This document shows positions 1 to 64,000 of a DNA stretch of 64,000 nt, in pieces. The position numbers and the translations under genes are program-made. Below the pieces are notes generated by a model. The model did no database searches. It saw only the letters and a list, made by a program, of their open reading frames with translations, and had not been told where the DNA came from. The stretch covers positions 1 to 64,000 of the forward strand of contig JAZLKX010000046.1 of assembly GCA_045597865.1 (NCBI GenBank), given 5' to 3'. Within the stretch, counting starts at the first letter, position 1. Every line of letters begins with the position of its first letter. Origin of the DNA: Bacilli bacterium (GTDB lineage Bacteria > Bacillota_I > Bacilli_A > RFN20 > CAG-826).

Positions 1-3000
1 AATTTGGATATGTTTTTTTTACTGTAACCTTTTCTACTTTAATCTCATCATTTTCTAAATATTGTTGTTCTTTTTGTATTTCTACATAATATACTTCTTC
101 GTCTGTTAATGTACGTAGTTTACCCTCGCCACTAGCGGTATTACTACTAGAAGATTTCTTTTCTTGTTTAGAATCATCGTAGGTATTAGTAGCTTCTTCT
201 TGAACAACTTCAGGAACTTCGATTTTAATACCTGCTTTTCTAAACTCTTCGGCAAATTTATTTAAATCGGTAACAGTTTTACAGGCATCTCTAAAGCAAG
301 TTCCAAACTCTAGTTTAACAACGTCATAGTCTCTAAATTCATCTATCCAACTAATAAATTCTTCGATAGTTTTTACTTGTTCATCTTTAACTGCTTGTTC
401 TATACTTTGGTCGTTTGAAACTCTACCCATAAGTTCTTCAAGAGATTTAATCAAAGCATTTTTATCTTGAAGGAAATCTAATCTTATATATTCATCAATA
501 TTTTTAGGTTTAACTATTTCTAGTTGTACTAATCTAAAAATTTTGCTCATTATATTTAATTCTGCTTTAAGGTCTTCGTCTTGGTAACCATCAAATTCAC
601 TATGAAGTTTATCACCTATACGTTCACTATCTACAAAATCTTTATAGAACTTACTATTTTGAGTTAGATAACTTATAAAATTTACAAAATCCAAATGATC
701 ATCGCCAAAAAAATCTTTTTCTATTCTACTTGGGGTATCTACTTCTTCATGGAAAAGATTTATTAAATCTAAAATACTTTCTTGACTTTCTACAATTTTT
801 CTTACATCTTCGTATCTTCTTAGTTTAGCTTGTTCAATCTCTGCATCTATAATATCTTTTCTAGTGTTGTAATAAGCATCACTATCAGTCATATATTTGT
901 TTAGATAGAAGCTAAAAGCATTGATACCATCTGTAAGTTTACAAAGGTCAGCAAATAGTTTTAGATAATCATTTTTTTGGTCTTTTGGTAAATAAGTATT
1001 AAGCATTCCAAATACTTCACCTGCTAGTTGTGGATTAAGAGTAAAAGCACCCAATAGTCTTTGTAATACACCTTTGGTAGGTTTTGTTAAAGACTCAACA
1101 CTATTAATACTCTTTAATCTTTCTTGTTCTTCTTTCTCTTGATCTATTAAATCTTTAAGCGTTTTGAACTTATCAGAAATTTCTTTATTAATAGATAGTA
1201 ATTTTTTGATTTTAGATTGTTTGCTTGTAAGATTCTCTAGTTTCTCTTTTTCTCTTTTAATCTTATAGTTGTTTTTGTTATATTGTAAACCTTCGCTTTC
1301 TTTTTCTAAAGCTTCAATTTTACTATTTAGATTACTTATCGCTTTGTCAACTTCATCTGAACTCAAACTAAGATTTTTAACTATATCATTTGTTGTATCT
1401 TCGTTTTGATAAGCTAATTCATCTTGAAGAGTTTTTATAGATTCTCTTATATTTTGAAGTTCAGGACTATTTAAATCATCTGTTTTAAACAATAAGTTAT
1501 CACTAACTAATTTATCAAAATCAGCATCTTCTTTATCATAAGCATTAACAAATCTTAGAGTATTAAAAACATCTAAGTAAGCTTTATAATAGTTAAGAGC
1601 AGCCTTTTGTTTATCTGTTGGATTTTCAACATTTTGTAAAGCTATAACTTTTTTTGCAAGCTCAGAAGCAATCTTATCGAAAGCAGGAGATAGTTGAGAG
1701 AATACTTCACCTTGACGAAGTTCGTGGTCTTTTTGTTGACAAGCAAGCATAGAAAGGTGCGCAACAGCATCGTCATCTAGTCTGCCTTGCGATAATGAAT
1801 AAATCTTATCAGAAACATTAGAATACAAATCTATTGAATCGATTATTTGTTTTTTCTTACGTTCTAGTTCTTTTTTTATTTCTTCTCTAGACATTATTTG
1901 TCCATCTTTAACGTATGGTCCAACAAATTTCTCGATAGGATTACCTTCGGCAGTCCATTCTTGCATTGTTTCTGTTGTTTCTTTTAGAATGTCATCAATA
2001 TTTTCGTCGGTTGTAATACCAGCATTTTCTACCAATGCTTTCATCATATCGGTTCTTCCGTTACGGTGCATAATAGAAATTGCTTCGTACAAGTCTTTTT
2101 GTTTTGCATTTTCAAATTCAAAATGGTCGTTCATTTGCAATGCTTGTTGCATAGTTTCACCATTTTTAATTCGATTTGCTGTTGCTTTGATATACTTCTT
2201 ATATTCGGGATTAGAAGCATAATTAACCATAAAGTCTATTGCTTTTTGGTTTGCCTCTCCCATTTGTCTATGTTCTCTCATAGTATCAAGAGCAGAGCTT
2301 CTCCAATTCTTAAGTTTGAATGGATTGCCGTGTGCCATAGGTAAGAAGCCTGTCATTGCTCCTGCTAGAAATTCTTGGTAGTTATCTAGGTTTAAATAGG
2401 TGTTTTTAAGTGTTGCCAAACCTGTATGGAAAAACTCTTGTAGCGCAGATCTTCCGTTTTTAGAAATATAATTACATTCGCTATCCCAAATATCAGGATT
2501 ATAGAAAGCCTGAGAGCCTGAACTAATAGCATTTTGTAATAGTTCTTCATTTCCTTCCATTAGGTTGTTCCACATAGCAGCTCTAAAACCACTCCAATTA
2601 CCTTTGGTGTTTCTTAGAGCATAAATATCATCACCTATATTTATAGTAGTATATTTTTTTAATTGTTTAGCTAAATCATTTTTTTCTTTTTTGAATAGGT
2701 TTGTTACTTTATCAACAGCCTTATTATACCAAACACGTTGTTTAGATGCGTCCATTATGCCATCGGCAATATTAGACATAGCAGATTTTGCTGTGTTTTG
2801 CATAGCTTTTTCTGCTCCTGTATCGGCTAGTTGTTTAGCACCACCTTTAACGACCTCACCAACAATACCATTACCACTAGATTTAATCATATTAGTAAAA
2901 GGTCTTGCCATATATTTACCAAATGTACCAAAGTTTACAGGTCCAACGGTAAGAATATTTAGTCCGTAAGTCATATTACCTACGTTGTTTGCTAGGTGTT

Positions 3001-4288
3001 TTATTTTATTTTGTTGTCCTAAATGTGTTTTTTCTGCTTGTTTTAGTCGGTATGCACGTTCTTCTTCGGAGATATTAGCTTGTTGAATAAGTGCTAATTC
3101 TTTTTGGTATCTAGCATCTTCTTCTTTACCATATTTCTCCAAATATTCTTTAGCAGCAGTACGTGCTTCCATACCACTTTCTTGAAGAGTTCCAGCCATA
3201 TTGATTACGTGAGACATAGCTTTACCATGAGGATTTACATAGCCTTTAAATCCTTTCTCAACTAATCCTTCGGCAGTTTTAATCTCTTGTCCTAGGATAT
3301 TTCGCATAGCTTTACCACTATCTTGGATAGCATTGCCGACAAGTTTTTTTGAAGTAGGTTTGCTAAACATTTGCATTACTTTGGCTGCCTTGCCAAATTT
3401 GCCAAGTTTAGAACCAGCACTAATAAGCCAACCAACAGTACCACCACCTGTTGCAACAAGACCTGCTGTTCCTAACATAGTACCCATAGTAAAGCCGAGG
3501 GTTTTCATATTGTCTGAAACCATAGACATATTAGTTAGGAAATTCCAATCCTCGTACCATTTTTTATTTTGTTGAGAGTATGATTGGTAGTTTTTGGTAG
3601 CTCTATCTAAGTCGTCTTGCAAGCCTTCCATAAATTTATTATAGTCGTTATTCCACATTCGTTGAGCAACAGCATCTGAGAAATTTTCTCCACCTACTGT
3701 ATCTATAATTGCTCTAACAAATTGTACAGGAGCAACGAAACCTTCTACAAAAGTATCTGCTGCTGTAAGTGTAGCTTGTCCTAGTAATCCTGTAACTCCA
3801 TTAAAAAATCTACGTGCTGTACCTTGATTTTCGTGTCGTTTATTAATAAGTTCAGGAATGCTAGGATTAAACATAAAATTAGCATCATAATCAGTAGTTG
3901 TAAACATATCATACAACTCTGGATTTTCTTCTCTAGATACTTTTCTAGGAGCGTCAAATGAAGAAACACCTGTATTAAATGTACCATCAAGAATAGATAC
4001 TATATTATTAAAATTAGGCAAAAATCCTTTTGGAGTTTTATATTCTTCTAATGGTTGATTGGCATTTTTTAAGTTGTCAGGTATTGCTTGTTCTGCATTA
4101 TCTAACAATCTTTGGCGTATATTATTTTTTTGCCATTCTTCGTCAACTAGTGGAGCTTGTTTAGGTTGTTCTGTATTAACATAACTCCAATCTAGTTTTA
4201 TATCTTCGCTATTATCACTTGGTTTTGTAGGGTACAAATCTTCGTTTCGTACACCTTTACTATCTATGTTTTTAAAATTTATTCCCAT
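1..4288 (-). CDS. Large virion cargo/ejection protein (>1429 aa, runs off the left edge)
   Basis: ATG at 4288 (MGINFKNIDSKGVR). The same frame is open at the window start. It is missing from the ORF track, as expected for an ORF with no stop in the window. Third gene of the cargo cluster. Confidence 0.75.
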   Translation of the reverse strand, partial: MGINFKNIDSKGVRNEDLYPTKPSDNSEDIKLDWSYVNTEQPKQAPLVDEEWQKNNIRQRLLDNAEQAIPDNLKNANQPLEEYKTPKGFLPNFNNIVSILDGTFNTGVSSFDAPRKVSREENPELYDMFTTTDYDANFMFNPSIPELINKRHENQGTARRFFNGVTGLLGQATLTAADTFVEGFVAPVQFVRAIIDTVGGENFSDAVAQRMWNNDYNKFMEGLQDDLDRATKNYQSYSQQNKKWYEDWNFLTNMSMVSDNMKTLGFTMGTMLGTAGLVATGGGTVGWLISAGSKLGKFGKAAKVMQMFSKPTSKKLVGNAIQDSGKAMRNILGQEIKTAEGLVEKGFKGYVNPHGKAMSHVINMAGTLQESGMEARTAAKEYLEKYGKEEDARYQKELALIQQANISEEERAYRLKQAEKTHLGQQNKIKHLANNVGNMTYGLNILTVGPVNFGTFGKYMARPFTNMIKSSGNGIVGEVVKGGAKQLADTGAEKAMQNTAKSAMSNIADGIMDASKQRVWYNKAVDKVTNLFKKEKNDLAKQLKKYTTINIGDDIYALRNTKGNWSGFRAAMWNNLMEGNEELLQNAISSGSQAFYNPDIWDSECNYISKNGRSALQEFFHTGLATLKNTYLNLDNYQEFLAGAMTGFLPMAHGNPFKLKNWRSSALDTMREHRQMGEANQKAIDFMVNYASNPEYKKYIKATANRIKNGETMQQALQMNDHFEFENAKQKDLYEAISIMHRNGRTDMMKALVENAGITTDENIDDILKETTETMQEWTAEGNPIEKFVGPYVKDGQIMSREEIKKELERKKKQIIDSIDLYSNVSDKIYSLSQGRLDDDAVAHLSMLACQQKDHELRQGEVFSQLSPAFDKIASELAKKVIALQNVENPTDKQKAALNYYKAYLDVFNTLRFVNAYDKEDADFDKLVSDNLLFKTDDLNSPELQNIRESIKTLQDELAYQNEDTTNDIVKNLSLSSDEVDKAISNLNSKIEALEKESEGLQYNKNNYKIKREKEKLENLTSKQSKIKKLLSINKEISDKFKTLKDLIDQEKEEQERLKSINSVESLTKPTKGVLQRLLGAFTLNPQLAGEVFGMLNTYLPKDQKNDYLKLFADLCKLTDGINAFSFYLNKYMTDSDAYYNTRKDIIDAEIEQAKLRRYEDVRKIVESQESILDLINLFHEEVDTPSRIEKDFFGDDHLDFVNFISYLTQNSKFYKDFVDSERIGDKLHSEFDGYQDEDLKAELNIMSKIFRLVQLEIVKPKNIDEYIRLDFLQDKNALIKSLEELMGRVSNDQSIEQAVKDEQVKTIEEFISWIDEFRDYDVVKLEFGTCFRDACKTVTDLNKFAEEFRKAGIKIEVPEVVQEEATNTYDDSKQEKKSSSSNTASGEGKLRTLTDEEVYYVEIQKEQQYLENDEIKVEKVTVKKTYPN

Positions 4289-4292
4289 AATA

Positions 4293-6299
4293 TTATTGTG
4301 AATTATTTGTAAATTGCATTGGTTGGTTATCGTCGTGTGTGGTTTTCTTTAACCCAAATTTTCTTTCTGCTATTTGTAACATATCTTGTTCTAGCTCATG
4401 TTTCATTATGTTTAATGTTTCTTCATTAACTTGTATTGGATTTAAATTTTTATCAACAACATAATAATAACCATCATCAGCAGGTCCTTCAGTTAAACCT
4501 TTGTAAAATTCTTGTATTTGGTATATTTTCTTTTTATCGGCATAATCATCTATATTTTCAGCAGGAATTACAATACAATGGTCTTTGCCAAAATATAATC
4601 CAATAGCTGCATCTTTAGTAAAGACTGCTATTTTCATATTTCCATAATTTAGATTATCTAAATCTACTTCTTTTGAAAGTTTATCTGATCGTAAACTAAA
4701 ATCTTCGGCTCTACCATTATACATATAAATACCATCTTGTAGTTCAAATTTACCATCTTTAAGTTCAGCTTTACTTATAGAACCTATCGCTTGTTTTACA
4801 GATTTTTCATCAATACCTGTAAAATTATGTTGAACATCTATGTAAGGTACATATTCTACATAAAGGTCTTTAGTAGCATTTTTAAATTCATCTTTTGATA
4901 ATGATTTACCAACTAAATGTCCTATTTTTTCGTAAACATCTTTAAATTTTTCATTAGCTTCATTGTGTATTTTTTGTAATTCACCAATTTGTTGTGCAGG
5001 TACATCGTAACTTACTTGTTTACCATTGATTGTAAAGATTAATTTATTATCTTCAAAATCAATATTAGTTACAGGGTAATCTTTTAAGAAATAATCAGCA
5101 TCAAAATTTCTCCCACTTTTTGAATTAATAGGTAATCCTGTTAATCCATATTCTACCATATCTAAAGTATCTGATGAAAATACTTTTACGCCAAGTTTAT
5201 CAGAGTTTGCATCTAAGAAATTAAATAAATTATCTTTTAATACATTTTTTATAATATAGTTATTTTCTGCTTCTTTTTTACTTAATACTTTACCTTTGTT
5301 ATTAATTATATTATTATAATTTTTTTCTAAATCATTATTGTTTGTATTATAAAGTTCTAGTTTACCATCGAACATATCAGTTGTTTTCTTATTACCATTA
5401 CCACTTCTATCATTATATGGTTTAAATGAAGTATTGTCAGTAGAAGTTGTTATATAATGACGATCTATACCATCCCAAATTCCACTTATAATAGCATCAT
5501 CGAATAATCTTTGTTGCTCAGGAGAGAAATCATCTAGTTTAAATTCACGTTTAAGGTCTTGCATACTTTCGTATAAAGCTCCAAAATATTCTTTATCTTC
5601 ATCGTTTGCTCCTTCACCTCTGCGAAGTTTATCTAGCATAGCCTCTAAGTTAGTGTTAGTAAACTTTTCACCTTTAATATCATACGAACCTCCTTTTGTA
5701 CCTGAACGTACTCCTTTTTGCCCCATTTCTTCTACAAGATTATATATTTGCTTACTCCATGAATGAGATTTACCTGTTCTATTAACAAGATTAGTCATCA
5801 TAGCTTTAGCAGCGTCATGTAATTTTGAAGTAGATAATTCTCTTGTATCTCTAATATCAGGATTAAAGAATATCTCATCAAGAGAATATGTATTTAGTCT
5901 TCTTCCTACTTTCTGCAACTGTGCATCTTTGTCAAAACGTGCATCTTCTTCATCTCTTCTTTTTACAAAGTCTTCGTATTTTGCTTTAAGAGGTGCAATA
6001 TCACTAGCATAATCACGAGCTAGTGCTGCTATTTGTCTATTTACATTAGGATTAAAACCATTCTTAGCAATATAACCAGCAAGGTTTTCTGCGTTAATAG
6101 CATAACTTTCTATTAACTCTTTTGTTTTAGGAGAAAGATTAGGGTCTAAAGTATTTAATAGTTCCCTAGCAGATGCACCTGTCATAAGAGCATCTGCAAA
6201 TGCTTTATCGGTCTTTTCTCCGTATTCTTTAATAAAATCTACGTTATCTTCTATTGGTTTGTAATCTACAAAACTAAAATCTGTTGCATTAATAGCCAT
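4293..6299 (-). CDS. Putative virion cargo protein, 668 aa
   Basis: Long ORF between cargo protein 1 and the giant ORF; crAss-like synteny. Confidence 0.6.
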   Translation of the reverse strand: MAINATDFSFVDYKPIEDNVDFIKEYGEKTDKAFADALMTGASARELLNTLDPNLSPKTKELIESYAINAENLAGYIAKNGFNPNVNRQIAALARDYASDIAPLKAKYEDFVKRRDEEDARFDKDAQLQKVGRRLNTYSLDEIFFNPDIRDTRELSTSKLHDAAKAMMTNLVNRTGKSHSWSKQIYNLVEEMGQKGVRSGTKGGSYDIKGEKFTNTNLEAMLDKLRRGEGANDEDKEYFGALYESMQDLKREFKLDDFSPEQQRLFDDAIISGIWDGIDRHYITTSTDNTSFKPYNDRSGNGNKKTTDMFDGKLELYNTNNNDLEKNYNNIINNKGKVLSKKEAENNYIIKNVLKDNLFNFLDANSDKLGVKVFSSDTLDMVEYGLTGLPINSKSGRNFDADYFLKDYPVTNIDFEDNKLIFTINGKQVSYDVPAQQIGELQKIHNEANEKFKDVYEKIGHLVGKSLSKDEFKNATKDLYVEYVPYIDVQHNFTGIDEKSVKQAIGSISKAELKDGKFELQDGIYMYNGRAEDFSLRSDKLSKEVDLDNLNYGNMKIAVFTKDAAIGLYFGKDHCIVIPAENIDDYADKKKIYQIQEFYKGLTEGPADDGYYYVVDKNLNPIQVNEETLNIMKHELEQDMLQIAERKFGLKKTTHDDNQPMQFTNNSQ

Positions 6300-6310
6300 A
6301 TTGTTTTATT

Positions 6311-9283
6311 TTATATTTTTCTATTTTTGTAATCTTCTTGGAATTTTGTTAGTTTTTCACTATCAGAAAGTCCTTCTAACTCTTCTTTATTATCTTCTAA
6401 CCAAGATAGGTATTGTCCCATAGTAGCATCATCTGCACGACGACGATAGCTTTGGTTAGATAATTGTGGATAGAAGTATTGTGATGCAAAGTAGTAATCG
6501 TTGTCAAGATTGTTAGTACCATACATTGTATTGTACATTGCATCTTTTCTACGATTTTGTAATGTCTTAGAATAATTTTGTAATTGTTTTGCAAAATTAG
6601 CCCAAGCATTATTTTGCAGTGTTTCGTTAGAATCCATTTCTGCTTGTCTAGCTACACTAGCAGTATTAATAGCATTGTATTTAGCCCATCTATTATTATT
6701 GGCTAACTGATAATCATTAGCTCTATGTTGTTCCAGAGCTTCATTTTGTTGTGCATTAAATTGTGCTATTGCATTACGTTGCTGTTCGTTTTGTTGGTAG
6801 ATTTGATTCATCGCATTAGCACGATCGGTCGCAATTCTACCAAGATTAGCAGCAACATTAGCAGCAACTTGACTTCTATCTCCTGCAAATGCCATAGCAT
6901 TCAAATTTGATAATAAATCATTTTGAAGCTGAGCATTATAAAGATTGCTGTTTTGAGGAACATACTTTTGATATGTAGGTGTAAAACTATTCTGATAGTC
7001 AGGAATAGTCATAGCGTATCGTTCAGGCTTTTCAGCTTGCTCGAAATTAGGTTTACGTAGCAATGCTTTCATAAATTGCATAGCACCCATACCAAAGTTT
7101 GTATTATCAAGAGTTTCGGAAATACTCTTATTTCTACGCCATTTGTCAGCTATATCTTCTATTTCATTTCCTATCTTGTAACGTGCTTGATTTAAAGCAT
7201 TATATTCTTTAAATCCTGATAGGTTGTCATTTAAAAATTTTGTTTTTTCTGCATTGTCAAGTGAAGACCAAGCTCTATTTTTATAAGTATTTAATTGAGT
7301 TTGTAAATCTTTTTTATCTTTACTATCTTCATTAGAATTACTATATACGTGATTATTTACAAAAGAGTTAAATAAAGAACCGTCTCTATCGAAAATAGTA
7401 GAATATAAGTCAGGATTATATTCGTTACCTAAGAAAACACCTTGAAGACCTTGTCGTCCTCTGTCGTTATATTGTTTTATTCTATTTTGTTCTATTATAC
7501 TTTGACGATTTTTAATCCAATCAAGAACTCCACCTTTGTCATATTGATTAGCTTCTTGGTAATTGTTTTGCATACCATTATTGGCTTTTATTTCTTCCTG
7601 AGATTTGCGCAAATTACCCAAGACATTATCTATATATCTTTTAGTAATAGAGTCTCTTAAATCTTTATTTTTCTTTTTAAGATTTTCTACTACATTAGCA
7701 AATGTTTCTCCTTTTAGTTTATATCTTTTTTTTATCTCTTCTGGTACCTCAATTCTATTGGAGAAAACAAATTCTTGTCCATTTGTATCTGTCCATATTT
7801 GTTCTCCTTGTTCGACAAGGTTTTGTTTACCTTGATTGTCTTTCCCATAAGGAACTCCACCCAAAGGATTTTCTTCGTGTGTACCGCCCGTTTTTATAGA
7901 TACAACATCGTTTATATCAGTTCCTTTAGAAGTATATCCACCATTAGCAAAATAATTCATATCTTTTCTTTTTAGTCCTATTATATTACCACCATAAGAA
8001 GCCATATTAGCCATACTCCTTAGGTTAGTTAATTGGTTTCTTTGGTTTGCTACATTCAATGCGTTAGAGTGCATTGCAGTAGCCTTTCTGTTAGCTTTAT
8101 CTTCTGCTTCTTTAAGTCTAGCTATGCGATTTTTCTCGCCTATATGACCCAACAATGAAGATGCTGAGCCTATTATACCACCTATTAAAGCTCCCCATGG
8201 TCCACCTATATCAAAGCCTTTTTTTGCATAGTTTAAAGTGTCCATATTATATTGAGCAAAACCTTTCCCAAAGTTGGTTTTGTTCATTGCAAGATTGCTA
8301 TACTTATGATTGTCCCAAGCTGAACTTTCTACGTTTGCACCTTGTAAACCACCAGTTCCTTCGTATTTAATACGTTGTCCTAGTTCGTCGGCAGCAAGTT
8401 TGCTTCGTTTCTTTCCAGTGAAAGCTCTTGCTAATGGGTCATCACCTACACCACCTCCAATAGCATCGTTAATCATATCTTCGGTTGACCAAGTAGAATA
8501 ATCTTTTTTAAGATTTTTGTAAAGATCCGTTCCGAAATCAACAACTGTGTTAACTATTCCTTGTACTCTATTCCCGTTTGTTGTCTGAAACCCACCTTTC
8601 CCCACTGATTGACTAGACCAATTACCAACTTTATCCAAGAAACTAGTCTTGTTACCATTAGTAACAGAATTTAACATTCCTTGTTCTGCTTTACCAAAAA
8701 TCTCATTTTGACTAGGTGTATTATAACTAAGATAACCTTTAGGATTACCTTCTAATGGGACATTCTTAAAAGCTTCGTAAGCAACATTATTATTTAATTG
8801 TTTTATATCATCATTAGATAATATTCCATTAGAACCATTATTTATATTATTTAGATTTCCTATGTAATTTCCATCTTTATCATATTGTAGATTCTGATTA
8901 AGATTATCAATATCTACATTAGATAAAATGCCATTAGAAGCATTTTTATAATTAGGTAGATTACCTATATAATTACCATTTTTATCAAAGTGATAGTTTT
9001 GATAATTGTTACCATAAGCAGTACCTAAGAAATTAGCTACGCCATTTTTTGCGCTATCTCTTAGTGCAAACATATTTTGAAAACCATTGTTATCTATAAC
9101 ATTTCTTGGTTTATTATAATTTGCAGCATTTTGTAGAGCAGTTTTAGAACTAGCTCTATTGCCAAAGAACATACCTATATCGGATAGTATATTCCCAGCA
9201 TCTTGTATCATATCTTTATAATCTCTTTGCTTATTGCTTTTACCAAAAAGATTTGCTAAACTACTATAATCAAAACCACTCAT
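6311..9283 (-). CDS. crAss-like cargo protein 1-type ejection protein, 990 aa
   Basis: GGTHEENPLGGV...LVEQGE...FVFSNR motif, Gly-rich hydrophobic helix GGPWGALIGGIIGSASSLLG, Asn/Gln-rich coiled C-terminus. Confidence 0.75.
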   Translation of the reverse strand: MSGFDYSSLANLFGKSNKQRDYKDMIQDAGNILSDIGMFFGNRASSKTALQNAANYNKPRNVIDNNGFQNMFALRDSAKNGVANFLGTAYGNNYQNYHFDKNGNYIGNLPNYKNASNGILSNVDIDNLNQNLQYDKDGNYIGNLNNINNGSNGILSNDDIKQLNNNVAYEAFKNVPLEGNPKGYLSYNTPSQNEIFGKAEQGMLNSVTNGNKTSFLDKVGNWSSQSVGKGGFQTTNGNRVQGIVNTVVDFGTDLYKNLKKDYSTWSTEDMINDAIGGGVGDDPLARAFTGKKRSKLAADELGQRIKYEGTGGLQGANVESSAWDNHKYSNLAMNKTNFGKGFAQYNMDTLNYAKKGFDIGGPWGALIGGIIGSASSLLGHIGEKNRIARLKEAEDKANRKATAMHSNALNVANQRNQLTNLRSMANMASYGGNIIGLKRKDMNYFANGGYTSKGTDINDVVSIKTGGTHEENPLGGVPYGKDNQGKQNLVEQGEQIWTDTNGQEFVFSNRIEVPEEIKKRYKLKGETFANVVENLKKKNKDLRDSITKRYIDNVLGNLRKSQEEIKANNGMQNNYQEANQYDKGGVLDWIKNRQSIIEQNRIKQYNDRGRQGLQGVFLGNEYNPDLYSTIFDRDGSLFNSFVNNHVYSNSNEDSKDKKDLQTQLNTYKNRAWSSLDNAEKTKFLNDNLSGFKEYNALNQARYKIGNEIEDIADKWRRNKSISETLDNTNFGMGAMQFMKALLRKPNFEQAEKPERYAMTIPDYQNSFTPTYQKYVPQNSNLYNAQLQNDLLSNLNAMAFAGDRSQVAANVAANLGRIATDRANAMNQIYQQNEQQRNAIAQFNAQQNEALEQHRANDYQLANNNRWAKYNAINTASVARQAEMDSNETLQNNAWANFAKQLQNYSKTLQNRRKDAMYNTMYGTNNLDNDYYFASQYFYPQLSNQSYRRRADDATMGQYLSWLEDNKEELEGLSDSEKLTKFQEDYKNRKI

Positions 9284-9302
9284 ATTCTTGTAATTATAGT
9301 TA

Positions 9303-9346
9303 CAAAAATATATAATAATATGCCTTATTTTATTGTCTAATTTTTA
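9303..9346 (-). promoter_or_regulatory. Late-type promoter of the cargo operon
   Basis: TAAAAATTA box ends 35 nt before the end of the TATTTTTG (-7) box; same spacing at three other structural promoters. Confidence 0.6.
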
Positions 9347-9446
9347 GAGTTAAGATTTTATTTTACGAAAAGAAAGTAAATTTAAAGTAAATTGTTTGTT
9401 TTTAAAAATCAATACATATACTTTTGTGTAACTAAAATGTTTAAAA

Positions 9447-9725
9447 ATGACTATAAAACAAGAACAATTTACAAAAATAATTAAAATTTGCAATAAATTA
9501 TTCTCTGTTTCTAAGCATGATTTAATATATAATAGGAATAGAGAATGTTCTGCAATAAGATATTGTGTTGTTGTTATTATGTCCGAATTAACAACAACTA
9601 AAGAGATTTCTAAACTTCTACATAAAACTCCACAAGGAATTAATTTTATAATTAGAGAATACAAGTCTAATCAAGAAATAGATAATTGGATAAAGGAAAT
9701 TAAAAGCAAACTTCAAGAAGATTAA
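9447..9725 (+). CDS. DnaA C-terminal-like HTH protein
   Basis: LFSVSKHDL...RECSAIRY...TTKEISKLLHKTPQGINFII resembles the DnaA domain IV pattern. Confidence 0.55.
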   Translation: MTIKQEQFTKIIKICNKLFSVSKHDLIYNRNRECSAIRYCVVVIMSELTTTKEISKLLHKTPQGINFIIREYKSNQEIDNWIKEIKSKLQED

Positions 9726-9794
9726 AAGTAAAATATTTTTATAATTATTTATGGTATCGTATATTTGCTCATACTAATTTTAATATTTATTGAT

Positions 9795-10742
9795 ATGAGT
9801 GAATTAAAAGAAATCGTTGTACCTGAAAGTAACAGTTGCAACAGCGGAATGTTTAGTCTTTTAACCGCACTATTAACACAAAAAGGCATCGATCCAAATG
9901 TTTTATTATCTATGCGAAATGGTAATTTTGATGGTAATAATGTAGTATGGGTATTGTTTTTACTTATCCTATTTGGTAGAAATGGTTTTTATGGCAATGA
10001 TGGAAATCTATCTAATTTAATTAATAATGATAGTGGTAGAGAACTATTAATGCAAGCCATAAATGGTAATCAAACAGCTATTTCTCAACTTGCTAGCACA
10101 TTAAATTGTTCTATTAATTCTATTCAAGCAGCATTAGGAAATTTATCAAGTCAAATTCAAAACGTAGGCAATAGTATAGGTATGAGTACCCAACAAGTTA
10201 TTAATGCTATTCTATCAGGTAATGCTAATATAGCTAGTCAATTATGTGGTATTAACAATAATATTACTACTATGGGCTATCAAAACCAATTAGCAAATCA
10301 ACACCAAACCTATCAACTAACCGATAGTATTAATAATGTAGGTACAAGAATGGAGAGAGGGTTTTGCGATACTGCGTATGCAACTCAAACACAAACTTGT
10401 GCTATCCAAAATAGTATTAAAGATAGTGTATCTACAATACTTGATGGGCAAAGACAAGCAGAAATTAGAGAAATGCAAGCGAAAATTGCTAGCCTTCAAG
10501 AAAAGAATAGCCAATATGCAATGCAAATAAATAATGGACAACAATCTGCTTTGTTTGGACAAATGCTACAACAAGCAATAGCACCAATTAATACTGCATT
10601 GTGTACTCTTACAAATGAAGTAAGCACAATTAAAGCTAGTATGCCACCTACTTATCCAGTACAATATCAACCTTTCGTACCTGTTCCTAATGCAGTTGCT
10701 TATCAATATGGAATAGCACCACAAGGTGGATTTTGGAATTAA
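9795..10742 (+). CDS. Membrane-anchored Asn/Gln-rich coiled-coil protein
   Basis: Hydrophobic VVWVLFLLILFG followed by a long heptad region. ATG 9795 preferred because it lies downstream of the TATATTTG -7 box at ~9760. Confidence 0.7.
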   Translation: MSELKEIVVPESNSCNSGMFSLLTALLTQKGIDPNVLLSMRNGNFDGNNVVWVLFLLILFGRNGFYGNDGNLSNLINNDSGRELLMQAINGNQTAISQLASTLNCSINSIQAALGNLSSQIQNVGNSIGMSTQQVINAILSGNANIASQLCGINNNITTMGYQNQLANQHQTYQLTDSINNVGTRMERGFCDTAYATQTQTCAIQNSIKDSVSTILDGQRQAEIREMQAKIASLQEKNSQYAMQINNGQQSALFGQMLQQAIAPINTALCTLTNEVSTIKASMPPTYPVQYQPFVPVPNAVAYQYGIAPQGGFWN

Positions 10743-10758
10743 AAAAGGAGGTGTTATT

Positions 10759-11091
10759 ATGCTACCTTATTATTTTGTGAATCGTAATGGTTCTGCTGTT
10801 ATTGAAAGTTCTAATGTAAGTGTAGAAGACAATAAGGTTGTTTATACATTCCCTAACCACTCTTTTGCTAACAACAATTATAGAGGAGTAATATATGTAA
10901 AACTAAATCAAGATTTGCCTTCTACTGCTTCTGCTACAATGCCTATTGAGTTTTCTACCAACGGAGTTAAACAACCTGTACTAACAAAAAGTACAAGCGG
11001 TGAAACCGAATGGTTAGTTTCTATGTTTCAAGGCGTTGGTTATTATGAGTTTTTCTTTGATAAGCAAACTAATAAACTTCAATTGCTATGA
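10759..11091 (+). CDS. Hypothetical beta-rich protein
   Basis: ATG 10759 preceded by AAGGAGGTG; in an operon with 9795. Confidence 0.7.
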   Translation: MLPYYFVNRNGSAVIESSNVSVEDNKVVYTFPNHSFANNNYRGVIYVKLNQDLPSTASATMPIEFSTNGVKQPVLTKSTSGETEWLVSMFQGVGYYEFFFDKQTNKLQLL

Positions 11092-11528
11092 GAAAGTATT
11101 TATTAGTTTGTGATGATTGTGAAGAAAATCACGAAGAAGAAAAAACTAGATCTTACAATGTGTCAGGTATGCAAGAATACCTTAGTAAATATGGTTGGCA
11201 TTTTTCTCCCAAAGCTGTTGATTATGCCACCTCTAAAATGATTACTAAGGAAGGACCATTAGTACCTATTACACTAGATAAATATAAAAGTATGCTAACT
11301 AAGCATAACGTAAAGATAGATACTAAATATCCATACGATGCTTTGTATATTTTAAATATGGCATTAGCAGACTTTTATGGGTCTAGCATTAAAGACGAAT
11401 TGCATTTGATTTTATTTGTAAAAGATTATTTAGAAGACCCTGACGGTAACGACGAACTACCATTTAAAAGATGGCATTGTTCGGAGTTATCCGAAGGAAA
11501 AACTATTAATTGGCAGCATTTGATTTAA
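11088..11528 (+). CDS. Conserved hypothetical phage protein
   Basis: ATGA overlap; YLSKYGWHFS...YD..YILNM..ADFYGSSI pattern recalled from Bacteroidota phages. Confidence 0.7.
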   Translation: MRKYLLVCDDCEENHEEEKTRSYNVSGMQEYLSKYGWHFSPKAVDYATSKMITKEGPLVPITLDKYKSMLTKHNVKIDTKYPYDALYILNMALADFYGSSIKDELHLILFVKDYLEDPDGNDELPFKRWHCSELSEGKTINWQHLI

Positions 11529-11561
11529 AAAAAAAGGGGAGACACGTCTAGTGCCTCCCCT
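11528..11561. terminator. Terminator hairpin between convergent genes
   Basis: A-run then GGGGAGACAC...GTGCCTCCCC stem. Confidence 0.6.
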
Positions 11562-11567
11562 AATTGT

Positions 11568-11759
11568 TTAATGCTCTTTGTAGAATTTTATTAAATTCTC
11601 CAAATGTTCTTTTGCTTTTTTTAAGAAACTTTTTTCTTCAAAGAAGTTTTCTTTTTCAAAGAATTTTTTATCATTCTTTTGGAGTTTTTCTAAATGCTCC
11701 AAACGGTCCGATATATTCTTTTCTGTTCTTTTTATTTGGTCTTGATTTTCTTTTGTCAT
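11568..11759 (-). CDS. Hypothetical protein
   Basis: ATGA overlap with the upstream gene. Confidence 0.45.
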   Translation of the reverse strand: MTKENQDQIKRTEKNISDRLEHLEKLQKNDKKFFEKENFFEEKSFLKKAKEHLENLIKFYKEH

Positions 11760-12166
11760 AATTCTTTAATTCTAATATTAAACTCGAATAACATCAACTT
11801 TCGTTTTATGATATATTCAGGAGTTATAAACCCCTTAGTATCTTCAACTACAAGTTGATTTTCTTTGTCTATATACACGAAGTCTGCATAATAAGCACAC
11901 TCTCGTTCTAGACATTTTCCCTTTACTATTTTTTCTTTCCCTTTTGGGGTAATGACAACAACGTCATCTTCCTTTTGGGCTGGGATTAAAACGTATTTCT
12001 TTTGGGTTTCTAGACCAGTTATTTCTCCTTTTTCTTGGAGATCTAAAAGGTAAATGTATCGCTTCATTTCTTTCTTTGAAGCGAATGTTTTGCCGTTAAA
12101 TTCACACTTTTTAGCGTGGTACTTAGATTCTCCATCGGCTTTCTTTTTTCTTAAAAAGTTTCTCAT
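11756..12166 (-). CDS. DUF1064-like PD-(D/E)XK nuclease
   Basis: SKYHAKK..FASKKE..RY and YYADFVY...VVEDTKG..TPEY.IKRKLM motifs. Confidence 0.8.
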   Translation of the reverse strand: MRNFLRKKKADGESKYHAKKCEFNGKTFASKKEMKRYIYLLDLQEKGEITGLETQKKYVLIPAQKEDDVVVITPKGKEKIVKGKCLERECAYYADFVYIDKENQLVVEDTKGFITPEYIIKRKLMLFEFNIRIKEL

Positions 12167-12630
12167 TTCCCAGTTGAGCCGTAGCCTCCTTCTCCACGAT
12201 TAGTTTCTAAATTAACTTTCCCTTTCTTTAATTGGATCGGTTCTAACTTAGAAAATATAAGTTGAGCTACTCTATCACCTTCTTTTGGAAGGTAGTTCAC
12301 CAAGTTCTCAAAATTAACAACTCTACCTTCTCTATCAAAGAAGTTACTTGGTTTAAACTTCATAATTAGTTCACCTCTAAAGTTGGAGTCTATTGTTCCT
12401 ACTGAGTTAGCACATACTAACGGATACTTACTAATAGAACTACGAGGTCTAAGCTGTGCTTCGTATCCGTCGGGAAACTCCATTCTGAAACCTAATGAGT
12501 AACAAATATTACCGAACTCATCAAAATAACGCTCTCTAGCGTAACAGTCAAACCCTGCATCTTCAGGGTGAGCTTTAGAGGGCATTTGACCGCCTTCTAA
12601 TAATTCAATTATACAAGGTATTGTATTCAT
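12163..12630 (-). CDS. dut: Trimeric dUTPase
   Basis: Motifs AGFD, RSS, GTIDSNFRGE, DRVAQL, RGEGGYGSTG. Confidence 0.95.
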   Translation of the reverse strand: MNTIPCIIELLEGGQMPSKAHPEDAGFDCYARERYFDEFGNICYSLGFRMEFPDGYEAQLRPRSSISKYPLVCANSVGTIDSNFRGELIMKFKPSNFFDREGRVVNFENLVNYLPKEGDRVAQLIFSKLEPIQLKKGKVNLETNRGEGGYGSTGK

Positions 12631-12679
12631 TATTTTATAGTTTTAAAAATGGGGCAGTAAAATTACCACCCCTTAATTA

Positions 12680-13360
12680 TTATGCTGCGTATAATTCTTG
12701 TTTTAAAATATTAACATCGTTTTCAAACAATTTGACACATAGTTCATAAAGTTCAGGTATCATACCCATAACTTTATCAATATAGTCCATCTTGTTTTTG
12801 AGTTTTGGTTTATGTAAAGTGTTATATCCGTCTAATCTTCTTTGTAAATCACAATGGAATTTTTGCTCAAACTCTTTATATAGGATAGCATATCTTTCAC
12901 TATAATTTTTAGATACACCTTTACGAACGACTCTAGTAATTATTTGTCGTTTATCTGCTAGACTAATATCTTTTACCAAACCGATTATTACGTCTTCTTT
13001 GTAAGTTACTTCTTCTGCAAGTTGTTTGTTTTTAACTTCTAGTTCTTCTTTTTCTTTGTTAAGTCTTCTCATTGTTTCCAATGTTCCTCTTAACAAAATC
13101 TTTGTTTCTTCACTTGCCCCAGGCAGATAAGTGTTAATAAACAAGTCATCGTTTGCTACATATCCACCTGTTTTACGAATTGTTGGTAATACTTCATCGA
13201 ATACCCAACTTTCAAACTTTTGTGCATTTTCTAGTTTAGAAGATACTATTAGTCTATATACATCACCTTCAGGGATAAAAGAAGTTTCAACGTTTTGAAT
13301 TATATCTCTACCATCTTTATATTTACCAGTAACTACCCCTATGTCTATTTTAGACACCAC
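12680..13360 (-). CDS. Bro-N domain antirepressor-like protein, N-terminally truncated
   Basis: FIPEGDVYRLIVSSKL..AQKFESWVFDEVLPTIRKTGGY. In-frame upstream PTKAIREHCK is present but the usual Bro-N start is missing. Confidence 0.8.
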   Translation of the reverse strand: MVSKIDIGVVTGKYKDGRDIIQNVETSFIPEGDVYRLIVSSKLENAQKFESWVFDEVLPTIRKTGGYVANDDLFINTYLPGASEETKILLRGTLETMRRLNKEKEELEVKNKQLAEEVTYKEDVIIGLVKDISLADKRQIITRVVRKGVSKNYSERYAILYKEFEQKFHCDLQRRLDGYNTLHKPKLKNKMDYIDKVMGMIPELYELCVKLFENDVNILKQELYAA

Positions 13361-13486
13361 CTTACAATGTTCTCTAATGGCTTTTGTAGGCTCTTTATTA
13401 TATGGTGTCGAATTTCGCTTACATATTTGGTAATCTCCTATAATTAGTAGTTTTAAAATTGAAGGGACACTTCGGGATATTTGTGA

Positions 13487-13798
13487 TTAACTTCTTACAA
13501 TTATTACCGATTTGTCTTTGCATTCGGGATATTGCTCAAAGAATACACGGCATATAGCCTCTTTCTTAACAACAAAAGGCTCGTCCTTGTACTTTTCGAT
13601 GTCATCATCTTGTGTCAATGAACCGTAACATTCATCACAAATAAATGTATTAGCATTATATCCGCATTTACTAATGTCAATATCAGGATTTATTTCAAGA
13701 ATTTTATTGTCAATAATTGACTCGTTTTCTTCAAGCCAATCGTTAAAATCATCAGTATCTATCTGATAGACTTCTGTGTAAATTTTTTTTTGTTCCAT
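13487..13798 (-). CDS. Hypothetical acidic protein
   Basis: ORF in the leftward gene run. Confidence 0.6.
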   Translation of the reverse strand: MEQKKIYTEVYQIDTDDFNDWLEENESIIDNKILEINPDIDISKCGYNANTFICDECYGSLTQDDDIEKYKDEPFVVKKEAICRVFFEQYPECKDKSVIIVRS

Positions 13799-13970
13799 AA
13801 TTTTATTTTATCTTATTAACGAATAATAGGTATGAAAGGGGTCGTTTCCTAGTCTAACCATCCAAATCCCTTTTTCCTTAAATACTTCTGTTATTGTACC
13901 CTCGTAGCGTTTACCTTGTACTATTACATATGCTTTTTTGCCTATTAATTCTTTCATAATTGTCCATAAT

Positions 13971-14174
13971 TTAAATTTCAATTATTTCTATTTTTTTAAC
14001 TTCTCCAAAATCTGATAAATGTTTGGAAATAAGACTCAAATATTCCAAAGCATCTTTTTGGTCGTCAAATTCAGTTGCTCGGTTTTTATCGTCTTCTAAG
14101 ATAATTTTACCAAATATCTTAGTGTTGACATATTTGGTTTCGTCTTTAAAATTTATTTTGATTATTGTTTTCAT
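13971..14174 (-). CDS. Hypothetical protein
   Basis: ORF in the leftward gene run. Confidence 0.55.
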   Translation of the reverse strand: MKTIIKINFKDETKYVNTKIFGKIILEDDKNRATEFDDQKDALEYLSLISKHLSDFGEVKKIEIIEI

Positions 14175-14190
14175 TCTATCATTGTTTTAA

Positions 14191-14216
14191 AGCAGTTTGA
14201 TGCAATCTCCCTGCTG
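14191..14216 (-). repeat. Conserved intergenic hairpin, copy 1
   Basis: + strand AGCAG-TTTGATGCAATCTCC-CTGCT; copy 2 at 29290 has a compensatory stem change. Confidence 0.75.
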
Positions 14217-14226
14217 TAAATACTAA

Positions 14227-14460
14227 TTAATTATTTGTATAATCACCTTCATATAAGGTAATAAAATCAACAGGTATCCACTGATTATCAATAGAAACTT
14301 CATAGCTAAGTATTCTTCTTCTTAGCTCATCTAACTTTTCTTTGCTTGCATTACTTTGTAGCAATTTTTCCAACTCTTCATAAAATGAGTTCATTACAAT
14401 TGCTTGCTGAGGAGTTTTGCATCTAGAAAAGTGATATTCTATGAAATTATCCATTTTCAT
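14227..14460 (-). CDS. Hypothetical protein
   Basis: Overlapping ORF chain. Confidence 0.55.
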   Translation of the reverse strand: MKMDNFIEYHFSRCKTPQQAIVMNSFYEELEKLLQSNASKEKLDELRRRILSYEVSIDNQWIPVDFITLYEGDYTNN

Positions 14461-14651
14461 TGTATTACAATAACTATATTGTTATCAATTATCTTGACAC
14501 CAAGATAACCAGCAGTTACCTCATTAACTCCTACACACGGATCACCTTCCTCATACTTAATGATTATTTTTTTGCTCTTATCTAATTTTTGCAACTCATC
14601 AATGAGAGTTTGTAAGGTAATGTTGCTAATATCTAATTCTTCTCCTATCAT
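14457..14651 (-). CDS. Hypothetical protein
   Basis: ATGA-coupled ORF. Confidence 0.55.
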   Translation of the reverse strand: MIGEELDISNITLQTLIDELQKLDKSKKIIIKYEEGDPCVGVNEVTAGYLGVKIIDNNIVIVIQ

Positions 14652-14947
14652 AGTTCTATTAATTCTATTGTTTTAACTTCATTATCACTGTTCCCAAAAG
14701 CCATTTGCGCTAACTCTTTCGCAATATAACCTAAATACATAATTGCCATAGAGTTATTAACAAATGTCTTTGTCAATGGGTGGTCTTTTTTGTCAGTCAA
14801 TAACCAACCATCATTGTCTTCACCGACAAATCTTACATCGTTTTTGACAAATCTTTTATTTTCCTTGTAAGAATTTCTTTTTTTCATAAGGTTTTGGTAC
14901 TTGCTCATAGCGTGAAACCATTTCTTGTGTAATCGTTTTTTGTCCAT
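14648..14947 (-). CDS. Hypothetical protein
   Basis: ORF chain. Confidence 0.6.
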   Translation of the reverse strand: MDKKRLHKKWFHAMSKYQNLMKKRNSYKENKRFVKNDVRFVGEDNDGWLLTDKKDHPLTKTFVNNSMAIMYLGYIAKELAQMAFGNSDNEVKTIELIEL

Positions 14948-14975
14948 AATTCTTTTATTTATTAAGATTTAATTG

Positions 14976-15221
14976 TTAATTATCGTAAGGCTCATTAGCA
15001 ATTATTGCAAACATTTTAAACCTTCTTTTATCTATTTCGTTCATTTGGTCATAATAGCCATTCTTAAAGAATGATGTATGTTCTACTTCATATTCAAAAA
15101 ATGTTTTGAAACTTTCATCATCGCAATCCTCAAAAGCCATTATAACCATACAATTCATTTGCTTTAACGCTTTTATATTTTCAATTGTAGCGTTAATCCA
15201 ATGTATCTTTGATTTAGTCAT
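14976..15221 (-). CDS. Hypothetical protein
   Basis: ORF chain. Confidence 0.55.
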   Translation of the reverse strand: MTKSKIHWINATIENIKALKQMNCMVIMAFEDCDDESFKTFFEYEVEHTSFFKNGYYDQMNEIDKRRFKMFAIIANEPYDN

Positions 15222-15430
15222 TTCGCTTAAAGTTTTAAAGCCCTACTGTCACTAGGGCTGGTTTGTTTATCTGTTAAATTTTTCAAGGTCATCGTTAGCG
15301 TCTTCTGCTCCGTCCATATAGCCTTGTTTGTACTCTTCCAAATCATCCAAGTCTTCTGGTGGATTAGTTTCACGACCTTCATAGCCGTCGCTATAACCTT
15401 CTGCATACCAATTTCTGTTCGCCATTTTAA

Positions 15431-15631
15431 TCATCTGTTTTGTTGTTCGTCAGATTTACTATTAGGCTCTGACGATTTGCCTGTTGGTCTTGGTTTGTAT
15501 TCACAAGAAACTCTGCCACAAGTTAGTTTTGGCTTGTCTCTTGGAACTGTTGTCTTGTGACCACCATTTGGTAACTTGACTACTTTGTCCAATATTATAC
15601 ATTGGTGTATGCAATTGTCGCAGTTTCTCAT
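15431..15631 (-). CDS. Small Cys-rich hypothetical protein
   Basis: CDNCIHQC...C....C pattern. Confidence 0.5.
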   Translation of the reverse strand: MRNCDNCIHQCIILDKVVKLPNGGHKTTVPRDKPKLTCGRVSCEYKPRPTGKSSEPNSKSDEQQNR

Positions 15632-15653
15632 TTTGTTTTGATTTAAAGTTTTA

Positions 15654-16085
15654 TTAGAAAAGTCTATTTGGGTCTTTTTTTACTTCCTTAATTTTCTTTT
15701 GAAAATTTCTTGCAAAGACCTTATAATATTCATAAATTGATTCACAAATTACTGGATTGTAATAATCCAATAATTTATTTACGTAATCGACGAAGCATTT
15801 TTTTAAAACTTTTTCTGCTCTGTCGTTTAACAAAGATATTCTGGTTAACATATGTCCTAGGTCATAAACCATCGTTTCTAGATAGTCTTTTTCAATAATA
15901 GCCTTTCTTTGGTCTTCATTAAAGATTTCTAATTCATTTTCTTGACCATTAATTATCTTTTTAGCTTCTTCTAAAGAAAAAGCTTGGGCTTCTTTAAAAA
16001 AATAATTTCCTCCTTTTTTAAACAAGCCTATAGATGTATTAAAAATATAATATTTATTGTTCATTTTATTTTTTTTATCTGCCAT
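15654..16085 (-). CDS. Hypothetical protein
   Basis: ORF chain. Confidence 0.6.
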   Translation of the reverse strand: MADKKNKMNNKYYIFNTSIGLFKKGGNYFFKEAQAFSLEEAKKIINGQENELEIFNEDQRKAIIEKDYLETMVYDLGHMLTRISLLNDRAEKVLKKCFVDYVNKLLDYYNPVICESIYEYYKVFARNFQKKIKEVKKDPNRLF

Positions 16086-16752
16086 AATTTAATTCATTAA
16101 TTAAAGGTTTAATTGCTTTTTTCAAATATGCTCCACAGCATTTTGTGTTGTTAAGGTTGCTATGGAAACAAAATTTAGGTTTTGTGTATGCAGTGGCTAT
16201 CCAGCGCAAACATCTTTCGATTGTTTCCAACTCTCTTTGGGTTGGTTCTCTTTTATCAAAATTTCCAATAACACAAATATTTATTGTTTCCGAATTATGA
16301 TTCATAACTCCAGGAATTTGTTTATTTAAATTTTGACAATAATATATTGCTGTATCACATATAATTACGTGATACCCTATACTACTCCAACCGTGATTTG
16401 GATCGGCAGGATTTGTGTGCATAGCTTCTATTTCCTTAATATATTGTTCAGGAGTCCTATTGTAAGGAAGCTCCGAAGCTGTATGGTGAAGCGGAATCCA
16501 ATTAGTCTTTTTCCTAACCTTTTTTTGTGGGATTAATTGACTACGCATATCTACGTAATCTATTAATCCTTTATATACCTTTACTTCTTTCTCTCTTTTT
16601 TTGTGTGCTACATTTGTAAGCACGATAAGAGCAAAAACAACTATTGCTACTATCTTCCACCAATTTTTGTAAATCCACAAGTTCACTGCATTTTTTAAGC
16701 AGCGGAATTTATATTTTAAATGTTCGATATATTTTCTTAATTTTTCTTTCAT
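16075..16752 (-). CDS. N-acetylmuramoyl-L-alanine amidase (Amidase_2/T7 lysozyme-like) with N-terminal TM helix
   Basis: LHHTA, GWSSIGYH, HNSETINIC.IGNFD, H....TKC zinc ligands; WWKIVAIVVFALIVL anchor. Confidence 0.85.
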   Translation of the reverse strand: MKEKLRKYIEHLKYKFRCLKNAVNLWIYKNWWKIVAIVVFALIVLTNVAHKKREKEVKVYKGLIDYVDMRSQLIPQKKVRKKTNWIPLHHTASELPYNRTPEQYIKEIEAMHTNPADPNHGWSSIGYHVIICDTAIYYCQNLNKQIPGVMNHNSETINICVIGNFDKREPTQRELETIERCLRWIATAYTKPKFCFHSNLNNTKCCGAYLKKAIKPLINELNYGR

Positions 16753-17033
16753 TATTCTTTTAGTTTTAAGTACATTGCTGTCATTATTGCGTAATTAGCC
16801 ATATCTAGCAATGTGTCTGTTAATGATTCTTCTTTTACTTGATTTTCTTCCTTGATAAGATTAGAAAATCGATTTACTTTGTCTTTAATTCTCACTTTTG
16901 CAGCGACTAGTCCATCTTCGTCAATGCTGTCGAAGAAACTATTGCCGTAGTCGTGATTTTTAATTTTAAAAGTGTTATGCAGAGTATTTAAAATCTCTGC
17001 ATGAAGGTCTATTATTTTTTCTTCTATTTTCAT
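16752..17033 (-). CDS. DUF1599/Nmad1-like protein
   Basis: KNHDYGNSF...RIKDK.NR...ESLTDTLLDMANYAIM motif. Confidence 0.85.
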   Translation of the reverse strand: MKIEEKIIDLHAEILNTLHNTFKIKNHDYGNSFFDSIDEDGLVAAKVRIKDKVNRFSNLIKEENQVKEESLTDTLLDMANYAIMTAMYLKLKE

Positions 17034-17575
17034 TTTTCTAAAGTGTTGCTAGGATTAAGAATATTCCTAAAATTATTATACTCGTTAATAGTGCCATTTT
17101 TTAACCAATTAAAATCTTCATCTGTTGGGTTAGATATTCCTGCTTTATTTAAAATAGATCTAACCATTAATATTCCGCATTCTTTTATTTCAAGGTTATT
17201 CCTTAGAATATAAGTTGGAACTTGTGGGAAATACTCTATTATTATTCTTCCAACAGGAGATTTTGTTGTAAGAATTTTCTTACCTATAGTATTTAGCTTA
17301 CGTTCCCAAGAAACTTCGCCTAGTCCTAATATTTTTGATTTTTCTTTAGCTATATTTATTATATCTTTCAATATATTCAATATAGTATCTTCAAATTCTA
17401 TTTCTGAACATTCTGCAAAATCATCAGCAGTCCAGTAAGCAAGAAAATCTTTATCTTCTGTTGTAAGTTGTAAACCACAATCTCCACGTTCAGAATTAGT
17501 TATAATTTGGAAGTATGATAAATCTAGTTCAAAATTGTTTTTTGTCATTGTTTTAATCATTATATATTTCTCCAT
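17030..17575 (-). CDS. Hypothetical protein
   Basis: ORF chain. Confidence 0.6.
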   Translation of the reverse strand: MEKYIMIKTMTKNNFELDLSYFQIITNSERGDCGLQLTTEDKDFLAYWTADDFAECSEIEFEDTILNILKDIINIAKEKSKILGLGEVSWERKLNTIGKKILTTKSPVGRIIIEYFPQVPTYILRNNLEIKECGILMVRSILNKAGISNPTDEDFNWLKNGTINEYNNFRNILNPSNTLEK

Positions 17576-17975
17576 TTAAACTTATTTGTGTTTCTTCTAC
17601 AGATTCGTTTAAATTACCTTCAGAATCAACAGTATATTCCAATATGTAAGCACTATACATAGGATATTGTGCATCATACCAACTATCTGTATATTCTTCA
17701 TTTTTTAACCATTTTAAAATTAAGTTGTATGCTTCATCGAAACTTGATAATGAAAATTCACTTTCAACATTTTCTCCATTGCAACATCTTATAAATGCTG
17801 CAAATTTATTTTTGCAGGTATTTTCTTTATCTTTGTAGTGTTTTTCAACTACATCTAAGCATATTTTAATTGCTTCTATATCTTTTTCCCAAATTGGGTC
17901 TGAGTTTTCATTAATAAAAGACTCAGAATTTTCTATTATTGATAGAAGTTGTTTTTTTAATTCTTCTTTTGTCAT
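17553..17975 (-). CDS. Hypothetical protein
   Basis: ORF chain. Confidence 0.6.
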   Translation of the reverse strand: MTKEELKKQLLSIIENSESFINENSDPIWEKDIEAIKICLDVVEKHYKDKENTCKNKFAAFIRCCNGENVESEFSLSSFDEAYNLILKWLKNEEYTDSWYDAQYPMYSAYILEYTVDSEGNLNESVEETQISLNGEIYND

Positions 17976-18115
17976 TTTATTTAAGATTAATAGGACGTAA
18001 AGATTTATAGATTAAGCAATCTACACCTTCTTTTGCTAAGATTTCAGCGAACTCAACTGCTTGTTCGTTTGTATGGAAAAATCGTTTTTTGTTGTTATAT
18101 TCTACAATCCACATT

Positions 18116-18502
18116 TTAGTCAATTATTAATGATTCGTAAATTTCGTCCACTTCGTCCCAGTCAGCATATTCCAAATCAATGGAATAACACAGATAAGGT
18201 TTATTGTCATCACCTATTGCGGAACAGATGATGTTATAATTGTACTGATATCCTAAAGGTCCCCGATCAAAACTTTCACCTATAATTTGAAAGTCATTGA
18301 ATTTGTTTCCATCAACAACTTCTTCAAGTTCTTTTAGAATAAAGTCATGAACGCAACCTTGCATGTTTCTTTCTTCATCTTCTACTTCCTCAGACAAGTC
18401 TTTGTATTCGTGCGAATCATCATTGTAGCGTTTTTTTGCCTGTTTGTACTTGTCGTATGCTCTTTGAACCGCAATGTTCCAGTCTTCTTTTTTGAATTTC
18501 AT
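18116..18502 (-). CDS. Hypothetical acidic protein
   Basis: ORF chain. Confidence 0.6.
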   Translation of the reverse strand: MKFKKEDWNIAVQRAYDKYKQAKKRYNDDSHEYKDLSEEVEDEERNMQGCVHDFILKELEEVVDGNKFNDFQIIGESFDRGPLGYQYNYNIICSAIGDDNKPYLCYSIDLEYADWDEVDEIYESLIID

Positions 18503-18521
18503 TTTGTTTCTTTTTTAATTG

Positions 18522-18740
18522 TTAATACTTTATTTGGTTTTTTTTAAGCCATTCTTTAGCTTTTAAATATTCATGCCTTGCAATAGCATCTACTGCTATT
18601 TTACGTTCCTCACTGTCTAAAGCGAAATAAGGAACTCTTTGCTCGATTTTTATTTTATTCCAAAATAAGAATTTAGTTTTGGTGATTATGGTGTCTAGTT
18701 CACCGTATTTAGTTTGTAATACTTTGTTGTATAAAATCAT
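18522..18740 (-). CDS. Hypothetical protein
   Basis: ORF chain. Confidence 0.55.
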   Translation of the reverse strand: MILYNKVLQTKYGELDTIITKTKFLFWNKIKIEQRVPYFALDSEERKIAVDAIARHEYLKAKEWLKKNQIKY

Positions 18741-19137
18741 TTTCTTTTAGTTTTTTAATTGTTTGATTTAATTTTTTTTGTGCTATAATTTTCTCTTTGT
18801 TTTTCTCGTAGTATTTTCTATAATTAGCATTAACAGCATCACGATTAGCTTCTCTATACTCTTTATTGTGAGTATATCTGTGAGCCTTCCCATGCTCGCT
18901 TTTCTCGTACTTTCTAGTGTTTTTTTTCTGTATTTCTAATAAATGGTTGAATCTTTCATAATTAGATACTTTAGAAAAATTCAGCACTTTAACCTTTCTT
19001 CCTTTGTGTTCAAAAACACCTTTGTATCTATGAGCCTTTACGAACAACCATTTATCGGTAGTAAGCAATACACGAGATGCTGACTTCCAACCATAGAATA
19101 TTGAGCCGTCAATGCTTATAATTATTTTTTCTTTCAT
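18709..19137 (-). CDS. Basic putative DNA-binding protein
   Basis: Likely start MKEKIIISIDG; NUMOD1-like N-terminus; K/R/Y-rich tail. Confidence 0.5.
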   Translation of the reverse strand: MKEKIIISIDGSIFYGWKSASRVLLTTDKWLFVKAHRYKGVFEHKGRKVKVLNFSKVSNYERFNHLLEIQKKNTRKYEKSEHGKAHRYTHNKEYREANRDAVNANYRKYYEKNKEKIIAQKKLNQTIKKLKENDFIQQSITN

Positions 19138-19186
19138 AATAAAATATAACCTCCCCGAAAGGAGGCTATAAGTAGGGTGAGTTAGT

Positions 19187-19528
19187 TTAGATTTTTTCTT
19201 GCACTTCCAATAAAAAAATAAGGTCACTAATCGCTTTTATTTGCTTTGTGATTAGTTGCCCACATAAAGACTTTGGATCAAGTTCCACCATCTTCATATT
19301 CATTTCTTTTTGTGCAGATAAGGTTTTTAGATATTCTATTGCATCTTCTGTTTTGATGCAATTTTCGTAAAACTCTTTTTGATGTTGAGCTGCATCTTTT
19401 AGATGCTCCAACTCTTTGATTCGGCAGTTTAGATTTTCTACTGCTTTTTCTGTGTGTTTATTCATATTTAAAAATTTAAAAATTCCAAAAATTGAACTTG
19501 AAAAAGCCATTTTTTTCGGCTCTTTCAT
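19187..19528 (-). CDS. Hypothetical coiled-coil protein (start uncertain)
   Basis: ORF chain. Confidence 0.55.
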   Translation of the reverse strand: MKEPKKMAFSSSIFGIFKFLNMNKHTEKAVENLNCRIKELEHLKDAAQHQKEFYENCIKTEDAIEYLKTLSAQKEMNMKMVELDPKSLCGQLITKQIKAISDLIFLLEVQEKI

Positions 19529-19799
19529 TAAATTCTAATAATGTTTTGATACCTTGCTTACAGGTATCAACATTTTTGTCTATGATATTGACTTTGACTT
19601 CAATTCTATTTACTTTCTTTTCGATTTCTAGAACATCATTATTAAGGTCATTAATTTTTTCTCTGATAATGTCATATTCTTCTTTCTTTAATTGTTTTTC
19701 TTCTTCAATACAGTTTTTTATATTGCAGAAGATTATGACTAAATACATAATGACACCTAATATCAAAACATTCCATATAACCTTTAATAAAACTCTCAT
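19476..19799 (-). CDS. Membrane-anchored coiled-coil protein
   Basis: N-terminal TM helix followed by heptads. Confidence 0.6.
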   Translation of the reverse strand: MRVLLKVIWNVLILGVIMYLVIIFCNIKNCIEEEKQLKKEEYDIIREKINDLNNDVLEIEKKVNRIEVKVNIIDKNVDTCKQGIKTLLEFNERAEKNGFFKFNFWNF

Positions 19800-19801
19800 A
19801 G

Positions 19802-19939
19802 TTACTTATATTTATGTTTATCTTCGTCTTCTTTCTTTTTAATAAAATAGGCACCAATAGCCATTATTATTACTACGTTTATGCCTATAATCGCCCTAAT
19901 TGTAGGGTCAATGCTCATAATAAATTCACTTATTCCCAT
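19802..19939 (-). CDS. 45-aa membrane peptide (not in the ORF track)
   Basis: MGISEFIMSIDPTIRAIIGINVVIIMAIGAYFIKKKEDEDKHKYK; first ORF after the promoter at ~19980. Confidence 0.55.
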   Translation of the reverse strand: MGISEFIMSIDPTIRAIIGINVVIIMAIGAYFIKKKEDEDKHKYK

Positions 19940-19951
19940 TTTATTCTAATA

Positions 19952-20084
19952 TGTTTATTAAACACATTTAAATTTAATACAAATATAGTGTTTTACAAAC
20001 ACATTTCCAAATTATTTTACAATTATTTTCATTTTTTTTATCTAAAACGATTGTAAATTAATTTTTAGTATGTTTATTAAACAC
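19952..20084 (-). promoter_or_regulatory. Leftward promoter with three palindromic operators
   Basis: - strand TTTGGAAATGTGTTTGTAAAACACTATATTTG (-33/-7); operators at 19952, 19988 and 20071. Confidence 0.75.
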
Positions 20085-20098
20085 ATTTATAGGTAAAA

Positions 20099-20611
20099 TT
20101 AAGGGTTAGTTCGAAGATTTTGAAGTTCATCTTCGACCATATTGATAAAAGTACGAAATTCTTTAGTAGAATAATCTGAAGTTCCGTAATAAAAAACTAT
20201 TTCTTTTTCTTTTTCAGATTTTGTATTAGATATTTTGCACATTCTACCTACGTGGTCATTGCAAAATTCTCTACATTTTTTATCTACTTCTTCAATAGGT
20301 ACAATCTCAGTATCTATATTCTGAAACTCTAAAACAAAATGCTGATAAATTTGCTTTGGAGTACTACCTGTAATGTTAGAAATTTCTTTTATTAAATAAA
20401 AGAGATATTGATTTGATTGCTTGCTTCGTAAAGGTTCTCTTATAGAGATAGAAACATGTTTGTTTGTCATTTGTTCTATGGTTTCTAAACCATTTTCAAT
20501 AAACAAACAAACATATTGTCTTCCGTTGTTATTTTTTCCGTATTTGTATATTTCCGCATTCGTAAGTATCATAGTAAATTGAGTTTGGTTCAAATACTTT
20601 TCCAACGTCAT
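20099..20611 (-). CDS. NinB-like recombination accessory protein
   Basis: RSKQSNQYLFYLIKEI...GTSDYSTKEFRTFI pattern. Confidence 0.55.
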   Translation of the reverse strand: MTLEKYLNQTQFTMILTNAEIYKYGKNNNGRQYVCLFIENGLETIEQMTNKHVSISIREPLRSKQSNQYLFYLIKEISNITGSTPKQIYQHFVLEFQNIDTEIVPIEEVDKKCREFCNDHVGRMCKISNTKSEKEKEIVFYYGTSDYSTKEFRTFINMVEDELQNLRTNP

Positions 20612-20837
20612 TGATTAACCATTCTAGAGAAACACCATAATCTCTATTTAAATAGTATAACCACGCTGGTTGGAAAAATTGTCTGCTTAAATCTTTTTTG
20701 TTTCCAAGAAAATTTCTACGATCGATATTATACTTAGTAGTAAAAGTATTAATTCCTCTTATTGCTTTTACTTGTATAAGTATATCAACCGCTTGAAAAA
20801 ATCTTTCTAAAATTTTTTGAGAATCAGGGTTATTCAT
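20529..20837 (-). CDS. Small HTH regulator
   Basis: Likely start MNNPDSQ; ERFFQA...GINTFT.KYNID...YGVSLEWLI..G is an XRE-like pattern. Confidence 0.65.
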   Translation of the reverse strand: MNNPDSQKILERFFQAVDILIQVKAIRGINTFTTKYNIDRRNFLGNKKDLSRQFFQPAWLYYLNRDYGVSLEWLINDVGKVFEPNSIYYDTYECGNIQIRKK

Positions 20838-20879
20838 TTTTTTAGTATTTTTGTGGAATAATATTTGCACAAAAATATC

Positions 20880-21157
20880 TTTAAAATGAATATAAACAAA
20901 ATAAAACTCACAAAAATTTTAAAAAATGGGTGCTTTTTGTGAGCCTTATCTTGTAACTATTTGATAAACAAACCTTTAATAATTATTGTTAAAAATCATT
21001 AGATATTTCGTTTGTTTATTTTTGTTTTTATTTGTCTAAATTTAATCTACATTGCTTTTAAATGTACTTTAAAGTTTTTAATTGTTTTTAATAAAAATTG
21101 GTTTTTTTTTTGGGAGCATCCAAATTTTTAAAATCCCAATTTTTGGTTTTTTGGGTT
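20880..21157. other. Candidate attP region
   Basis: AT-rich non-coding gap directly downstream of the integrase, with phage genes on both sides. Confidence 0.4.
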
Positions 21158-22378
21158 TTAAAATAAGTCGTTGAATTTCTGCATATTTATTTCCTTTACA
21201 TCTTCAACTACCTTTAGATAATGTTTAAGAGCAGTAAAGGTTTTATGCCCAGTAAATTCCATAACAACTTCAAGAGGAATGCCCAAAGCTATTGAATTTA
21301 CAACAAAAGTTTTCCTTGCACAATGCGAGGTTATCTTGTTGTATTTGGGAGTTATTTTTTCAATTCTTGAATTTCCTTTGAAGTAATTTTTAACAATAGG
21401 TGTATCAATTCCTGCTTTTTTGCAAATTTCTTTTAGTTTTAAATTAAAAGTAATTATATCAAATCGTGGGAATACTCCTATATTGTTGAATTTTTTTTGT
21501 TGTTCTATTATGCCTTTAGAGTATTTATTCAAAGGTATTCTTAAATTTATATTTGGTTTTATAGAAAGGAAAGCTATATAATCATCATGTACATCAACCC
21601 ACTTTAGTTGTTGCATATCAGAAAATCTGAGTCCAGTGAAACAACAGAATAAAAAAGCTCTTAGACATTCACTATCACTTTCTTTTAAGTTAGGCAAAAA
21701 ATTAAAAAGTCTTTCTAATTCTTCTTTCTCTAAATAAACAATTATTGGTTCAGATTTTTTTAATTTAATGGCGTACGATAAGCCATCATTATCATATAAT
21801 CCTTGACCTTTAGCAAATCTTAGTACTGCTTTAAAACAACGTAAATATACAATACAAGTTGTATTTTGTAGATTCTTTGTATAGATTATAAAATCACAAA
21901 ATTCTTGTAATGTATTTTGCGATATATCGTTAATTTTTAGTTCGCTGTTGAAATCATTAACATTACGCATAAAATTATGATAAACTCTAACACTACCAGT
22001 TGTAATATTAGATTTATTATAATCTAAATACTTGTTAAAGATTTCGGCAAAAGATACACCTGACTCATTACTTTTAGACGAATTTATCATTTTTATTTCG
22101 TCTAAAGTAGGTATTCGATTATTTAAATATTCATTTTTTTTAAATAAATCGTCTATTTTAGTAACAATATCTCTTATTGCACTATTAACGTTACTGCATA
22201 AGTCTCTGTTTTTAGGCTTATCAGCCTTAGCCTGTTGCATCTTAGCGTTCCAACAAGTCTCAGGTATAGAATATCCTAGTCGAATATCTACTCTTTGACT
22301 ATTGAATGAAACTCTAACACGAACAGGCTTTAAATCGCTTGTGCTTTTTGCCAAGTCGAATTTAATGTTGTACTTCAT
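21158..22378 (-). CDS. int: Tyrosine integrase (arm-binding, SAM-like and catalytic domains)
   Basis: FTGLRFSD, K, HCARKTF, GH and Y catalytic residues; Bacteroidota-type N-terminal PVRVRVSFN. Confidence 0.95.
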   Translation of the reverse strand: MKYNIKFDLAKSTSDLKPVRVRVSFNSQRVDIRLGYSIPETCWNAKMQQAKADKPKNRDLCSNVNSAIRDIVTKIDDLFKKNEYLNNRIPTLDEIKMINSSKSNESGVSFAEIFNKYLDYNKSNITTGSVRVYHNFMRNVNDFNSELKINDISQNTLQEFCDFIIYTKNLQNTTCIVYLRCFKAVLRFAKGQGLYDNDGLSYAIKLKKSEPIIVYLEKEELERLFNFLPNLKESDSECLRAFLFCCFTGLRFSDMQQLKWVDVHDDYIAFLSIKPNINLRIPLNKYSKGIIEQQKKFNNIGVFPRFDIITFNLKLKEICKKAGIDTPIVKNYFKGNSRIEKITPKYNKITSHCARKTFVVNSIALGIPLEVVMEFTGHKTFTALKHYLKVVEDVKEINMQKFNDLF

Positions 22379-22383
22379 GTTGA

Positions 22384-23292
22384 TTATTTATTATTGTTTT
22401 TGATTGCTAATTCTAATAAATCTAAAGTTTTTTTATGATTATCTAAGGTAATTTGAATATTTCTTAACATAATAGTATTGTTCTCTAATATCTGATTAGA
22501 AAACTTTAAAATCTCTGTATTATTCTTAATCATTTCTTTTATTATAGAAGGTTGATTAAAAATAATCGAAGGAGAATTTTGTATTCTAGAAACAAGCTCG
22601 TAGAAATCATAAATTTCCTCTTTTTTTCTTGTTATTATCGGATAATTAGTATTAGGAATTGGTAACGATAACATATAATCTCCATCATCTAATAGCGATA
22701 TTCTTTTTATCATTTTCCCATCGTTTACAGTATCAACTAGATATACGCCTTGGTGACGAACTTCATTAAATGATACTTTCTTAATACAAATCCAATCTCC
22801 TTGAAGCAAATAAGGTTCTAGTTCTCTTGAACATATTTGATAAGCAAATGTGCAATTTGGAATAAGACTAGACGGATCTTCTTTCAAAGGTTCGCCTAAA
22901 CAATATTCCTCTAGACTAATATTATTTATGGCATTTAAATCACATTCGATTATTTTGCCTTCTTTACAGCCTATTATGTGTTTTGTATTGCTTTCTGCTT
23001 CGGTTATGTTGTTATTACTACCGATAACGTGATTGTTATTACCATTTACATTTTGATAATTGTTATATCTTGGCAAAAACATTTCGTTATCATTACCTGT
23101 AATATAATTCGGATTTATATTAAATTTTTCCGATAATAACTTCAAGAAAGATTCAGAAATCTTTTCTTTCCCTGTTGTAATACCAACATAATATTGGTAA
23201 GAAAGACCTAAGAAGTCAGCAATTTGCTTCTTTTTAAAGATTCCATATTGCTTACTTGCTTCTAAAATACAATTTTCTAATCGTTTTAACAT
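22384..23292 (-). CDS. CI-like repressor (XRE HTH plus S24-like domain)
   Basis: KKQIADFLG...FNINPNYITG HTH; SRELEPYLLQGD...MIKR resembles a diverged S24 fold. Confidence 0.75.
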   Translation of the reverse strand: MLKRLENCILEASKQYGIFKKKQIADFLGLSYQYYVGITTGKEKISESFLKLLSEKFNINPNYITGNDNEMFLPRYNNYQNVNGNNNHVIGSNNNITEAESNTKHIIGCKEGKIIECDLNAINNISLEEYCLGEPLKEDPSSLIPNCTFAYQICSRELEPYLLQGDWICIKKVSFNEVRHQGVYLVDTVNDGKMIKRISLLDDGDYMLSLPIPNTNYPIITRKKEEIYDFYELVSRIQNSPSIIFNQPSIIKEMIKNNTEILKFSNQILENNTIMLRNIQITLDNHKKTLDLLELAIKNNNK

Positions 23293-23317
23293 TTTGATTT
23301 TTAATTAATTCAAATAA

Positions 23318-23408
23318 AATATTAAGATAAAATAAAAATAATCCTTAATAATATTAAGATATATTAATTATTATAACTACATTTGTAGCGTTTGTGGGTG
23401 CAAATGTA
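23318..23408. promoter_or_regulatory. Opposed promoters and operator (genetic switch)
   Basis: TACATTTG on + (23378-85) and on - (23401-08); palindrome CTTAAT-AAT-ATTAAG at 23344-58. Confidence 0.65.
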
Positions 23409-23448
23409 TATTAAAAATAATTAAAAGCAAATAAAAATTAAGAAAAAA

Positions 23449-23805
23449 ATGAATAATGAGAATAAATATGTAGAAAGACTTATTCAAGAGTGTAATATTT
23501 CTCTTGAAAAGCATAACATATTATATAAAGAAAATCAAATAAAGCTAGATGAGATAATCGACAAAGTTGATAACATTAAAGAATGGATAAATGGTTCAAA
23601 TTTGATAACAAAAGAAGCATTTGCTAATTTGTGTAATGTTAAACCACAAACAATCCATAAGAGATTACTAGAAGGATTGTATGAAACTCCCAAAGGTTAT
23701 ACTGAGAGAGCATATTACAATCAAGGTAATCAAGGAAATCAACTATTCGTTATCCCACTAGCATTAGAATATTACGAAATAAATCTAAATAATGAATGTA
23801 AATAA
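23449..23805 (+). CDS. Xis/Cro-like HTH protein
   Basis: LITKEAFANLCNVKPQTIHKRL wHTH; divergent from the repressor. Confidence 0.6.
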   Translation: MNNENKYVERLIQECNISLEKHNILYKENQIKLDEIIDKVDNIKEWINGSNLITKEAFANLCNVKPQTIHKRLLEGLYETPKGYTERAYYNQGNQGNQLFVIPLALEYYEINLNNECK

Positions 23806-24694
23806 TATAATCGGATATATCTCACTTTATCGCCAAATATTTAATTGGCAATGGTGGGATAATATCCCTACTAGAAATGTATTTATAGTATGCTTGCTCT
23901 TAGCCAATTACAAAGATACAGATACATTAAAAAGAGGTCAATTAATGACTTCTATAAAAGAGATTTCAATGTTATCTTGCTTCTCAATACAAGAGGTAAG
24001 AACTGCTATAAAAAATTTAAAAAAGACAAACGAGATAGTTATAAAATCAACAAACAATGGTAGTATTATAACTATCTCTAAATATGATATTTATCAAACA
24101 AATTTCGATATTGCTAACAAACAACTAACAAGCAATCAACAAGCTAATAACAAACAACTAACAAACAATCAACAACTACCAAATAATAATATAAGTAATA
24201 AAGAAATAATTATTAATAAAAATGAAAAAAAATGCGTTTACAGCGAAGATTTTATCAAGGATATACTAACTAACCTAAACATTGTTTTAAAGCCGAAATA
24301 TCTAAAGAATTTCGTTGATTTTAATAACAATTTAGGTTGGAAGTATGAGCCTGAACTCGCTGTATATAAATTCATAGATGTTAATAAATTTTCGGTAGAT
24401 TACAAAGCAATAAAAAAATTAAAAGAAATTAAAGAAAGTTGCGCCAAAGAAATTGATAATAAGGCAGTTGCTTTATGGAATTGTTTTATAAAAAAAGCAA
24501 CTGAAAATTTAAACAAAGTAGAAATTAAAACGTGGTTTTTACCAATAAAACCTATAAAACTAGAGTCCAATACATTGACTATTTCTGTACCAAGTACATT
24601 CTTTAGGGAATATATCGAAACTAATTTTATAGATCTTATAAGTAAATTATTGAGAGAGTTAGGTGTTAATAACTTATTATATGTTATTCAATAG
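23792..24694 (+). CDS. Phage replication initiator with C-terminal DnaA-N-like domain
   Basis: GYISLYR...WQWW...LLLAN...RGQ wHTH, low-complexity iteron linker, C-terminal TWFLPIKPI...LTISVPSTFFREYIE. Confidence 0.85.
   Translation: MNVNNIIGYISLYRQIFNWQWWDNIPTRNVFIVCLLLANYKDTDTLKRGQLMTSIKEISMLSCFSIQEVRTAIKNLKKTNEIVIKSTNNGSIITISKYDIYQTNFDIANKQLTSNQQANNKQLTNNQQLPNNNISNKEIIINKNEKKCVYSEDFIKDILTNLNIVLKPKYLKNFVDFNNNLGWKYEPELAVYKFIDVNKFSVDYKAIKKLKEIKESCAKEIDNKAVALWNCFIKKATENLNKVEIKTWFLPIKPIKLESNTLTISVPSTFFREYIETNFIDLISKLLRELGVNNLLYVIQ
24115..24175 (+). repeat. Iteron-like direct repeats (putative ori)
   Basis: Two 28-bp copies of TAACAAACAACTAACAARCAATCAACAA at 24115 and 24148, one mismatch. Confidence 0.75.
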
Positions 24695-24748
24695 TATTGT
24701 ATAAAACCAAAAAACCTTCTTTTGGTTTTGTTAAATAAATTATAGTTA

Positions 24749-25078
24749 TTACCACCATGTCGTCCAACAGCTATTTTCGTTGGTATCACATATTTCTTCC
24801 CATTGTTCAGGAGTAAAGTTTTGGTGAAGACAGTCGTCGGAGCAGTAATAACTATCTCCTCCGTCATATATATAACCTTCGTCCATCAATTTTCCGCAAA
24901 TTGAGCATTGACGAACTTCTTTTTTCTCGCTGAAGTAATTAATAAAGTCATTTTCTATACTATTCCAAATGTCGTTGGAATAATATTCTAGGAACTCGTT
25001 TATTTCTTCTTCTGAGAAAAATTCTTTTTCTGAGCCTTTGAATTTTTGCTCCAAGTATGTTTTTAAAATGTTTTTCAT
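24749..25078 (-). CDS. Zn-finger-like hypothetical protein
   Basis: CSICG..MDEGY...YYCSDDCL. Confidence 0.65.
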   Translation of the reverse strand: MKNILKTYLEQKFKGSEKEFFSEEEINEFLEYYSNDIWNSIENDFINYFSEKKEVRQCSICGKLMDEGYIYDGGDSYYCSDDCLHQNFTPEQWEEICDTNENSCWTTWW

Positions 25079-25079
25079 A

Positions 25080-25346
25080 TTATAAGTTTTTATTGATATT
25101 TTCTGATTCTTTTTCTAAAATTTCTATCATATATGATATGTTAATGGAATTCTTAGTCTCTAAGATTTTCCATAATTTATTTAAAACATTTCCGAAAATT
25201 TCATCAAGACGATTTTCACGCTCACATCTATAAGCGTATTCAAATGTTTCTTGCTCAAACTCTTCGATTTTTTTAATATCTTCTTTCGTCAATTTTACCG
25301 ACAAATTAGATATTAAATTTTCTATTCTTTTTTCTTCTTCTGTCAT
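25080..25346 (-). CDS. Hypothetical protein
   Basis: ORF chain. Confidence 0.55.
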   Translation of the reverse strand: MTEEEKRIENLISNLSVKLTKEDIKKIEEFEQETFEYAYRCERENRLDEIFGNVLNKLWKILETKNSINISYMIEILEKESENINKNL

Positions 25347-25447
25347 AAAAATTTAAATTTTCGCCAAATAATACAGCATTTCTTCTTTGACATCGGCAAT
25401 TTCTTGTGCCTTAGCCATTTTTATTTGTTCTATTAGTTCTTTCATGA

Positions 25448-25798
25448 TTAAAAGTTTTTAGGTGCTAATGCTATTTTAACTAAACTATTCAAATTATCAA
25501 CTCTTCTCAGTAAATATACTGATGGAGCGTAAGCCATATGTAAGAAACCGTATGGCTCTTTGATTATATATTTTTTTAGGTATGGTCTTAAATCAAATAA
25601 CCAACCACCTTTACGGTAACAACCTTCTTTTAGAAGATGATCAACCCCAAAATTAGAAGAGCTGGAATATTTTTCTTCTAACCAGTCTTCTATATTATCT
25701 CCGTCACATAGAGAAAAAATCTCAGGTATTGTTTTTGGGTTTTCTACGAAGGCTCTGTATTCAATGCCTTCTTTTGTTTTACTGATGGTGTAATTCAT
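25448..25798 (-). CDS. Hypothetical protein
   Basis: ORF chain. Confidence 0.6.
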   Translation of the reverse strand: MNYTISKTKEGIEYRAFVENPKTIPEIFSLCDGDNIEDWLEEKYSSSSNFGVDHLLKEGCYRKGGWLFDLRPYLKKYIIKEPYGFLHMAYAPSVYLLRRVDNLNSLVKIALAPKNF

Positions 25799-25930
25799 TT
25801 TCTAATTCATATTTATATTCTAATAATTCAATATTAGAAAGGGTTTTAATATATTTTATTTTCCCATTAGATATACCTACACCAGTATGTATTTGGCTTA
25901 GTAAGTCATCTAATGCTATTACTTCATTTA

Positions 25931-26329
25931 TTAATTCTTCTCTTTCCATTTTTTTAATATTTTTAAAATTTTTAAATCTTGTTCGTCTTTAGCCCAATGA
26001 TTACGTACTCCAAAATCTATATGGTCATCGTAAACCTTGGCAATATTTTTGTTTTTTATATAATCCTTGACTAGTGGATTTTGCAATACATTTTGAAATG
26101 TTTTTGGTTTCTTTCGTTTCTCAATGTTTCTTTTTGCTATTTCAACGTCTAACCTGAATTTATCTGACTTGACTAAGTTGTAGACTTTTATGCCAACAAC
26201 TCTGTCGAAAGACTTTCTCATATTAAGTCTATAATGTGGCAGATTATTGTCTCTTGCTTTAGAAACAACATTCATCCAATATAGTTTTACTACAGCTTTC
26301 CAAACTTCTTTTTCTTTGAATTTTGCCAT
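25931..26329 (-). CDS. Hypothetical basic protein
   Basis: ORF chain. Confidence 0.6.
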   Translation of the reverse strand: MAKFKEKEVWKAVVKLYWMNVVSKARDNNLPHYRLNMRKSFDRVVGIKVYNLVKSDKFRLDVEIAKRNIEKRKKPKTFQNVLQNPLVKDYIKNKNIAKVYDDHIDFGVRNHWAKDEQDLKILKILKKWKEKN

Positions 26330-26345
26330 TGTATTTTTTTTATAT

Positions 26346-26531
26346 TTATAAAGGTATTTCTATAGTTTCAGCTTCATCAAAAGCTGTTGTACATGTATAA
26401 TCAGAATCATCTAGTACAATTTCTTCATTTTTATACATTTCTTCTACTTTTTCAAAAGCATCATCTAATGAATCTGCTTCCACCTCTACACATCTTGAGA
26501 GGATTTCTTTTACATAAATTTTGTGTTTCAT
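26346..26531 (-). CDS. DpnD/PcfM-like protein
   Basis: VKEILSRCVEVEADSLDDAFEKVEEMYKNEEIVLDDSDY. Confidence 0.8.
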   Translation of the reverse strand: MKHKIYVKEILSRCVEVEADSLDDAFEKVEEMYKNEEIVLDDSDYTCTTAFDEAETIEIPL

Positions 26532-26542
26532 ATTCTTTATTT

Positions 26543-26965
26543 TTAAATTTTAAAATTATCGAGAAGATTATTTGTTTCTTCTCTTTGTTTTTTATATTCA
26601 TTTATACTTTTTTCTATCTCACTTTTTATTAATGACCAATTTTTAGCCATCAAGAGTGCGATTTCAATTGTTTGATAGTCCTCTTCGTTGTATGAATATC
26701 GACTTTTTTCTTTTGTTATATTATAGTCGACAAAGTTTCCATCTTCACAATATCCACCTACATAAAAATATTCGTATCTTGATTTAGCTGGGTCAAGATA
26801 AAAATAGAGGTCGCAATAACCTCTAAAAGAAGAGATTCTTCTTCTTTCAACAAAGAATAATCTCTTCTTTTTAAAATCTTCTTTTCGAGCGTATGGCTCA
26901 AGATTAAGATTTATATAATCTATCATTTCAGATAGAATTTTTTTTGCTTTTTCTAGATTTTCCAT
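26543..26965 (-). CDS. Hypothetical protein
   Basis: Likely start MENLEK, downstream of the palindrome. Confidence 0.6.
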   Translation of the reverse strand: MENLEKAKKILSEMIDYINLNLEPYARKEDFKKKRLFFVERRRISSFRGYCDLYFYLDPAKSRYEYFYVGGYCEDGNFVDYNITKEKSRYSYNEEDYQTIEIALLMAKNWSLIKSEIEKSINEYKKQREETNNLLDNFKI

Positions 26966-26995
26966 TTTATAAATTGTTTTGATTATAAATTTTAA

Positions 26996-27027
26996 TTTTG
27001 GTAGTGAAATCGATTTCACTACCAAAA
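26996..27027. repeat. Perfect 32-bp palindrome
   Basis: TTTTGGTAGTGAAATC|GATTTCACTACCAAAA. Confidence 0.9.
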
Positions 27028-27031
27028 AGGG

Positions 27032-27244
27032 TTAAACATTTTTGTACATATCATGAATTGCGTTTTGTATTTCGCAATCCTTTTCGAAAATACTGTTGTT
27101 AATTGTGGCAACAGCGATCGCTCTCACTCTGAAAGCATCGCTAGTTGTGTCGCCGTGATTGACAACAGTTGTCAACTCGTTTACAGCATCATATAACTGT
27201 CTTACGAGTTCTTTTTTTTCTTGATTTAGTTTTTTTACGTTCAT
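27032..27244 (-). CDS. Hypothetical protein
   Basis: ORF chain. Confidence 0.55.
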   Translation of the reverse strand: MNVKKLNQEKKELVRQLYDAVNELTTVVNHGDTTSDAFRVRAIAVATINNSIFEKDCEIQNAIHDMYKNV

Positions 27245-27483
27245 GCTAAACCCTCCTCTATAAATTTTGAATATACTTCATTAAGGAAATCATAGTCTCT
27301 TCTTTTAAGAGACAAATATCTTGCTTCCAAACGTCCTTCTTGTTCTTTTGGAATTTTGTTTTGTTCTCTTTTGATTTCCTCAAGTAGGTTACAAGCATAA
27401 TCTTCTATGCTAGGACCTAATATTTTTGCCTCGTCTTCAGATAAATACAAGGCATATTTGTTTTTATTTTTTTTTAATTCCAT
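27241..27483 (-). CDS. Hypothetical protein
   Basis: ORF chain. Confidence 0.55.
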   Translation of the reverse strand: MELKKNKNKYALYLSEDEAKILGPSIEDYACNLLEEIKREQNKIPKEQEGRLEARYLSLKRRDYDFLNEVYSKFIEEGLA

Positions 27484-28214
27484 TCTATTACTATTTTTCG
27501 GTTTGTTTCACTAAATGATGCTAGTTTTTCTTCTACCTCCTTGATATTATTAATATCACCACTAGGAAGTTCGTGTGCCATTATTGTATAAATGCAACCA
27601 TCGTTGCCAATAATTTCATCACCTTCGGGTTGGAATTGTTTAAAGTTATGGTTTACCCTGTCTCCTATAAACAATACCATTCTATCAATGGCTTCGTCAA
27701 TTTCTTGGTCTGACATTGTTTTATCTTTGACAAGGAAATAACATTCGTAAGAGTCATAGGAACAATCTAAATTTACTTTCTTGTAAATGACTTTTTTGTT
27801 CATTCTTTTATTAAGAGCCCATAGAATGAACTCTTTGTCATAAGAACTGAATTCATCTGTCAGTTTATCTAGTTCTTTATCGTCTTCATCATAGTATGAT
27901 GAACGATATAAACTGTCAATATCAACTCCAAAACCTTTTTCTATTTCTGTTAATCTCCATTCTTCTCTATTTTGAGTAAAGTGAATAACAACCTTGAATC
28001 TATCATCAAGATAGTTCTCAGTAAATTCATCGATACCTAAATATGGACCTGCTAGTTTAATCCATTTCTCATTTTTTGACTGATAAATCAAATGGTCTCT
28101 TTCAGATATACAAGAAGCCATTTTTTTTATATCTTCTTCTGACAAATGATGTCTTTGGCAGAAGTTAGATATGTAACTTTCGTATTCTTTAATTTTGTTT
28201 TTTAATTCTTCCAT
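27474..28214 (-). CDS. Hypothetical protein
   Basis: 246-aa ORF. Confidence 0.65.
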   Translation of the reverse strand: MEELKNKIKEYESYISNFCQRHHLSEEDIKKMASCISERDHLIYQSKNEKWIKLAGPYLGIDEFTENYLDDRFKVVIHFTQNREEWRLTEIEKGFGVDIDSLYRSSYYDEDDKELDKLTDEFSSYDKEFILWALNKRMNKKVIYKKVNLDCSYDSYECYFLVKDKTMSDQEIDEAIDRMVLFIGDRVNHNFKQFQPEGDEIIGNDGCIYTIMAHELPSGDINNIKEVEEKLASFSETNRKIVIEWN

Positions 28215-28690
28215 TATAATCCCTTTATAAATTGTTTTACTTCTTCAATTAATTTTTTTAAATCAGTATCTGATTCTCTAATATAATATTGATCATCGTA
28301 TTTATGATGTTTACGATATACATGGATAATACCATCGGTATAAACATAGCAAGTAAAGCAATGTCTATTAGGAACTGCTTTTCTTAGTTTTTCAAGACTA
28401 AATTCTCCTTCTAATAATTTTAGATTACTAGAAAAGAAAATAATATGGATATTGCTAATTGGAGTTAATCCAAAATGTTTTTCAGTTGCTTTTTTTTCTT
28501 CCGTTTTTTTGATTTTGAAAATAATATCAAAGGTTTTTAAAGAATTGTCAGATCAATAATTTAAAACCTTTGGTTTGTATTCCTTTAGTTCTTCAAGGAT
28601 AAAATCAATTTCTTCCTTTGTATAAGGAAGGTTATTACCAATAAAATTGTAGGCTTTTTGCCAATCTGTATTGTCTTTAAAGTGTATCAT
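28214..28690 (-). pseudogene. 159-codon ORF interrupted by an in-frame TGA
   Basis: ATG 28690 to TAA 28214 in one frame, with a single TGA at 28553-55. Confidence 0.6.
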
Positions 28691-28976
28691 TTTACTAAAT
28701 TTTTTGCTACGGTCTTAGCAAGACAAACCTTCATAGATAAGCTTATACTTGTTTCACCGTGTTTATTAAATGCTTTTTTAATGAATTGAGGAATAGGATA
28801 AGGAATTACGAAATCCCAAAAATCAAGTGGAATATTATTGAAATGTTCGTCTTTAGAGAACTTTCTTTATTGTATCTTGACAATATTACTTCCGATATAT
28901 ATTCTGTAACTCCTTTTTGATTAGCTATTGATGAATAAAATTCATCAAAAGATTTAAAATCTTCTCTTGTTTTCAT
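28687..28976 (-). pseudogene. Frameshifted hypothetical gene
   Basis: MKTREDF... shifts near 28860 into KDEHFNNIPLDFWD...SLSMKVCLAK, which ends in an ATGA overlap; span is 290 nt. Confidence 0.6.
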
Positions 28977-28981
28977 TTTTT

Positions 28982-29275
28982 TCAAATATTAATTGTTGGT
29001 AAATCTTCGTTAAACTTTTCTTTAAATATTCTTTCGAAGGTTTCTCCGTCGATTCGGCTTTCTTTTGCACCTCCATCTATTAGATTTAGATGCTTACCCG
29101 TGGTTTGTTTCCAATCGTTCTTGCGAACATATTTATTGCCTTATTTGTCTTGGAAAGCAACTAATGTTGAATATGAAAACCAAAGGGTTCTGTTTTCGTC
29201 TGATATTCTAAGAGTATGAACTCCGTAATTCTTAGAAGAAGAATTACCGTAATTTGAAATAACTAAATTTTCCAT
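28982..29275 (-). pseudogene. Conserved small phage protein with an in-frame TAA
   Basis: LWFSYSTLVAFQDK*GNKYVRKNDWKQTTGKHLNLIDGG; stop at 29141-43. Confidence 0.7.
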
Positions 29276-29289
29276 TTTTTAAATTATTA

Positions 29290-29315
29290 AGCGGTTTGAT
29301 GCAATCTCCCCGCTG
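29290..29315 (-). repeat. Conserved intergenic hairpin, copy 2
   Basis: + strand AGCGG-TTTGATGCAATCTCC-CCGCT. Confidence 0.75.
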
Positions 29316-29319
29316 GTTA

Positions 29320-29499
29320 TTAACTCATTTTAGTTAAGAGATAATTTTCTGTTATTTTATCTCTCAAAAGAATTTCAATCTCTTCTTTTGTAACATTTTT
29401 CTTCAAAAGATACTTTCTCAAATGTTTAAAATTTTCTAAGTCTGAGAAATATCCTATTATTCCTTTTGTGTTTTCTAGTCTATAAATTTGTTCTTTCAT
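29320..29499 (-). CDS. 59-aa hypothetical protein (not in the ORF track)
   Basis: TAATG overlap with the upstream gene; MKEQIYRLENTKG. Confidence 0.5.
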   Translation of the reverse strand: MKEQIYRLENTKGIIGYFSDLENFKHLRKYLLKKNVTKEEIEILLRDKITENYLLTKMS

Positions 29500-30470
29500 T
29501 ATAATTGATAATTAGATTCTATAAAGTTGACCATAGCTGCGTTTTGAGGTAGTATGTTAGGTATCTCCATGCTATCACCTTTGTAAAGGTACGTAGCAAT
29601 GTTATACACGTCCCACATAGAGATATTACCATCACAAACACGTTTCTTCATAACACCTTCTGTAAAGATGTTAAGCTGAGTTTGAGAAAGAGGATAATTA
29701 GAACTGTTGTTTCTAATTTCCTTAATTCTTGTATCGTGTTGTACTCTAGCGCAATGAAGAAGTCCTAGCATTTGGATAAGTTCTTCGTCTGAAAGAAGTT
29801 TAGCCTTCCACGCTTCAATTCGTTTTCTTTCTGTTTCAAGGCTTTCTTCTAGTTTGTCGAACCAACCATCTACGATACCTACAATTTCCTTAGCAGTAGG
29901 GAAAGTATGTCTTTGACGGTCAGTAAATGGATAACCATCTGAATATGTAGCAAGGTAAAATTCCTTGTTACCAAGCATGCACTGATTATGACAAATGATT
30001 ACATTTGTGCCAAGACCAACTTGTATCCCTTTTTGATGGAAGGAAACAGCCAAATTAGTGGTATAATCTGGCGTATCATAATCTGTGATACGAATATTAG
30101 CATACACTCTTCTAAGAATATGTGCTTCTATGGCTTGTCTTCCATATTGCGACTCAATTTGTGGAAGAAGACTTACTCCAGGATTATTCTTGTCGCTATT
30201 GTTAGCAGCAAACAAATCAAAAATTTCAGTGTTCAATCCATGACGAGAAGCAGCTTCTTGTAATTGTTCAAGAAGTTCAAAATTGTAAATACCTTTCAAT
30301 GGATTACCATTAACATCGTCCTCTTTGTGAGTCTTTGCTAACTGTTCCAATGTTAATACTTGCACTTTTTCCTTGTCGAAATCAAGGAATTTAGCTGAGT
30401 TAAAACTTTTCTTTTCTGCTACTTTTTGGATATTAACTTGAGGTTTGTTATTAAGTTTTACTAGTTCCAT
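29499..30470 (-). CDS. DUF932-like protein
   Basis: VSFHQKGIQVGLG.NVIICHNQCML and WDVYN.AT motifs. Confidence 0.7.
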   Translation of the reverse strand: MELVKLNNKPQVNIQKVAEKKSFNSAKFLDFDKEKVQVLTLEQLAKTHKEDDVNGNPLKGIYNFELLEQLQEAASRHGLNTEIFDLFAANNSDKNNPGVSLLPQIESQYGRQAIEAHILRRVYANIRITDYDTPDYTTNLAVSFHQKGIQVGLGTNVIICHNQCMLGNKEFYLATYSDGYPFTDRQRHTFPTAKEIVGIVDGWFDKLEESLETERKRIEAWKAKLLSDEELIQMLGLLHCARVQHDTRIKEIRNNSSNYPLSQTQLNIFTEGVMKKRVCDGNISMWDVYNIATYLYKGDSMEIPNILPQNAAMVNFIESNYQL

Positions 30471-30502
30471 GATATTAATTTTTTAAATGTTTTAATACTA
30501 AT

Positions 30503-30721
30503 TTATTGTAGAATAGTAGTCATTTCGGCTATATATTCTAATACCTCTGCTCTATTTCTAAAGCAGTAGGGTTTTAATACTCTATGTTCTTTGCCTGCAA
30601 GGTCTAGAACATAGTACTCCATTACACCTAGTGGAGTATAGTCTTCTTCGAGAGCAATCAATTTGCCTTTTTTTAATTGATTGTCTTGAAAGAAGAATAT
30701 GCTATCGTTTACTTTTGGCAT
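30503..30721 (-). CDS. Hypothetical SH3-like protein
   Basis: ORF chain. Confidence 0.55.
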   Translation of the reverse strand: MPKVNDSIFFFQDNQLKKGKLIALEEDYTPLGVMEYYVLDLAGKEHRVLKPYCFRNRAEVLEYIAEMTTILQ

Positions 30722-30951
30722 ATTTCTCTTATTTTTTTTAGAATTTTGGGAAATTCTATTTTGTGATTAGAACTGAAAATAAAATCTTCCATTAGAAGAA
30801 TTTTATTATTACAGAATATTATTACATTTATAGCATACCAATCCTTTTCATTTTCAGGACCATGAGTATTTATATGTATTCTGTACTTATAGGAATACTC
30901 TAGTTGTAATCCTTGAAGTTTTTTTAATATTCTTTTAAATAAACTTTTCAT
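30709..30951 (-). CDS. Hypothetical protein
   Basis: ORF chain. Confidence 0.5.
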   Translation of the reverse strand: MKSLFKRILKKLQGLQLEYSYKYRIHINTHGPENEKDWYAINVIIFCNNKILLMEDFIFSSNHKIEFPKILKKIREICQK

Positions 30952-30952
30952 T

Positions 30953-31306
30953 TTAGATTTTTTTTATAGTGTTAATAAAAGCTCTAAGAGCATTGAAGTT
31001 GTCTAAGCCATAAAATACTTCGGCTTCGACCATATCGCCTTCCTTGAAGTCTTTTTCGTGACCAAGAAGACGCTTTTTAGAGATGGAAATGGGAATTACT
31101 GAATTAGCTAGACAAGAATTTGCTAGCTGAGGTTTAGCATTTGAAAAATCATTCTTCACGACTATGTAATAACATAAATCGTAGAAAAATTCCTTAATGC
31201 CTGCTATTTCTCCCACTATTTTATGAGCAGGAGTTGCTTTTTCAATCTCTGTTTTTTGTACATTTACTAACAGAGATTGATTGTTTAACATTTTATTTAG
31301 AAGCAT
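30953..31306 (-). CDS. Hypothetical protein, possible OB fold
   Basis: FKEGDMVEAEVF strand pattern; lies near ERF. Confidence 0.5.
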   Translation of the reverse strand: MLLNKMLNNQSLLVNVQKTEIEKATPAHKIVGEIAGIKEFFYDLCYYIVVKNDFSNAKPQLANSCLANSVIPISISKKRLLGHEKDFKEGDMVEAEVFYGLDNFNALRAFINTIKKI

Positions 31307-31475
31307 GACAAAATTTATTTAATTTTTTATCATACAAAAAGCAATTTGGATAATTTACTTCTTCATTTTCATTTGAAGTTTGGTAAACTATTTCACCTTC
31401 GTTATTGAAGATGATAAATCTTTCTGTATGATTTGGGATAAAGATTTTCCCATTAATTGATATAACTTTTTTCAT
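31293..31475 (-). CDS. Hypothetical protein
   Basis: ORF chain. Confidence 0.5.
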   Translation of the reverse strand: MKKVISINGKIFIPNHTERFIIFNNEGEIVYQTSNENEEVNYPNCFLYDKKLNKFCHASK

Positions 31476-31525
31476 TTTTTTATTTTTTTTGATTGTTAAA
31501 AAAAGGCGCAGAAATGCGCCTATGA

Positions 31526-32116
31526 TTATTCAGGAAGTGAATTCCCTAATGCTATAATAGCATTTTTTAATTCACTTTTTAGAGTAGTATTTAATTTTGA
31601 ATAAAGTGTTTTTAACTCTGCTTTATTCTTTGCTGTATTAGCAAGCCTTTCATAAGCTTGTTCAGCCGTCTCAGGCACAAGCTCATGTGATTCTTTGTCA
31701 GGATCAGCTTGTTTCATCTCTTCTGTTGGTATCATAAATAATTGGAATAAAGCATATTTTAAAGCTATACTCATAGCTTTATTGCTTGCCTTATCACCAC
31801 TATCCATTCCTTCACCTAATGTTATAACAGAGATATTTGAACCATCTTCTGCATAGAAAGTGAATTTTATTTTCAATAAAGAATAATTAATTACACTTCC
31901 TTTGCTATTAGTTCTTTCATATCTTTGCTGTTCCAATACTTCAGGAGCAACGAATAGCTTATGACACTTCATAGCTGGATTTAACTCGTTCATTACATCG
32001 TCGATGCCTCTAAACATAAATCCTTGCGATTGGTTTTTAGAATTTTTACCAATCGCTGAAACATCTTGCATAACAGCATTAATTGTTTCGAAAATATTTT
32101 TTAATTCTTTTGCCAT
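31526..32116 (-). CDS. ERF-family ssDNA annealing protein
   Basis: IGKNSKN..QGFMFRGIDDV and GEGMDSGDKASNKAMSIALKYAL. Confidence 0.9.
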   Translation of the reverse strand: MAKELKNIFETINAVMQDVSAIGKNSKNQSQGFMFRGIDDVMNELNPAMKCHKLFVAPEVLEQQRYERTNSKGSVINYSLLKIKFTFYAEDGSNISVITLGEGMDSGDKASNKAMSIALKYALFQLFMIPTEEMKQADPDKESHELVPETAEQAYERLANTAKNKAELKTLYSKLNTTLKSELKNAIIALGNSLPE

Positions 32117-32511
32117 TGTGATAAAAATTTTGATTTCTCTAACTCGGTTATAATATTATCATTGGTTAGAATATCTTTGTTTTCTTCTAACCAATCCCAA
32201 GACTTTAGAGAGGGAGTTAGACTATCACACTCTTGGGTGTGCAATAGTATTTTTTTCTCTTTGAAAGATGTTTGTCCTTTTATTTGATATTCTATTTTAG
32301 AAATAAAATAGAAGTTTGCTTTATAGACATAATGACTATCAACTTCAAAGTTTTGATAATCAATTTTATCTACAATCTCTTCTTCTACTATTTCTGTTTT
32401 TATGCCGTATTTGGCATAATTAGAATACCTTTTACAAACCCTTTTTGTAGGTTTGTATTTCTTAAATTCTCCAAACATCTTCCATTTTGTGTTAATATTT
32501 TTCATATACAA
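32101..32511 (-). CDS. Hypothetical protein
   Basis: First ORF after the promoter at ~32510; start uncertain. Confidence 0.55.
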   Translation of the reverse strand: MYMKNINTKWKMFGEFKKYKPTKRVCKRYSNYAKYGIKTEIVEEEIVDKIDYQNFEVDSHYVYKANFYFISKIEYQIKGQTSFKEKKILLHTQECDSLTPSLKSWDWLEENKDILTNDNIITELEKSKFLSQWQKN

Positions 32512-32540
32512 AGATACAAAATATGTTTATTAAACACAAA
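32509..32540 (-). promoter_or_regulatory. Leftward promoter with palindromic operator
   Basis: TATCTTTG -7 box; TGTTTATTAAACAC at 32524-37. Confidence 0.7.
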
Positions 32541-32556
32541 GAAAATACAAAAAAAA

Positions 32557-32793
32557 TTACATTTTAATTTTCTTTAGTTGACCTAATGTTAGGTCATCAA
32601 TAGATTTTACCAAATCTTTTTCGTAAAACATTTGGCAGCTTCTTTCTTTATTTTGGACGTTGTAATGTACAAAGGTCTCTTTGTCGTTTACAATCATCAT
32701 TACTGATGCAATTTTGCCTGTGTAAAGTTGATTACCTAGTACTGCCATTACTTTGTCACCAATATTAAATTTCAATTTTCTTTTGATTTCCAT
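32557..32793 (-). CDS. Small SH3/KOW-like protein
   Basis: KFNIGDKV...GKI pattern. Confidence 0.6.
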   Translation of the reverse strand: MEIKRKLKFNIGDKVMAVLGNQLYTGKIASVMMIVNDKETFVHYNVQNKERSCQMFYEKDLVKSIDDLTLGQLKKIKM

Positions 32794-32799
32794 TTTTTT

Positions 32800-34077
32800 T
32801 TAAGGTTCAACAAAATATTCTTTATAATTTGTTAGACTAGCGTCAATCCAAACATTTTTCTTGTTAATTGGATTGGCTAGTTTCAATCCTTCAAGACTTT
32901 TACATCTTGACAAACCAACATAAGTTTGTCCTGGAGCAAAAGCAGCAGGATTTAAGAATACTTTATCAAGGGTTAACCCCTGACTTTTGTGTATTGTAAT
33001 AGCCCAAGCCAACTTTACGGGAATTTGTTTAAAACTCCCTATTGTTTCTTGGACTCTTGCTTTTTTCTTGGTCTTATATTGAATTTTAGACCAAGTTTCG
33101 TAACCTAGATTATAATCCTTTCCATTTTCTGCTTTAATGGTAATAGCATCATCTTCTAGGCTTGTAACTAATCCTATTAATCCATTGTAATAAGACTTCC
33201 CATAAAGATCTTCGCCATTTTTGCATATCATTACTTTGGCATTGACTTTTAAATGGAGTTTCTCATCAGTTGGATATTCAGATTCAAGGAATTTGCCACT
33301 TACTTCTGCTAAATATATCTTTTCCTCAGAGTCCAATTTCTGTAACTCTTTGTCATTGATATATTTAGCCCCTTTAAATGGCATATCCTTGTAAGGGGTT
33401 AGAATGGTATATGAATTATCCCATTCCCTTGATACACGACCATTAAGGATTTCTTGGTCGGTATCTGTTAGTGTTCCATTTCTAATATTATTAAGGATAT
33501 TCACGAATGTTATATCTTTCTGACGATAAACTTCGTCTAATTCTACTATATAACATTCAATTCCTGATAATTTTAAAGCATCTAAAAAATAATAACCACA
33601 CTTAGGATAAATGTCTTCTAAGGCAGCTTTGTCGCTAGAGGTAACGACAGGTGGTAGTTGAAATAAATCTCCAATTAGAAGTAATTGGACACCACCGAAA
33701 GGAAGTTTGTTGCCTTTTATGTCCTGAAGAAACTCATGGACACAGAATAGTACATCTATCCTAGTCATACTTATTTCGTCAATAATTAATAACTCTAAAT
33801 TCTTTAAAGACATGAATGTTTCCGTCATATAAACATTGTAAGACTTTGACGGATTATAAACTTCTCTTGGTATTTGGAACGTAGAATGTATGGTTGCACC
33901 ACCACAATTTATGGCAGCAATGCCAGTGGGAGCGCATACATAGTAGATTACTCCTAAATCATTTAATTTTTCTTTTAATTGATTCAGTAAATAAGTTTTA
34001 CCTGTTCCTGCTTTTCCTGTGAGAAATAAATTCTTTTTCTTTAAAATTAAATCAAATGCTAATTCTTGCTTTGTCAT
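32800..34077 (-). CDS. PIF1/RecD-like SF1B helicase
   Basis: GKAGTGKT, APTGIAA, IIDEISM, GDLFQLPPV, AITIHKSQG, YVGLSR. Confidence 0.95.
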   Translation of the reverse strand: MTKQELAFDLILKKKNLFLTGKAGTGKTYLLNQLKEKLNDLGVIYYVCAPTGIAAINCGGATIHSTFQIPREVYNPSKSYNVYMTETFMSLKNLELLIIDEISMTRIDVLFCVHEFLQDIKGNKLPFGGVQLLLIGDLFQLPPVVTSSDKAALEDIYPKCGYYFLDALKLSGIECYIVELDEVYRQKDITFVNILNNIRNGTLTDTDQEILNGRVSREWDNSYTILTPYKDMPFKGAKYINDKELQKLDSEEKIYLAEVSGKFLESEYPTDEKLHLKVNAKVMICKNGEDLYGKSYYNGLIGLVTSLEDDAITIKAENGKDYNLGYETWSKIQYKTKKKARVQETIGSFKQIPVKLAWAITIHKSQGLTLDKVFLNPAAFAPGQTYVGLSRCKSLEGLKLANPINKKNVWIDASLTNYKEYFVEP

Positions 34078-35087
34078 CTCTTCTTTCTAAAATCTACATT
34101 ATCTTCAATTACATAGTAATTGAGTTCACAGATGCGAGAGAAAAATCTTTCACCATATCTTTCTCTAATCTCGTCCATAGACAAGTTAGTTGTGATGATG
34201 GTATAGAACTTTCCTTCTGAGCGATATTGAATAATATCCTCAATCGCCTGTGAATGATGCTTATATTTATTCGTTTTGGTCTCAGCACCTAGATCATCAA
34301 TAAATAGTATTGGAACATTCTTTAATCTATTAATAAAACTACCTTTATCTTTAAAGTCATCTTCATAGTCAGCATTAACTATGTCGATTGCGGTAGTATT
34401 GTCGTTCCAATGAAAATTCCACAATTTCCCTAAAAACTCAAATGGTATAATTGGTTTTGTAGAGTAATGCTGTTGGTAAGTTAGGCTATTGACAGCCTTT
34501 ATAAGAGAAGTCTTACCTACTCCACAATTTCCATACACTAATATTCCCTTGTTTAGATTACCTACTACTTTAGATTTATCAGTAGGGTCAAGAGATAGGA
34601 AGGTGTATGTTTTATCACCAATAGTTTTTGAAGAGCAATAAAAAAACCACAAGATTAGATTATGTATAAAAAATTTCGTAGTTGGACCTAAGTCCTTGAA
34701 AGAAATTTCTTTTCCATAATTATTTTTATAAAATCGGTTAATTGAATTTAAAACTTTTTCGTAGTTAAATTCTGTCTCCGATCTGTAAAAATCTTTATAG
34801 TTTTTATTCGTAGTTAAATTTAATTTTTCAAAATAACCTACTCTATCTGTGCCTTTTAATGCAAGATAGTCATTCATAGGATTATTCTGAAAGCAAAATT
34901 GCATCTCGAATAATGCTCTTTCTTTCGGAGTCAATTTCTTTTTATAATCCTCTTTTAACCTATCAAATTCTAGGTTATAGAGTCTTATATATTCATCTTT
35001 ATTCGTAGATGAATTAAAATGCTCCGCAATTTTTTTTCGTTTTTGGAAATCGTTTTGGGCATCTAAATTTATTTTTTTGATTTCCAT
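34074..35087 (-). CDS. DnaC/IstB-like AAA+ ATPase (helicase loader)
   Basis: GNCGVGKT, LFIDDLGAE, TIITTNL...YGERFFSR. Confidence 0.85.
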   Translation of the reverse strand: MEIKKINLDAQNDFQKRKKIAEHFNSSTNKDEYIRLYNLEFDRLKEDYKKKLTPKERALFEMQFCFQNNPMNDYLALKGTDRVGYFEKLNLTTNKNYKDFYRSETEFNYEKVLNSINRFYKNNYGKEISFKDLGPTTKFFIHNLILWFFYCSSKTIGDKTYTFLSLDPTDKSKVVGNLNKGILVYGNCGVGKTSLIKAVNSLTYQQHYSTKPIIPFEFLGKLWNFHWNDNTTAIDIVNADYEDDFKDKGSFINRLKNVPILFIDDLGAETKTNKYKHHSQAIEDIIQYRSEGKFYTIITTNLSMDEIRERYGERFFSRICELNYYVIEDNVDFRKKR

Positions 35088-35105
35088 TTATAAATAAATT
35101 TTCAA

Positions 35106-35138
35106 TAAAAAGCTACGAACAATAGTTATTCGTAGCTA
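35106..35138 (-). terminator. Intrinsic terminator ending the ncRNA-rich leader
   Basis: AGCTACGAA-N9-TTCGTAGCT-TTTT on the - strand. Confidence 0.75.
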
Positions 35139-35335
35139 AAATAAGTCCTTGAATAAAAACAAGCTCTGTCTGCTAACAGATTTAATCACCAGCATTAGGT
35201 GAACTTGTGGGACTATAAAATCTAAGACCACTATCTTACAGTGGGAGATTTCTCTCTTTTTTATTCGCCTCTCACAATCATATATACTTTCCACCTGCAA
35301 TGCCAGTACTCGTAGTGAGGTTCTATTATGATTGA

Positions 35336-35521
35336 TTATTTCCCCATCAATCGAGGGTCGATAGGGTTATTTCTATAAGTGAAATAACCGTAGTCATACC
35401 ATGTTTTTTCTTGGTATGACCATTCCTCTCTATAATGCTCCATTGGAACATTCAAAGAGGAATTATCATTATCTCTCTTGGCATCTTCCCAGCCAAGAGA
35501 GAACAATTCCCATGATAACAT
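35336..35521 (-). CDS. 61-aa hypothetical protein
   Basis: ATG 35521 after an A/T-rich leader; MLSWELFSLGWEDA...WYDYGY. Confidence 0.55.
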   Translation of the reverse strand: MLSWELFSLGWEDAKRDNDNSSLNVPMEHYREEWSYQEKTWYDYGYFTYRNNPIDPRLMGK

Positions 35522-35708
35522 ATTAATTTTGAATTTCAGCTTTATTGACAATATTGTCTTACCACCAGCTGTAGGTTTGCTCAATTTCGGTAGAAGAGAC
35601 TTTATCTACCTAGAAAAACCAACACTATTTCTTAGTGGTTGCTACTATTCTTCACAACAAATGGTAAATCTTACTACAACATTTGTAGTTGTAGTCTTTT
35701 AATCCAAG

Positions 35709-35771
35709 TGCCATAATCAAGAATCGAACTTGATTATCCTGCTTATTACAGGATAGTTACCAAACTATGGC
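35709..35771 (-). ncRNA. tRNA-like RNA lacking a D stem
   Basis: GCCATAG/TTATGGC acceptor, TATCCTG-TAATAAG-CAGGATA arm, TCAAG-TTCGATT-CTTGA T arm. Confidence 0.65.
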
Positions 35772-36043
35772 GTGTCAATTTTGGTTTTTTATGTAGGCAG
35801 ATTTGAAACTGCTCTAACCAATGTATTTCCCCCATTGGCGTGGGTTTTGATGATTAGTACATGAAGTACCAAGTCATCATAAATAAAAAAGGAATAGTTC
35901 TAAACATATCCTTAATGTTTTAATACAGTCATTAACTTGACCCTGACTGCTTGGGTCATTTATAAATTGATTTGTTTTTTTATGTAGGCAGTTTACTCTG
36001 CACTAGATTTAATTATCCCAGTTTTCTCTGGTTAACTACCGAA

Positions 36044-36178
36044 TTATCGTCTTGCTCTTTTGATGAAACAAAGACAATCTTCATAAGAAGTGTATCTTCT
36101 TACTTGGATATTGTCCTCGTAAACAACAAATGAGTAGCCGTCAAACTCGATAGTAAATCTACCGTGTTGTTCGCTCAT
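36044..36178 (-). CDS. 44-aa micro-ORF
   Basis: MSEQHGRFTIEFDGYSFVVYEDNIQVRRYTSYEDCLCFIKRARR after an A-rich leader. Confidence 0.5.
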   Translation of the reverse strand: MSEQHGRFTIEFDGYSFVVYEDNIQVRRYTSYEDCLCFIKRARR

Positions 36179-36348
36179 TTTTTAGCTTTTTAACACGTTA
36201 CTGCCACTAATTTAATTCTATCATCTCTCTAGCAGTGAAAGAGATTTAGAATACCTATTTCTGTTGCCAACTCTATTTCCAAAGGCTTTCTTGGAGAGTC
36301 CGCTTCTACTCGGTTACTATAATTCACCTTTCGACATTGCATTAATCC

Positions 36349-36438
36349 TTATAGGAAAGGAAATACAATGATGACAGCATTTACGATGTAGTACACCGCT
36401 GCTGCTGTCATGCAGCCATAAAGAAGTTTTTCAAACAT
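36349..36438 (-). CDS. 29-aa hydrophobic peptide
   Basis: MFEKLLYGCMTAAAVYYIVNAVIIVFPFL. Confidence 0.5.
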   Translation of the reverse strand: MFEKLLYGCMTAAAVYYIVNAVIIVFPFL

Positions 36439-36516
36439 CTTTATTATTTTTAAAATTTCGATAGCATCTAAAACGTGAACTTATCGCACGAAAAAACTCA
36501 GCTATCACTAGTTTTT

Positions 36517-36577
36517 TTATCCCATCTGCATTTATAGAGGCTTTGGACTCTCACCATAAGGTGGCTGCATTAGATAT
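36517..36577 (-). ncRNA. Twister ribozyme (type P1)
   Basis: AUAUCU^AAUGCAGC-CACC/GGUG-AGAGUCCAAAGCCUCU-AUAAA-UGCAGAUGGGAUA: P2 UGCA/UGCA, T2 GC/GC, T1 UCCA/UGGG, matching the twister consensus as I recall it. Confidence 0.88.
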
Positions 36578-36600
36578 GTTTATTAAACACAAATGTACAG
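36577..36600 (-). promoter_or_regulatory. Leftward promoter with an operator over the start site
   Basis: TACATTTG at 36590-97; TGTTTATTAAACAC at 36577-90. Confidence 0.7.
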
Positions 36601-36664
36601 ATTTTTGTAGAACTACAAAAGTTTTGGTAAGAAATTTGTAGTTATTTCGTAATCTGATATTAAT

Positions 36665-37015
36665 GTGAATGAAAAAATGGAAAAAATATATTTCAAACAG
36701 TGGTATAGTGAACAATTTTATGAGCAATGCCTAAATATAATAGGTTATTTCCCACTGTTGCAATTAACGTTATTATATCGTAAAAACCCACAAATTGAAA
36801 TAATTAATAATATACTATATTTTAAAATCAATGAAGATGATTTATTAGAGCATATATACTATACAAATAGTATTGAAAATGGTAATTGCATTAAAATCAA
36901 TAACAATATTTATTTAAAGATTAATGAAACCTTTTTAATAAATCCTTGTGACGTAGTTTTTGTGTTAAAAAAGACAAAAAAAGGCATAGTTTTGGATTAT
37001 ATTATTCGTAGCTAA
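36665..37015 (+). CDS. Hypothetical protein, isolated on the + strand
   Basis: 116-aa ORF. Confidence 0.5.
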   Translation: MNEKMEKIYFKQWYSEQFYEQCLNIIGYFPLLQLTLLYRKNPQIEIINNILYFKINEDDLLEHIYYTNSIENGNCIKINNNIYLKINETFLINPCDVVFVLKKTKKGIVLDYIIRS

Positions 37016-37078
37016 TTCTTAATCTTTAAATAAAAAATCATCAATTATTTATACTCGCTGATGATGACGAGTCGCTGA

Positions 37079-37459
37079 TTATTTAGATAAACTTTTCAAA
37101 AGTTTTTCGTCTATATCAGCAATTACTTTGTTACCAACACAGAATTTAATTGTCTTGTCTTCTGAGTCTTTGTTTTTTTGGCAAACAATAAAAGAAACTA
37201 GATTTCTTTTTATGTCTTTTAGTTTGCTTGCCTTGTTTGTTGGCATAAAGGTTGCCAACAAATGTTTATCGTCTACATTTTTGACAGGAAGAAATATTTC
37301 CTCCTCCAACACGTTTTCGACTTCTTTTGAAATTAGTGCTCTAATAATTGAGCAACTAAATTTTTCATTAGTTTTTGAGTTTACACCTGAAAAAGGTATA
37401 ATCTCAAAATCTTTAATAAAAGATGTAACGTCTTGACAATATGCTTTACTTGTTATCAT
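37079..37459 (-). CDS. First leftward gene, possible crAss-type ssDNA-binding protein
   Basis: Position next to the divergence point and size; sequence similarity weak. Confidence 0.45.
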   Translation of the reverse strand: MITSKAYCQDVTSFIKDFEIIPFSGVNSKTNEKFSCSIIRALISKEVENVLEEEIFLPVKNVDDKHLLATFMPTNKASKLKDIKRNLVSFIVCQKNKDSEDKTIKFCVGNKVIADIDEKLLKSLSK

Positions 37460-37499
37460 AATAATAAAATTTTGAAGTTTATAATTAAGTTTTATGCTT

Positions 37500-38630
37500 T
37501 TTATTTAACATTGCAAGCATACACAATCAACCTACGAGGGTTACCCCTGTCAGTCAAAAATAAGCCCCCACTTCGTTAATTATTCTCCGCTCATATTTTT
37601 TCAAAAAAAAATTAAAAAGACTTTTTTGAATCCAATAATTTCGGATTAATTAATAGATGAAAAATTTTTCTAAAAAAAATTGAAAAAAAATTTTTAAAAA
37701 AAATAGATATAGACAAAGATTAAAAAATGAGATTTAAGACCATTTTTCTTCGGTTTAAGAAACTTTAATATCAAAGATGATAAAGTCATTGATTTTTTAA
37801 AAATAATGTCTTAGAATTAAAATTTTAAAATTTAATAAAAATAAACTTTGAAGAATAAAACCAAGGAAAGATTTAAAAATCGAAAATTGAGTTTAAAAAA
37901 ATGAAAATGGTTTTAGAAATGATTTAAATGGAATTAACAGGATTTTTAAAGATTGAAAAAATTAATAAAGATTTTAGTTAGTGATTAATAGACACAACAT
38001 ATCGAATTTAGCCATTTTTAAACGATTTAAGAGATTTTAATTTGGAAGTTGAACAATTTATCGACTTTTGAAAAATAATGGCTTAAAACGAAGATTTTGA
38101 AGGTTGATTAAAAATTGAGATTGAGGAAAGAGATTTGAAGTTGGAGTTGAAGGATTTTATTTGGACCTCGAAAAAAAATTTTGGGTTGGGGTTTAAAAGT
38201 TCTTTGATTACTTTCTTACAAGAAAGTAATGCCACGCGGCGAGCGGTTTCTCTTTTTCTTTTTTCTGTTTCTTTGCTTTTTTCTTTTTTTATTTTCTTTT
38301 TTCTTTTCTTTTTTCTTTTATCTTTTTTCTCTCTTTACTTCTTTTTCTTTTATGTTACTTTTCTTTTTCTTCGTTTCTCTCTTTTTTCGTTTTTCTTTTT
38401 TCTTTTCTTTTTTCTTTGTTTTTTTTCTTTTTTCATTTCTTTATCTTTTTTCTTTTTCTCTTTATGAGCTTGTCTAAAGTTAGGATATAGTTTACAAAAC
38501 CTTGTTATAGACCTTGTATTGATAGGTATATACTTTACTTTCTGTTAGGTGTATAAAATACACTTAATGAATAAATAAATTGTTAATTGCATAAAAACAA
38601 GGATTTTTTACATTAGAAAAAAAGTTTAAT
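37500..38630. other. Non-coding divergence region between the two arms
   Basis: Gene orientation switches here; extremely AT-rich; contains a polypyrimidine tract. Confidence 0.65.
38246..38464 (+). repeat. Polypyrimidine low-complexity tract
   Basis: ~220 nt that is almost only T and C. Confidence 0.85.
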
Positions 38631-38656
38631 TTTTTTTGAAAAAAGTTGCGAAAAAA

Positions 38657-38688
38657 TTTGGAAATGTGTTTTATAAACACTATATTTG
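38657..38688 (+). promoter_or_regulatory. Rightward promoter with operator
   Basis: TTTGGAAATGTGTTTTATAAACACTATATTTG, near-identical to the leftward promoter at ~19980. Confidence 0.8.
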
Positions 38689-38710
38689 CATTGTCAAAAG
38701 ATTTAAAGAT

Positions 38711-38869
38711 ATGTGGAAAGTTGAGATAGTTCAGGGAGGAGAATCGAAGATGATAGAGTTCTTGAACGAGAATAAAATAAAACCTGAGGATATATACAAG
38801 ATTGAGAGTGTAAGTCCGAGGGAAATAAAAATAATTTACTATGACAGACGAGGAAAAACAAATAGATAA
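38711..38869 (+). CDS. Small hypothetical protein
   Basis: Start MWKVEIVQ lies downstream of the promoter. Confidence 0.5.
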   Translation: MWKVEIVQGGESKMIEFLNENKIKPEDIYKIESVSPREIKIIYYDRRGKTNR

Positions 38870-39047
38870 TGAACCATTTTATTTCTGCAAGAATTGCGGT
38901 AGTCCGAAGATCTTAATGGTAGATGGGATAGACTACTGCGATGATTGCGGTAGTGATTCTATCCACGAGGGGACGATAGAAGAATGGCTTAATAGTGAAG
39001 TGAAAAACAAGTACGATAATAGCAAAAAGCGGAAGGACTCATTTTGA
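38841..39047 (+). CDS. Zn-ribbon protein
   Basis: EPFYFCKNCGS..I.....YCDDCGS....GTIEEW, recalled as a crAss-like conserved gene. Confidence 0.7.
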   Translation: MTDEEKQIDNEPFYFCKNCGSPKILMVDGIDYCDDCGSDSIHEGTIEEWLNSEVKNKYDNSKKRKDSF

Positions 39048-39182
39048 TTTTAATTGATTTTAAGTTTGTAATTTTAAGTTTTTAATTATTAATTGGGCAT
39101 ATTCTTTTTAATTGAACTTATTGGAATTGAAAGAGTTTATTATGTTTTGGATATGCCCAAATTTATTTAGTGTTTTAGAGAT

Positions 39183-39252
39183 TGCGGGGTAGTGTAATGG
39201 TTGCACGTTAGGCTCATAACCTAGAAGTCCTGTTCGATTCAGGCGACCGCTA
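39183..39252 (+). tRNA. tRNA-Met (CAU), initiator-like, imperfect acceptor stem
   Basis: TTAGG-CTCATAA-CCTAG arm, CCTG-TTCGATT-CAGG, 1:72 mismatch. Confidence 0.7.
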
Positions 39253-39289
39253 CTAATAATAGAATGTTAAATTTTAAAAACAAATAAAG

Positions 39290-39982
39290 ATGAATGAAGT
39301 AAAGATTTTTGAAAACCAAGAATTTGGTAGTGTAAGAACAGTAGTAAATGGAGACAAAGTTCTTTTTTGTGGCTCTGATGTAGCAAAAGTATTAGGTTAT
39401 GCAAGACCAAATGATGCTATAAATCAACATTGTAAGGGTGATGCGGTGTTTTGCCGTATCATCGACTCACTTGGTAGAGAGCAAGAAGCAAGATTTATTA
39501 CAGAAGGTGATGTTTACAGACTAATTGCTCACTCAAAACTACCAGCAGCACAAAAATTTGAAAGTTGGGTATTCGACGAAGTATTACCAACAATTCGTAA
39601 GACTGGTTCTTATGTACCACAATCATTTGCCGAAGCGTTGAAACTTGCTTACGAGCAACAACTAAAGATTGAACAACAAAGCAAAGAGATTAAAGCTCTA
39701 CAACCAAAAGCAGATTATTTTGACGATTTGGTAGAAAGAAATCTACTGACAAACTTTAGAGATACTGCTAAAGAATTTAATATGAACCAAAAGGTTTTTA
39801 TTAATTGGTTGATGGACAATCACTACATATTTAGAGATAATAAAGGTCAATTAAAACCTTATAACGAACATGTTGTAAATGATTTGTTTAATATTAAAGA
39901 ATGGAAAACAAAAGACAGTACAGGTATTCAAACATTGATTACTTGCAAAGGAAAGGAAACATTTAGACTGTTGATCAAATAA
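39290..39982 (+). CDS. Bro-N plus KilAC/ANT antirepressor
   Basis: FENQEFGSVR...SDVAKVLGY...EVLPTIRKTGSY; PKADYFD...FRDTAK. Confidence 0.9.
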   Translation: MNEVKIFENQEFGSVRTVVNGDKVLFCGSDVAKVLGYARPNDAINQHCKGDAVFCRIIDSLGREQEARFITEGDVYRLIAHSKLPAAQKFESWVFDEVLPTIRKTGSYVPQSFAEALKLAYEQQLKIEQQSKEIKALQPKADYFDDLVERNLLTNFRDTAKEFNMNQKVFINWLMDNHYIFRDNKGQLKPYNEHVVNDLFNIKEWKTKDSTGIQTLITCKGKETFRLLIK

Positions 39983-40037
39983 ATTACTTCATTCATAAAG
40001 AGGGCAAAGTTACCTATGTAATATAAAGCCCTCATAT

Positions 40038-40112
40038 GGACCTTTAGCTCAGTTGGTTTAGAGCAAGAAACTCATAATTTCGAGGTCGTAGGTTCAAGTC
40101 CTGCAAGGTCCA
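40038..40112 (+). tRNA. tRNA with CAU anticodon (Ile2 or elongator Met)
   Basis: Full cloverleaf GGACCTT/AAGGTCC, CTCATAA loop, GGTTCAAGTCC. Confidence 0.9.
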
Positions 40113-40196
40113 CACGGGGCTACACTGATAGTAAACATATTTTACTAAAAGGTGGTATGGCAATCAGTTCAGTGTTTAGCCTTGTTTTAAAAATGG

Positions 40197-40347
40197 TGTA
40201 TTGATACGCTCTAATGTTACGGTGTAGTTGCTTATGTTAATGGTGTGGGCAGGGTAACGAAGTTCTCTGAGATAAAGCAGAAGCCCGAATAAGACCTTTA
40301 TTCCTTAGTGCACAAATGGGAATGTGGAAAGAAGCGACAACAATACA
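40197..40347 (+). ncRNA. Putative structured RNA of unknown class
   Basis: Nested pairings TGTATTG/CAATACA, GTTGCTT/AAGCGAC, GGGC/GCCC, ATTCCT/GGGAAT; GC higher than the flanks. Confidence 0.4.
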
Positions 40348-40349
40348 AA

Positions 40350-40421
40350 AGAACCTTAGTTTTAAATGGATAGAACAGCTCCCTAAAGGAGAAGATAAGA
40401 GTTCAAGTCTCTTAGGTTCAC
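40350..40421 (+). tRNA. tRNA-like gene with a contracted anticodon loop
   Basis: GAACCT/AGGTTC acceptor, D arm, AAGAG-TTCAAGT-CTCTT T arm; anticodon arm CTCC-CTAAA-GGAG. Confidence 0.6.
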
Positions 40422-40581
40422 AATTAAAAATTTTTTTTTCGTTTTTTTTAATTGAAATTGAGTTTTTGGAGAAAAAATCAGCTCCTGTGAAGCTAGTTGA
40501 TTTTCTGTTATAGACTGACTACGTGTCAAATAATAGTTCAAATACAAAAGAGAACATATAACATTTTTAAACAAGAAAGGA

Positions 40582-41019
40582 ATGGAAATAAAGTATAATA
40601 ACATAATAGCAAAAAAGATAGATAACGTCTATGATTTTTATTTTACTTGGTTGTCGTTTCATAATCCTATTTTAGGGTTGACAATGCGAGAAATAAAAGT
40701 TTTAGCGTATTTATTGAAACGAAGAAAAGAAATATTAGAAACTAAGAAAGACTTATCTGAGAAAGAGATTTATGATATAATGATTTCTAAAAATGAAAGA
40801 GAAAGTCTTATAGCATTTCTAGAACAAAGATGGACAAGAGATTTGACAGACAGTCATCTTCAAGTAATATTTTCGATGCTTAGAAAAAGAAAATTACTAA
40901 GTAAAGAAGATGGGTTTAATAAAAAGATATTACCAAAGAAAAAAGAAAATAAGACAGCTCAAATATTAATCTTAATCGACATATGCAACCAAGACATTAT
41001 CAAACAGTTAGAGATATAA
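40582..41019 (+). CDS. wHTH-like protein conserved upstream of crAss structural modules
   Basis: LTMREIKVLAYLL...HLQVIFSMLRKRK; synteny. Confidence 0.55.
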   Translation: MEIKYNNIIAKKIDNVYDFYFTWLSFHNPILGLTMREIKVLAYLLKRRKEILETKKDLSEKEIYDIMISKNERESLIAFLEQRWTRDLTDSHLQVIFSMLRKRKLLSKEDGFNKKILPKKKENKTAQILILIDICNQDIIKQLEI

Positions 41020-41246
41020 CAACCATTATTCAACAAAAAACTAAAGATGAGAATGGTAAGAATAGATACACTAAACACCAAATTTCAGTGTGTTTAAATG
41101 CGTTTCTTAAACACTTACATTATATGATTCATCACTCTAACAGAATAGAGTCGGTAGAAGATGTAAATAAAAAAGAGTTTAATCGAGTGATTATGAATAA
41201 TCTAGGAACTTTTTATATAAAACATAAAATAAAACCTCAAAAATAA
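40983..41246 (+). CDS. IHF/HU-like protein
   Basis: Helical N-terminus and NNLGTFYIK; crAss synteny. Confidence 0.5.
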   Translation: MQPRHYQTVRDITTIIQQKTKDENGKNRYTKHQISVCLNAFLKHLHYMIHHSNRIESVEDVNKKEFNRVIMNNLGTFYIKHKIKPQK

Positions 41247-41627
41247 ATGGAAGAATTTAAAAGAGAAAACTACAAACCTATTGGAAGTAGATTAGTTGTA
41301 ACAGCCAATAGATATTCGGAAGAAAATGAAAGTAGTAAAATCAGCGGAGTAAAGATAATTAAAGTTGAAGAAATCAACGAATATTACAAAGAAGTTCAAA
41401 CAGTTGTAGCAGTTGGTACTGACAATGTTTATGGACTAAAAGTTGGTGATAAAGTTAGAATTAGCCTTAGCAACTATCCTTTGATTGGATATGAAGAAAA
41501 ACCATTCCAAAAGAAAGACAAAGTTGTCGAGAGCCAATTAAAAGGATTTGCTCCACCAAGTGTTACACTGGACGGAGAACAATGCCTAGAAATCTACCAA
41601 GCAGATGTTAGAGCAATTTTAAGTTAA
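41247..41627 (+). CDS. GroES-like co-chaperonin
   Basis: KPIGSRLVV...VVAVG....LKVGDKV...DVRAIL. Confidence 0.7.
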   Translation: MEEFKRENYKPIGSRLVVTANRYSEENESSKISGVKIIKVEEINEYYKEVQTVVAVGTDNVYGLKVGDKVRISLSNYPLIGYEEKPFQKKDKVVESQLKGFAPPSVTLDGEQCLEIYQADVRAILS

Positions 41628-41646
41628 ATAATTAAAAATAAAAGCT

Positions 41647-41838
41647 ATGGCAAAAAGAAATGAAATTTGTTGTCTTGCTTCTATTATTAGACGCGGACTA
41701 ATAATAGTAAATAGAGGAGAAAAAACTCTAACCTATAATCCTAACATTACTCACATTGGTAACAAAACATGGGGTATGTTGGATTACCTAACAAAATATT
41801 GTGGTTGGTCTTTGGTAAAAGATTACAAATTAAAATAA
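41647..41838 (+). CDS. Hypothetical protein
   Basis: IGNKTWGMLDYL pattern recalled from crAss-like phages. Confidence 0.6.
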   Translation: MAKRNEICCLASIIRRGLIIVNRGEKTLTYNPNITHIGNKTWGMLDYLTKYCGWSLVKDYKLK

Positions 41839-41853
41839 AAATTTAAATACAAT

Positions 41854-42147
41854 ATGCAAACATTTGATTTATCACTTGAAAATACACAACTATGGGAAGG
41901 TTGTGAAATAGAAGAAGTAGCAGGACGTAAAAACGTAACAACTCCAATGCAAGAAGCTATCAACAAAATTGGTAGAAATGCAAAAGAAATGCTTTATCCA
42001 ATAGTTGATGATACTATCGTTCTAACTGGAGCAGCTCCAGTTTGGGCATATCTAACAGTTTTTCATCAAGCAGTTCACAGATTCTCTAATGTTTATTACA
42101 ACGATGGACGAGGAGGCGAGGCAAAAGTTGCAAAACATTCTCACTAA
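41854..42147 (+). CDS. Csx3/Crn3-like ring nuclease
   Basis: IVLTGAAPVWAY...H...H...NDGRGG...VAKHS aligns with the Csx3 signature VISGRGPIWL...H...H...YDPRLG...SHS. Confidence 0.65.
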   Translation: MQTFDLSLENTQLWEGCEIEEVAGRKNVTTPMQEAINKIGRNAKEMLYPIVDDTIVLTGAAPVWAYLTVFHQAVHRFSNVYYNDGRGGEAKVAKHSH

Positions 42148-42180
42148 TTAGTACGAACAATCTTCGTATCAGATACATCT

Positions 42181-42328
42181 GGTAGTAGTCGATGATGATG
42201 AAAAACAATGCGTAAACAATCCTTACGCATTAAAAGGTCAACAAGAGCAATGGTTTCTTACAGAAGACGGACTTTATGAAGTTCTTATGCTTTCTCGTAA
42301 ACCAATCGCTAAAGAGTTTAAAAAATAA
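42181..42328 (+). pseudogene. Bro-N fragment
   Basis: VDDDEK...QEQWFLTEDGLYEVLMLSRKPIAKEFKK*, with no N-terminus. Confidence 0.75.
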
Positions 42329-42334
42329 AAAGCT

Positions 42335-43033
42335 ATGACAGAGTTAATCGCAATTAAAAACGATAACGGTAAACAAACCGTATCAGCAAGAGAACTACAC
42401 GAAAAGTTGGGTATTGAAACACGCTTTAATGATTGGTTTAAGCGTATGTGTGAGTATGGTTTTGAAGAAAAAGTAGATTTTGTAGCTATTACTCAAAAAA
42501 GAGTAACAGCTCAAGGTAATGAAACAACATTTACTGATTACGCTATCACTCTTGATATGGCGAAAGAAATCTGTATGATTCAACGTACAGAAATTGGCAA
42601 AAAGTTTCGTCAATATTTTATCGAAGCTGAAAAGCAATTCAGAAATATTGTTGAAGGCAAACAACAAGTAGAAGGTGTTTCAGATTTACAATTTAGAATT
42701 GCTGTTTACGATAGACTTCACGCTCTTGCTAACGAGTACGAAGGAAAATCTAAAACTTACAAACAAATACTTGATGCTCACGCTACTAAAGAATTGACAG
42801 GAGAGTTTTTGTTACCTCTACCAAGTCCTACAAAAAAAACTTATTCGGCTACTGAAATCGGAGAGAAACTTGGTATCTCTGCTAATAAGGTTGGTATTAT
42901 TGCTAACAAATACAAACTTAAAACAGAAGAGTTTGGCGAATGGCAAAGAACAAAGTCTAAATATTCTGCAAAAGAACTAGATACTTTTGTTTATTATGAT
43001 TCAGTAATCGAAAAATTAAAAGAATTAGTTTAA
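42335..43033 (+). CDS. AntA/AntB-family antirepressor
   Basis: VSARELHEKL...FNDWFKRM.EYGF...LDMAKEICMIQR...RQYFIEAEK. Confidence 0.9.
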   Translation: MTELIAIKNDNGKQTVSARELHEKLGIETRFNDWFKRMCEYGFEEKVDFVAITQKRVTAQGNETTFTDYAITLDMAKEICMIQRTEIGKKFRQYFIEAEKQFRNIVEGKQQVEGVSDLQFRIAVYDRLHALANEYEGKSKTYKQILDAHATKELTGEFLLPLPSPTKKTYSATEIGEKLGISANKVGIIANKYKLKTEEFGEWQRTKSKYSAKELDTFVYYDSVIEKLKELV

Positions 43034-43107
43034 TATTAAAAGCATAAAGCAATTGATATACTAAAAACATTATGGAGAAGTTCATAATATAAAATATTAA
43101 TTAGGAT

Positions 43108-43193
43108 AGCCGATTAGCCGAATTGGTATAGGCGGCAGACTTAAAATCTGCTCACCTGAAAAGGTGGTAAGGGTTCAAGTCCCTTATCGGCTA
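43108..43193 (+). tRNA. tRNA-Leu (UAA)
   Basis: AGCCGAT/ATCGGCT, GCAGA-CTTAAAA-TCTGC, long variable arm CACC-TGAAAA-GGTG. Confidence 0.88.
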
Positions 43194-43221
43194 CTGTTTT
43201 ATTACACATATATTATTTGGA

Positions 43222-43308
43222 AGCCTTGTAGTTTAACTGGTAGAACGCTGTATTGCAATAGATAGGGATTGCTTTATGGTAGTGCAGGTTCAAATCCTGT
43301 CAAGGTTG
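43222..43308 (+). tRNA. tRNA-like gene with 15 extra nt in the anticodon loop
   Basis: AGCCTTG/CAAGGTT, GTTT/GAAC D stem, GCAGG-TTCAAAT-CCTGT; 22-nt loop. Confidence 0.65.
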
Positions 43309-43378
43309 CAAAGTACCAAACTGAAAAATTGCAGTTTGGCTGAACATTAGAATATTAATATTAATAAAAAAACATAAT

Positions 43379-44149
43379 ATGACAGGCGAAATTAAAATCT
43401 TTGAGAAAGAAGAATTTGGGAAGGTAAGAACCTTAGTAATCGACAATGAACCTTGGTTTGTCGGAAAAGATGTTGCTAGTATCTTGGGGTATTCAAATAC
43501 AAAAGATGCTTTAATTAAACACGTTGACGAAGAAGACAGAAACATTTTGAAAGGTAGCGATTTACGACCTTTGGAAAATCACATTCCAAAAGACGTTTTA
43601 CCTGTTGATTTTGTTCAAATAGATGTTCCTAATAGAGGCTTAACTATTATTAATGAGTCAGGTGTTTATTCGTTGATTCTAGGTAGTAAACTCCCTGAAG
43701 CAAAACAATTCAAACATTGGGTTACAAGTGAAGTATTACCTTCTATTCGTAAAACAGGAACTTACAATTTGCCACAAGATTATTTATCAGCTCTAAAAGC
43801 TCTTGTTGTTTCGGAAGAACAAAAACAAACACTAGCTTTGGAAAATGCAGAAATGAAACCAAAGGCAGAGTATTATGATGCACTATGTAATAGAGAACAT
43901 TTGACAAACTTTAGAGATACAGCAAAGCAACTAGGAGTAAGTCAAAGCGATTTTATTCAATTACTTTTGGATAACAATTATATATATAGAGATAAGCACA
44001 AACATTTGAAACCTTATAATCAATATATTCAAAAAGATAATCGATTATTTAAAATCAAAGACTTTGCATCTTCAACTAGTGAACACGCAGGTTGTCAAAC
44101 ATTGATAACAATTAAAGGTAAACAAGAATTTATGAAACTTTTAAAATAA
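43379..44149 (+). CDS. Bro-N plus KilAC/ANT antirepressor
   Basis: EPWFVGKDVASILGY...INESGVYSLI..SKLP...EVLPSIRKTG; PKAEYYD. Confidence 0.92.
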   Translation: MTGEIKIFEKEEFGKVRTLVIDNEPWFVGKDVASILGYSNTKDALIKHVDEEDRNILKGSDLRPLENHIPKDVLPVDFVQIDVPNRGLTIINESGVYSLILGSKLPEAKQFKHWVTSEVLPSIRKTGTYNLPQDYLSALKALVVSEEQKQTLALENAEMKPKAEYYDALCNREHLTNFRDTAKQLGVSQSDFIQLLLDNNYIYRDKHKHLKPYNQYIQKDNRLFKIKDFASSTSEHAGCQTLITIKGKQEFMKLLK

Positions 44150-44154
44150 AATAA

Positions 44155-44526
44155 ATGGAAGGAAATCAAAAGAATATCAACGATTTATCTAGAGAAGAAT
44201 TGATTGAGGTTGCAAAAAACCAAAATCAATATATTCAATCTCTACAAGATGAAAATATCAATCTAAGAAACGCAGTACAAAGTAAAAAACTTGCTTTCTA
44301 TATTGAAGTAGTAAAGAACAAAACTAGCTTTGACTTCGAGTTCGTAGAAAAGTCTAAAACCATCATTCAGAAAATGTTAAATCCTGATGTTGATTTGCAA
44401 ATGCTCAATGAAGAAGAAACAGAAAAAGAAAATTGGCAAATGAACGAAGAAGAAGCAAAAGTTGATAAACTAGATGAAGAAGCAATTAGATTGTTAAAAG
44501 AATGTAAAGCACAAGAAGTTCAGTAA
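44155..44526 (+). CDS. Hypothetical coiled-coil protein
   Basis: LSREEL...FDFEFV pattern; crAss synteny. Confidence 0.6.
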   Translation: MEGNQKNINDLSREELIEVAKNQNQYIQSLQDENINLRNAVQSKKLAFYIEVVKNKTSFDFEFVEKSKTIIQKMLNPDVDLQMLNEEETEKENWQMNEEEAKVDKLDEEAIRLLKECKAQEVQ

Positions 44527-44552
44527 TTTTCATTTTATTTTTTAATTGTTTT

Positions 44553-44590
44553 TAGCTGTCTTTCCGAAAGGATTGGCAGCTTTTTTATTT
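44553..44590 (+). terminator. Intrinsic terminator
   Basis: AGCTGTC...GGCAGCT plus T tract. Confidence 0.75.
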
Positions 44591-44634
44591 TAAAAATTAG
44601 TGTGAAAATTTTGTAGAAAATATATATATTTTTG
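44585..44634 (+). promoter_or_regulatory. Late-type promoter
   Basis: TTATTTTAAAAATTA ends 35 nt before the end of TATTTTTG. Confidence 0.6.
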
Positions 44635-44649
44635 TAAAAAAGTAATTCT

Positions 44650-46575
44650 ATGAAAGTAATAACTAAAATCATAATAAGCAACGATCCGCCTAATGATAGA
44701 GGTGTTATTTGGGCTGATAGCAAAAATAATGTTATCAAAGTCAATGAGAATGGATTGTGGATAACATACGGAGGAAGCGGAGGTTCGGGAGATATTCCTC
44801 CTGAGATACTTGCAAAGATTAACGCTACTGCAAAGAAAGCAGAAGAAACAGAGATATTGTTATCCCAAAAGATTGTAATATACGACAAGGCTATTGAAGA
44901 AATTAATAACAAGCTAGCTTCGGTTTATAATATCAAAGGCAGTAAAACACTAGCTCAAATAAAAGCTCTTGTTATGACCGACAAGAATATCGGTGATGTA
45001 TATAATGTTACAACCAAAGGTGTTCTTTACGAAGGTACAGCAAAAGAAATCAAGATTAGCAAAGGTGATAACATTGTTTGGACAGCAGAAGGTTGGGATA
45101 AACTAGCTGCTTCAATAGATGTAGAAGATTTAGAAGAAGTCTTTGTTAAGAAAAACCAAGGAGCAGAGCTTAAAGGCAAGGCATTGGTAATTGATGACAA
45201 TGGCTTTGTAACCGCTAAAGAGGTTGAGTTTGATGCTGTTAAAGAAGTCGAAGAATTACCCGAAGAGAAAGAGAACGTAATATACAATGTTGAAACTGAT
45301 ATAAGTAAAGAAGTTTATAGCAAAGGGATTAAATTAGTAACCGCTAATGATGCAAAAAAATATCAAGAAAAGAATGATACTAATTTAGACTTAAAAGAAG
45401 GTATATATGATGTTGTAGAAGCTATAAATAAAAACAACGAAAATGGTTATGATGTTCTATTTACAAAAGAGCCAACAGGAAAATTTGTTGACCTAGAATT
45501 ATCAAGTGGAACTCTTTGGGCAGATAGAAATATTGGAGCATTAAGTTTGGGTGATAGTGGTAATTGGTATTATCACGATGACCCTAAAGTAATAACTCCT
45601 AATAAAGAGTTTAGTACAATATCTGATATTAGTATCGAAGAATATATACAAAACTTTATAGATAATTTTGATAGTGGATTAGAAACTTCTAGCGAAGAAG
45701 AAACTAGAACTTATCAAATAAATGGAGTTACTTATAATATTACTAAATCTCCAAAAGCAGATATTCCTGATGAGATAATAGAAGAAGCTTTATCAAGAGA
45801 TACTTGGATAACAAAATATCCTGAACGATTTACTAGTGAGCCATTAACTCCAAGAGCAGAAACTAATTGGGGTACTCAAATTATGGTTAAGAGATATGAA
45901 AATATAAATTGGAAGTATGATATAGCTCAAATAAATGGTTTAGGTAGAGTTGCTTCTTTTGGACAATGCTTGGAATTGCTATTTAAAACAGATATATTCT
46001 TTTGGGATATAACAAATGAAGATGGAACAACAGTTTTTTTTCAAGTTGCAATTAATCCGAAATATTACCCTGGAGATAATCCTGATTATAATTGGAAACG
46101 AATATTCCAAGAAGGGAAATATTTAGTATTACCTTCAAGTGGTTCAAGTGGTAAATATCCTTATAATTATACAAATACTACATATAATAAGACTTATGGT
46201 GCAACACAATTAGGTAATCAAAGTATTGAATATTTTACTAATTGGGTAACTCCTAAATGGTATTTTGCAACAGCAGGAGTAGGATACGGTAAACGTTTAA
46301 GCGCAGAAGCACAAGGATATATTTTAAATAATATGCGTGCTGTTTATGCTAAATGTCCTGAATTTGTTTTACACAAAGATAATCCTGATGTTCATGTAAC
46401 TCCTGAGCAAAAAGAAAAATTGGATAATGTAACAAATATTGTTGCTAATCCCGAAGATGCCTCAGAAACAGACATTAGTCTTAAAAGTATTAAAATCGGT
46501 GATACTAACTACAAAGTTAGTGGAGGCGATGTTGATATTGCAACCGAAGAAGATATTAATGATATTTTTAGCTAA
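44650..46575 (+). CDS. Virion fibre/receptor-binding protein
   Basis: N-terminal IIISNDPP..IW, KGS...GDVYNV...WD module, VDLELSSGTLWADRNIGA domain, C-terminal ATEEDINDIF. Confidence 0.65.
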   Translation: MKVITKIIISNDPPNDRGVIWADSKNNVIKVNENGLWITYGGSGGSGDIPPEILAKINATAKKAEETEILLSQKIVIYDKAIEEINNKLASVYNIKGSKTLAQIKALVMTDKNIGDVYNVTTKGVLYEGTAKEIKISKGDNIVWTAEGWDKLAASIDVEDLEEVFVKKNQGAELKGKALVIDDNGFVTAKEVEFDAVKEVEELPEEKENVIYNVETDISKEVYSKGIKLVTANDAKKYQEKNDTNLDLKEGIYDVVEAINKNNENGYDVLFTKEPTGKFVDLELSSGTLWADRNIGALSLGDSGNWYYHDDPKVITPNKEFSTISDISIEEYIQNFIDNFDSGLETSSEEETRTYQINGVTYNITKSPKADIPDEIIEEALSRDTWITKYPERFTSEPLTPRAETNWGTQIMVKRYENINWKYDIAQINGLGRVASFGQCLELLFKTDIFFWDITNEDGTTVFFQVAINPKYYPGDNPDYNWKRIFQEGKYLVLPSSGSSGKYPYNYTNTTYNKTYGATQLGNQSIEYFTNWVTPKWYFATAGVGYGKRLSAEAQGYILNNMRAVYAKCPEFVLHKDNPDVHVTPEQKEKLDNVTNIVANPEDASETDISLKSIKIGDTNYKVSGGDVDIATEEDINDIFS

Positions 46576-46748
46576 TGCTTAGAAGATTAAGTCATAAAAA
46601 TAAATATCCTCGAAAACACAAAATTGAGTTTTCAAAAAACAAAAAGAAAGGTCATAACTGGGTTCTCCGTTCAAAGCTCAAAAAGTTTGAAGGACGGAGA
46701 ATCGGGTTTAGCCGACTAAAAGATAAAGAAATAATTTATTGGAACTAA
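46575..46748 (+). CDS. 57-aa basic ORF (not in the ORF track)
   Basis: TAATG overlap; MLRRLSHKNKYPRK; overlaps a strong hairpin. Confidence 0.35.
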   Translation: MLRRLSHKNKYPRKHKIEFSKNKKKGHNWVLRSKLKKFEGRRIGFSRLKDKEIIYWN

Positions 46749-46760
46749 TATATTTAAATT

Positions 46761-47186
46761 ATGGAATTGGAGAAACTAATTAACGTAGAGAGATTAACTC
46801 AGTTCAAATTGAACTTGATGGAATCTACCGATGGTTCGTTGACTGTTAAAAACGAAGACCACGCAAAGATTGATATTGCTGCAAAAATCTCTGAAGAAGA
46901 AGGCAATATCCTAGAACTAAAAGAAGATGGTTTGTTTGTATCACCCGATGGTGCTTTGTTGTCAACCGACAATTCAATTAGCATTGAAGCAGTTGATACT
47001 GACGAAGCTAAAGGTACTGACCTTAAACTAAAAGTATCGGAAGAAGAAGGTAATGCTATCGAAATCAAAGAAGATGGTGTATTTGTTCAAGGTTATGAAA
47101 TCGCTACCGAACAAGACATTATGGACATTTTCTCGGTAACTACCTCAGATCCTGATAGCGGTAAACCTGTTGTACCTGAACCTTAA
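46761..47186 (+). CDS. Short fibre segment/adaptor
   Basis: Two STD.S...K.SEEEGN..E.KEDG repeats; shares terminal motifs with its neighbours. Confidence 0.65.
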   Translation: MELEKLINVERLTQFKLNLMESTDGSLTVKNEDHAKIDIAAKISEEEGNILELKEDGLFVSPDGALLSTDNSISIEAVDTDEAKGTDLKLKVSEEEGNAIEIKEDGVFVQGYEIATEQDIMDIFSVTTSDPDSGKPVVPEP

Positions 47187-47210
47187 TTCTAATTAAACTA
47201 AGTAATAAGA

Positions 47211-49043
47211 ATGGCTGAGAAATTAATTAATTTAGACAATCTTAATACTTTCAAACTTAACTTGGTAGAGTCAACTGATGGCTCTATCAACGTTAAGAAT
47301 GAAAATGAAAGTAAAATAGATTTATCAATCAAAATATCAGAAGAAACTGGAAATGCTCTTGAGGTAAAAGACGACGGCATTTATTCAGGTTCGGCAGATG
47401 GTTTGGTGGAGGTAGATGTAGTACCTTACCCATATAAGCGAGAAAAGAAGATATATAAAACACCATACGGCGAATATAAACTATATACAGGAAAGGGAGA
47501 AACATACTACGAAAGTTGGGAGCTAGGAGAAGCAAGATATACTTCTGGAACAATGTTTCCTAACACTACTCTAGCAGAAGAAATAGCACGTTGGAGAAGC
47601 GAGGTAGTTGGAAGTTATATTAATGCTGTAAGTGGTGGCGATGACAAAGTTCTACTTAAAATAGAAAGTGTTGCTGACAATGGTCAGTTGTATTATGGAA
47701 CTACAAACATTGGTGTTCTACTTCAAGGTGGTCCAAATGTAATTTATAATGGAGCAGGAACTATTTATAGTAATGTTGTTTTTGGTCCATTAAAAATGGC
47801 AGAGGTTTATGCAAAAGAAGTACAACTTGCTACAAAGGACGACCTTAAAAACATTGATATTGATACTACCGATTTTGTAAAGAAAGAAAATCTTACCGAC
47901 AAAAGCATAACTTCTTTGAAAGTAAAGTTAGCAGATGGTGATGTAACTATTGGTGATAACAGCATTACTACAAATACTTCTTCTGATTTTAATGTAGGTG
48001 GACAAAACACTGATATTTATGTTAAAGGTAATACTATAAATCTTAATACTATTTCCGAACTTGATATAACAGCAGGCGATGAGTTATTGATAAATACTAC
48101 TGGTAGCCCAATAACCATTGGTAGTGGAACAGAGCCTCTATATCTAAATGGAACTGGTGCTACACTTGACGTTGATGGTGATATAAACATAACACCTAAG
48201 TCTGATAGTAAGTTAAAGATAGTTTCTGATCAGATAGAAATAAAAAGTAGAAAACCAAGTGGTGATAATTCACTTAAACTATATCCTTATAATCGTGAAG
48301 GAGAATCTAGTAATCTTATTGTTTCAAAAGACGATATTGAAGTAAATGTTTTGTCAACAACTTTTAGATTAGAAGATAATTATTTAGGTATAACTTCAGG
48401 AAATGGAGAAACAGAACAAGGTGATATATGGATTGATAGCGACGGCTGGGTATGTATGCGTGCTAATCAACAATATAGAGTTGATTTAATACAAGATGAT
48501 AATTCAGTTTATCAAAGTGGAAAAACCAAAAATGTTATTTTTGCAAACTGGGACAGTGATGATGAAGGCGACCCATATAACAAACTTAATACTACTATTA
48601 GTGGAGATATACTTACTTTAAAAGCACCAATCATTAACATCAATGGTGTAGTTAAAAAACCATGGACTTTGGTTCATGAACAACATTATCTTTACTCGGG
48701 AGAAGGTAAACGTTATGTATTCGATTTATCTAGCGTAATAAATAAATACTCAGAAATGGCTCTTTATCTTACTGATGACTACGAAAATAATCCATATATG
48801 ACTATTTATAAAGTATTTGATTTGGAACTAATCAAAAACTATATGTGGTTTGTAAGTAGTGATAATCAAGGGTGGTTTAATCTTGATAGACTATATAGAT
48901 GGGACAGTGAAAAAGGTACGTTAAAACGACAAAATATAAATTTAAGATTCCGACTTGATGAAGTATATGGTAAATTCGCATTAGAATGTGAAGAAACTAC
49001 ATTTAATAACGACGGGCAAATCTTTAGAGTATTTATGAGATAG
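47211..49043 (+). CDS. Fibre/spike protein
   Basis: N-terminus paralogous to 46761; beta-rich body. Confidence 0.65.
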   Translation: MAEKLINLDNLNTFKLNLVESTDGSINVKNENESKIDLSIKISEETGNALEVKDDGIYSGSADGLVEVDVVPYPYKREKKIYKTPYGEYKLYTGKGETYYESWELGEARYTSGTMFPNTTLAEEIARWRSEVVGSYINAVSGGDDKVLLKIESVADNGQLYYGTTNIGVLLQGGPNVIYNGAGTIYSNVVFGPLKMAEVYAKEVQLATKDDLKNIDIDTTDFVKKENLTDKSITSLKVKLADGDVTIGDNSITTNTSSDFNVGGQNTDIYVKGNTINLNTISELDITAGDELLINTTGSPITIGSGTEPLYLNGTGATLDVDGDINITPKSDSKLKIVSDQIEIKSRKPSGDNSLKLYPYNREGESSNLIVSKDDIEVNVLSTTFRLEDNYLGITSGNGETEQGDIWIDSDGWVCMRANQQYRVDLIQDDNSVYQSGKTKNVIFANWDSDDEGDPYNKLNTTISGDILTLKAPIININGVVKKPWTLVHEQHYLYSGEGKRYVFDLSSVINKYSEMALYLTDDYENNPYMTIYKVFDLELIKNYMWFVSSDNQGWFNLDRLYRWDSEKGTLKRQNINLRFRLDEVYGKFALECEETTFNNDGQIFRVFMR

Positions 49044-49045
49044 AT

Positions 49046-49318
49046 ATGGAATTTATAAATAACATAATAATAAGCAATAAAGCTCCTAAAGATACAGGGG
49101 CTTTATGGCTTAGACCAACTGATAAGAAACTACTTTGGTTTCCTAAAAGATTTGGTTACGTAAAGACAACTGATATATGCGATAATTGGCAGATTTTAGG
49201 CGATTTGGGACTAATATTCTCTTTGGCTGATAAAGTGAAAGAACTAGAAGAAAAAGTCTATGAATTGACCGTTTTAAGCCAACGAGCAGTATATAAAAAA
49301 GAAACAAACAAAAATTAG
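49046..49318 (+). CDS. Small fibre-type protein
   Basis: IIISNKAPKDTGALWL motif plus coiled coil. Confidence 0.55.
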   Translation: MEFINNIIISNKAPKDTGALWLRPTDKKLLWFPKRFGYVKTTDICDNWQILGDLGLIFSLADKVKELEEKVYELTVLSQRAVYKKETNKN

Positions 49319-49322
49319 TAAT

Positions 49323-50564
49323 ATGGAAAACGAATTAATCGATATTCAAAACCTACAAAGATGTTGTGAGCCTAAGCCTGAGCCTTGTGGTTGCGACCAT
49401 TTACCTGCTCACAATCATCACCATTACATTGTAGATGATAATTGCCATTGTAACGATGCAATGCACCATTACAATCCACATCATCATCATCACGATTGTC
49501 CACCATTCCCATATTGGGGACATCACAAGATTGTAGCAACAATAGACCCACCACACGACAAAACTTGTTTTTGGTTGCGTTACGTTGTAGTAGGCGAACC
49601 CGAAAAAGGTAGAGGAGAGTTTGAACTATTTGTATGGGATATTCCCGAACACCGTTGGCGTAGTCTATACGATACCAATCTTAAAGATATTGCAGATACT
49701 CTCAATGAGTTGGTACAAGATGTTGACGAATTAGAAGAAAAAGTTGGTATGACTTATTCTTTGGAACTAAACAAAGACGAAGAAGGAAACGATCGCATTT
49801 GTTTACTTGCCAACGATGAGATTATATCTAGCGTAACTCTTCCTACTAGCAACCTAGAGTTTGTGGGACAAGGTGGTATTGAAGTAACACAAGAAAACAA
49901 TGTTGTAACTATCTCAGGTGGAGCAAACATTGACTTTGTTGAAAGTGGTGATGTTGTTATTAAAAAAGAAGAAGATACAGTTACAATACATTCTAAAGTA
50001 ATTGCTGGAAACAACCTAACAAAATCTAAAGATGAAGAAACAGGTGATGTTACTTTAAATGCACCTAAATACCTTGGTAAAGGTGGAATTATTATAGAGG
50101 AAGAAGCAAGCGAAGAAGGTGCAAATTACAAAACCTACAATGTAAAACTTAACGATAAACCTTATATTTATAAAGGTAGCGTTGTTGATTTAACAGAACT
50201 TCATAAACTAACTAATCAAAGTGTTGGCGATGTATGGAACGTTGAAACCGCAGGAGAATACGAAGAGCAACACTATGAAGCAAACACCAATTTTGCTTGG
50301 AATGGTAACAAATGGGATAGCCTAGGTGGTATTGTAAAATATCCTGAATTGGTAATTCAAGAACCTGAAGAACCAAAAGCATTTGTTACTAAGATTAAAA
50401 AAATAGCAGGAGAAAGTAATACATTTACCTATGAGACAGCGGATATTGATACTACCAAGTTTGGATTTGATATTGTATCTAATGAAGATAATGAAGTTAC
50501 TATCCAACTACAATATGATGGAGAGGATATAGAAAATTGTAAATTCACAATAACAGGAGAGTAA
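49323..50564 (+). CDS. Fibre protein with His/Cys-rich N-terminus
   Basis: His/Cys cluster, G.GGI.V shaft repeats, YKGSV...GDVWNV...WD module. Confidence 0.65.
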   Translation: MENELIDIQNLQRCCEPKPEPCGCDHLPAHNHHHYIVDDNCHCNDAMHHYNPHHHHHDCPPFPYWGHHKIVATIDPPHDKTCFWLRYVVVGEPEKGRGEFELFVWDIPEHRWRSLYDTNLKDIADTLNELVQDVDELEEKVGMTYSLELNKDEEGNDRICLLANDEIISSVTLPTSNLEFVGQGGIEVTQENNVVTISGGANIDFVESGDVVIKKEEDTVTIHSKVIAGNNLTKSKDEETGDVTLNAPKYLGKGGIIIEEEASEEGANYKTYNVKLNDKPYIYKGSVVDLTELHKLTNQSVGDVWNVETAGEYEEQHYEANTNFAWNGNKWDSLGGIVKYPELVIQEPEEPKAFVTKIKKIAGESNTFTYETADIDTTKFGFDIVSNEDNEVTIQLQYDGEDIENCKFTITGE

Positions 50565-50565
50565 T

Positions 50566-51891
50566 ATGGCAAGAGTAATAATGGACGGAAAGACAATAAA
50601 AATCACTAGTGGTTTTAAAGTTAGATTACTAGGTAAAGATGTTATTGTCCTAAAGAAAGATGGTTACAAAGTTCAGGTAAAAAAAGACGAGAATAAAAAT
50701 AGCATTATAATAAAAGATGAACCTAAAAGTATAAATATAGCATTAATAGATGCCACTAATAATTATACTTTAATTGTTTACAATTACAGATTTGCAACTA
50801 GCTACGATAGCTTTAAAAATGCTATGCAAGTAATGTATAATGGTTATGAAATACCAACAGGAAGTGTTAAAAGTAAATTGACATTACCAACAGAAGAGCA
50901 AATAACAACTAGCATAAAAAATAATGAAGAAAGCTTAACTGTTAGTTTTACTGTAACAAAATCCAATGAAACAAATGTAACAATACATTTAGCTAAGCAA
51001 TCTTTTGGAAGATATAATTCTTATACAGATTATATCAAAAACAAACCTGATTCTGTTCAAGAAGTTGAAGAAGATACTTACACTCACGCATTTAGCACTA
51101 ATGACTATGTTACTATATTAAAGTTTTTTAAAGAAGGTCAAGGTTGTTATTGTTATGAAATGTTTGTGAAATATGGTGTTGCTCCTTATTATGATGAAAA
51201 TTATATTGTACAACAAATTATGGCAGGAGTAAGAGACATATATGTTGAAGCTACATATTCAGACCAAATAAGTACAGGTAATTTAGAAGAGCAAATAAAG
51301 GACTTTGGATTTAGCGATTCAACATTTAACAGAACATTTAGACAAAATGATTTAGGAAAAAAATTCCAATTATACCAAATTGAAAGTTTGTCTCCTATAA
51401 AGAAAACATTGTTAGAAAATGAATATGCACTAAGTGTATATGACAAAACAAGTAGTATTGTTGGAGATTTTTCATTTAGTCAAGAGTTTGCGTTGGCATC
51501 TTCGGGAACAGCAGACGGAGCTATTTATGCAGTTACAGTTGTAAAAGAAGGTAATATTATAAAAGCTGGACGTGTTATTCCTGTAAAAGATGTAGCTAAT
51601 ATTAATTTAGAATACGTCAATAGAGGTGATTACGGTAATAGATCTAATGCTTATTTGTTTATACCTATTGGAGGAACTGATGATATTTTGGAAGATTATC
51701 AAAAACGAACAATAAAAGCAAATGGTAATACTTACGATATATTCAATGTTAAAATAACAGTAGCATACGATACTCCAAGTGGAAAACAAACAGAAAAACA
51801 ACAATTCTATTTTGTTTGGAAACAAATCGATGTAAGCGAAGACTCTTGGGTAACACCCGAAGCTTGGGTTTATCACACTAGAGTTAGTTAA
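50566..51891 (+). CDS. Putative structural protein
   Basis: 441-aa beta-rich ORF in the fibre cluster. Confidence 0.55.
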   Translation: MARVIMDGKTIKITSGFKVRLLGKDVIVLKKDGYKVQVKKDENKNSIIIKDEPKSINIALIDATNNYTLIVYNYRFATSYDSFKNAMQVMYNGYEIPTGSVKSKLTLPTEEQITTSIKNNEESLTVSFTVTKSNETNVTIHLAKQSFGRYNSYTDYIKNKPDSVQEVEEDTYTHAFSTNDYVTILKFFKEGQGCYCYEMFVKYGVAPYYDENYIVQQIMAGVRDIYVEATYSDQISTGNLEEQIKDFGFSDSTFNRTFRQNDLGKKFQLYQIESLSPIKKTLLENEYALSVYDKTSSIVGDFSFSQEFALASSGTADGAIYAVTVVKEGNIIKAGRVIPVKDVANINLEYVNRGDYGNRSNAYLFIPIGGTDDILEDYQKRTIKANGNTYDIFNVKITVAYDTPSGKQTEKQQFYFVWKQIDVSEDSWVTPEAWVYHTRVS

Positions 51892-51906
51892 TAACAATCT
51901 CTACAT

Positions 51907-51934
51907 TACCCGTCGAAAGGCGGGTATTTTTTTT
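51907..51934 (+). terminator. Intrinsic terminator
   Basis: TACCCGTC-GAAA-GGCGGGTA plus T tract. Confidence 0.85.
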
Positions 51935-51979
51935 ACACAATTAGTTAGACTAACTAAAAAGATTAGAAAATGTAAATAT

Positions 51980-52030
51980 TTATTTTAAAAATTAAGGTAT
52001 TGACAAACATTTTTTTTGTTTTCATATTTG
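51980..52030 (+). promoter_or_regulatory. Late-type promoter of the capsid operon
   Basis: TTATTTTAAAAATTAAGGTAT; box ends 36 nt before the end of CATATTTG. Confidence 0.6.
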
Positions 52031-52049
52031 CGGAAAAATTTGGAAGAAT

Positions 52050-53153
52050 ATGGAAGGATTAGATTTGGAAAACATTTTAGACGATGAACAAATTAGTCAG
52101 TTATTTTCTGATGACACAGAAAAACCAACTGATACAGAAAATGGTGAAAAGCCAGCAGAGGAAGAATCTGAAATAGATATAGAAGATTTGTTTGGCGGTG
52201 AAAACAATGAAGATGAGATAGAAATTAAGGAGGATAAGTCATCTAAGGCGACTAATAAGCGAACTTCTAATTCTGTGTATTCTTCCATCGCTAAGGCAAT
52301 GCTAGACGATGACTTACTACCTTCTGATTTGCAACAAAAGATTAATTTTGACGAAATCAGTACAGCAGAAGATATTAAAGCTTTAATACAAGGTATTATT
52401 GACTTTAATAGAGGAGAACAAGAAACAGAATATCTTAGAGCATTGAAAAGTGGAGTAAGTGAAGACACTCTAAATACATATAAAAATGCAATAGATAGTT
52501 TGGATAATACTTTTACTCCTGAGAAGTTGAGAGAAGAATCGGAAGAAGGTCAAAAGCTTAGACTTAATATTATATATTACAATCTTACAAAAAACAAAGG
52601 ATATTCGGACGAGAAAGCAAAACGAATGATAAAATCTTTTGCAAATAGTGGTGATGATGTTGAAGAAGCTATTGATGCAGTAAGAGAAGTAAGACAAATG
52701 TATTCTAAGCTGTATAATGAAAATGTTGAGACAGAAAGAATACAAAAGCAAAGAGAGAAACAAGACAAAATTAATCGAAACAATTATGTTCACAATCTTG
52801 TCAATAATGGTGCTTTGAAAGGAATCGAAGTTGACAGTAGATTGAAAAACAAAGTAAGCAATATGCTTAATGATAAATCTTACAATGGCAAAAATGCTAT
52901 TGAAATGTTTGAGGAAAGAAATCCTGAATATTACAAAGCTATTGTAGCAACACTTTATACATTGAGCGATGGATTTAATGATTTTGGAAAATTTGTTAAT
53001 CGATTGGCTGGAAAGAAAGCAAAAGAAGGATTTAAGATATTAGATGACTTAGTGAAGAATACAACAGACAATAATTTCAACGGTCTTAAACTAGCGAACA
53101 ATAGCACTAAGAACGAAGAATTAGAAAGTAAGAAAGGTTACGTTTGGAACTAA
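52050..53153 (+). CDS. Scaffold-like protein upstream of the MCP
   Basis: Acidic N-terminus (MEGLDLENILD), helical body, crAss synteny. Confidence 0.7.
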   Translation: MEGLDLENILDDEQISQLFSDDTEKPTDTENGEKPAEEESEIDIEDLFGGENNEDEIEIKEDKSSKATNKRTSNSVYSSIAKAMLDDDLLPSDLQQKINFDEISTAEDIKALIQGIIDFNRGEQETEYLRALKSGVSEDTLNTYKNAIDSLDNTFTPEKLREESEEGQKLRLNIIYYNLTKNKGYSDEKAKRMIKSFANSGDDVEEAIDAVREVRQMYSKLYNENVETERIQKQREKQDKINRNNYVHNLVNNGALKGIEVDSRLKNKVSNMLNDKSYNGKNAIEMFEERNPEYYKAIVATLYTLSDGFNDFGKFVNRLAGKKAKEGFKILDDLVKNTTDNNFNGLKLANNSTKNEELESKKGYVWN

Positions 53154-53179
53154 TAATGATATAAAATACATTTAACAAT

Positions 53180-54742
53180 ATGGCAGAACAAAAAATAAAA
53201 CTATCAAAATGGCAGATGGTAGACTTAAAATCCCAAAAAGTGGGAGGTAATGGTCTTACTATGGATAACCATTTAGGCACACTCTTGATGAATGAGCCAA
53301 ATAGAGCTACTGAAAAAATCGTAGAAATGTTTGCCTATCAAAGAGGTAAAACTTTGCTATCAGAGTTTTATAAACTTCCTGTAAAATATTTCGATAACTA
53401 CAACGAAATTGTTTGGGATTTGATTGGTAGTGCTAGACGAAATATTCCTCTACTAGAAGCACGTAACGAAAAAGGTAATGTAGTTACAGCAGCTTCGGGT
53501 ATGGTAGGTGTAAGCAAAGCTCCATTTGAACTAGTATTTGCCGAAAATTATTTTGGCGAACAAGAAATTATCGTTGGTAATCTTAACGAGCGTTATCAAT
53601 TCCGTATTATTTCGGAAAGACCACGTATGGAAGGTACTAACTATGTTTACAAAGTTCAACTATTTGGTAACAATACTGAGGGTATTCCAGCAGAACGATT
53701 GCTAGCAGGCGAACGCTTTAGCTATATGACAGCATTTGTTGAACGTGAACTATCACGTAAAGCAGGAACTGTTAATTTCAGTACCACAACCAATATGCGT
53801 AATGATTGGAGTTCAATCCGTATCTATGATAGAGCAAGTGGTAGTGAACTAGATCGCAAATTTGCTATTGCAGTACCAATCACTAAACAACACGAAGGAG
53901 ACAACATAAAAGGTAAAACAACCAATATGTGGATGTCTTGGCGTGAATACGAAATGGAACAAAAATGGCGTGAGTATATTGCAAATGCTATTTTGTTTGG
54001 TAGAAGCAATGCTGACGAAAACAACGAAGTTCATGACTTTGGTCGTTCGGGCAACGAAATCCGTACAGGTGCAGGTCTTTACGAACAAATGGAAGCAGGT
54101 AATACTCACTATTACTCACAATTTAGTCTTCGTCGTTTGACTAATGCACTAACAGATTTGTTCTGTGGAACAGGAAACGTAGCACCAAACAATCGCCACG
54201 TAACTCTTGTAACAGGTACTTACGGAGCAATGCAATTCTCAGAAGCAGTACAAAAAGAAGTATTGGGTTGGCAAGTATTTGACTTTAACGCATCTGACCT
54301 AAATATCGTTGGTAAAGCAGCTTCTAATAATTGGAGCGGTAGTACTCCTAGCTTAAAAGCAGGTTTCCAATTTACCGAATACATGGCACCAGGCGGTATT
54401 CACGTATCAGTGATGGTTGACCCAGCATACGACGACCCTGTATGGCACGGTAAAATCAAAATCAATGGCGCACCTGCATTTAGTTACCGTTATGATATTT
54501 TTGACCTATCACCTGATAACAATGGCGAAACCAATGTATTCTTGTGTAAAGTTAAAGGTCAAGAAGAACTACACGGATATAAATTTGGTTTCAGAAACCC
54601 ATGGACAGGTCAACGTAACAATGACTACATGAGTACTGAAATCGACGAAGCTCAATTCCACAAATTCTGCCCTGCAATCGGCGTTTGTGTGCTAGATCCA
54701 ACTAGAACTATGAGCTTTATACCTACTGTACTACAAGGTTAG
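53180..54742 (+). CDS. Major capsid protein (crAss-like)
   Basis: GLT.DNHLG, RRNIPL.EA, PRMEGTN.VYKVQL, ERLLAGERFS, G.GL.EQME, DPTRTMS.IP motifs as recalled for Crassvirales MCP. Confidence 0.92.
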   Translation: MAEQKIKLSKWQMVDLKSQKVGGNGLTMDNHLGTLLMNEPNRATEKIVEMFAYQRGKTLLSEFYKLPVKYFDNYNEIVWDLIGSARRNIPLLEARNEKGNVVTAASGMVGVSKAPFELVFAENYFGEQEIIVGNLNERYQFRIISERPRMEGTNYVYKVQLFGNNTEGIPAERLLAGERFSYMTAFVERELSRKAGTVNFSTTTNMRNDWSSIRIYDRASGSELDRKFAIAVPITKQHEGDNIKGKTTNMWMSWREYEMEQKWREYIANAILFGRSNADENNEVHDFGRSGNEIRTGAGLYEQMEAGNTHYYSQFSLRRLTNALTDLFCGTGNVAPNNRHVTLVTGTYGAMQFSEAVQKEVLGWQVFDFNASDLNIVGKAASNNWSGSTPSLKAGFQFTEYMAPGGIHVSVMVDPAYDDPVWHGKIKINGAPAFSYRYDIFDLSPDNNGETNVFLCKVKGQEELHGYKFGFRNPWTGQRNNDYMSTEIDEAQFHKFCPAIGVCVLDPTRTMSFIPTVLQG

Positions 54743-54760
54743 CATATATTGTTTTTTTTA

Positions 54761-54794
54761 ATTAGGAGGGGTATTAAAACCCTTCCTAATTTTT
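54761..54794 (+). terminator. Intrinsic terminator
   Basis: ATTAGGAGGG...CCCTTCCTAAT-TTTT. Confidence 0.8.
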
Positions 54795-54808
54795 AATTTT
54801 ATTTAATT

Positions 54809-55684
54809 TTGGAAGATATGACAGAAACAACACCACTTATTAACAAAAAGGTTATCGTAAAACTAATTGATAGACCTTTTATGAAAATCAAAAACAAAGA
54901 CCATTTGGTTAGCAATGGTTTTCACGATGACGCAAAAAAATACCTTACTTGTCCTTTGAACGACAATGGTAAAGGTTATAAAAAAGTATTAACCGACGAA
55001 GAACAAGCGTACTTTGAAGAGTTATTCGACTTGGATAAAGGAGCTATGAGTCCTTATAAAAGAGAGGATAATTATTGGGACACTTTTGAAGTATGCCTAG
55101 AAAAGAAAGACAATTATCTTCATTTGGACAAACCTGAAGATTTCTTGAAATATAAAGTCTTGCTAGCAAACAAAATGATATGTCCTTCTTTGAAAGAATT
55201 AGAAGAAAATCATAAAGCAACATATATCTTTGTAATTATTACAGAAGACGAGGTAAATTACCAAGAAAAAGAAACTTACGATTTAACAAGTAAGGCATAC
55301 AAACTTCTTGGTAAGTTTGAAGATAATAAAGATAAGTTGAAAGTAATACTAGAGGCTATTGAATGTAAACATTTTACAAATGTAAGCATTGACTTCTTGC
55401 GTAACAAAATTAATGTTATTTTGAAAAACGACAACAAAAACATTAATACAAAACTATTTATTAAATACGCAGAAGATAAATATCTAGACCACAAAGTATT
55501 TATTAGGAAATGCCTTGACAATGGTGTATTGGCAAACAAAGGCGGATTGTATTATACAATAGATACAAACCAACCACTAAGTGATGGTAATAATGAAAGC
55601 ACACTAGAAAATGCTGCTATATACCTAGCTAATCCTAAGCATCAAGATTTATATTTGAAACTTAAAGCAAAACTAGAAGCATGA
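54809..55684 (+). CDS. Conserved crAss-like gene downstream of the MCP
   Basis: VLT.EE..YFE, NYW, LDKPEDFLKYKVLLAN, YLANPKHQ. Confidence 0.75.
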   Translation: MEDMTETTPLINKKVIVKLIDRPFMKIKNKDHLVSNGFHDDAKKYLTCPLNDNGKGYKKVLTDEEQAYFEELFDLDKGAMSPYKREDNYWDTFEVCLEKKDNYLHLDKPEDFLKYKVLLANKMICPSLKELEENHKATYIFVIITEDEVNYQEKETYDLTSKAYKLLGKFEDNKDKLKVILEAIECKHFTNVSIDFLRNKINVILKNDNKNINTKLFIKYAEDKYLDHKVFIRKCLDNGVLANKGGLYYTIDTNQPLSDGNNESTLENAAIYLANPKHQDLYLKLKAKLEA

Positions 55685-56433
55685 CAGTAGAAGAAGCAAG
55701 TAGAATATGGGACTTACATTTCAATAATCTAAATAGCAATCAAGCACCTGCTATTGATGATTATGAAAAAAGCATATTCATTACTGATGCACAAGATCAG
55801 TTTATGAATGGAATGCTTATGCCTAGCCATTTGGTTGTAGGTTTACAAAGTGTTTCTATATCTCAACTTGCTAATATAACTGCTACTAGAAAGATAAAAC
55901 CTGTCAAAGCTGATAATCAAACGACTTTATTCTTGCCAACTTTAGGCAAGAGTATTGTCTATGATTTACGCAATGATAAAGAAAAGAATGATATTTTTGC
56001 AATTCTTAATGTTGAGATAGTTTCTAATAACCACAATGTATATACAGCAACATTTTTGAATTTTGACGAAATGGATAGAATACATAGAAAACCTTATCCA
56101 TATCCACCAAAAAGAATTTGTTATGCTTGTATAAGAGAAGATAATAGCATTGAGATATTAGCACACGACAAAGAAGAAATAGAAGAAGTACAACTCAGAT
56201 ACGTAAAACAACCCTATCCTATTATACTTAATAATGGAGATAGTATGGACTTTGCCGACGATGATACTGTAAGAGGAGAAAAAGAATGTTATAGTAAAAA
56301 CCCTGAAAGTATAAGTCCATTGCCTGATAGTATAGTAGAGCAAATAATCAAATTAGCGTGTAGTAATGCTAGCCAAGTTTATCAACAAGGCGGTGCAATG
56401 AATAATAATCAACAACAAAGAGAACAACAATGA
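55681..56433 (+). CDS. Tail ring protein
   Basis: NNLNSNQAPAIDDYEKSIFIT.AQ...RYVKQP.PIIL. Confidence 0.75.
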   Translation: MTVEEASRIWDLHFNNLNSNQAPAIDDYEKSIFITDAQDQFMNGMLMPSHLVVGLQSVSISQLANITATRKIKPVKADNQTTLFLPTLGKSIVYDLRNDKEKNDIFAILNVEIVSNNHNVYTATFLNFDEMDRIHRKPYPYPPKRICYACIREDNSIEILAHDKEEIEEVQLRYVKQPYPIILNNGDSMDFADDDTVRGEKECYSKNPESISPLPDSIVEQIIKLACSNASQVYQQGGAMNNNQQQREQQ

Positions 56434-57191
56434 CAATAGAAGAATTTAGTAACGAGTTTGATGTATTGCTTAATGAGTATTCTCTAGGTGTTGATTTTAG
56501 TAAAGCGCAAACTCCGATAACACTAGACGAATACGAGAAAAGTCTTATTCTAACAAAAATGCAAGAAGAACTTGTTGTTAACCTATATAACGGAGGAGCA
56601 GGAGTTTCTTTTGAAGAAGTAGAACAAAATCGTAAATATCTCTCAAATTTAGTTAGAACAAACATTCTTAGTGTTTTAGAAACACAGATAAAATACGATA
56701 ATAAGAGTATTGTGTATGAAGCTGATTTAAGCGATTTAAACGTACTTTTTAAGACTTATGAACACGTTGTATTAAACGAAGAAGATAAGTGCTTAAATGG
56801 CAAAATAAATAGCGTATATCCAGTAACACAAGACGAATTGTTTAAGACAATACGTAACCCTTTTAGGGGAGTTGACTCTGATAGAGTAATGCGAATGGAT
56901 ATAGCAGACAATAAGGTAGAGTTAGTAAGTAAGTATCATATAAAGAATTACTTTGTTAGATATATAAAAAAACCTAAACCTATTTTGCTTATAGACTTGG
57001 ATTATGGAGATGTATCTATTGATAAGGATATTTTCCCTGAGAATACAAAAAGTAATTGTGAGCTTGATAGTAGCTTACATAGAAAAATACTTGATATGGC
57101 AGTGCAATACACGATACAAAATAAAATGCAATACCTAGGACAAAACAATCAAAATACAAATAATAATAGTAATAATAGTAATAACCAATAA
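56430..57191 (+). CDS. Tail ring protein (paralog)
   Basis: EFSNEFDVL...DEYEKS..LT...NPFRG...RYIKKPKPILL...CELDSSLH..ILD.AV. Confidence 0.8.
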   Translation: MTIEEFSNEFDVLLNEYSLGVDFSKAQTPITLDEYEKSLILTKMQEELVVNLYNGGAGVSFEEVEQNRKYLSNLVRTNILSVLETQIKYDNKSIVYEADLSDLNVLFKTYEHVVLNEEDKCLNGKINSVYPVTQDELFKTIRNPFRGVDSDRVMRMDIADNKVELVSKYHIKNYFVRYIKKPKPILLIDLDYGDVSIDKDIFPENTKSNCELDSSLHRKILDMAVQYTIQNKMQYLGQNNQNTNNNSNNSNNQ

Positions 57192-57202
57192 ACAAAACAG
57201 TT

Positions 57203-58327
57203 ATGGCAATTTTTGAAATGCAAGACGTGGATCAAATCTACGTTGTTAAAGATTACAAAGCAACAGAAGAAGTTAGCGATAATTCGGGTACTTTGTACAA
57301 ATTGAAAAAAGAAGACTTCAAAGGTCAAGATATGTGGCTTAAATACCAAGGCTTCTTTACTCGTGCAATTACCGATATTATGCAAAAGAACAAAATCAAA
57401 CGAGTATCTTTGACAAGAGCAAAAGATATGCGTACTCCACTTAAAGCATTGTGTATGCAATTTGATGATAAAGCATTTTATTCGGACGGTAGCGGTGATT
57501 TGACTACTTATCTAGACAGCGAATATATTGTAAAATTGAGACTTCGTGGCATTACCACAGGTATTACTGACGAAGACGAAATTGTACTTATGGGAGATTG
57601 TCGTGGAGAAAATGGTATGACCAAAGCACAATGTATCAAACGTATGGCACTATCGCTTGCAAAAAATACTTACTACTATGGTGCTTATGTACGTATCTAT
57701 GTTGGTAAAAAAACTCCTGATATTATCAGTGGTGGTACAATGAAATTTGTTCAAAGCGAATGGACCGAAAAGAATATTGATACCAAAATTCCTGATACTG
57801 ATATTGACAGTATTATCGTAAAAGAAATCAAACAACCTTGGGTTATTGGTCTTAATCCTGGTTATGGTATTGATTTCGACCTAGATACTGCTAAATTCAA
57901 TGCAGATGGTGTTGATGTTGCTAATTGGGGTATCGTTGAAGATTGTGGTTATTCAAAAGACGAACTAAGCCAAGCACAATACTCTGCTAACGATGAAGGT
58001 CTTATTATTGTAAGTAATACCGAAGTTGGTTATATCAATGGTCAAAAAATCGCTGACTACGAATATTTCTTGATTGGTATGCGTGGTGATAAACTTCGCC
58101 AAAAAGGTTTTCCTTACAACAAACAAACCAAATGTATGTTGAGCAATGATACCGACAAAGAATACGATGTACTTCGTATTGAGTATTTTTGGAACAGCGA
58201 AATCAACCAAGAAAAATCAAGTAAAGTTTTGGTATTCGTTGGCGAAACAGGTAATCTTGATGGCTTGTTTGATGACCTAAAAGATATGCAAGACGAATTA
58301 CCAAATTGTGAGATTTTAGGAGAATAA
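57203..58327 (+). CDS. Auxiliary capsid protein-like
   Basis: QIYVV start; NG.KIADYEYF..GMRGD..R..GFP...YDVL.I.Y motif. Confidence 0.75.
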   Translation: MAIFEMQDVDQIYVVKDYKATEEVSDNSGTLYKLKKEDFKGQDMWLKYQGFFTRAITDIMQKNKIKRVSLTRAKDMRTPLKALCMQFDDKAFYSDGSGDLTTYLDSEYIVKLRLRGITTGITDEDEIVLMGDCRGENGMTKAQCIKRMALSLAKNTYYYGAYVRIYVGKKTPDIISGGTMKFVQSEWTEKNIDTKIPDTDIDSIIVKEIKQPWVIGLNPGYGIDFDLDTAKFNADGVDVANWGIVEDCGYSKDELSQAQYSANDEGLIIVSNTEVGYINGQKIADYEYFLIGMRGDKLRQKGFPYNKQTKCMLSNDTDKEYDVLRIEYFWNSEINQEKSSKVLVFVGETGNLDGLFDDLKDMQDELPNCEILGE

Positions 58328-58362
58328 TTTTGAATCTCATTATTTTATGTTTTTAATTTTGG

Positions 58363-58394
58363 AAGGTTGTGTTAGAAATAGCACAGCTTTTTTT
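58363..58394 (+). terminator. Intrinsic terminator
   Basis: GGTTGTGTTA-GAAA-TAGCACAGCT plus T tract. Confidence 0.8.
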
Positions 58395-58442
58395 ATTTTA
58401 AAAATTAAGGTATATTTTAAGAAGAATAATGCTATATTTTTG
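58393..58442 (+). promoter_or_regulatory. Late-type promoter
   Basis: TTATTTTAAAAATTAAGGTAT; box ends 35 nt before the end of TATTTTTG. Confidence 0.6.
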
Positions 58443-58455
58443 TAAGAAAAAAATT

Positions 58456-58974
58456 ATGGAAAAACAAAAGGAAATAAGATTATTTAAAGTATCTGATGAC
58501 GGTAAATATTTGATGCTAAACATTCAAAATCCTTTCTTCTTAATGCTTTGCAAACAAAACAAAGATAATAATACTTTTGACGAGATTGTAGAAATAAAAG
58601 ACTTATACGAACTTGTAAGTAAATGTATGCCTATTTGTAGTGGTATAAAGCTAGACAATAATTTCTTTAATAAAGTATTCCCTGAAAAAGAAGTTGACGT
58701 AAGCAAAGACTTGTTTGTTTTGAAAAACGAGAACGGAGAAGTAGTTGCAATGACTTACAACAAGTTACCTATCATAAACGAAATGATGGGATATGTAAGA
58801 GAAACAGCAAAGGCTTGTTGTCCTCCACAAGATTTTATTGATGCAATATTAAGACATGAAGCATTTAATGTTGCTTGTGCTTCTGAACAATGGGAAACCG
58901 CAATCAAATGGTACAAAGAATTTATCTTGAATAAATCTAAAGGTTTTGATTATAAACGCTGTAATTGTGAGTAA
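58456..58974 (+). CDS. Tail hub protein A-like
   Basis: VSDDGKYL; C.PP..FID.IL...AIK.Y; C-terminal CNC; synteny. Confidence 0.6.
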   Translation: MEKQKEIRLFKVSDDGKYLMLNIQNPFFLMLCKQNKDNNTFDEIVEIKDLYELVSKCMPICSGIKLDNNFFNKVFPEKEVDVSKDLFVLKNENGEVVAMTYNKLPIINEMMGYVRETAKACCPPQDFIDAILRHEAFNVACASEQWETAIKWYKEFILNKSKGFDYKRCNCE

Positions 58975-58975
58975 T

Positions 58976-59239
58976 ATGAAAAAGATAGCATTAGAAGATA
59001 TATTATTTGAAGCGTTCCAAAGATATTATAGAACATTGGAGAACTATGGCAGTAAAGACCAAAAATCTGTCAATAGCTTGATTGTTTTGTCTTGGGTGAT
59101 AAACTTTATTAAGAAGTTTAGAAATCGTCTTAAATGCGAAGATATTAAGGCTATAAACGAAATGTTATCTTGTTTATATGGTAGTAATTGTTTAATTCCA
59201 TATCCAAAAGAATTATTAGTAGATGGCGGCAAAGAATAA
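58976..59239 (+). CDS. Tail hub protein B-like
   Basis: RYY..L...G...CLYGSNCLIPYP. Confidence 0.6.
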   Translation: MKKIALEDILFEAFQRYYRTLENYGSKDQKSVNSLIVLSWVINFIKKFRNRLKCEDIKAINEMLSCLYGSNCLIPYPKELLVDGGKE

Positions 59240-59924
59240 AGAAATAGTATATATGATATTAGATGAGTTAAAGGTTCATTCTGATGATAGTTACTTTAAC
59301 GAAAATCATATATTGTTTTTATGTAAGAATTATAGAAATCTTGTATTGCAAGAAACATACAAGTTCAATACTAGAGGAGGTAGTGCAAACGAAAGACCAA
59401 GCGAAACTAACTATCAAGAAGTTTGTTTGGATTTAGAGGAAGAAGATAATGACTTTTGTGAAGGTAGATACTTAAAGAGTATTCAAAAACTTCCGAAAGT
59501 ATCTGCATTAAGTAGCACTACAATTTATCCACAAAATTACTATCCGAATACAAATATAGTATTTAGAAGTAAGGAAGAAATGCGATGGGCTGGTATTAAC
59601 CCAACTCTAAAAAACTTTATCTATGCTAGTATTGGACCAAATAATTACTTGTATTTAAAGAGTTGTAATCCACAATTCAAATATCTAAAAAAGCTAAAAC
59701 TGATGGCGATATTTGAGGATTTTACCGAAGCAAGTAAAATTAGTTGTGAAGCAGATTGTGATATTATGGAAATGGACTTCCCTTTGGAGTCTGACCTAAT
59801 ACCACGACTTATTCAACTAGTAGTACAAGAGTTATTAAATCCTGTTCATAGTTATCCTGTGGATGATACTAACAATGCTAAAGACGATAAATCTAATCAA
59901 CAAACACAACCTAGTCAACAATGA
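59223..59924 (+). CDS. Tail ring protein
   Basis: EIVYMILDELK..SDDSYF...HI.F...NYQ..CLDL...FPLE...D..NNA.D. Confidence 0.75.
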   Translation: MAAKNKEIVYMILDELKVHSDDSYFNENHILFLCKNYRNLVLQETYKFNTRGGSANERPSETNYQEVCLDLEEEDNDFCEGRYLKSIQKLPKVSALSSTTIYPQNYYPNTNIVFRSKEEMRWAGINPTLKNFIYASIGPNNYLYLKSCNPQFKYLKKLKLMAIFEDFTEASKISCEADCDIMEMDFPLESDLIPRLIQLVVQELLNPVHSYPVDDTNNAKDDKSNQQTQPSQQ

Positions 59925-60466
59925 GATTAAATTATAAATATAAGAAGAAATTAAAAACAAGATACGACTTTTACAAAGAGTATGTAAAACCAAAATTAAA
60001 GAGTTTTGCTCGATATAAATTCTTTGAGATATTAGATATATTTATAGGATTGTTTAGAGAAGATTTGCTGAATTATGGTTCGACATTTATTCCAACAATA
60101 GGTTATTTGGAATTGGTGGAAGGTGGGAAACCAAAATTACAACTAGACGAAAATGGTGAAGTAATAACTAAGCATCTAGCTATTAATTGGGGTGAAACAA
60201 GAAAGGCAAGACAAGAATATAATGACGATAGTATGATAATATATTATACTACTAACCCTTTATTTATTCTATTTACTCCACTAAAAAGCAATTTGGAACA
60301 AAGAAAATCTTTTAATACAAAATTTGTAGTATCGAAAGGATTGATGAAAGAGATAAGAGCTAAAATAGAAAACAATGAGCTTGCACCTAAAAAATTAATA
60401 AGGAAATACTATGATAATAAATTGGATAACAAGCAAGGTTGTAATGCCGAGAGTAACGAGCAATGA
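59921..60466 (+). CDS. IHF-like protein of the crAss tail module
   Basis: IG.LEL...INWGETRK; synteny. Confidence 0.55.
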   Translation: MRLNYKYKKKLKTRYDFYKEYVKPKLKSFARYKFFEILDIFIGLFREDLLNYGSTFIPTIGYLELVEGGKPKLQLDENGEVITKHLAINWGETRKARQEYNDDSMIIYYTTNPLFILFTPLKSNLEQRKSFNTKFVVSKGLMKEIRAKIENNELAPKKLIRKYYDNKLDNKQGCNAESNEQ

Positions 60467-61088
60467 CCTACTTAAAAGCGTTGATAAAGAACATCTTATG
60501 GACTTTGCAACTGATTTTGTAAAGTTGCTTAATGTCTATGAACTATATAAAGAGAATGTAACTGTATTAAAAGTAGAAAATTACAGGGCAGTATTACCTT
60601 GTGATATTATGAAACTAATAGCAGTGAGAGATAATAAAACCAAATATCCTTATCTTTCAACTACGGATATTTTCTTTGATAGCGAAGACAAAGTTGAACT
60701 AGCTAAAACATACAAAGTACAAGGTAGTGTAATTTATACATCTAACAAAGAAGGAGAAATAGAAATATGCTACCAATCTCTTAATGTAGATGAAGAAGGT
60801 TTCCCTATGATACCTGATACTACTACATTTAAAGATGCTCTTTTCTACTATATTAAAAACCGAGTATTCGACAACTTGTATGATGTAAGTAAAATATCGG
60901 GACAAGTATTGCAAAAAGCTCAACAAGATTATTCTTGGAAAGTAGCACAAGCAAGCACAGAGTTGAAAGAAATGAACCTAGACCAACTAGAAAGCATTTC
61001 TAATAATTGGAACACTCATATAATTAGAACACACGCACACAAGAGCGGGTTTAGAGATATAAACAAGGAACAACGAATAAATATATGA
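60411..61088 (+). CDS. Tail tubular/ring protein
   Basis: YRAVLPCD, IYTS.KEG.IEI.Y...DEEGFPMIPD, Q.YSW.VAQ. Confidence 0.8.
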   Translation: MIINWITSKVVMPRVTSNDLLKSVDKEHLMDFATDFVKLLNVYELYKENVTVLKVENYRAVLPCDIMKLIAVRDNKTKYPYLSTTDIFFDSEDKVELAKTYKVQGSVIYTSNKEGEIEICYQSLNVDEEGFPMIPDTTTFKDALFYYIKNRVFDNLYDVSKISGQVLQKAQQDYSWKVAQASTELKEMNLDQLESISNNWNTHIIRTHAHKSGFRDINKEQRINI

Positions 61089-61092
61089 TATT

Positions 61093-61428
61093 ATGGAAAT
61101 AGAGATAGGAGAAATTATTAGACTGATTGCTGCAATACTTGGTACAGGTGGTTTAACTAGTTTGCTTTATTACAAAACTAGAAAGAAAAAGATGGACCTG
61201 AAAAATGATAGTGTTGCTATTGTTCAACTAGAACGTGTTTTACACCACATACAAGAAGAACAAGAAAAAGACCGACGAACAATAGAAAAACTAGAACGAT
61301 CGGTAAACAAACTAACAATAGCAATAGAACAAATTAAATATTGTAAATACACAGGTGTTTGTCCTGTAAGACTAAAACTAATAGAAGACAGCCAACAAAA
61401 TGATACAAAATCAGCAACTGATATTTAG
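61093..61428 (+). CDS. Membrane-anchored coiled-coil protein (holin/spanin-like?)
   Basis: IIRLIAAILGTGGLTSLLYY, coiled coil, C.....CP. Confidence 0.5.
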   Translation: MEIEIGEIIRLIAAILGTGGLTSLLYYKTRKKKMDLKNDSVAIVQLERVLHHIQEEQEKDRRTIEKLERSVNKLTIAIEQIKYCKYTGVCPVRLKLIEDSQQNDTKSATDI

Positions 61429-64000
61429 TGGAATGGACAAAGATACTGACGAAAGTAAGTATCAAAAAACCACTTGTCTAGAAAACTTTAATGTTCGATT
61501 CATTAATACTGAGTCGAATGTTATTGGCACGCTCCAAAATGAACGTGATTACAAAGTTATCCTAACTTGTAATAATCTCAACACAGACAATGTAACTTGT
61601 GAAAAAATTATAGGTCATTTAAAATATGACTCCAATAGATTATGTCTCTTTTTTGTTAACCTATTTGGTAATATAGTAGTTGCTGATTTGGAATTTAACG
61701 AACAAACTAAAGAGTTTGATTATGTTAAAAGAGAAGATAATCCACATATTACAACTATACAATATGCAGAAGATGAGATAGTTCAATGTACTTTTGGAGA
61801 AGATACATACGCTAATTATATTTTTTGGACAAGTGAGAACAGCGGTGGTTTGCAAAAATATCTAGTTGATGCAAAGAATGTAAATTTGTTAGGTGAGCCA
61901 GTATTCCCATTTGAAGGTATTACCAAAGTGGAAATACGTGATGGTGGTATGATACCACAAGGTATGGTAAAATACTTTATTTCGACTACTAACGACCTAG
62001 GAGTAGAAAGTAACAAATGGGACACAGACTGGTATTATGTAAAAGATAGTGATATAGAAAAGACTAAACAAATTGTCTTGACATTGAATATCACAAAAGA
62101 AGAACAAAATAAAATAAGAAATGTAATTATATATCGCTTACAACATACTTCGGGAGGTGTAACTGCACATTGTGTAGGTAATTTCCAACCAAGCGAGAGT
62201 ATTGTTATTGATAATGGTACAAGTCAAATACCTATTGACCCTGATTTGCTTTTACAACAAAATCACATAAACGATAATGTGAATTGTTTGAAAGTATTTC
62301 AAGATAGATTGTTTGTTTCTACAAAGAAAGATGATAGCGATATTGAAGCAAAATGGGAAGACGAAAATATAAATTATAGTTTAGTAACAAAAGAATTAGA
62401 TAGTCCTAATGATAGTTTGAGTAAAACAACTCACTTTTACGATGGTAATGGTTATGTTTTCGGATTAGAGTTTTTGGATAGCAATGGAGAAGTAAAACTA
62501 AGAGTAAAGAGCAATAAGTTTGGTTTTGATTACAAACAAGGGAAGTTTGCGAATGGAGTTATGGTGGAAATACCTAATAAATTTAAGGGAGCTTATCCAT
62601 ACGCTAGAGCCTTTGTAGGCACTAGTGAAATACAAAAATTTGTTGAAACTGGTATTGTTAATCCTACATTAGTTTATTACGATAAAGCAGTTATGGGGAC
62701 TAGGTCTTTTAGTGATTGTAAAAACTTTTTTAATAGCTCTGTATTTAGACCTATAATACCAAAATTCGATGTTTATTATCAATCGAAGATAGAATGGATT
62801 ACAGATAGATATGTAAGCAAAAATTCATTAGGTGGCAAAAGTGATGCCTATGAAACAATCGATTATGGTTGTGGATATATAGATGATGTTAATTTAGATA
62901 AAGATTACATTTGTGGGAATCTTAGTAATATAGACCTAATAAATTCTAGTTTTGTTGAGTTTAGAAATGGCTATCCTTTGTTCGCAACAGGCAGTAGAGG
63001 TTGTGAATTTGCATTTTCAAATGTATTAAATGGTTGGTATGGAACTCATTATTATAAAATAGAAAATGGTAGAGAAAATGATGGTGATTTAAAAAAGTTA
63101 GAAACTATAGAATTAAAATTTTATCCTCCAAATGAACAAGGTATAATAGAAACAAGAAAATTATTATATAAAACACATACAGAATTAAAAGAAGGTTCTG
63201 GTAATGTTTGTGTTAATTATAATTTAGTTAATTTGGTTTTGCCAATAGCGAAAGATCCATTGTTTAATATATCTAGCGAATATAAAATAACTAATATTCT
63301 AGAATTTAAAGAATCGACTTGCTATACTTTTGCTGATTTGGATTTAACACAAGGAGAAACAACAGATAATTCACCAACCAAAAAGACAGCATCTACATTT
63401 GGATTAAATGGATTAGTATTTAAAACAAGTGAAGAAAAATATGCTCATAGAATTGGAGTATGTTTGCCTCGTGTAACAATTAATCCAAATTGGAATATAG
63501 AAAGTATTGATGGTAGTGTAACACTAGCAAAAGAGCCTGATGGTGATAATGAATATAATGTTATTTATACACCACTTTACGCACCTTTGAAAGTAGGTGA
63601 TATTGATATAAAACAAAAAACTATCAATATAAGAAAATGTAATCAGATTAAAGCTAAGTATGCTTATGGTGCACCTGAATTAAAACTAGTAAAAATTGAA
63701 CAGTTAGACGAAGTTACACCACTTGTAAAAATAGATAGTTTAAAATTTATAGGAGAAGTATCAACGAATGTTATCAAAACAGATTTTACGTTTGAGAATG
63801 ATATAACAAAATCGTTTGCTGGCTTATTGAATAATAATGATTTTGATTTATTATTTAGTGAATGTGGGTCTCCATTAATAGACTATGCTTGGAAGCCTGA
63901 AAGTATGTCAGTAGAACACCAAGGAACTATTGATATATATTTAAAGCAAGGTCAAATATTATCTCGCTTGTGTGCTGGTGTAAAGTTCAATAACAATTTC
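61400..64000 (+). CDS. Muzzle/tail stabilisation protein (runs off the right edge)
   Basis: ATG 61400; FSGMDKD...SKY...ENFNVR...LQNER N-terminus; frame still open at 64000. Confidence 0.75.
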   Translation, partial: MIQNQQLIFSGMDKDTDESKYQKTTCLENFNVRFINTESNVIGTLQNERDYKVILTCNNLNTDNVTCEKIIGHLKYDSNRLCLFFVNLFGNIVVADLEFNEQTKEFDYVKREDNPHITTIQYAEDEIVQCTFGEDTYANYIFWTSENSGGLQKYLVDAKNVNLLGEPVFPFEGITKVEIRDGGMIPQGMVKYFISTTNDLGVESNKWDTDWYYVKDSDIEKTKQIVLTLNITKEEQNKIRNVIIYRLQHTSGGVTAHCVGNFQPSESIVIDNGTSQIPIDPDLLLQQNHINDNVNCLKVFQDRLFVSTKKDDSDIEAKWEDENINYSLVTKELDSPNDSLSKTTHFYDGNGYVFGLEFLDSNGEVKLRVKSNKFGFDYKQGKFANGVMVEIPNKFKGAYPYARAFVGTSEIQKFVETGIVNPTLVYYDKAVMGTRSFSDCKNFFNSSVFRPIIPKFDVYYQSKIEWITDRYVSKNSLGGKSDAYETIDYGCGYIDDVNLDKDYICGNLSNIDLINSSFVEFRNGYPLFATGSRGCEFAFSNVLNGWYGTHYYKIENGRENDGDLKKLETIELKFYPPNEQGIIETRKLLYKTHTELKEGSGNVCVNYNLVNLVLPIAKDPLFNISSEYKITNILEFKESTCYTFADLDLTQGETTDNSPTKKTASTFGLNGLVFKTSEEKYAHRIGVCLPRVTINPNWNIESIDGSVTLAKEPDGDNEYNVIYTPLYAPLKVGDIDIKQKTINIRKCNQIKAKYAYGAPELKLVKIEQLDEVTPLVKIDSLKFIGEVSTNVIKTDFTFENDITKSFAGLLNNNDFDLLFSECGSPLIDYAWKPESMSVEHQGTIDIYLKQGQILSRLCAGVKFNNNF

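What the first reader, a model, noticed from the sequence alone, without database searches (positions are those of the whole stretch)
9400..37500. crAss-like virion genes paired with a polymerase-free, lambdoid-style replication module
Seen: the whole segment from the divergence point to the cargo genes is in view. It has no recognisable DNA polymerase, primase, DnaB or ligase, but does have an O-like initiator with iterons, a DnaC-like loader, PIF1, ERF, a NinB-like gene, DUF1064 and dUTPase. Known: Crassvirales typically encode PolA or PolB, primase and helicase in this arm. Inference: wholesale module replacement giving a crAss-like phage that depends on the host replisome.
Basis: partly seen in the sequence, partly recalled or inferred. 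Interest (0 to 1): 0.8.

Follow-up and report, generated by a model that had tools for sequence, protein, structure and literature searches.

The report
Temperate-style crAss-like phage without own replisome
A crAss-like gut phage has swapped its usual self-contained DNA-copying genes for an integrase, a repressor and a small starter kit that must borrow the host cell's replication machinery, which is unusual for a group long thought unable to lie dormant in its host.

Summary
The window is the first 64 kb of a 91.8-kb contig (C46). C46 and a 5.6-kb contig (C4) appear to close into a ~97-kb crAss-like genome. MCP, TerL, portal, auxiliary capsid, cargo and giant RNA-polymerase genes are Steigviridae-like (TerL 52-62%, MCP 45-54% identity). 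A quick TerL tree nests the phage among relatives that carry PolA.

Between 9.35 and 38.8 kb almost nothing matches those relatives. Six-frame Pfam searches found no PolA, PolB, protein-primed PolB, DnaE, DnaB, DnaG-type or AEP primase, or ligase on C46 or C4. Stop-codon recoding opens no hidden large ORF.

The segment instead holds:
- a tyrosine integrase and a CI-like repressor;
- a replisome-organizer initiator with internal 11-nt repeats and a DnaA-domain-I tail;
- a DnaC/DnaI-like loader and a PIF1 helicase;
- ERF, NinB, DUF1064 and dUTPase.

An SSB lies outside the window.

Of 31 near-complete IMG/VR relatives, 30 have PolA and 0 have an integrase. A natural module swap giving a host-replisome-dependent, probably temperate crAss-like phage is the best reading (0.68). 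An assembly chimera is unlikely but not excluded, because no read-level test of the junctions was possible. Polymerase-free crAss-like phages are already in print, so this is a new variant, not a new kind.

The parts
2..4288 (-). N-terminal part of a giant cargo / RNA-polymerase-subunit-like ORF (cr85_1 gp056-like). It runs off the contig start and appears to continue through a repeat into contig C4.
   Evidence: tblastn to cr85_1 gp056 residues 96-849. C4 matches gp056 residues 2103-2477. The 141-nt ends are shared.
6311..9283 (-). crAss cargo protein (990 aa). It is the last crAss-like gene before the replaced segment, so it marks the left boundary.
   Evidence: PF25725 crAss_CARG1 9.6e-29. 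Homologues in cr85_1, G101, G102 and G111.
9765..11761 (+). Small plus-strand island (325, 121, 146 and 65 aa) of unknown function. Two of its genes have homologues in a crAss-like relative.
   Evidence: phrog_16490 1.6e-32, phrog_31654, phrog_38431 4.6e-31. tblastn hits in G111 at 44.8-45.3 and 43.2-43.5 kb.
11756..12166 (-). DUF1064 protein; the matching PHROG is annotated as a Holliday-junction resolvase.
   Evidence: PF06356 2.1e-17; phrog_190 1.6e-33.
12163..12630 (-). dUTPase
   Evidence: phrog_135 2.1e-37. 30-34% identity to the dUTPases of G111 and G102.
12680..13360 (-). Bro-N / Ant-type anti-repressor. It is a paralogue of the anti-repressor genes in the virion arm.
   Evidence: phrog_130 4.5e-25, PF02498 6.7e-9. 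A 44-aa stretch is 82% identical to the product of 39290-39982.
16075..16752 (-). N-acetylmuramoyl-L-alanine amidase (endolysin)
   Evidence: PF01510 5.1e-9; phrog_822 and phrog_1493, about 4e-15.
16752..17033 (-). 93-aa protein. It is the only gene of the segment with a homologue in the replication arm of cr85_1 (gp042).
   Evidence: 52% identity over 82 aa, 3.9e-25; phrog_1485 2.3e-28.
20099..20611 (-). NinB/Orf-like recombination mediator
   Evidence: phrog_72 2.7e-11. No Pfam hit at E 0.01 or better.
20871..21157 (.). Intergenic region just downstream of the integrase gene, with 10-nt T-rich tandem repeats. It is a candidate attP with arm-type sites (inferred).
   Evidence: TRF arrays at 21011-21043, 21051-21092 and 21140-21159; sequence read. 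No attB match in the other MAG contigs.
21158..22378 (-). Tyrosine integrase (406 aa) with an arm-binding domain, a SAM-like domain and a catalytic domain.
   Evidence: PF00589 4.6e-13, PF13102 8.9e-12, PF17293 1e-7, phrog_1 3.2e-38. The R / H-x-x-R / H / Y motif residues are present by eye (motif recalled). Best phage hits come from Bacteroidota phages.
22384..23292 (-). CI-like repressor candidate (302 aa): an N-terminal HTH and a conserved C-terminal domain that resembles the S24/LexA family.
   Evidence: phrog_4 'transcriptional repressor' 4.8e-8. HTH_3 22.3 bits and Peptidase_S24 16.3 bits, both below the curated cut-offs. In two homologues the C-terminal domain is invariant and the HTH is divergent. 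The AF2 model was not informative.
23449..23805 (+). 118-aa ORF transcribed divergently from the repressor. Its position is that of a Cro-like gene, but its function is unknown.
   Evidence: No PHROG or Pfam hit. The gene order is int <- repressor <- | -> 118 aa -> initiator.
23792..24694 (+). Replication initiator / replisome organizer: an N-terminal DnaD/O-like DNA-binding domain, a repeat-encoded linker and a C-terminal DnaA-domain-I-like module.
   Evidence: phrog_2514 2.5e-22 and phrog_345 'O-like' 1.4e-4. PF11638 DnaA_N 1.9e-13. PDB 4tps DnaA domain I 1.5e-7. None of the 34 phage records with homologues is a Crassvirales record.
24114..24235 (.). Putative origin inside the initiator gene: 5-6 copies of an 11-nt unit (CTAACAAACAA type) spaced 11 nt apart, then an AT-rich tract.
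   Evidence: TRF period 11, 5.0-5.5 copies. The repeat finder family D1 with spacing 11, 11, 11, 11. Sequence. A period that is not a multiple of 3 argues for a DNA-level repeat.
29499..30470 (-). 323-aa protein, possibly DUF932/DUF3871-like; not a polymerase or primase by any search made.
   Evidence: No PHROG or Pfam hit. The nearest protein-atlas clusters are DUF3871/DUF932 at score 0.98, but recognition was low, so this is a lead only.
31526..32116 (-). ERF single-strand annealing protein
   Evidence: PF04404 8.6e-25; phrog_155 1.2e-32.
32800..34077 (-). PIF1/Dda-like SF1B helicase
   Evidence: PF05970 9.2e-33; phrog_325 2.5e-69. Best phage hits are at 34-42% identity, and none of the 25 listed is in Crassvirales.
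34074..35087 (-). DnaC/DnaI-family AAA+ helicase loader
   Evidence: phrog_50 7.9e-22. PDB DnaI 4m4w 7e-9 and DnaC 6qel 3.8e-6. Best phage hits are Porphyromonas phage005 and Bacteroides phage Versailles.
37460..38840 (.). Divergence region between the two arms (right boundary of the replaced segment). It contains a ~250-nt polypyrimidine tract at 38236-38482.
   Evidence: ORF layout. The cumulative GC-skew minimum falls at 36-38 kb. Repeats. The first gene shared with relatives on the right is 38841-39047.
39290..44149 (+). Start of the virion arm. It holds three anti-repressor genes (39290-39982, 42335-43033, 43379-44149) and three tRNA genes.
   Evidence: phrog_130 1.9e-67 and 5.2e-71; PF08346 AntA 1e-26; tRNAs.
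53180..54742 (+). crAss-type major capsid protein
   Evidence: phrog_11589 1.3e-88. 47-51% identity to Steigviridae MCPs. The best non-self hits listed from the 5.8-billion-protein set are at 45-54% identity.
57203..58327 (+). crAss001-type auxiliary capsid protein
   Evidence: PF25650 crAss_AuxCP 6.4e-38.

Best explanation
This is a real, naturally mosaic phage genome of about 97 kb. A lineage inside the Steigviridae branch of Crassvirales kept the crAss-type virion, packaging, cargo and giant virion-RNA-polymerase genes. Its autonomous replication arm (PolA, DnaG-type primase, DnaB, nucleotide-metabolism genes) is absent. In its place sits an early region of the kind carried by temperate siphophages of Bacteroidota.

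Proposed working (inferred):
1. The integrase and the CI-like repressor, opposed by four Ant/Bro/AntA anti-repressors, allow integration and a lysis-lysogeny switch.
2. The initiator binds the 11-nt repeats that lie inside its own gene.
3. Its DnaA-domain-I-like tail and the DnaC/DnaI-type loader capture the host DnaB helicase.
4. Host primase and Pol III do the synthesis.
5. The phage SSB, PIF1 helicase, ERF, NinB and DUF1064 support recombination-dependent replication and concatemer formation for the crAss-type terminase.

Shown: gene content, absences, phylogenetic position, rarity among relatives. Inferred: host dependence, origin function, lysogeny, the direction of the swap.
For: Virion side is Steigviridae-like:
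- MCP 47-51%, TerL 52.7-62% and portal 43-48% identity to Steigviridae and IMG/VR relatives.
- crAss_CARG1 and crAss_AuxCP Pfam domains are present.

Nested position: in the TerL quick tree the phage sits inside the 40-row clade that holds all five Steigviridae references (SH-aLRT 100). It is sister to nine IMG/VR rows (SH-aLRT 95).

Census: of 31 IMG/VR relatives of 85 kb or more, 30 have PolA and 0 have a Phage_integrase domain.

Absences: none of the eleven replication families searched hits C46 or C4. No cr85_1 replication protein matches. There is no recoding signal.

Module content.

Donor type: the integrase and the loader both have their best annotated phage match in Porphyromonas phage phage005. 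Its early region reads integrase, repressors, recombinase, initiator, DnaC-like loader, resolvase.

Against a chimera:
- C46 and C4 share both 141-nt ends, which fits a closed circle with no host flank.
- Genes are tightly packed at both boundaries.
- The tetranucleotide signature of the module correlates 0.85 with the virion arm. It correlates 0.39-0.72 with 14 other contigs of the bin.
- An anti-repressor in the module shares an 82%-identical 44-aa stretch with one in the virion arm.
- crAss-associated genes lie inside the segment.
- In 3 of 3 public gut runs from three studies, 84-97% identical contig pieces of both the module and the start of the virion arm occur at matching depth: about 24-28 in X1 and about 3-5 in X2 and X3.
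Against: - No contig listed bridges 36.2-37.5 kb. The source sample's reads were not available, since the best holder had only 12% of the words. Both junctions therefore rest on a single assembly.
- No close relative with the same architecture was found in IMG/VR, JGI metagenomes or GTDB genomes.
- No attB, host flank or integrated copy was found.
- The repressor call is weak: both Pfam domains score below their cut-offs and the AF2 model has pLDDT 48.
- About half of the ORFs in the segment have no family hit, so an unrecognised primase or polymerase cannot be excluded.
- The interior of repeat R, which is needed to close the genome, is not in the assembly.
- The tree is a quick search with SH-aLRT support only, and this phage's branch is long at 0.56.
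Confidence: 0.68

Rival explanations
1. Assembly chimera: a crAss-like phage and an unrelated temperate phage from the same sample were wrongly joined, so the pairing of virion genes with this module does not exist in nature.
For: - The genome comes from a single metagenome bin, and no second assembly shows the same architecture.
- No listed public contig bridges 36.2-37.5 kb.
- Gene order in the virion arm is also rearranged relative to relatives.
- The contig is binned with what looks like a Bacillota genome, which carries a PolC-like ORF. That shows the binning is loose.
Against: - A chimera would need two misjoins that place 28 kb exactly where the replication arm belongs and in the right orientation, while the genome still closes through C4.
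- No crAss replication genes are left over on any other contig of the bin.
- The module's oligonucleotide signature is closer to the rest of C46 (0.81-0.85) than to any of 14 other contigs.
- An Ant paralogue is shared between the two arms.
- crAss-associated genes lie at 9.8-11.5 and 16.8 kb.
- Both parts co-occur at matched depth in 3 of 3 independent runs.
Confidence: 0.1
2. The phage is still self-sufficient. It encodes a polymerase and/or primase of a family that the searches cannot recognise, either among the ORFans of the segment (for example the 246-aa and 323-aa proteins) or in the giant ORFs or the missing repeat.
For: - Many ORFs have no hit. Among the ten largest ORFs of 9.7-35.1 kb, 2 have no PHROG hit and 3 have no Pfam hit. 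Most of the smaller ones also have none.
- The 3163-aa and 1429-aa ORFs have no Pfam domain.
- A related complete genome, G111, also lacks any PolA or PolB hit yet keeps primase and DnaB. Polymerase detection in this clade may therefore be imperfect.
Against: - The largest unassigned ORF in the segment is 323 aa, and the atlas points it to DUF932/DUF3871.
- No ORF of 250 aa or more appears under TAG or TGA recoding.
- The giant ORFs are homologous to the cargo and RNA-polymerase proteins of relatives.
- A DnaC/DnaI-type loader without a phage DnaB makes sense mainly if the host helicase is used.
Confidence: 0.12
3. The lysogeny genes are not the phage's own lifestyle module. Either the int / repressor / 118-aa / initiator block (21.2-24.7 kb) is a small integrative element or satellite-like cassette riding in the phage genome, or the phage persists as a plasmid-like episome using the iteron initiator rather than integrating.
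For: - The order int, repressor, divergent small gene, iteron-bearing initiator resembles the left end of phage-inducible islands (recalled, not tested).
- The integrase and repressor homologues appear together on two small contigs of 5,169 and 3,116 bp, inferred from equal contig lengths.
- The assembly shows a closed episomal form and no host junction.
- The prototypic crAssphage is reported to be a phage-plasmid (PMC10983915, passages read).
Against: - No partition genes were seen among the family hits.
- The integrase has all three domains, and its catalytic residues look intact by eye.
- Four anti-repressor genes are spread over both arms, which fits a phage-wide switch.
- Without this initiator the phage would have no replication initiator at all.
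Confidence: 0.1

Closest known systems
Steigviridae (Crassvirales, 'beta' group): PhiCrAss001/Kehishuvirus, cr85_1 (Kahnovirus), and IMG/VR relatives G101 and G102
   Same: - MCP, TerL, portal, auxiliary capsid, tail tubular/stabilisation, cargo and giant RNA-polymerase genes are homologous.
- The genome has two divergent arms and is about 97 kb.
- TerL nests in this family's clade.
   Different: - The replication arm is absent: no PolA, DnaG-type primase, DnaB, Sak4, UDG, RNR, ThyX or PDDEXK.
- It has an integrase and a CI-like repressor. 0 of 31 relatives have an integrase. Papers on isolates state that no lysogeny genes exist (PMC6235969 and PMC10354031, passages read).
- The TerL-portal block and the cargo block are rearranged.
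Epsilon-group crAss-like phages (Yutin et al. 2021, PMC7886860; crAssE-Sib, PMC11054128)
   Same: - These are crAss-like phages reported to lack a DNA polymerase.
- Some carry a repressor and BRO/KilAC anti-repressors, and a temperate lifestyle has been proposed for them.
   Different: - Epsilon phages keep a DNA primase, and the record seen is about 151 kb.
- The paper searched for integrases, but the passages I read describe none.
- This phage's TerL sits in the Steigviridae clade, not with that group. No epsilon TerL was in my tree, so this rests on the 52-62% identities to the beta group.
Early regions of temperate Bacteroidota siphophages, e.g. Porphyromonas phage phage005 (PP754928.1)
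   Same: - It gives the best annotated phage hit for both the integrase (32% over full length, 2e-54) and the DnaC-like loader.
- Its kit is similar: integrase, repressor, recombinase, initiator, DnaC-like loader, Holliday-junction resolvase.
   Different: - Identities are low (29-32%), so it is a relative of the donor type, not the donor.
- In phage005 the early genes form one rightward operon. Here the loader, helicase and ERF operon runs on the opposite strand toward the initiator.
- phage005 is a 48.7-kb phage with no crAss-type virion genes annotated in the stretch seen.
Lambda O/P replication module with ninR genes
   Same: - The initiator carries its origin repeats inside its own gene, followed by an AT-rich tract.
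- There is a separate helicase loader and no phage helicase, primase or polymerase.
- NinB is present.
- int and a repressor lie next to a divergent switch.
   Different: - The loader is an AAA+ DnaC/DnaI protein, not lambda P.
- The initiator scores 2.5e-22 as DnaD-like but only 1.4e-4 as O-like, and it carries a DnaA_N tail that lambda O lacks.
- The repeats are 11 nt long rather than about 19 nt (the lambda figure is recalled).
IMG/VR record G111 (L054): a complete Steigviridae-like genome with no PolA or PolB hit
   Same: It belongs to the same TerL neighbourhood, in the group adjacent to this phage in the tree. No DNA polymerase was detected.
   Different: G111 keeps primase, DnaB, UDG, PDDEXK, HKD nuclease and a resolvase, and it has no integrase. 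It shows a single-gene loss or an undetected gene, not a module swap.
Carjivirus communis (prototypic crAssphage) as a phage-plasmid (PMC10983915)
   Same: It is a crAss-like phage with a proposed non-lytic persistence mode based on an acquired replication gene.
   Different: That phage uses RepL, keeps its own polymerase-type replication block, and shows no integrase or integration. This phage has an integrase and no polymerase.

Membership tests
Crassvirales / Steigviridae | crAss-type major capsid protein, large terminase and portal that group with the family | tested here: met
   MCP phrog_11589 1.3e-88 and 47-51% identity. TerL 52-62% identity. Portal 43-48% identity. In the TerL quick tree the phage lies inside the clade of five Steigviridae references.
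Crassvirales / Steigviridae | Structural-block signature genes: tail tubular, tail stabilisation, auxiliary capsid and cargo proteins, and the giant virion RNA polymerase | tested here: met
   Homologues of cr85_1 gp060, gp059, gp058, gp056, gp054 and gp053. crAss_AuxCP 6.4e-38 and crAss_CARG1 9.6e-29. The RNA-polymerase catalytic motif was not inspected.
Crassvirales / Steigviridae | Replication block with DnaG-family primase, DnaB and SNF2 helicases, an AAA+ ATPase and a PolA or PolB (core set per PMC7886860) | tested here: not met
   No Pfam hit for PolA, PolB, DnaB_C, Toprim_2 or Zn_ribbon_DnaG on C46 or C4. No tblastn hit for cr85_1 PolA, primase or DnaB. SNF2 and the crAss AAA+ ATPase were not searched by family.
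Crassvirales / Steigviridae | Formal ICTV demarcation (proteome-wide shared-orthologue clustering) | not tested
   Only single-gene identities and one quick TerL tree were computed.
Lambda-type O/P replication module | Initiator homologous to lambda O, with iterons inside its gene | tested here: inconclusive
   The O-like PHROG scores only 1.4e-4 against 2.5e-22 for the DnaD-like family. An 11-nt repeat array is present inside the gene. Binding was not tested.
Lambda-type O/P replication module | Lambda P-type helicase loader | tested here: not met
   The loader belongs to the DnaC/DnaI AAA+ family (phrog_50 7.9e-22; PDB DnaI 7e-9).
Replisome-organizer plus DnaC/DnaI-loader module of temperate phages | DnaD-like organizer, an AAA+ DnaC/DnaI loader, and no phage-encoded replicative helicase, primase or polymerase | tested here: met
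   for the two proteins. for the absences. The two genes are 9.4 kb apart and on opposite strands, unlike the adjacent pair in phage005.
Tyrosine recombinase (phage integrase) | Catalytic domain with the R, H-x-x-R, H and Y residues, plus a core-binding domain | tested here: met
   PF00589 (49.7 bits, cut-off 27.1), PF13102 and PF17293 are all above their cut-offs. The residues were seen by eye in the translation; the motif definition is recalled.
CI/LexA-type (S24) repressor | HTH DNA-binding domain plus an S24 autocleavage domain with a Ser/Lys dyad | tested here: inconclusive
   HTH_3 scores 22.3 bits (cut-off 23) and S24 scores 16.3 bits (cut-off 23.3). phrog_4 4.8e-8. No PDB sequence hit. 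The AF2 model has pLDDT below 50 over residues 73-255. A conserved 'CSRELEP...GD...KMIKR' stretch, seen by eye, fits the pattern.
Epsilon-group crAss-like phages (polymerase-free) | No DNA polymerase but a (divergent) DNA primase retained; large genome | tested here: not met
   No polymerase, which matches, but also no primase. The genome is about 97 kb, and TerL is closest to the beta group.

The most novel reading that the evidence does not exclude
This is the first integrative, truly temperate member of the Steigviridae lineage. It still packages and injects its own giant RNA polymerase. It changed lifestyle in one step by exchanging its autonomous replisome for the lysogeny-plus-host-dependent-replication cassette of a Bacteroidota temperate phage. 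If so, lytic-to-temperate switching in Crassvirales can happen by whole-arm exchange. A CI-type repressor would then have to silence early transcription driven by an injected phage polymerase. I know of no described case of that (this last point is recalled and was not searched).
Probability: 0.4. Interest if true: 0.8.

Novelty: new variant of a known kind. Interest (0 to 1): 0.62.

Why it matters
crAss-like phages are the most abundant phages of the human gut. How they persist has been an open question for a decade. Papers on isolates state that they have no integrase, no lysogeny module and no known prophage form (PMC6235969, PMC10354031, PMC10983915; passages read).

A genome that joins a Steigviridae virion and injected RNA polymerase to an integrase, a repressor, four anti-repressors and a host-dependent replication kit would matter in three ways:
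- It would show that the replication and lifestyle arm of these phages can be exchanged as a unit with ordinary temperate phages.
- It would give a natural test case for whether the large crAss replication block is dispensable.
- It would give a concrete candidate for true lysogeny in this family.

The practical limit is that this is one metagenomic assembly, with no host, no integrated copy and no close relatives in the collections searched.

Tried and rejected
Recoding. Reading TAG or TGA as sense adds no ORF of 250 aa or more in 9.3-39.5 kb. Stop usage is TAA 65, TGA 16, TAG 5 in ORFs of 80 aa or more. Rejected.

Polymerase beyond the window. The remaining 27.8 kb of C46 and all of C4 hold only virion genes, cargo and RNA-polymerase ORFs and an SSB.

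Bacteroides phage BS-TP1. It surfaced as a PIF1 hit. It has its own polymerase, primase and DnaB, and nothing crAss-like was annotated in the stretch seen. Not relevant.

Search for the same architecture elsewhere.
- Single-protein scans with the loader and the cargo protein in IMG/VR found nothing.
- The loader and the MCP in JGI metagenomes found nothing.
- The integrase and the MCP in GTDB genomes found nothing.
- The MCP in 100 relatives of the bin found nothing.
- A TerL scan of IMG/VR gave one locus at 59% identity.
- These scans find close relatives only, so this is no proof of absence.

Host link. No match of 20 nt or more between C46 and the other contigs rises above chance. Only weak protein matches to other contigs were found. 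No attB and no CRISPR spacer.

Public reads. The best run held only 12% of the sampled words. Laying X1-X3 on 26.0-45.9 kb showed related pieces, but no listed contig bridges 36.2-37.5 kb. The gaps in cover are not evidence.

Structure of the repressor. The AF2 model from a 3-row alignment has mean pLDDT 48.4 and is unusable over residues 73-255. No fold search was run on it.

Protein atlas. The 246-aa ORF gave no usable hit.

Careful TerL tree. It did not finish in two runs, so only the quick tree is used.

Literature. A review (PMC8776839, passage and reference list read) cites Fujimoto et al. 2020 for 'a temperate crAss-like phage'. That paper is not held, so I could not see what it shows, and it may bear on novelty. 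Supplements of all papers were closed; Yutin's supplementary gene tables may list the polymerase-free environmental phages. Searches made.

Not used: complex prediction, fold search, the search of protein representatives and the RNA tools.

Full report
Where the finding sits. The window is bases 1-64000 of contig C46 (91,795 bp, GC 0.31) of a 58-contig, 1.74-Mb metagenome bin. C46 has no exact terminal repeat. Contig C4 (5,572 bp) shares its first 141 nt with C46 1-141 and its last 141 nt with C46 91655-91795, in the same orientation. That pattern is expected if a circular genome contains a two-copy repeat R whose interior is missing from the bin, giving the circle R-C46-R-C4. C4 is filled by minus-strand ORFs. 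One matches the C-terminal part of cr85_1 gp056 (residues 2103-2477), while C46 2-4288 matches gp056 residues 96-849. The genome is therefore about 97 kb plus two copies of R. Both contig breaks lie inside giant cargo or RNA-polymerase ORFs, and no host DNA flanks the phage.

The virion side is crAss-like. The MCP (53180-54742) hits the crAss MCP PHROG at 1.3e-88. It is 47-51% identical to Steigviridae MCPs such as cr85_1, cr112_1 and the PhiCrAssBcn isolates. TerL (C46:66437-68677) is 52-56% identical to Steigviridae in INPHARED and at most 62% to 80 IMG/VR loci. Portal, tail tubular, stabilisation, cargo and the two large RNA-polymerase-related ORFs all have homologues in cr85_1, G101, G102 and G111. 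Pfam finds crAss_CARG1 in the 990-aa protein and crAss_AuxCP at 57203-58327. A quick IQ-TREE TerL tree had 44 rows: this phage, 9 named references and 34 IMG/VR rows. Support is SH-aLRT only, and the careful search never finished. The tree places the phage inside the 40-row clade with all five Steigviridae references (support 100), as sister to a 9-row IMG/VR group (support 95). Its branch is long (0.56), so the exact position is provisional.

What is missing. I searched the whole bin in six frames with Pfam models for PolA, PolB, DnaB_C, Toprim_2, Prim-Pol, DNA_pol3_alpha, DNA_pol_B_2, Zn_ribbon_DnaG, DNA_primase_S, ATP-ligase and NAD-ligase. Every hit lay on other contigs (C3, C8, C17, C25, C40, C52, C57) or there was none. 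No hit fell on C46 or C4. As a positive control, the same PolA model found a polymerase in 30 of 31 related IMG/VR records of 85 kb or more. tblastn with 23 cr85_1 proteins found the cargo and RNA-polymerase homologues on C46 and C4, but no PolA, primase, DnaB, Sak4, ThyX, RNR, UDG, PDDEXK or HKD there. C46 proteins compared with the full genomes of cr85_1, G101, G102 and G111 give almost no match for anything between 9350 and 38840. The exceptions are 16752-17033 (cr85_1 gp042, 52% identity), 9765-10742 and 11088-11528 (G111), and a 30-34% dUTPase match. Treating TAG or TGA as sense creates no new ORF of 250 aa or more in this stretch. The giant ORFs carry no polymerase domain. The only extra domain is ART-PolyVal in the C4 ORF.

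What is there instead. Reading from the divergence region leftward on the minus strand:
- a 126-aa ORF and small ORFs;
- a DnaC/DnaI-family loader (34074-35087) and a PIF1/Dda-like helicase (32800-34077);
- ERF (31526-32116);
- a 323-aa DUF932/DUF3871-like candidate, then a run of small ORFans.

Next comes a compact switch-like block:
- the integrase (21158-22378, minus strand) and a CI-like repressor candidate (22384-23292, minus strand);
- a 156-nt control region;
- on the plus strand, a 118-aa ORF and the initiator (23792-24694).

Further left on the minus strand are a 113-aa ORF, NinB (20099-20611), ORFans, an amidase endolysin (16075-16752), a Bro/Ant anti-repressor (12680-13360), dUTPase and DUF1064. 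Three more anti-repressor genes open the virion arm. An SSB lies at C46:77307-77594.

The initiator has three parts:
- Residues 8-113 match DnaD-like replisome organizers of small temperate phages. None of the 34 matching phage records is a Crassvirales record.
- Residues ~108-132 are encoded by 5-6 copies of an 11-nt unit spaced exactly 11 nt apart, followed by an AT-rich tract. A period that is not a multiple of three suggests a DNA-level element, as with the lambda origin inside O. That comparison is recalled.
- Residues 226-292 align to DnaA domain I (Pfam 1.9e-13; PDB 4tps 1.5e-7). In DnaA this domain contacts the replicative helicase (textbook knowledge).

Where the module came from. The integrase's best annotated phage match is Porphyromonas phage phage005 (32% over the full length, 2e-54). 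The remaining named hosts are mostly Bacteroidota: by first word of the organism name, Cellulophaga 17, Porphyromonas 13, Flavobacterium 6, Bacteroides 6, Phocaeicola 1, against Lactococcus 5. One protein-database homologue is named as coming from a Bacteroidales MAG. The same phage005 gives the best loader match. Its early region has the same kit: integrase, repressors, recombinase, initiator, DnaC-like loader, resolvase. The bin, in contrast, carries a PolC-like 1494-aa ORF and a DnaE. Its genus has genomes of roughly 1 Mb. No sequence link to C46 was found. I conclude that the phage is probably mis-binned and infects a Bacteroidota host. That conclusion is an inference.

How unusual it is. 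Among the 31 IMG/VR relatives of 85 kb or more, 30 have PolA and none has a Phage_integrase domain. The one without PolA (G111) also lacks a PolB hit but keeps primase, DnaB, UDG, PDDEXK and HKD. In the 5.8-billion-protein collection, the best 120 listed MCP hits other than the phage's own cluster are at 45-54% identity. The integrase and repressor each have only two close homologues (91% and 51%; 86% and 58%). These apparently lie on the same two small contigs, judged by equal contig lengths. In print:
[quoted passage not shown] They name primase, DnaB, SNF2 and an AAA+ ATPase as the conserved replication core (PMC7886860, passages).
- Epsilon phages have a repressor and anti-repressors, and two incomplete Parabacteroides prophages are related to them (PMC11054128, passages).
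- Papers on Steigviridae isolates report no integrase or lysogeny module (PMC6235969, PMC10354031, passages).
- A review cites Fujimoto et al. 2020 for a temperate crAss-like phage. I could not read that paper.

Polymerase loss alone is therefore known. Loss of the whole replication core, together with gain of an integrase-repressor-initiator-loader set in a Steigviridae-type phage, did not turn up in my literature searches.

Is it an assembly artefact? Evidence against:
- The genome closes through C4.
- Two precisely placed misjoins would be needed.
- No leftover crAss replication genes exist on any other contig of the bin.
- The module's tetranucleotide profile correlates 0.85 and 0.81 with the virion arm and the giant ORFs. 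It correlates 0.39-0.72 with 14 other contigs. For scale, the two halves of the virion arm correlate 0.90 and the two halves of the module 0.82.
- A Bro/Ant gene in the module shares an 82%-identical 44-aa stretch with one in the virion arm.
- crAss-associated genes lie inside the segment.
- In all 3 public gut runs that held part of 32.0-41.9 kb (three studies, 9-12% of words), contig pieces 84-97% identical to both the module (29.3-36.2 kb) and the start of the virion arm (37.5-45.2 kb) occur at similar depth within each run.

Evidence for, or left open:
- No listed contig bridges 36.2-37.5 kb.
- The source reads were not available.
- The runs were chosen with words from both sides of the junction, so co-occurrence is partly by construction.

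I put the chimera at about 0.1.

Verdict. The system works like a lambda-style or replisome-organizer module that depends on the host replisome. By homology, however, it belongs to the DnaD-like organizer plus DnaC/DnaI loader type, not to lambda O/P. It is a new variant of known kinds: Crassvirales virion genes joined to the early region of a temperate phage. It is interesting mainly for the question of crAss lifestyle. Its limits are that it is a single metagenomic assembly with no identified host.

Noticed in passing
window 1-141 and C46:91655-91795; contig C4 (locus L121): C4 and C46 share both 141-nt ends in the same orientation. This implies an exact repeat of more than 282 nt that lies in frame inside two different giant ORFs (cargo gp056-like and RNA-polymerase gp053-like). 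The C4 ORF carries an ART-PolyVal ADP-ribosyltransferase domain (1.1e-11).
   Followed up: partly
C46:77307-77594 (L001:15307-15594), plus strand: A phage SSB (PF00436, 2.4e-17) sits at the end of the virion arm, next to the RNA-polymerase genes and far from the other replication genes.
   Followed up: no
G000 contigs C57:31576-32403 and C25:52472-53245: The bin has a PolC-like 1494-aa ORF and a DnaE, which fits Bacillota. Genomes of its genus are around 1 Mb, whereas this bin is 1.74 Mb with 5.4% contamination. The phage's integrase relatives are from Bacteroidota, so C46 is probably mis-binned.
   Followed up: partly
G000 contig C52 (55.6, 97.7 and 106.6 kb); C17:3219-3752; C5: C52 (GC 0.39; tetranucleotide r 0.39 to C46) holds a PolB, a DnaB-like gene and an ATP-dependent ligase. 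C17 has a protein-primed PolB hit. The 3.5-kb C5 has a dUTPase and a DnaC-like gene. These are probably further mobile elements or foreign contigs in the bin.
   Followed up: no
IMG/VR record G111 (loci L054, L097-L101): This is a complete (terminal-repeat) 96-kb Steigviridae-like genome. It has primase, DnaB, UDG, PDDEXK and HKD nuclease but no PolA or PolB hit by Pfam or tblastn. It is either a second kind of polymerase loss in this clade or an undetected polymerase.
   Followed up: partly
window 43222-43309: ARAGORN calls a tRNA of undetermined identity with a four-base anticodon (gcaa). It lies directly after tRNA-Leu(taa).
   Followed up: no
window 38236-38482: A ~250-nt polypyrimidine (T/C) tract lies in the divergence region between the two arms, near the cumulative GC-skew minimum. 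The 110-aa ORF listed over it is probably spurious.
   Followed up: no
window 19948-19983, 20067-20102, 32520-32555; 14185-14216 and 29284-29315; 51979-52000 and 58392-58413: Three kinds of repeated intergenic motif were seen. A palindromic TGTTTATTAAACA core occurs three times in the early region. A 32-nt element is 88% conserved at two sites. An exact 22-nt motif, TTTATTTTAAAAATTAAGGTAT, lies upstream of two virion-gene blocks, and a looser 67-nt match between 44581-44647 and 58389-58455 (75% identical) contains it. These are candidate operators or promoters.
   Followed up: no
window 61400-64000 and C46:64001-77700; window 1-9283: Gene order differs from cr85_1, G101 and G102. The TerL-portal block lies downstream of the tail-stabilisation gene rather than near the start of the virion arm. 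The cargo block (gp058-gp056-like) is inverted onto the minus strand.
   Followed up: partly
window 44650-51891: Four consecutive large ORFs (641, 610, 413 and 441 aa) in the virion arm have no PHROG or Pfam hit. Only the 413-aa ORF shows any match to the compared crAss genomes, a short and weak one to cr85_1 (39% over 74 aa, 4.9e-7). They may be lineage-specific tail or receptor-binding proteins.
   Followed up: no

What the first reader, a model, noticed from the sequence alone, without database searches (positions are those of the whole stretch)
35106..36600. Ribozyme-headed 1.5-kb structured RNA operon upstream of the replication genes
Seen on the - strand, in order: operator-covered promoter, twister ribozyme, pseudoknot, 29-aa peptide, structured block with a pseudoknot, 44-aa ORF, hairpin repeat, three pseudoknots, second hairpin repeat, tRNA mimic, 61-aa ORF, kissing-loop element, then a terminator just before the DnaC-like gene. 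Inference: a polycistronic ncRNA/micro-peptide transcript processed into stable RNAs, possibly decoys for defence proteins or nucleases, or an attenuator gating dnaC/PIF1. I do not recognise this arrangement as a described system.
Basis: partly seen in the sequence, partly recalled or inferred. Interest (0 to 1): 0.85.

Follow-up and report, generated by a model that had tools for sequence, protein, structure and literature searches.

The report
Twister-headed early leader in crAss-like phage
A gut-type crAss-like phage starts one of its early transcripts with a genuine self-cleaving twister ribozyme, followed by a stretch that is poor in genes and holds a small conserved protein gene and a tRNA look-alike; the grander idea of a 1.5-kb structured-RNA operon is not supported.

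Summary
Partly confirmed. The window is a 91.8-kb crAss-like phage contig, probably mis-binned in a MAG.

**Holds up**
- Window 35106-36600 (- strand) is ORF-poor under three genetic codes.
- It opens with a promoter-like site overlapped by an 18-nt near-palindrome that recurs four times.
- A type-P1 twister ribozyme sits at 36518-36576: Rfam 57.4 bits, below the 67.2 cut-off, E 8.7e-12. The same core occurs in 34 other phage loci, and 10 of 22 pairs show compensatory changes.
- A 62-nt tRNA-like element sits at 35710-35771.
- An intrinsic terminator sits at 35111-35137, 24 nt before the DnaC-like gene.

**Changed**
- The "61-aa ORF" is a real conserved protein gene, with homologues at 77% and 44% identity.

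**Does not hold up**
- The region folds no better than the neighbouring PIF1 and DnaC coding sequence.
- Pseudoknots and kissing loops could not be tested.
- No related phage was found, so covariation beyond the twister cannot be assessed.

**Best reading**
This is an early mRNA leader punctuated by RNA-processing elements, a local variant of the known clustering of ribozymes near phage genes. Interest is moderate.

The parts
36574..36656 (-). Divergent promoter/operator region. It holds the -33-like TTTG (36616-36619), the -7-like TACATTTG (36590-36597) and the 18-nt near-palindrome TGTGTTTAATAAACATAT (36574-36591). It also holds the inverted repeat TTTGTAGTTCTACAAA (36604-36619) and larger imperfect arms at 36598-36619 / 36635-36656.
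   Evidence: The promoter consensus is recalled, not tested. The transcription start is inferred.
36518..36576 (-). Type-P1 twister ribozyme, a variant subfamily. Cleavage is predicted between U36572 and A36571.
   Evidence: Rfam RF03160 57.4 bits, E 8.7e-12. Covariation on 15 distinct sequences. The cleavage site follows the U-A rule in PMC6154101 and is not assayed.
36349..36438 (-). 29-aa hydrophobic ORF (MFEK + about 24 apolar residues). Coding status is open. It overlaps a strong hairpin (arms 36371-36390 / 36392-36411).
   Evidence: coding score -10.6 bits; z -3.80 for 36300-36440.
36044..36178 (-). 44-aa ORF. Coding status is open.
   Evidence: +1.0 bit. No homologue found. Atlas hits all under 0.9.
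35971..35994 (-). Copy A of a 24-nt direct repeat (core CTGCCTACATAAAAAA).
   Evidence: Only two exact copies in the window. Function unknown.
35780..35803 (-). Copy B of the 24-nt direct repeat. It ends 8 nt before the tRNA-like element.
35710..35771 (-). 62-nt tRNA-like element: 7-bp acceptor stem, 3-bp stub in place of the D arm, long anticodon-like arm, and a T arm with loop UUCGAUU. It is not a canonical tRNA.
   Evidence: Fold z -3.35. The acceptor + T-arm pattern found only this and 3 true tRNAs in the 91.8-kb contig, against 0.275 expected per contig. Not called by ARAGORN default or Rfam tRNA.
35336..35521 (-). Conserved small protein gene (61 aa), predicted as a two-helix hairpin.
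   Evidence: Homologues P0006 (77% id, E 3.4e-17) and P0008 (44%, E 6.7e-6). Coding score +10.4 bits. AlphaFold2 pLDDT 82.
35365..35502 (-). Array of four long hairpins inside the 61-aa gene: 35472-35502, 35422-35463, 35393-35420 and 35365-35389.
   Evidence: Fold of 35320-35560: -79.9 kcal/mol, z -7.09, 0 of 200 shuffles as stable. Three are perfect stems of 9 bp or more.
35111..35137 (-). Intrinsic-terminator-like hairpin (12-bp stem, then UUUUAUU), 24 nt before the DnaC-like start codon.
34074..35087 (-). DnaC-like helicase-loader gene (context). PIF1-like helicase follows at 32800-34077 and ERF at 31526-32116.

Best explanation
This is the head of an early, - strand transcription unit of a novel crAss-like phage.

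**Promoter (inferred)**
A Bacteroidota-type promoter, overlapped by a palindromic operator shared with three other early promoters, starts an RNA about 10-15 nt before the ribozyme cleavage site.

**Twister (fold shown, cleavage inferred)**
The twister fold is shown by covariation. Cleavage itself is not assayed. It should cut off the short triphosphate leader. The downstream RNA would then carry a 5'-OH and keep the compact ribozyme fold at its 5' end. This probably changes its stability or translation.

**Downstream 1.4 kb**
This is a gene-poor leader/mRNA, not a dedicated ncRNA. It carries one demonstrably conserved small protein gene (61 aa). Its mRNA is packed with four long hairpins. It may carry two more small ORFs (29 aa hydrophobic, 44 aa).

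**tRNA-like element (inferred)**
The 62-nt tRNA-like element between them probably serves as an RNase P / 3'-processing site that separates the two halves.

**Terminator (pattern shown, function inferred)**
The unit ends in an intrinsic terminator 24 nt before dnaC. I found no promoter match between it and dnaC. The replication genes (DnaC-like, PIF1, ERF) therefore probably depend on read-through.
For: **Phage identity**
- The MCP is 48-51% identical to crAss-like phages.
- SD-like motifs precede 2 of 34 long ORFs on the phage contig, against 32-70% on four large MAG contigs.

**Twister**
- RF03160 57.4 bits, E 8.7e-12.
- Same core in 33 IMG/VR loci, cr7_1/cr124_1 and one GTDB contig.
- 94.8% of cells paired against 78.1% shuffled (0 of 500 shuffles reach it).
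- 10 of 22 pairs have changes on both sides. Slid controls reach 43% or less.
- Elsewhere it sits 26-67 nt before a same-strand ORF of at least 50 aa in 26 of 34 loci. Only 19 of the 34 flanks are distinct.
- The 5' end of the twister 3' fragment is reported as buried (passage of PMC8782182).

**Promoter/operator**.

**61-aa gene**.

**tRNA-like**.

**Terminator**.

**Hairpin enrichment**: 5 of the contig's 27 perfect hairpins lie in 35111-35737. Shuffles give 7.4 per contig.
Against: - No transcription data.
- The twister scores below Rfam's gathering cut-off (57.4 against 67.2).
- The promoter consensus is recalled, and the start site is inferred.
- The tRNA-like element is known from one sequence only, and my pattern test was designed after I saw it.
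- ARAGORN calls it only at -ps80. At that setting it also makes 45 calls in the contig and 18-41 in shuffled contigs, so the call is worthless.
- The 29-aa ORF has a negative coding score (-10.6 bits). The 44-aa ORF has no homologue.
- Only 12% of the region (27% if all three ORFs count) is accounted for as coding. About 1 kb remains unexplained.
- Three terminator-like sites face the + strand inside the region, so antisense transcripts are possible.
Confidence: 0.5

Rival explanations
1. The stretch between the twister and the tRNA-like element (about 36571 to 35772, roughly 800 nt) is a processed, stable non-coding RNA with a function of its own, for example a decoy or anti-defence RNA. The ribozyme and the tRNA-like element would define its ends. 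The small ORFs in it would be incidental.
For: - ORF-poor under three codes.
- No Pfam match for 10 stop-to-stop fragments.
- The 29-aa ORF scores as non-coding.
- MFE z -7.56.
- In other phages the same twister precedes 270-500 nt without ORFs (L008, L031, L033, L038, L039).
Against: - Its folding z is matched by PIF1 (-6.69) and DnaC (-5.65) coding segments.
- No Rfam family at E <= 10 apart from the twister.
- No homologue anywhere, so no covariation can be shown.
Confidence: 0.15
2. The region is chiefly a regulatory leader that gates the replication genes. The terminator at 35111-35137 attenuates transcription. Upstream hairpins act in antitermination, like lambda nut or HK022 put RNAs. 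Timing of dnaC/PIF1/ERF expression would then depend on read-through.
For: - A terminator lies 24 nt before the dnaC start, and I found no promoter match in between.
- There is a hairpin hotspot just upstream.
- The dnaC 5' region is itself strongly folded (z -6.52).
- Operator-type palindromes, an integrase and a BRO/ANT anti-repressor suggest lambda-like control.
Against: - No alternative (anti-terminator) pairing upstream of the terminator was found.
- The hairpins lie inside a conserved protein gene.
- 1.4 kb is very long for an attenuator.
- No resemblance to nut or put was tested. Those comparisons are recalled only.
Confidence: 0.15
3. The region is mostly decaying or selfish sequence: a mobile twister module, a degenerate tRNA pseudogene and remnants of lost early genes, with only the 61-aa gene under selection.
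For: - The twister is the only part shared with any other phage, and it occurs in unrelated contexts.
- The tRNA-like element lacks a D arm and a proper anticodon loop.
- Most ORFs score as non-coding.
Against: - Phage genomes rarely keep 1 kb of junk.
- Perfect hairpins are enriched locally (5 of 27 in 630 nt).
- An intact acceptor/T-arm helix is unlikely to survive decay by chance.
Confidence: 0.15
4. The inverted repeats mark the DNA replication origin next to the replication genes, not RNA structure.
For: - The region lies directly upstream of dnaC/PIF1.
- It holds many perfect palindromes.
- Perfect palindromes cannot tell DNA from RNA.
Against: - The palindromes are all different, so they are not iterons.
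- G+C is 33.5%, above the contig mean.
- The - strand folds better, with more G-U pairs: 48 of 480 against 23 of 423.
- A better origin candidate lies at 37460-38650. It is AT-rich, has a 217-nt pyrimidine tract and sits at the GC-skew minimum.
Confidence: 0.05

Closest known systems
Type-P1 twister self-cleaving ribozyme (Rfam RF03160)
   Same: - Full-length match to the model (positions 1-68).
- Helices covary.
- The conserved UAA, GCC, AAGCC, UAAA and GA-GG blocks are present.
- Both pseudoknot complementarities are present.
   Different: - It scores below the gathering cut-off.
- The hairpin between P2 and the pseudoknot-forming stem-loop is only 4-6 bp.
- Loop CCC and 3' GGG of the consensus are CCA and UGG in all 35 copies, a mutually compensating change. 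That these bases form pseudoknot T1 is my inference.
- The pseudoknot stem is AGA/UCU instead of CCG/CGG.
Ribozyme-rich regions near phage genes (twister, hammerhead, hatchet and pistol clusters, used to discover the 'RAGATH' motifs; name and history recalled)
   Same: - Phage context and intergenic position among small genes.
- Other contigs with this twister also carry Hatchet (L027, L034) and RAGATH-1 hammerhead (L002, L032, L037).
- The literature notes the association and that the function is unknown (passages of PMC6765202 and PMC8782182).
   Different: This phage has only one recognisable ribozyme in its whole 91.8-kb contig. Here it sits at the head of a unit rather than between cistrons.
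tRNA-like processing signals (mitochondrial tRNA punctuation, MALAT1 mascRNA, phage tRNA-cluster stable RNAs; recalled)
   Same: A compact acceptor/T-arm helix embedded in a longer transcript, which is the minimal shape RNase P recognises.
   Different: Processing is not shown. It is a single sequence. There is no CCA-like 3' end (ACUU follows the acceptor stem).
Large phage-associated ncRNAs (GOLLD, ROOL) and phage tmRNAs
   Same: A phage location, with tRNAs or tRNA-like elements nearby. Other twister-bearing crAss-like contigs do carry permuted tmRNA.
   Different: No Rfam match at E <= 10. No ARAGORN tmRNA at default, -ps90 or -ps80.
Leader-based control of phage early operons (lambda N/nut, HK022 put; recalled)
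   Same: A long leader with hairpins and a terminator ahead of the replication genes, with operator palindromes at early promoters.
   Different: No sequence or structural likeness was tested. No N-like protein was identified.

Membership tests
Twister ribozyme, type P1 (RF03160) | Score at or above Rfam's curated gathering cut-off | tested here: not met
   57.4 bits against 67.2. E is 8.7e-12 in 2 kb, 2.8e-10 in 64 kb and 1.8e-12 per genome.
Twister ribozyme, type P1 (RF03160) | Nested helices P1, P2 and the two hairpins, supported by covariation | tested here: met
   15 distinct sequences. 94.8% of cells are paired, and 10 of 22 pairs change on both sides. 0 of 500 shuffles reach the covariation score, and slid controls reach 43% or less. 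The sequences were gathered with a pattern that fixes the core, so core columns cannot vary.
Twister ribozyme, type P1 (RF03160) | Two pseudoknots (T1, T2) between the terminal loop and the internal loops | tested here: inconclusive
   Complementarity is present in 15 of 15 sequences but invariant (helices 3 and 6). Against the Rfam consensus, the CCC-to-CCA and GGG-to-UGG changes compensate each other. Which bases pair is partly recalled.
Twister ribozyme, type P1 (RF03160) | Site-specific self-cleavage at the U-A step, giving 2',3'-cyclic phosphate and 5'-OH | not testable with these tools
   The U36572-A36571 step is present. The chemistry follows passages of PMC6154101 and PMC8782182.
tRNA | Full cloverleaf with D arm and a 7-nt anticodon loop carrying U33 | tested here: not met
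   No call by ARAGORN default and no Rfam tRNA hit at E <= 10. The D arm is a 3-bp stub and the loop has A at position 33. The -ps80 call is at noise level.
tRNA-like element (acceptor/T-arm mimic) | 7-bp acceptor stem abutting a 5-bp or longer T stem with a TTCRANN loop | tested here: met
   4 hits in the 91.8-kb contig on both strands: 3 true tRNAs and this one. 40 shuffles average 0.275. The test was designed post hoc.
tmRNA (standard or permuted) | tRNA-like domain plus tag reading frame and pseudoknots | tested here: not met
   No ARAGORN tmRNA at default, -ps90 or -ps80. The -ps70 calls fall on both strands and are noise. No Rfam tmRNA hit.
Intrinsic terminator | G+C-containing hairpin followed by a U run | tested here: met
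   12-bp stem with 4 G-C pairs, then TTTTATT. 5 such sites lie in 2 kb against 0.7 +/- 0.9 in shuffles. Termination itself is not tested.
Ribozyme cluster ('RAGATH'-type region) | Two or more self-cleaving ribozymes close together | tested here: not met
   Only the twister is found in the whole contig. The feature is met in other contigs carrying this twister (14 of the 34 loci scanned, plus L002).
Protein-coding gene (61-aa ORF) | Homologues with protein-level conservation | tested here: met
   P0006 at 77% and P0008 at 44% identity, with 20 invariant columns. Three longer repetitive hits (P0007, P0009, P0010) were set aside as low complexity.

The most novel reading that the evidence does not exclude
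The twister and the tRNA-like element are the two processing ends of a roughly 800-nt stable, phage-specific non-coding RNA made at the very start of infection. The hairpin-packed 61-aa mRNA behind it would be a second processed product. That would make this a ribozyme-plus-tRNA-mimic 'RNA punctuation' system in a crAss-like phage, serving host takeover or counter-defence rather than ordinary mRNA trimming.
Probability: 0.15. Interest if true: 0.7.

Novelty: new variant of a known kind. Interest (0 to 1): 0.4.

Why it matters
**An open question made more tractable**
The biological role of twister and other small self-cleaving ribozymes in bacteria and phages is still open (passage of PMC6765202). 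This work shows a sub-threshold twister variant, under clear selection, that is spread through crAss-like and related gut and rumen phage contigs. It includes the published genomes cr7_1 and cr124_1, where nothing is annotated at the site. It usually sits just ahead of a small gene. That gives a concrete and abundant system for asking what ribozyme cleavage does to phage early mRNAs.

**Not found in print**
My searches found no paper combining crAss-like, twister and ribozyme (0 papers). Of the 12 papers holding crAss-like and ribozyme (9 listed), none had both terms in its title or abstract. The one I opened (PMC10136315) mentions ribozymes only as self-splicing introns.

**Limits**
The specific 1.5-kb arrangement is known from one genome, so its weight is limited.

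Tried and rejected
**Readings tested and rejected**
- Hidden long gene under another code. TAG=Q and table 4 give no ORF over 136 aa, and the DnaC stop fits table 11.
- Pseudogene remnants. 10 stop-to-stop fragments gave no Pfam hit at E <= 1. The small ORFs gave no PHROG hit below E 0.09.
- Other Rfam families. Nothing credible at E <= 10 in the region. Nothing besides tRNAs at E <= 0.05 in the rest of the contig.
- tmRNA: rejected.
- Replication origin: judged unlikely (see rivals).

**Controls that weakened a claim**
- ARAGORN -ps80 support for the tRNA-like element is rejected as noise after the shuffled control.
- 'Exceptional RNA structure' is rejected after coding-sequence controls. The sliding-window difference is marginal: mean z -2.45 over 35 windows against -1.83 over 50 windows, one-sided p 0.044, and the windows overlap.

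**Searches for relatives of the locus that found nothing useful**
- DnaC-like and PIF1 proteins in viral contigs.
- DnaC-like protein in 5.8 billion proteins: only itself at E <= 1e-10.
- DNA of the region in 61 related genomes: only short chance-level hits.
- The 61-aa family in viral, metagenome and genome contigs and in the phage records.
- DNA probes.
- The operator 18-mer hit 15 unrelated viral stretches. The tblastx step printed nothing and may not have run.
- L057 shares only the twister.

**Uninformative**
- Fold search of the 61-aa model: no match at E <= 0.001.
- Both Atlas look-ups stayed under 0.9.

**Could not be used**
- Read laying could not be used without run ids.
- The look-up of encoding contigs was not called because it is declared closed. 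The DNA behind P0006, P0008, P0011 and P0012 was therefore out of reach.
- No supplementary files were consulted.
Full report
**Where we are**

The window is the first 64 kb of a 91,795-bp contig (C46) of a 1.74-Mb MAG. The contig is a crAss-like phage:
- Its major head protein is 48-51% identical over 99% of its length to those of cr85_1, cr112_1, cr106_1 and the Bacteroides PhiCrAssBcn phages (PHROG 11589).
- SD-like motifs precede only 2 of 34 long ORFs on C46, against 32-70% on four large contigs of the MAG. The contig is therefore probably mis-binned, and its translation signals fit a Bacteroidota host.
- Genes run on the - strand up to about 37.5 kb and on the + strand from about 38.6 kb. 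The cumulative GC skew has its minimum there.
- Downstream of the finding, on the - strand, lie a DnaC-like loader (34074-35087), a PIF1-like helicase (32800-34077) and an ERF recombinase (31526-32116).

**Is the stretch really gene-poor?**

Yes.
- Between 35106 and 36600 no ORF exceeds 82 aa under table 11. TAG=Q and table 4 do not open a long frame.
- Ten stop-to-stop fragments have no Pfam hit.
- I trained a 3-periodic Markov model on 42 long ORFs of the contig. True genes score +0.105 +/- 0.029 bits/nt and wrong frames score -0.25. In the region it is clearly positive only over the 61-aa ORF and weakly positive over the 44-aa ORF.

**The promoter end**

- The pattern TTTG-N17-23-TAnnTTTG matches at 36590-36619 on the - strand. 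This is the Bacteroides promoter consensus as I recall it. The window holds 18 matches against 6.94 +/- 2.77 in shuffles.
- An 18-nt near-palindrome, TGTGTTTAATAAACATAT (36574-36591), overlaps the -7-like box and runs into the first three bases of the ribozyme.
- It recurs exactly or with one mismatch at 32521-32538, 20068-20085 and 19949-19966. All copies are on the - strand ahead of early gene blocks (0.56 expected).
- A second inverted repeat, TTTGTAG-TT-CTACAAA, and larger imperfect arms cover the divergent intergenic space.
- 'Operator-covered promoter' is therefore a fair description. The binding protein and the start site are inferred.

**The twister**

- Rfam's type-P1 twister model matches 36518-36576 (-) end to end. 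The score is 57.4 bits and E is 8.7e-12. This is below the curated cut-off of 67.2. It is the only such hit in the whole MAG.
- A pattern from its core found 33 IMG/VR stretches and one GTDB contig. BLAST found it in cr7_1 and cr124_1, where nothing is annotated.
- I aligned 15 distinct sequences, taken from 35 copies of which many are identical. On this alignment 94.8% of cells pair, against 78.1% in shuffles. 10 of 22 pairs change on both sides. Sliding the partners drops pairing to 43% or less.
- The core columns were fixed by the search pattern and cannot vary.
- Against the Rfam consensus, the loop CCC-to-CCA and 3' GGG-to-UGG changes compensate each other. So do all three pairs of the loop-bearing stem. 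That the first pair of triplets forms pseudoknot T1 is my inference.
- I conclude that this is a real twister of a variant subfamily. Cleavage at U36572/A36571 follows the U-A rule described in PMC6154101 (passages). It is not assayed.

**What the twister does elsewhere**

- In 26 of 34 other loci, a same-strand ORF of at least 50 aa starts 26-67 nt after it.
- In 20 of 34 loci, a same-strand ORF ends within 110 nt before it.
- The downstream proteins are unrelated to one another, and several are small membrane proteins.
- Only 19 of the 34 flanks are distinct. L002 and L025 are the same phage.
- Five loci (L008, L031, L033, L038, L039) instead have 270-500 nt without ORFs after it.
- I scanned 14 of the 34 loci, plus L002, against Rfam. 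Two carry Hatchet, three carry a RAGATH-1 hammerhead, and several carry tRNAs and permuted tmRNA.
- This is the known clustering of self-cleaving ribozymes near phage genes, whose purpose is unsettled (passages of PMC6765202 and PMC8782182).
- In the window the ribozyme is the only one in the contig. It stands at the head of a unit.

**The rest of the region, element by element**

1. *36517-36440.* This stretch is A/U-rich and unstructured (z +0.73). It leads to the 29-aa ORF, which has a polar start and then about 24 apolar residues.
   - Its coding score is -10.6 bits, which is expected for so hydrophobic a peptide but is no support.
   - It overlaps a strong hairpin (z -3.80 for 36300-36440).
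2. *The 44-aa ORF.* It scores +1.0 bit and has no homologue by two word-based searches.
3. *The two 'hairpin repeats'.* They are a 24-nt direct repeat at 92% identity. Its 16-nt core occurs exactly twice in the window. The stem inside is only 4 bp.
4. *The tRNA mimic (35710-35771).*
   - It is real as a shape: 7-bp acceptor stem, 3-bp D stub, long anticodon-like arm, 6-bp T stem with loop UUCGAUU, z -3.35.
   - A search for 'acceptor 7 bp + T arm' over both strands of the contig returns three genuine tRNAs and this element only. Forty shuffles average 0.275.
   - The test was devised after I saw the element.
   - ARAGORN's relaxed call is worthless: 45 calls in the contig and 18-41 in shuffled contigs.
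   - The same pattern in the 34 other twister loci returns ordinary tRNAs, tmRNA domains and two uncalled 73-75-nt elements. The short mimic is therefore not a regular companion of the twister.
5. *The 61-aa ORF.* It is a protein gene.
   - An exhaustive HMMER search of 1.84 billion representatives gave five hits at E <= 0.001.
   - Two are small proteins with the same pattern: P0006 (51 aa, 77%, E 3.4e-17) and P0008 (58 aa, 44%, E 6.7e-6).
   - I set aside three long repetitive proteins.
   - AlphaFold2 predicts a two-helix hairpin (pLDDT 82, pTM 0.70). It has no structural match.
6. *The hairpin array inside that gene.*
   - The gene holds four long hairpins. The fold of 35320-35560 gives -79.9 kcal/mol and z -7.09, with 0 of 200 shuffles as stable.
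   - In hairpin 1 the two arms are the codons for FSLG and AKRD. The 44% homologue has KLG and ASV there. No codon choice can keep that stem, so at least this hairpin is not conserved with the protein. This is an inference from the genetic code.
7. *The terminator (35111-35137).* It fits the pattern and lies 24 nt before the dnaC start. I found no promoter match in between.

**Is the region specially structured?**

Only locally.
- Perfect hairpins with stems of at least 9 bp number 27 in the contig, against 7.4 in shuffles. Five of them lie within 35111-35737.
- Globally the signal is not specific. The 746 nt between the twister and the tRNA-like element have z -7.56 by the tool (20 shuffles) and -5.99 in my script (12 shuffles).
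- Equal-length sense-strand segments of PIF1 and DnaC give -6.69 and -5.65. Seven other coding segments give -0.87 to -4.56.
- Sliding windows differ only marginally.
- The - strand folds better than the + strand (-445.5 against -381.4 kcal/mol). That may reflect base composition.

**Most likely mechanism**

I commit to the following reading, at about 0.5.
1. An operator-controlled early promoter fires.
2. The nascent RNA folds into the twister and cleaves about 10-15 nt from its start.
3. The downstream RNA carries a 5'-OH and keeps the ribozyme fold, in which that end is reported to be buried (passage of PMC8782182). This should shield it from 5'-end-dependent decay.
4. The transcript carries small early genes.
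5. The tRNA-like element offers an RNase P / 3'-end processing site that splits it.
6. The terminator limits flow into dnaC-PIF1-ERF.

The fold of the twister, the coding status of the 61-aa gene and the presence of the motifs are shown. Transcription, cleavage, processing and read-through are inferred.

**Novelty and limits**

- The ribozyme is a new variant within a known class, in a known kind of context.
- The arrangement is so far unique to one genome. No relative of this phage could be found despite eleven searches.

Noticed in passing
window 37460-38650: A second non-coding stretch of about 1.2 kb lies at the strand switch and the cumulative GC-skew minimum. It is very AT-rich (24% G+C) with many GATTT/AAAATT words, then a 217-nt almost pure pyrimidine tract at 38247-38463. 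The 110-aa ORF at 38135-38467 is probably spurious. This is a candidate replication origin or regulatory hub.
   Followed up: partly
window 19980-20011 (-), 38657-38688 (+); contig C46 76993-77005 (+): A second promoter-like family, GGAAATGTGTTT(T/G)TAAAACACTATATTTG, holds a related palindrome followed by a TAnnTTTG box. It differs from the four-copy TGTGTTTAATAAACATAT motif.
   Followed up: partly
whole contig C46 against the other contigs of G000: The phage contig lacks Shine-Dalgarno-like motifs (2 of 34 long ORFs). The MAG's large contigs have them before 32-70% of long ORFs. The phage is probably mis-binned and belongs to a different (Bacteroidota-like) host.
   Followed up: partly
L002 (cr7_1) 5997-6055 and 4956-5037; cr124_1 39705-39755: Published crAss-like genomes carry an unannotated twister. 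cr7_1 also carries a RAGATH-1 hammerhead above Rfam's cut-off, in intergenic spacers among small genes.
   Followed up: partly
L027 1999-2130 (-), L034 1659-1790 (-): Hatchet ribozymes (100.4 bits) lie about 2.8 kb downstream of the twister on the same strand, in IMG/VR phage contigs.
   Followed up: no
L008, L031, L033, L039 (about 370-500 nt after the twister); L038 (about 275 nt): In these phage contigs the twister is followed by a shared, ORF-free, fairly G+C-rich sequence with no Rfam match at gathering score (L008, L038 and L039 scanned). It may be a ribozyme-headed ncRNA in other phages.
   Followed up: no
window 32800-35087 (-): The PIF1 and DnaC-like coding sequences fold far better than shuffles (z -6.7 and -5.65 for 746 nt; 34900-35145 z -6.5). 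The unusual folding signal therefore covers the whole early replication block, not just the gene-poor part.
   Followed up: partly
window 35243-35256, 35673-35695, 35831-35844 (+ strand): Three terminator-like hairpins followed by T runs face the + strand inside the finding. Together with two on the - strand this makes 5 sites against 0.7 expected. They could end antisense transcripts or insulate the module.
   Followed up: no
window 43222-43309 (+), 39184-39251 (+), 40350-40421 (+): The tRNA cluster on the late strand includes one tRNA that ARAGORN reads with a four-base anticodon (gcaa). Two weak tRNA matches (39.4 and 34.3 bits) were not called by ARAGORN at default.
   Followed up: no
window 21158-22378 (-), 39290-39982 (+): A tyrosine-integrase-like gene and a BRO-N/KilAC anti-repressor gene suggest a temperate or repressor-controlled lifestyle for this crAss-like phage.
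   Followed up: no
L002 11156-11222 (+) and equivalents in L007, L010, L015, L017, L032, L037: Short (58-67 nt) tRNA-like units with reduced D arms lie at or just after the 3' end of the permuted tmRNA genes of crAss-like phages. One is annotated as tRNA-Cys in cr7_1. Their architecture resembles the window's 62-nt mimic.
   Followed up: partly

Follow-up and report, generated by a model that had tools for sequence, protein, structure and literature searches.

A predicted type-P1 twister ribozyme next to a promoter-like site in a temperate phage contig

The window analysed here covers the initial 64 kb of a 91,795-nt contig (31% G+C). On its minus strand it contains what is almost certainly a real twister ribozyme (36576..36518), located shortly downstream of a candidate Bacteroidota-type promoter and ahead of a series of leftward phage genes (Table 1). 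We propose that this twister acts in promoter-proximal processing of the 5' end of a leftward early transcript, a reading of the sequence that we consider, by a modest balance, the probable one. That stabilisation of the transcript is the selected benefit of the cleavage is suggested more tentatively.

Table 1. Coordinates of the ribozyme, the promoter-like elements and the neighbouring genes in the window
Feature	Position	Strand	Basis or remark
Type-P1 twister self-cleaving ribozyme (predicted)	36518..36576	minus	RF03160, covariation, minimum-energy fold
Predicted scissile bond U36572/A36571	36571..36572	minus	J1-2 UAA in model alignment
Candidate Bacteroidota-type -7 box TACATTTG	36590..36597	minus	TAHHTTTG fit, motif statistics
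-33 element TTTG, 18 nt upstream of the -7 box	36616..36619	minus	full motif at 36619..36590
Perfect 8+8 palindrome TTTTGTAG-NN-CTACAAAA	36603..36620	.	one exact core copy in the window
Third half-site ATAACTACAAA	36633..36645	minus	weak 9-mer statistics
First ORF after the ribozyme, 29 aa, hydrophobic	36349..36438	minus	codon log-odds -0.01 per codon
37-aa ORF on a DNA island conserved in two relatives' contigs	36229..36342	minus	ORF list, conservation
44-aa ORF with coding-like codon usage	36044..36178	minus	codon log-odds +0.20 per codon
61-82-aa ORF with coding-like usage, overlapping unusually stable predicted hairpins	35336..35584	minus	codon usage, folding
Terminator-like 12-bp hairpin and T run, 24 nt before the loader gene	35111..35137	minus	sequence scan
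DnaC-like helicase loader, first replication gene downstream	34074..35087	minus	phrog_50, E 7.9e-22
Dda-like helicase	32800..34077	minus	phrog_325, E 2.5e-69
Divergent 112-aa ORF, unknown family	36677..37015	plus	codon usage +0.19 per codon; other frames -0.5 to -0.9
Coding-like upstream gene, co-oriented with the ribozyme	37459..37079	minus	own -7 box at 37562

The ribozyme matches the RF03160 twister-P1 model over its entire length (model positions 1-68 of 68; cmscan, 57.4 bits), with an E-value of 2.2e-12 in a 501-nt search and of 2.8e-10 when both strands of the whole 64-kb window were searched. The first-pass annotation had claimed a complete twister core at this site and had proposed an Rfam twister-P1 search as a check; the full-length match bears out the claim, and the check did return the expected family, though at a score under the Rfam gathering score for RF03160 of 67.2 bits. 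When the window was searched at Rfam gathering scores, five tRNA-type matches alone were obtained and the twister was absent. The shortfall in score is explained by a short P3 (4 bp) and by P4 and T1, both of which depart from the consensus in a compensated manner.

The predicted structure comprises the stems P1 (UAUC/GAUA), P2 (UGCA/UGCA), P3 (CACC/GGUG, with the loop UUAU) and P4 (AGA/UCU, with the loop GUCCAAAGCC), together with the pseudoknots T1 (CCA with UGG) and T2 (GC with GC). The stems essential for membership in RF03160, namely P1, P2 and P4, are all there and the termini lie in P1. The RF03160 alignment contains no non-standard pair, and the core letters UAA, GCC, GUCC-AAGCC, UAAA and GA-GG match the model consensus. 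Moreover, the minimum-energy fold of the isolated ribozyme RNA reproduces P1-P4. The position of the J1-2 'UAA' in the alignment places the predicted cut between U36572 and A36571, which is the same bond that the earlier annotation had named; cleavage there would generate an upstream product with a 2',3'-cyclic phosphate and a downstream product starting as 5'-OH A36571.

These features fit the description of the twister class (Roth et al. 2014, as cited in the review PMC5408937). As presented in the structural account of that review, a U-A cleavage site adjoins P1, T1 consists of three Watson-Crick pairs of L4 with L1, T2 connects L4 with the conserved GC of L2, and P4 is extended by G-C and U.A (PMC5408937). 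In the window twister, the conserved letters of L1 and L4 are present, P4 is extended by G-C and U.A, and L2 has its 'GC'. Like type-P1 twisters (RF03160), it combines the P1-P2-P3-P4 arrangement and T1/T2 with a U-A cut by P1 and the L1/L4 letters, and it looks catalytically competent as judged from its predicted structure. Unlike a typical RF03160 member, it scores below the gathering threshold and carries the sub-variant loop together with the 3' strand GAUGG.

The same sub-variant was found in other phages. A blastn search of 35000-38000 against phage records matched the ribozyme alone, in the crAss-like phages cr7_1 and cr124_1, where the site is intergenic and carries no annotation. RF03160 scores these two twisters at 52.6 bits, and the E-values across the window, cr7_1 and cr124_1 twisters remain between 1e-9 and 1e-12. 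The 18-nt P4/L4 core of the window twister was located at 45 IMG/VR loci and in four GTDB contigs, one of them a chance match without a ribozyme and another a duplicate of an IMG/VR contig. Overall, the sub-variant (loop GUCCAAAGCC with GAUGG) is represented by the two crAss-like phage genomes, by 45 loci from IMG/VR and by another three MAG contigs.

An alignment of the window twister with 22 distinct phage twisters (n=23, identical copies removed) was scored against a twister structure that included both pseudoknots. Standard pairs account for 97.6% of the pair cells, the window's own pairs being all standard, and slid-partner controls were paired at 23-44%. Double changes occupy 81 cells versus 24.5 in shuffles, with none of 500 shuffles as high. 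Covariation is seen in P1, P2 and P3; P4 and part of L4, being set by the search pattern, are uninformative in this respect. Pairing reaches 100% of the cells in T2 and 98.6% in T1. All 23 sequences have A-U as the third pair of T1, where the Rfam consensus has C-G; the 3' partner of this pair lay outside the search pattern but was subject to an end-finding expression that demanded GAU[AG]G and was satisfied by all 45 loci. The A-U form thus joins GUCCAAAGCC to GAUGG (GAUAG in one sequence) and the consensus form joins GUCCCAAGCC to GAGGG, the change from CCC/GGG to CCA/UGG relative to the family consensus being compensated. These results support the predicted stems and both pseudoknots.

DNA contigs from four sequencing runs were compared with the window, and those of two relatives retain the ribozyme within diverged DNA. 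The first relative keeps 32500-35089 at ~92% and 36199-36674 at ~89% identity (476 nt with 41 differences and 11 gaps), separated by short islands alone; the second keeps 36224-36337 and 36509-36657 (the latter at ~87%, 149 nt with 18 differences and 2 gaps). Around 36199-36674 and 36509-36657, identity falls below 80%. Thus, the ribozyme and the 80-100 nt preceding it appear as one conserved block, which stops at the beginning of the opposite-strand ORF. It is extremely improbable that the site is a chance match or a decaying relic without function: a score below the Rfam gathering cut-off would suit that explanation, but the E-value obtained in the window, the intact stems and pseudoknots, the compensatory changes relative to the 22 other sequences and the maintenance of the block at ~87-89% between diverged flanks all argue against it.

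Further searches for relatives returned little else. Searches with the loader protein gave no close phage relatives in IMG/VR or the JGI metagenomes, and ribozyme patterns with the window's P1/P2 gave none in the GTDB genomes or the JGI metagenomes. When 34000-38500 was compared by BLAST with all retrieved loci, the ribozyme itself was the only match. A DNA search of 401 genomes of the order to which the MAG belongs yielded short chance-level matches and one twister-like match.

The contig encodes a major head protein, an integrase, an HTH repressor-like protein, a DnaD-like protein, an amidase, a DnaC-like loader, a Dda-like helicase, an Erf-like protein and several Ant-like proteins, besides large proteins without a PHROG or Pfam match, and it also carries tRNAs. 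The head protein, integrase, repressor-like and replication genes and the tRNAs indicate that the contig is a temperate phage, and the window ribozyme, like many twisters, sits among phage genes. A crAss-like label was considered for the contig and dropped, since PHROGs and tblastn do not place it there. Shine-Dalgarno sites precede 3 of its 42 long ORFs, equal to background, versus 42-73% of the ORFs on the other large contigs of the MAG. The absence of such sites is described as typical of Bacteroidota (PMC6847099), and phages of Bacteroides and Porphyromonas are among the best protein matches. The contig is therefore read as mis-binned, apparently with a host of Bacteroidota type. Genes run leftward to the left of ~36.5 kb and rightward to the right of it, and the GC skew changes sign at ~37 kb.

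The revised Bacteroidota -7 consensus is given as TAHHTTTG, an element that spans -12 to -5, has a G at -5 but none at -10/-9, and is separated from the start by 4-5 nt (PMC6847099). The -7 box that had been claimed just upstream of the ribozyme is indeed present as TACATTTG at 36597..36590. From the published spacing we infer that transcription starts at around 36585/36584, so that P1 follows 8-9 nt and the cut 13-14 nt after the start. The full -33/-7 motif of Bacteroidota primary-sigma promoters, with TTTG located 17-23 nt upstream of the box, occurs 22 times on the contig versus 8.35 in shuffles, a 2.6-fold enrichment that is confounded by AT-rich intergenic DNA, which inflates promoter-motif matches. 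About nine of these 22 motifs lie in intergenic DNA facing a gene. There are 31 intergenic TAHHTTTG boxes (36, less five inside the open-ended first gene), of which 16 precede a co-oriented gene by no more than 200 nt; nine of these 16 lie 16-34 nt from the ATG. No other TAnnTTTG box was found on the minus strand between 36597 and 32516, which makes 36597..36590 the sole canonical promoter candidate for the loader and helicase genes. We consider it fairly probable that the -33/-7 match corresponds to a real promoter. The lone TAnnTTTG motif is common by chance (207 on the contig against ~160 expected in shuffles), which, like the sub-threshold twister score, counts against a promoter-proximal reading. 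A sigma-70-type promoter scan was also tried and set aside as uninformative for a phage of the Bacteroidota type.

The annotated 'repressible promoter' and its 'operator' fared unequally. An operator-like sequence does exist, as a perfect 8+8 palindrome covering about -35 to -18 of the inferred promoter, whose 16-nt core has 4 matches at up to 2 mismatches versus 0.88 expected in the window. This palindrome may serve as an operator or, should it be transcribed, form a weak RNA hairpin. The 9-mer ATAACTACA at 36645..36637 recurs (23373-23381, plus strand) in the divergent promoter region of a repressor-like gene (22384-23292), although the 3 copies found versus 0.99 expected are equalled in 7 of 100 shuffles and are thus not significant. 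That gene lies beside the integrase and encodes a 302-aa HTH protein (phrog_4 'transcriptional repressor', E 4.8e-08; HTH_3, 22.3 bits versus a Pfam cut-off of 23), and its divergent region (23292-23449) contains two TACATTTG boxes and the palindrome CTACA-TT-TGTAG in addition to the 9-mer. No repressor was found adjoining the candidate promoter of the ribozyme, where the small ORFs and the two upstream ORFs gave no credible Pfam or PHROGs match. The promoter-like site close to the ribozyme stands, but its repressibility, which is suggested by the palindrome, the shared 9-mer and the occurrence of the same -7 box at the repressor-like gene, is to be regarded as a lead and not as a finding. The palindrome would fold if transcribed, and a 5-bp hairpin abuts P1; both are points against a promoter-proximal reading.

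The region between the ribozyme and the replication genes contains several small ORFs. The 29-aa ORF, which may or may not be coding, begins 79 nt past the ribozyme end, and the 37-aa ORF that follows could be coding or could be an RNA element. The first ORF of at least 40 aa starts 339 nt from the ribozyme. Reading TAG as Q or using table 4 opens no long frame in 35090-36600, and Pfam and PHROGs returned nothing credible for the small ORFs or for the two ORFs upstream. The terminator-like hairpin at 35137-35111 may end a 1.45-kb leader unit or act as an attenuator; it may also stop the RNA before the replication genes, a point against the full early-transcript reading. On the other side of the ribozyme, the coding-like character of the divergent ORF argues that the ribozyme unit has its own promoter and that the region is a divergent promoter region.

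According to the promoter-proximal mechanism that we propose, host RNA polymerase would start at ~36585/36584 from the TTTG-N18-TACATTTG promoter. After ~70 nt have been made, the RNA would fold into the double-pseudoknot twister and cut itself at the predicted bond, discarding a 13-14-nt triphosphorylated stub that ends in a 2',3'-cyclic phosphate. The mature RNA would then open with a 5'-hydroxyl A kept inside the compact ribozyme fold, would span the several small ORFs over 1.45 kb and, past the 35137-35111 hairpin, would probably run on into the genes for the DnaC-like loader and the Dda-like helicase. For the phage, the likely advantage would be a defined, structured and non-phosphorylated 5' end that protects the transcript from 5'-end-dependent decay, with insulation from promoter-proximal sequence as a further one. 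The exchange of the 5'-triphosphate for a 5'-OH, already put forward in the first-pass annotation, follows from twister chemistry provided that transcription starts at the box, the start itself being placed from the motif.

Predicted folds differ according to the 5' end of the RNA. At minimum energy, the RNA 36585..36510 adopts the secondary structure of the twister (38% of the ensemble, at -14 kcal/mol), and the fold of the RNA 36600..36510 contains a 12-bp helix between the box region and the ribozyme 3' strand (-17.5 kcal/mol), a comparison that ignores pseudoknots and co-transcriptional kinetics and was given little weight. The difference fits a start at the box, and it fits the hairpins found in relatives, which would keep upstream RNA off the ribozyme. 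Such pairing of the box region with the ribozyme 3' half might also constitute a switch, with promoter-initiated RNA being cut and read-through RNA remaining intact. This conditional cleavage appears improbable: the change of the minimum-energy folds with the 5' end speaks for it, but this support is thermodynamic alone and lacks pseudoknot terms, and the 12-bp complementarity (3 G-U pairs) could be due to chance, the box and the UAAAUG segment being both AT-rich. It is likewise doubtful, if slightly less so, that the element is a natural insulator twister that acts on RNA from its own promoter alone and so marks the origin of the transcript, RNA from upstream being mispaired and left uncut.

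The relatives display a different layout. Grouped by upstream flank, 47 non-window loci form 21 clusters, and 20 of the 21 cluster representatives have a hairpin whose end is no more than 6 nt from P1 (18 of 21 if 5 bp or more are required), the abutting hairpins amounting to about 14 different sequences. In 15 of the 21 clusters, an ORF of 40 aa or longer begins 25-65 nt past the ribozyme, and the neighbouring genes encode unrelated small proteins, several of them membrane-like. In both cr7_1 and cr124_1 the ribozyme lies between co-oriented genes. This hairpin-twister-ORF layout suggests that the usual role in the relatives is to cut between genes, after a hairpin that would cap the upstream fragment; processing of long phage transcripts has been among the roles proposed for such ribozymes (PMC3088659; PMC6765202, section 13). 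The box TAnnTTTG is present within the 60 nt upstream of the window ribozyme and in 0 of the 21 relatives' clusters, so that the placement by a promoter-like site appears atypical for the sub-variant. The 60-nt upstream flanks of the relatives fold at -6.5 to -20.2 kcal/mol versus -3.8 in the window, where the hairpin abutting P1 is a formal 5-bp AU/GU one and very weak. A box combined with a weak flank hairpin is what would be expected if there were no upstream RNA to hold off the ribozyme. The lack of a promoter box in all 21 related clusters, and intercistronic cutting as the usual job of the family, are nevertheless observations that run against a promoter-proximal reading.

The layout of the relatives raises the alternative that the window twister is likewise an intercistronic or read-through cut site and that the resemblance to a promoter is incidental. 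RNA from the promoter at 37562 would then cross the 37459..37079 gene and the antisense of 36677-37015, and the cut would uncouple the leftward genes from upstream RNA. We regard this explanation as rather unlikely, while giving it real weight. It draws on the hairpin-twister arrangement without a -7 box in 20 of the 21 related clusters, on the closely following ORF in 15 of them, on the cr7_1 and cr124_1 ribozymes between co-oriented genes, on two weak hairpins upstream of the window ribozyme and on the published proposal of long-transcript processing (as put forward in PMC3088659 and in section 13 of PMC6765202). However, 506 nt separate the ribozyme from the end of the nearest co-oriented gene upstream and hold a coding-like ORF on the opposite strand, the upstream hairpins are much weaker than those of the relatives, RNA with an extra 15 nt upstream is predicted to mispair with the ribozyme 3' half, and the full -33/-7 motif is located exactly where a start gives a clean fold. 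As an observation against the promoter-proximal reading, read-through from the 37459..37079 gene, with its box at 37562, may occur.

The statement in the first-pass annotation that there was no second ribozyme holds for the Rfam families over the whole 91.8-kb contig. No other Rfam ribozyme was detected in the window at E up to 1, in 35000-36520 at E up to 5 or in the remaining 27.8 kb of the contig at E up to 0.5, and the twister model matches one site alone in the whole 1.74-Mb assembly. RtcB was absent from the contig and from the assembly searched, the control row for Bacteroides thetaiotaomicron showing RtcB. The idea that cleavage primes RtcB-type ligation is therefore unsupported: there is neither an RtcB in the assembly nor a second ribozyme on the contig, and the 5' end of the twister 3' fragment is reported as probably buried and as poorly ligated, at 30% in vitro (PMC8782182).

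In keeping with this outcome, it is very unlikely that the twister is one half of an excision or circularisation device, in which an RtcB-type ligase would join its 5'-OH to a 2',3'-cyclic phosphate made downstream and the product would be a circular or re-ligated RNA. Some relatives do hold a second same-strand ribozyme within 0.6-2.4 kb: a RAGATH-1 hammerhead lies 0.6-1.6 kb upstream on the same strand in L002, L005, L035 and L046, and a hatchet lies 2.4 kb downstream of the twister on the same strand in L006. The order in cr7_1 is hammerhead, gene gp68, twister. RtcB, as the control row showed, does exist in Bacteroides thetaiotaomicron. Against circularisation stand the lack of a second Rfam ribozyme on the contig, the lack of RtcB on the contig or in the assembly, the probably buried and inefficiently ligated 5' end of the twister 3' fragment (PMC8782182) and the report of Perreault et al., in its account of flanking hammerheads, that spliced or circular products were sought and none found (PMC3088659).

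Returning to promoter-proximal processing, the closest parallel is the hammerhead 'HHphage' of the haloarchaeal viruses HF1/HF2, as reported by Perreault et al. in 2011 (PMC3088659). It precedes a helicase gene that opens an early, replication-related polycistronic transcript, and the mapped 5' end of this transcript is no further than 3 nt from the cut site. The coincidence indicates that the ribozyme defines the mature 5' end of that transcript. The window twister resembles the HF1/HF2 hammerhead in being located upstream of a helicase gene in what would be an early, replication-related transcript. It differs in belonging to another ribozyme class, in that the HF1/HF2 host is archaeal, in having ~1.45 kb of small ORFs and a hairpin before the loader and helicase genes, and in having a 5' end placed from sequence. 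The self-cleaving prophage ribozymes described on either side of single genes or short gene blocks (PMC3088659; PMC6765202, section 13) also resemble the window twister in their phage early or accessory region with small variable neighbours, and the relatives of the window twister show the same layout as these gene-flanking ribozymes; unlike them, the window has one ribozyme, situated beside a promoter-like site and not beside the hairpin of an upstream gene. The window element is thus not new in kind, since ribozyme-defined early phage 5' ends and ribozyme-punctuated operons have been in the literature since 2011. A full-text search of the open literature on twister together with crAss/Crassvirales or phage start sites returned no paper on a promoter-proximal layout, and the roles of bacterial and phage twisters are described as still largely speculative in the reviews PMC5408937 and PMC6765202.

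The same sub-variant occurs in two settings, usually between genes behind a hairpin and once behind a promoter-like site, which permits a comparison of whether the element serves the RNA upstream of the cut, the RNA downstream of it, or both. The promoter-proximal case would isolate the downstream effect, namely a folded 5' end with a 5'-OH. RiboJ, an engineered insulator of hammerhead origin with a designed hairpin behind it, is placed directly after promoters. As a functional comparison alone, cleavage of the window transcript close to its promoter would, as with RiboJ, remove a variable leader and leave a structured 5'-OH end.

The twister sub-variant borne by the ribozyme of the window, marked by its P4 loop and the 3' strand GAUGG, lies in some phage loci between a tRNA-Arg(ACG) gene and a long match to the tmRNA model RF00023 (locus L012, 1807-2696, minus strand). 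This order is common to five IMG/VR phage loci (L012, L024, L028, L039 and L044), in which the tRNA gene is located approximately 75 nt upstream of the twister, with an intervening hairpin, and the RF00023 match (78.5 bits, E 1.3e-28) approximately 126 nt downstream. ARAGORN upheld the tRNA-Arg(ACG) and called no tmRNA at the RF00023 match. The arrangement suggests that, in these loci, a tRNA/tmRNA-like co-transcript is processed by the twister ribozyme.

In the crAss-like phage cr7_1 (NC_055895.1; locus L002, 3997-5096), a single gene, gp68, annotated as a 'lipopolysaccharide assembly protein', is bracketed by the twister and an unannotated RAGATH-1 hammerhead (68.6 bits). The crAss-like phage cr124_1 carries the twister, with no hammerhead match in the 8-kb stretch searched (E<=0.1).

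Within the window, the ribozyme is separated from the DnaC-like helicase loader gene by a 1.4-kb low-coding stretch, which contains several unusually stable predicted hairpins (35340-35540 and 35640-35890; z as low as -6.4 versus mononucleotide shuffles), one of them pairing the 9-bp arm GTCATACCA/TGGTATGAC, as well as a 24-nt direct repeat at 35780/35971. Together with a switch in GC skew, these hairpins and the repeat are features of a stretch that could be a replication origin.

The gene calls at 38135-38477 are doubtful, because DNA-run contigs aligned to the window mark 38244-38466 as a repeat and codon log-odds are negative for the listed plus-strand ORFs and positive for minus-strand frames. 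Further along, at 39184-43309, three Ant-like genes are interspersed with five tRNA-model matches.

Three of the five tRNA-model matches located among the Ant-like genes
Position	Remark
39184-39251	Rfam only
40350-40421	Rfam only
43222-43309	17-nt insertion in the anticodon region; read by ARAGORN as a four-base anticodon

Very large minus-strand ORFs (>1429, 668, 990, 1420 and 3163 aa) occupy window positions 2-9283 and contig positions 77782-91549, and yielded no match in PHROG and/or Pfam, where scanned. Shine-Dalgarno sites are absent from this 91.8-kb temperate-phage contig, of which the window is positions 1-64000, and are used by the remainder of the small-genome MAG; the contig was probably mis-binned owing to its low G+C. 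The twister sub-variant is also found on three other phage-sized contigs, assigned to Firmicutes, Mollicutes or Erysipelotrichaceae MAGs.
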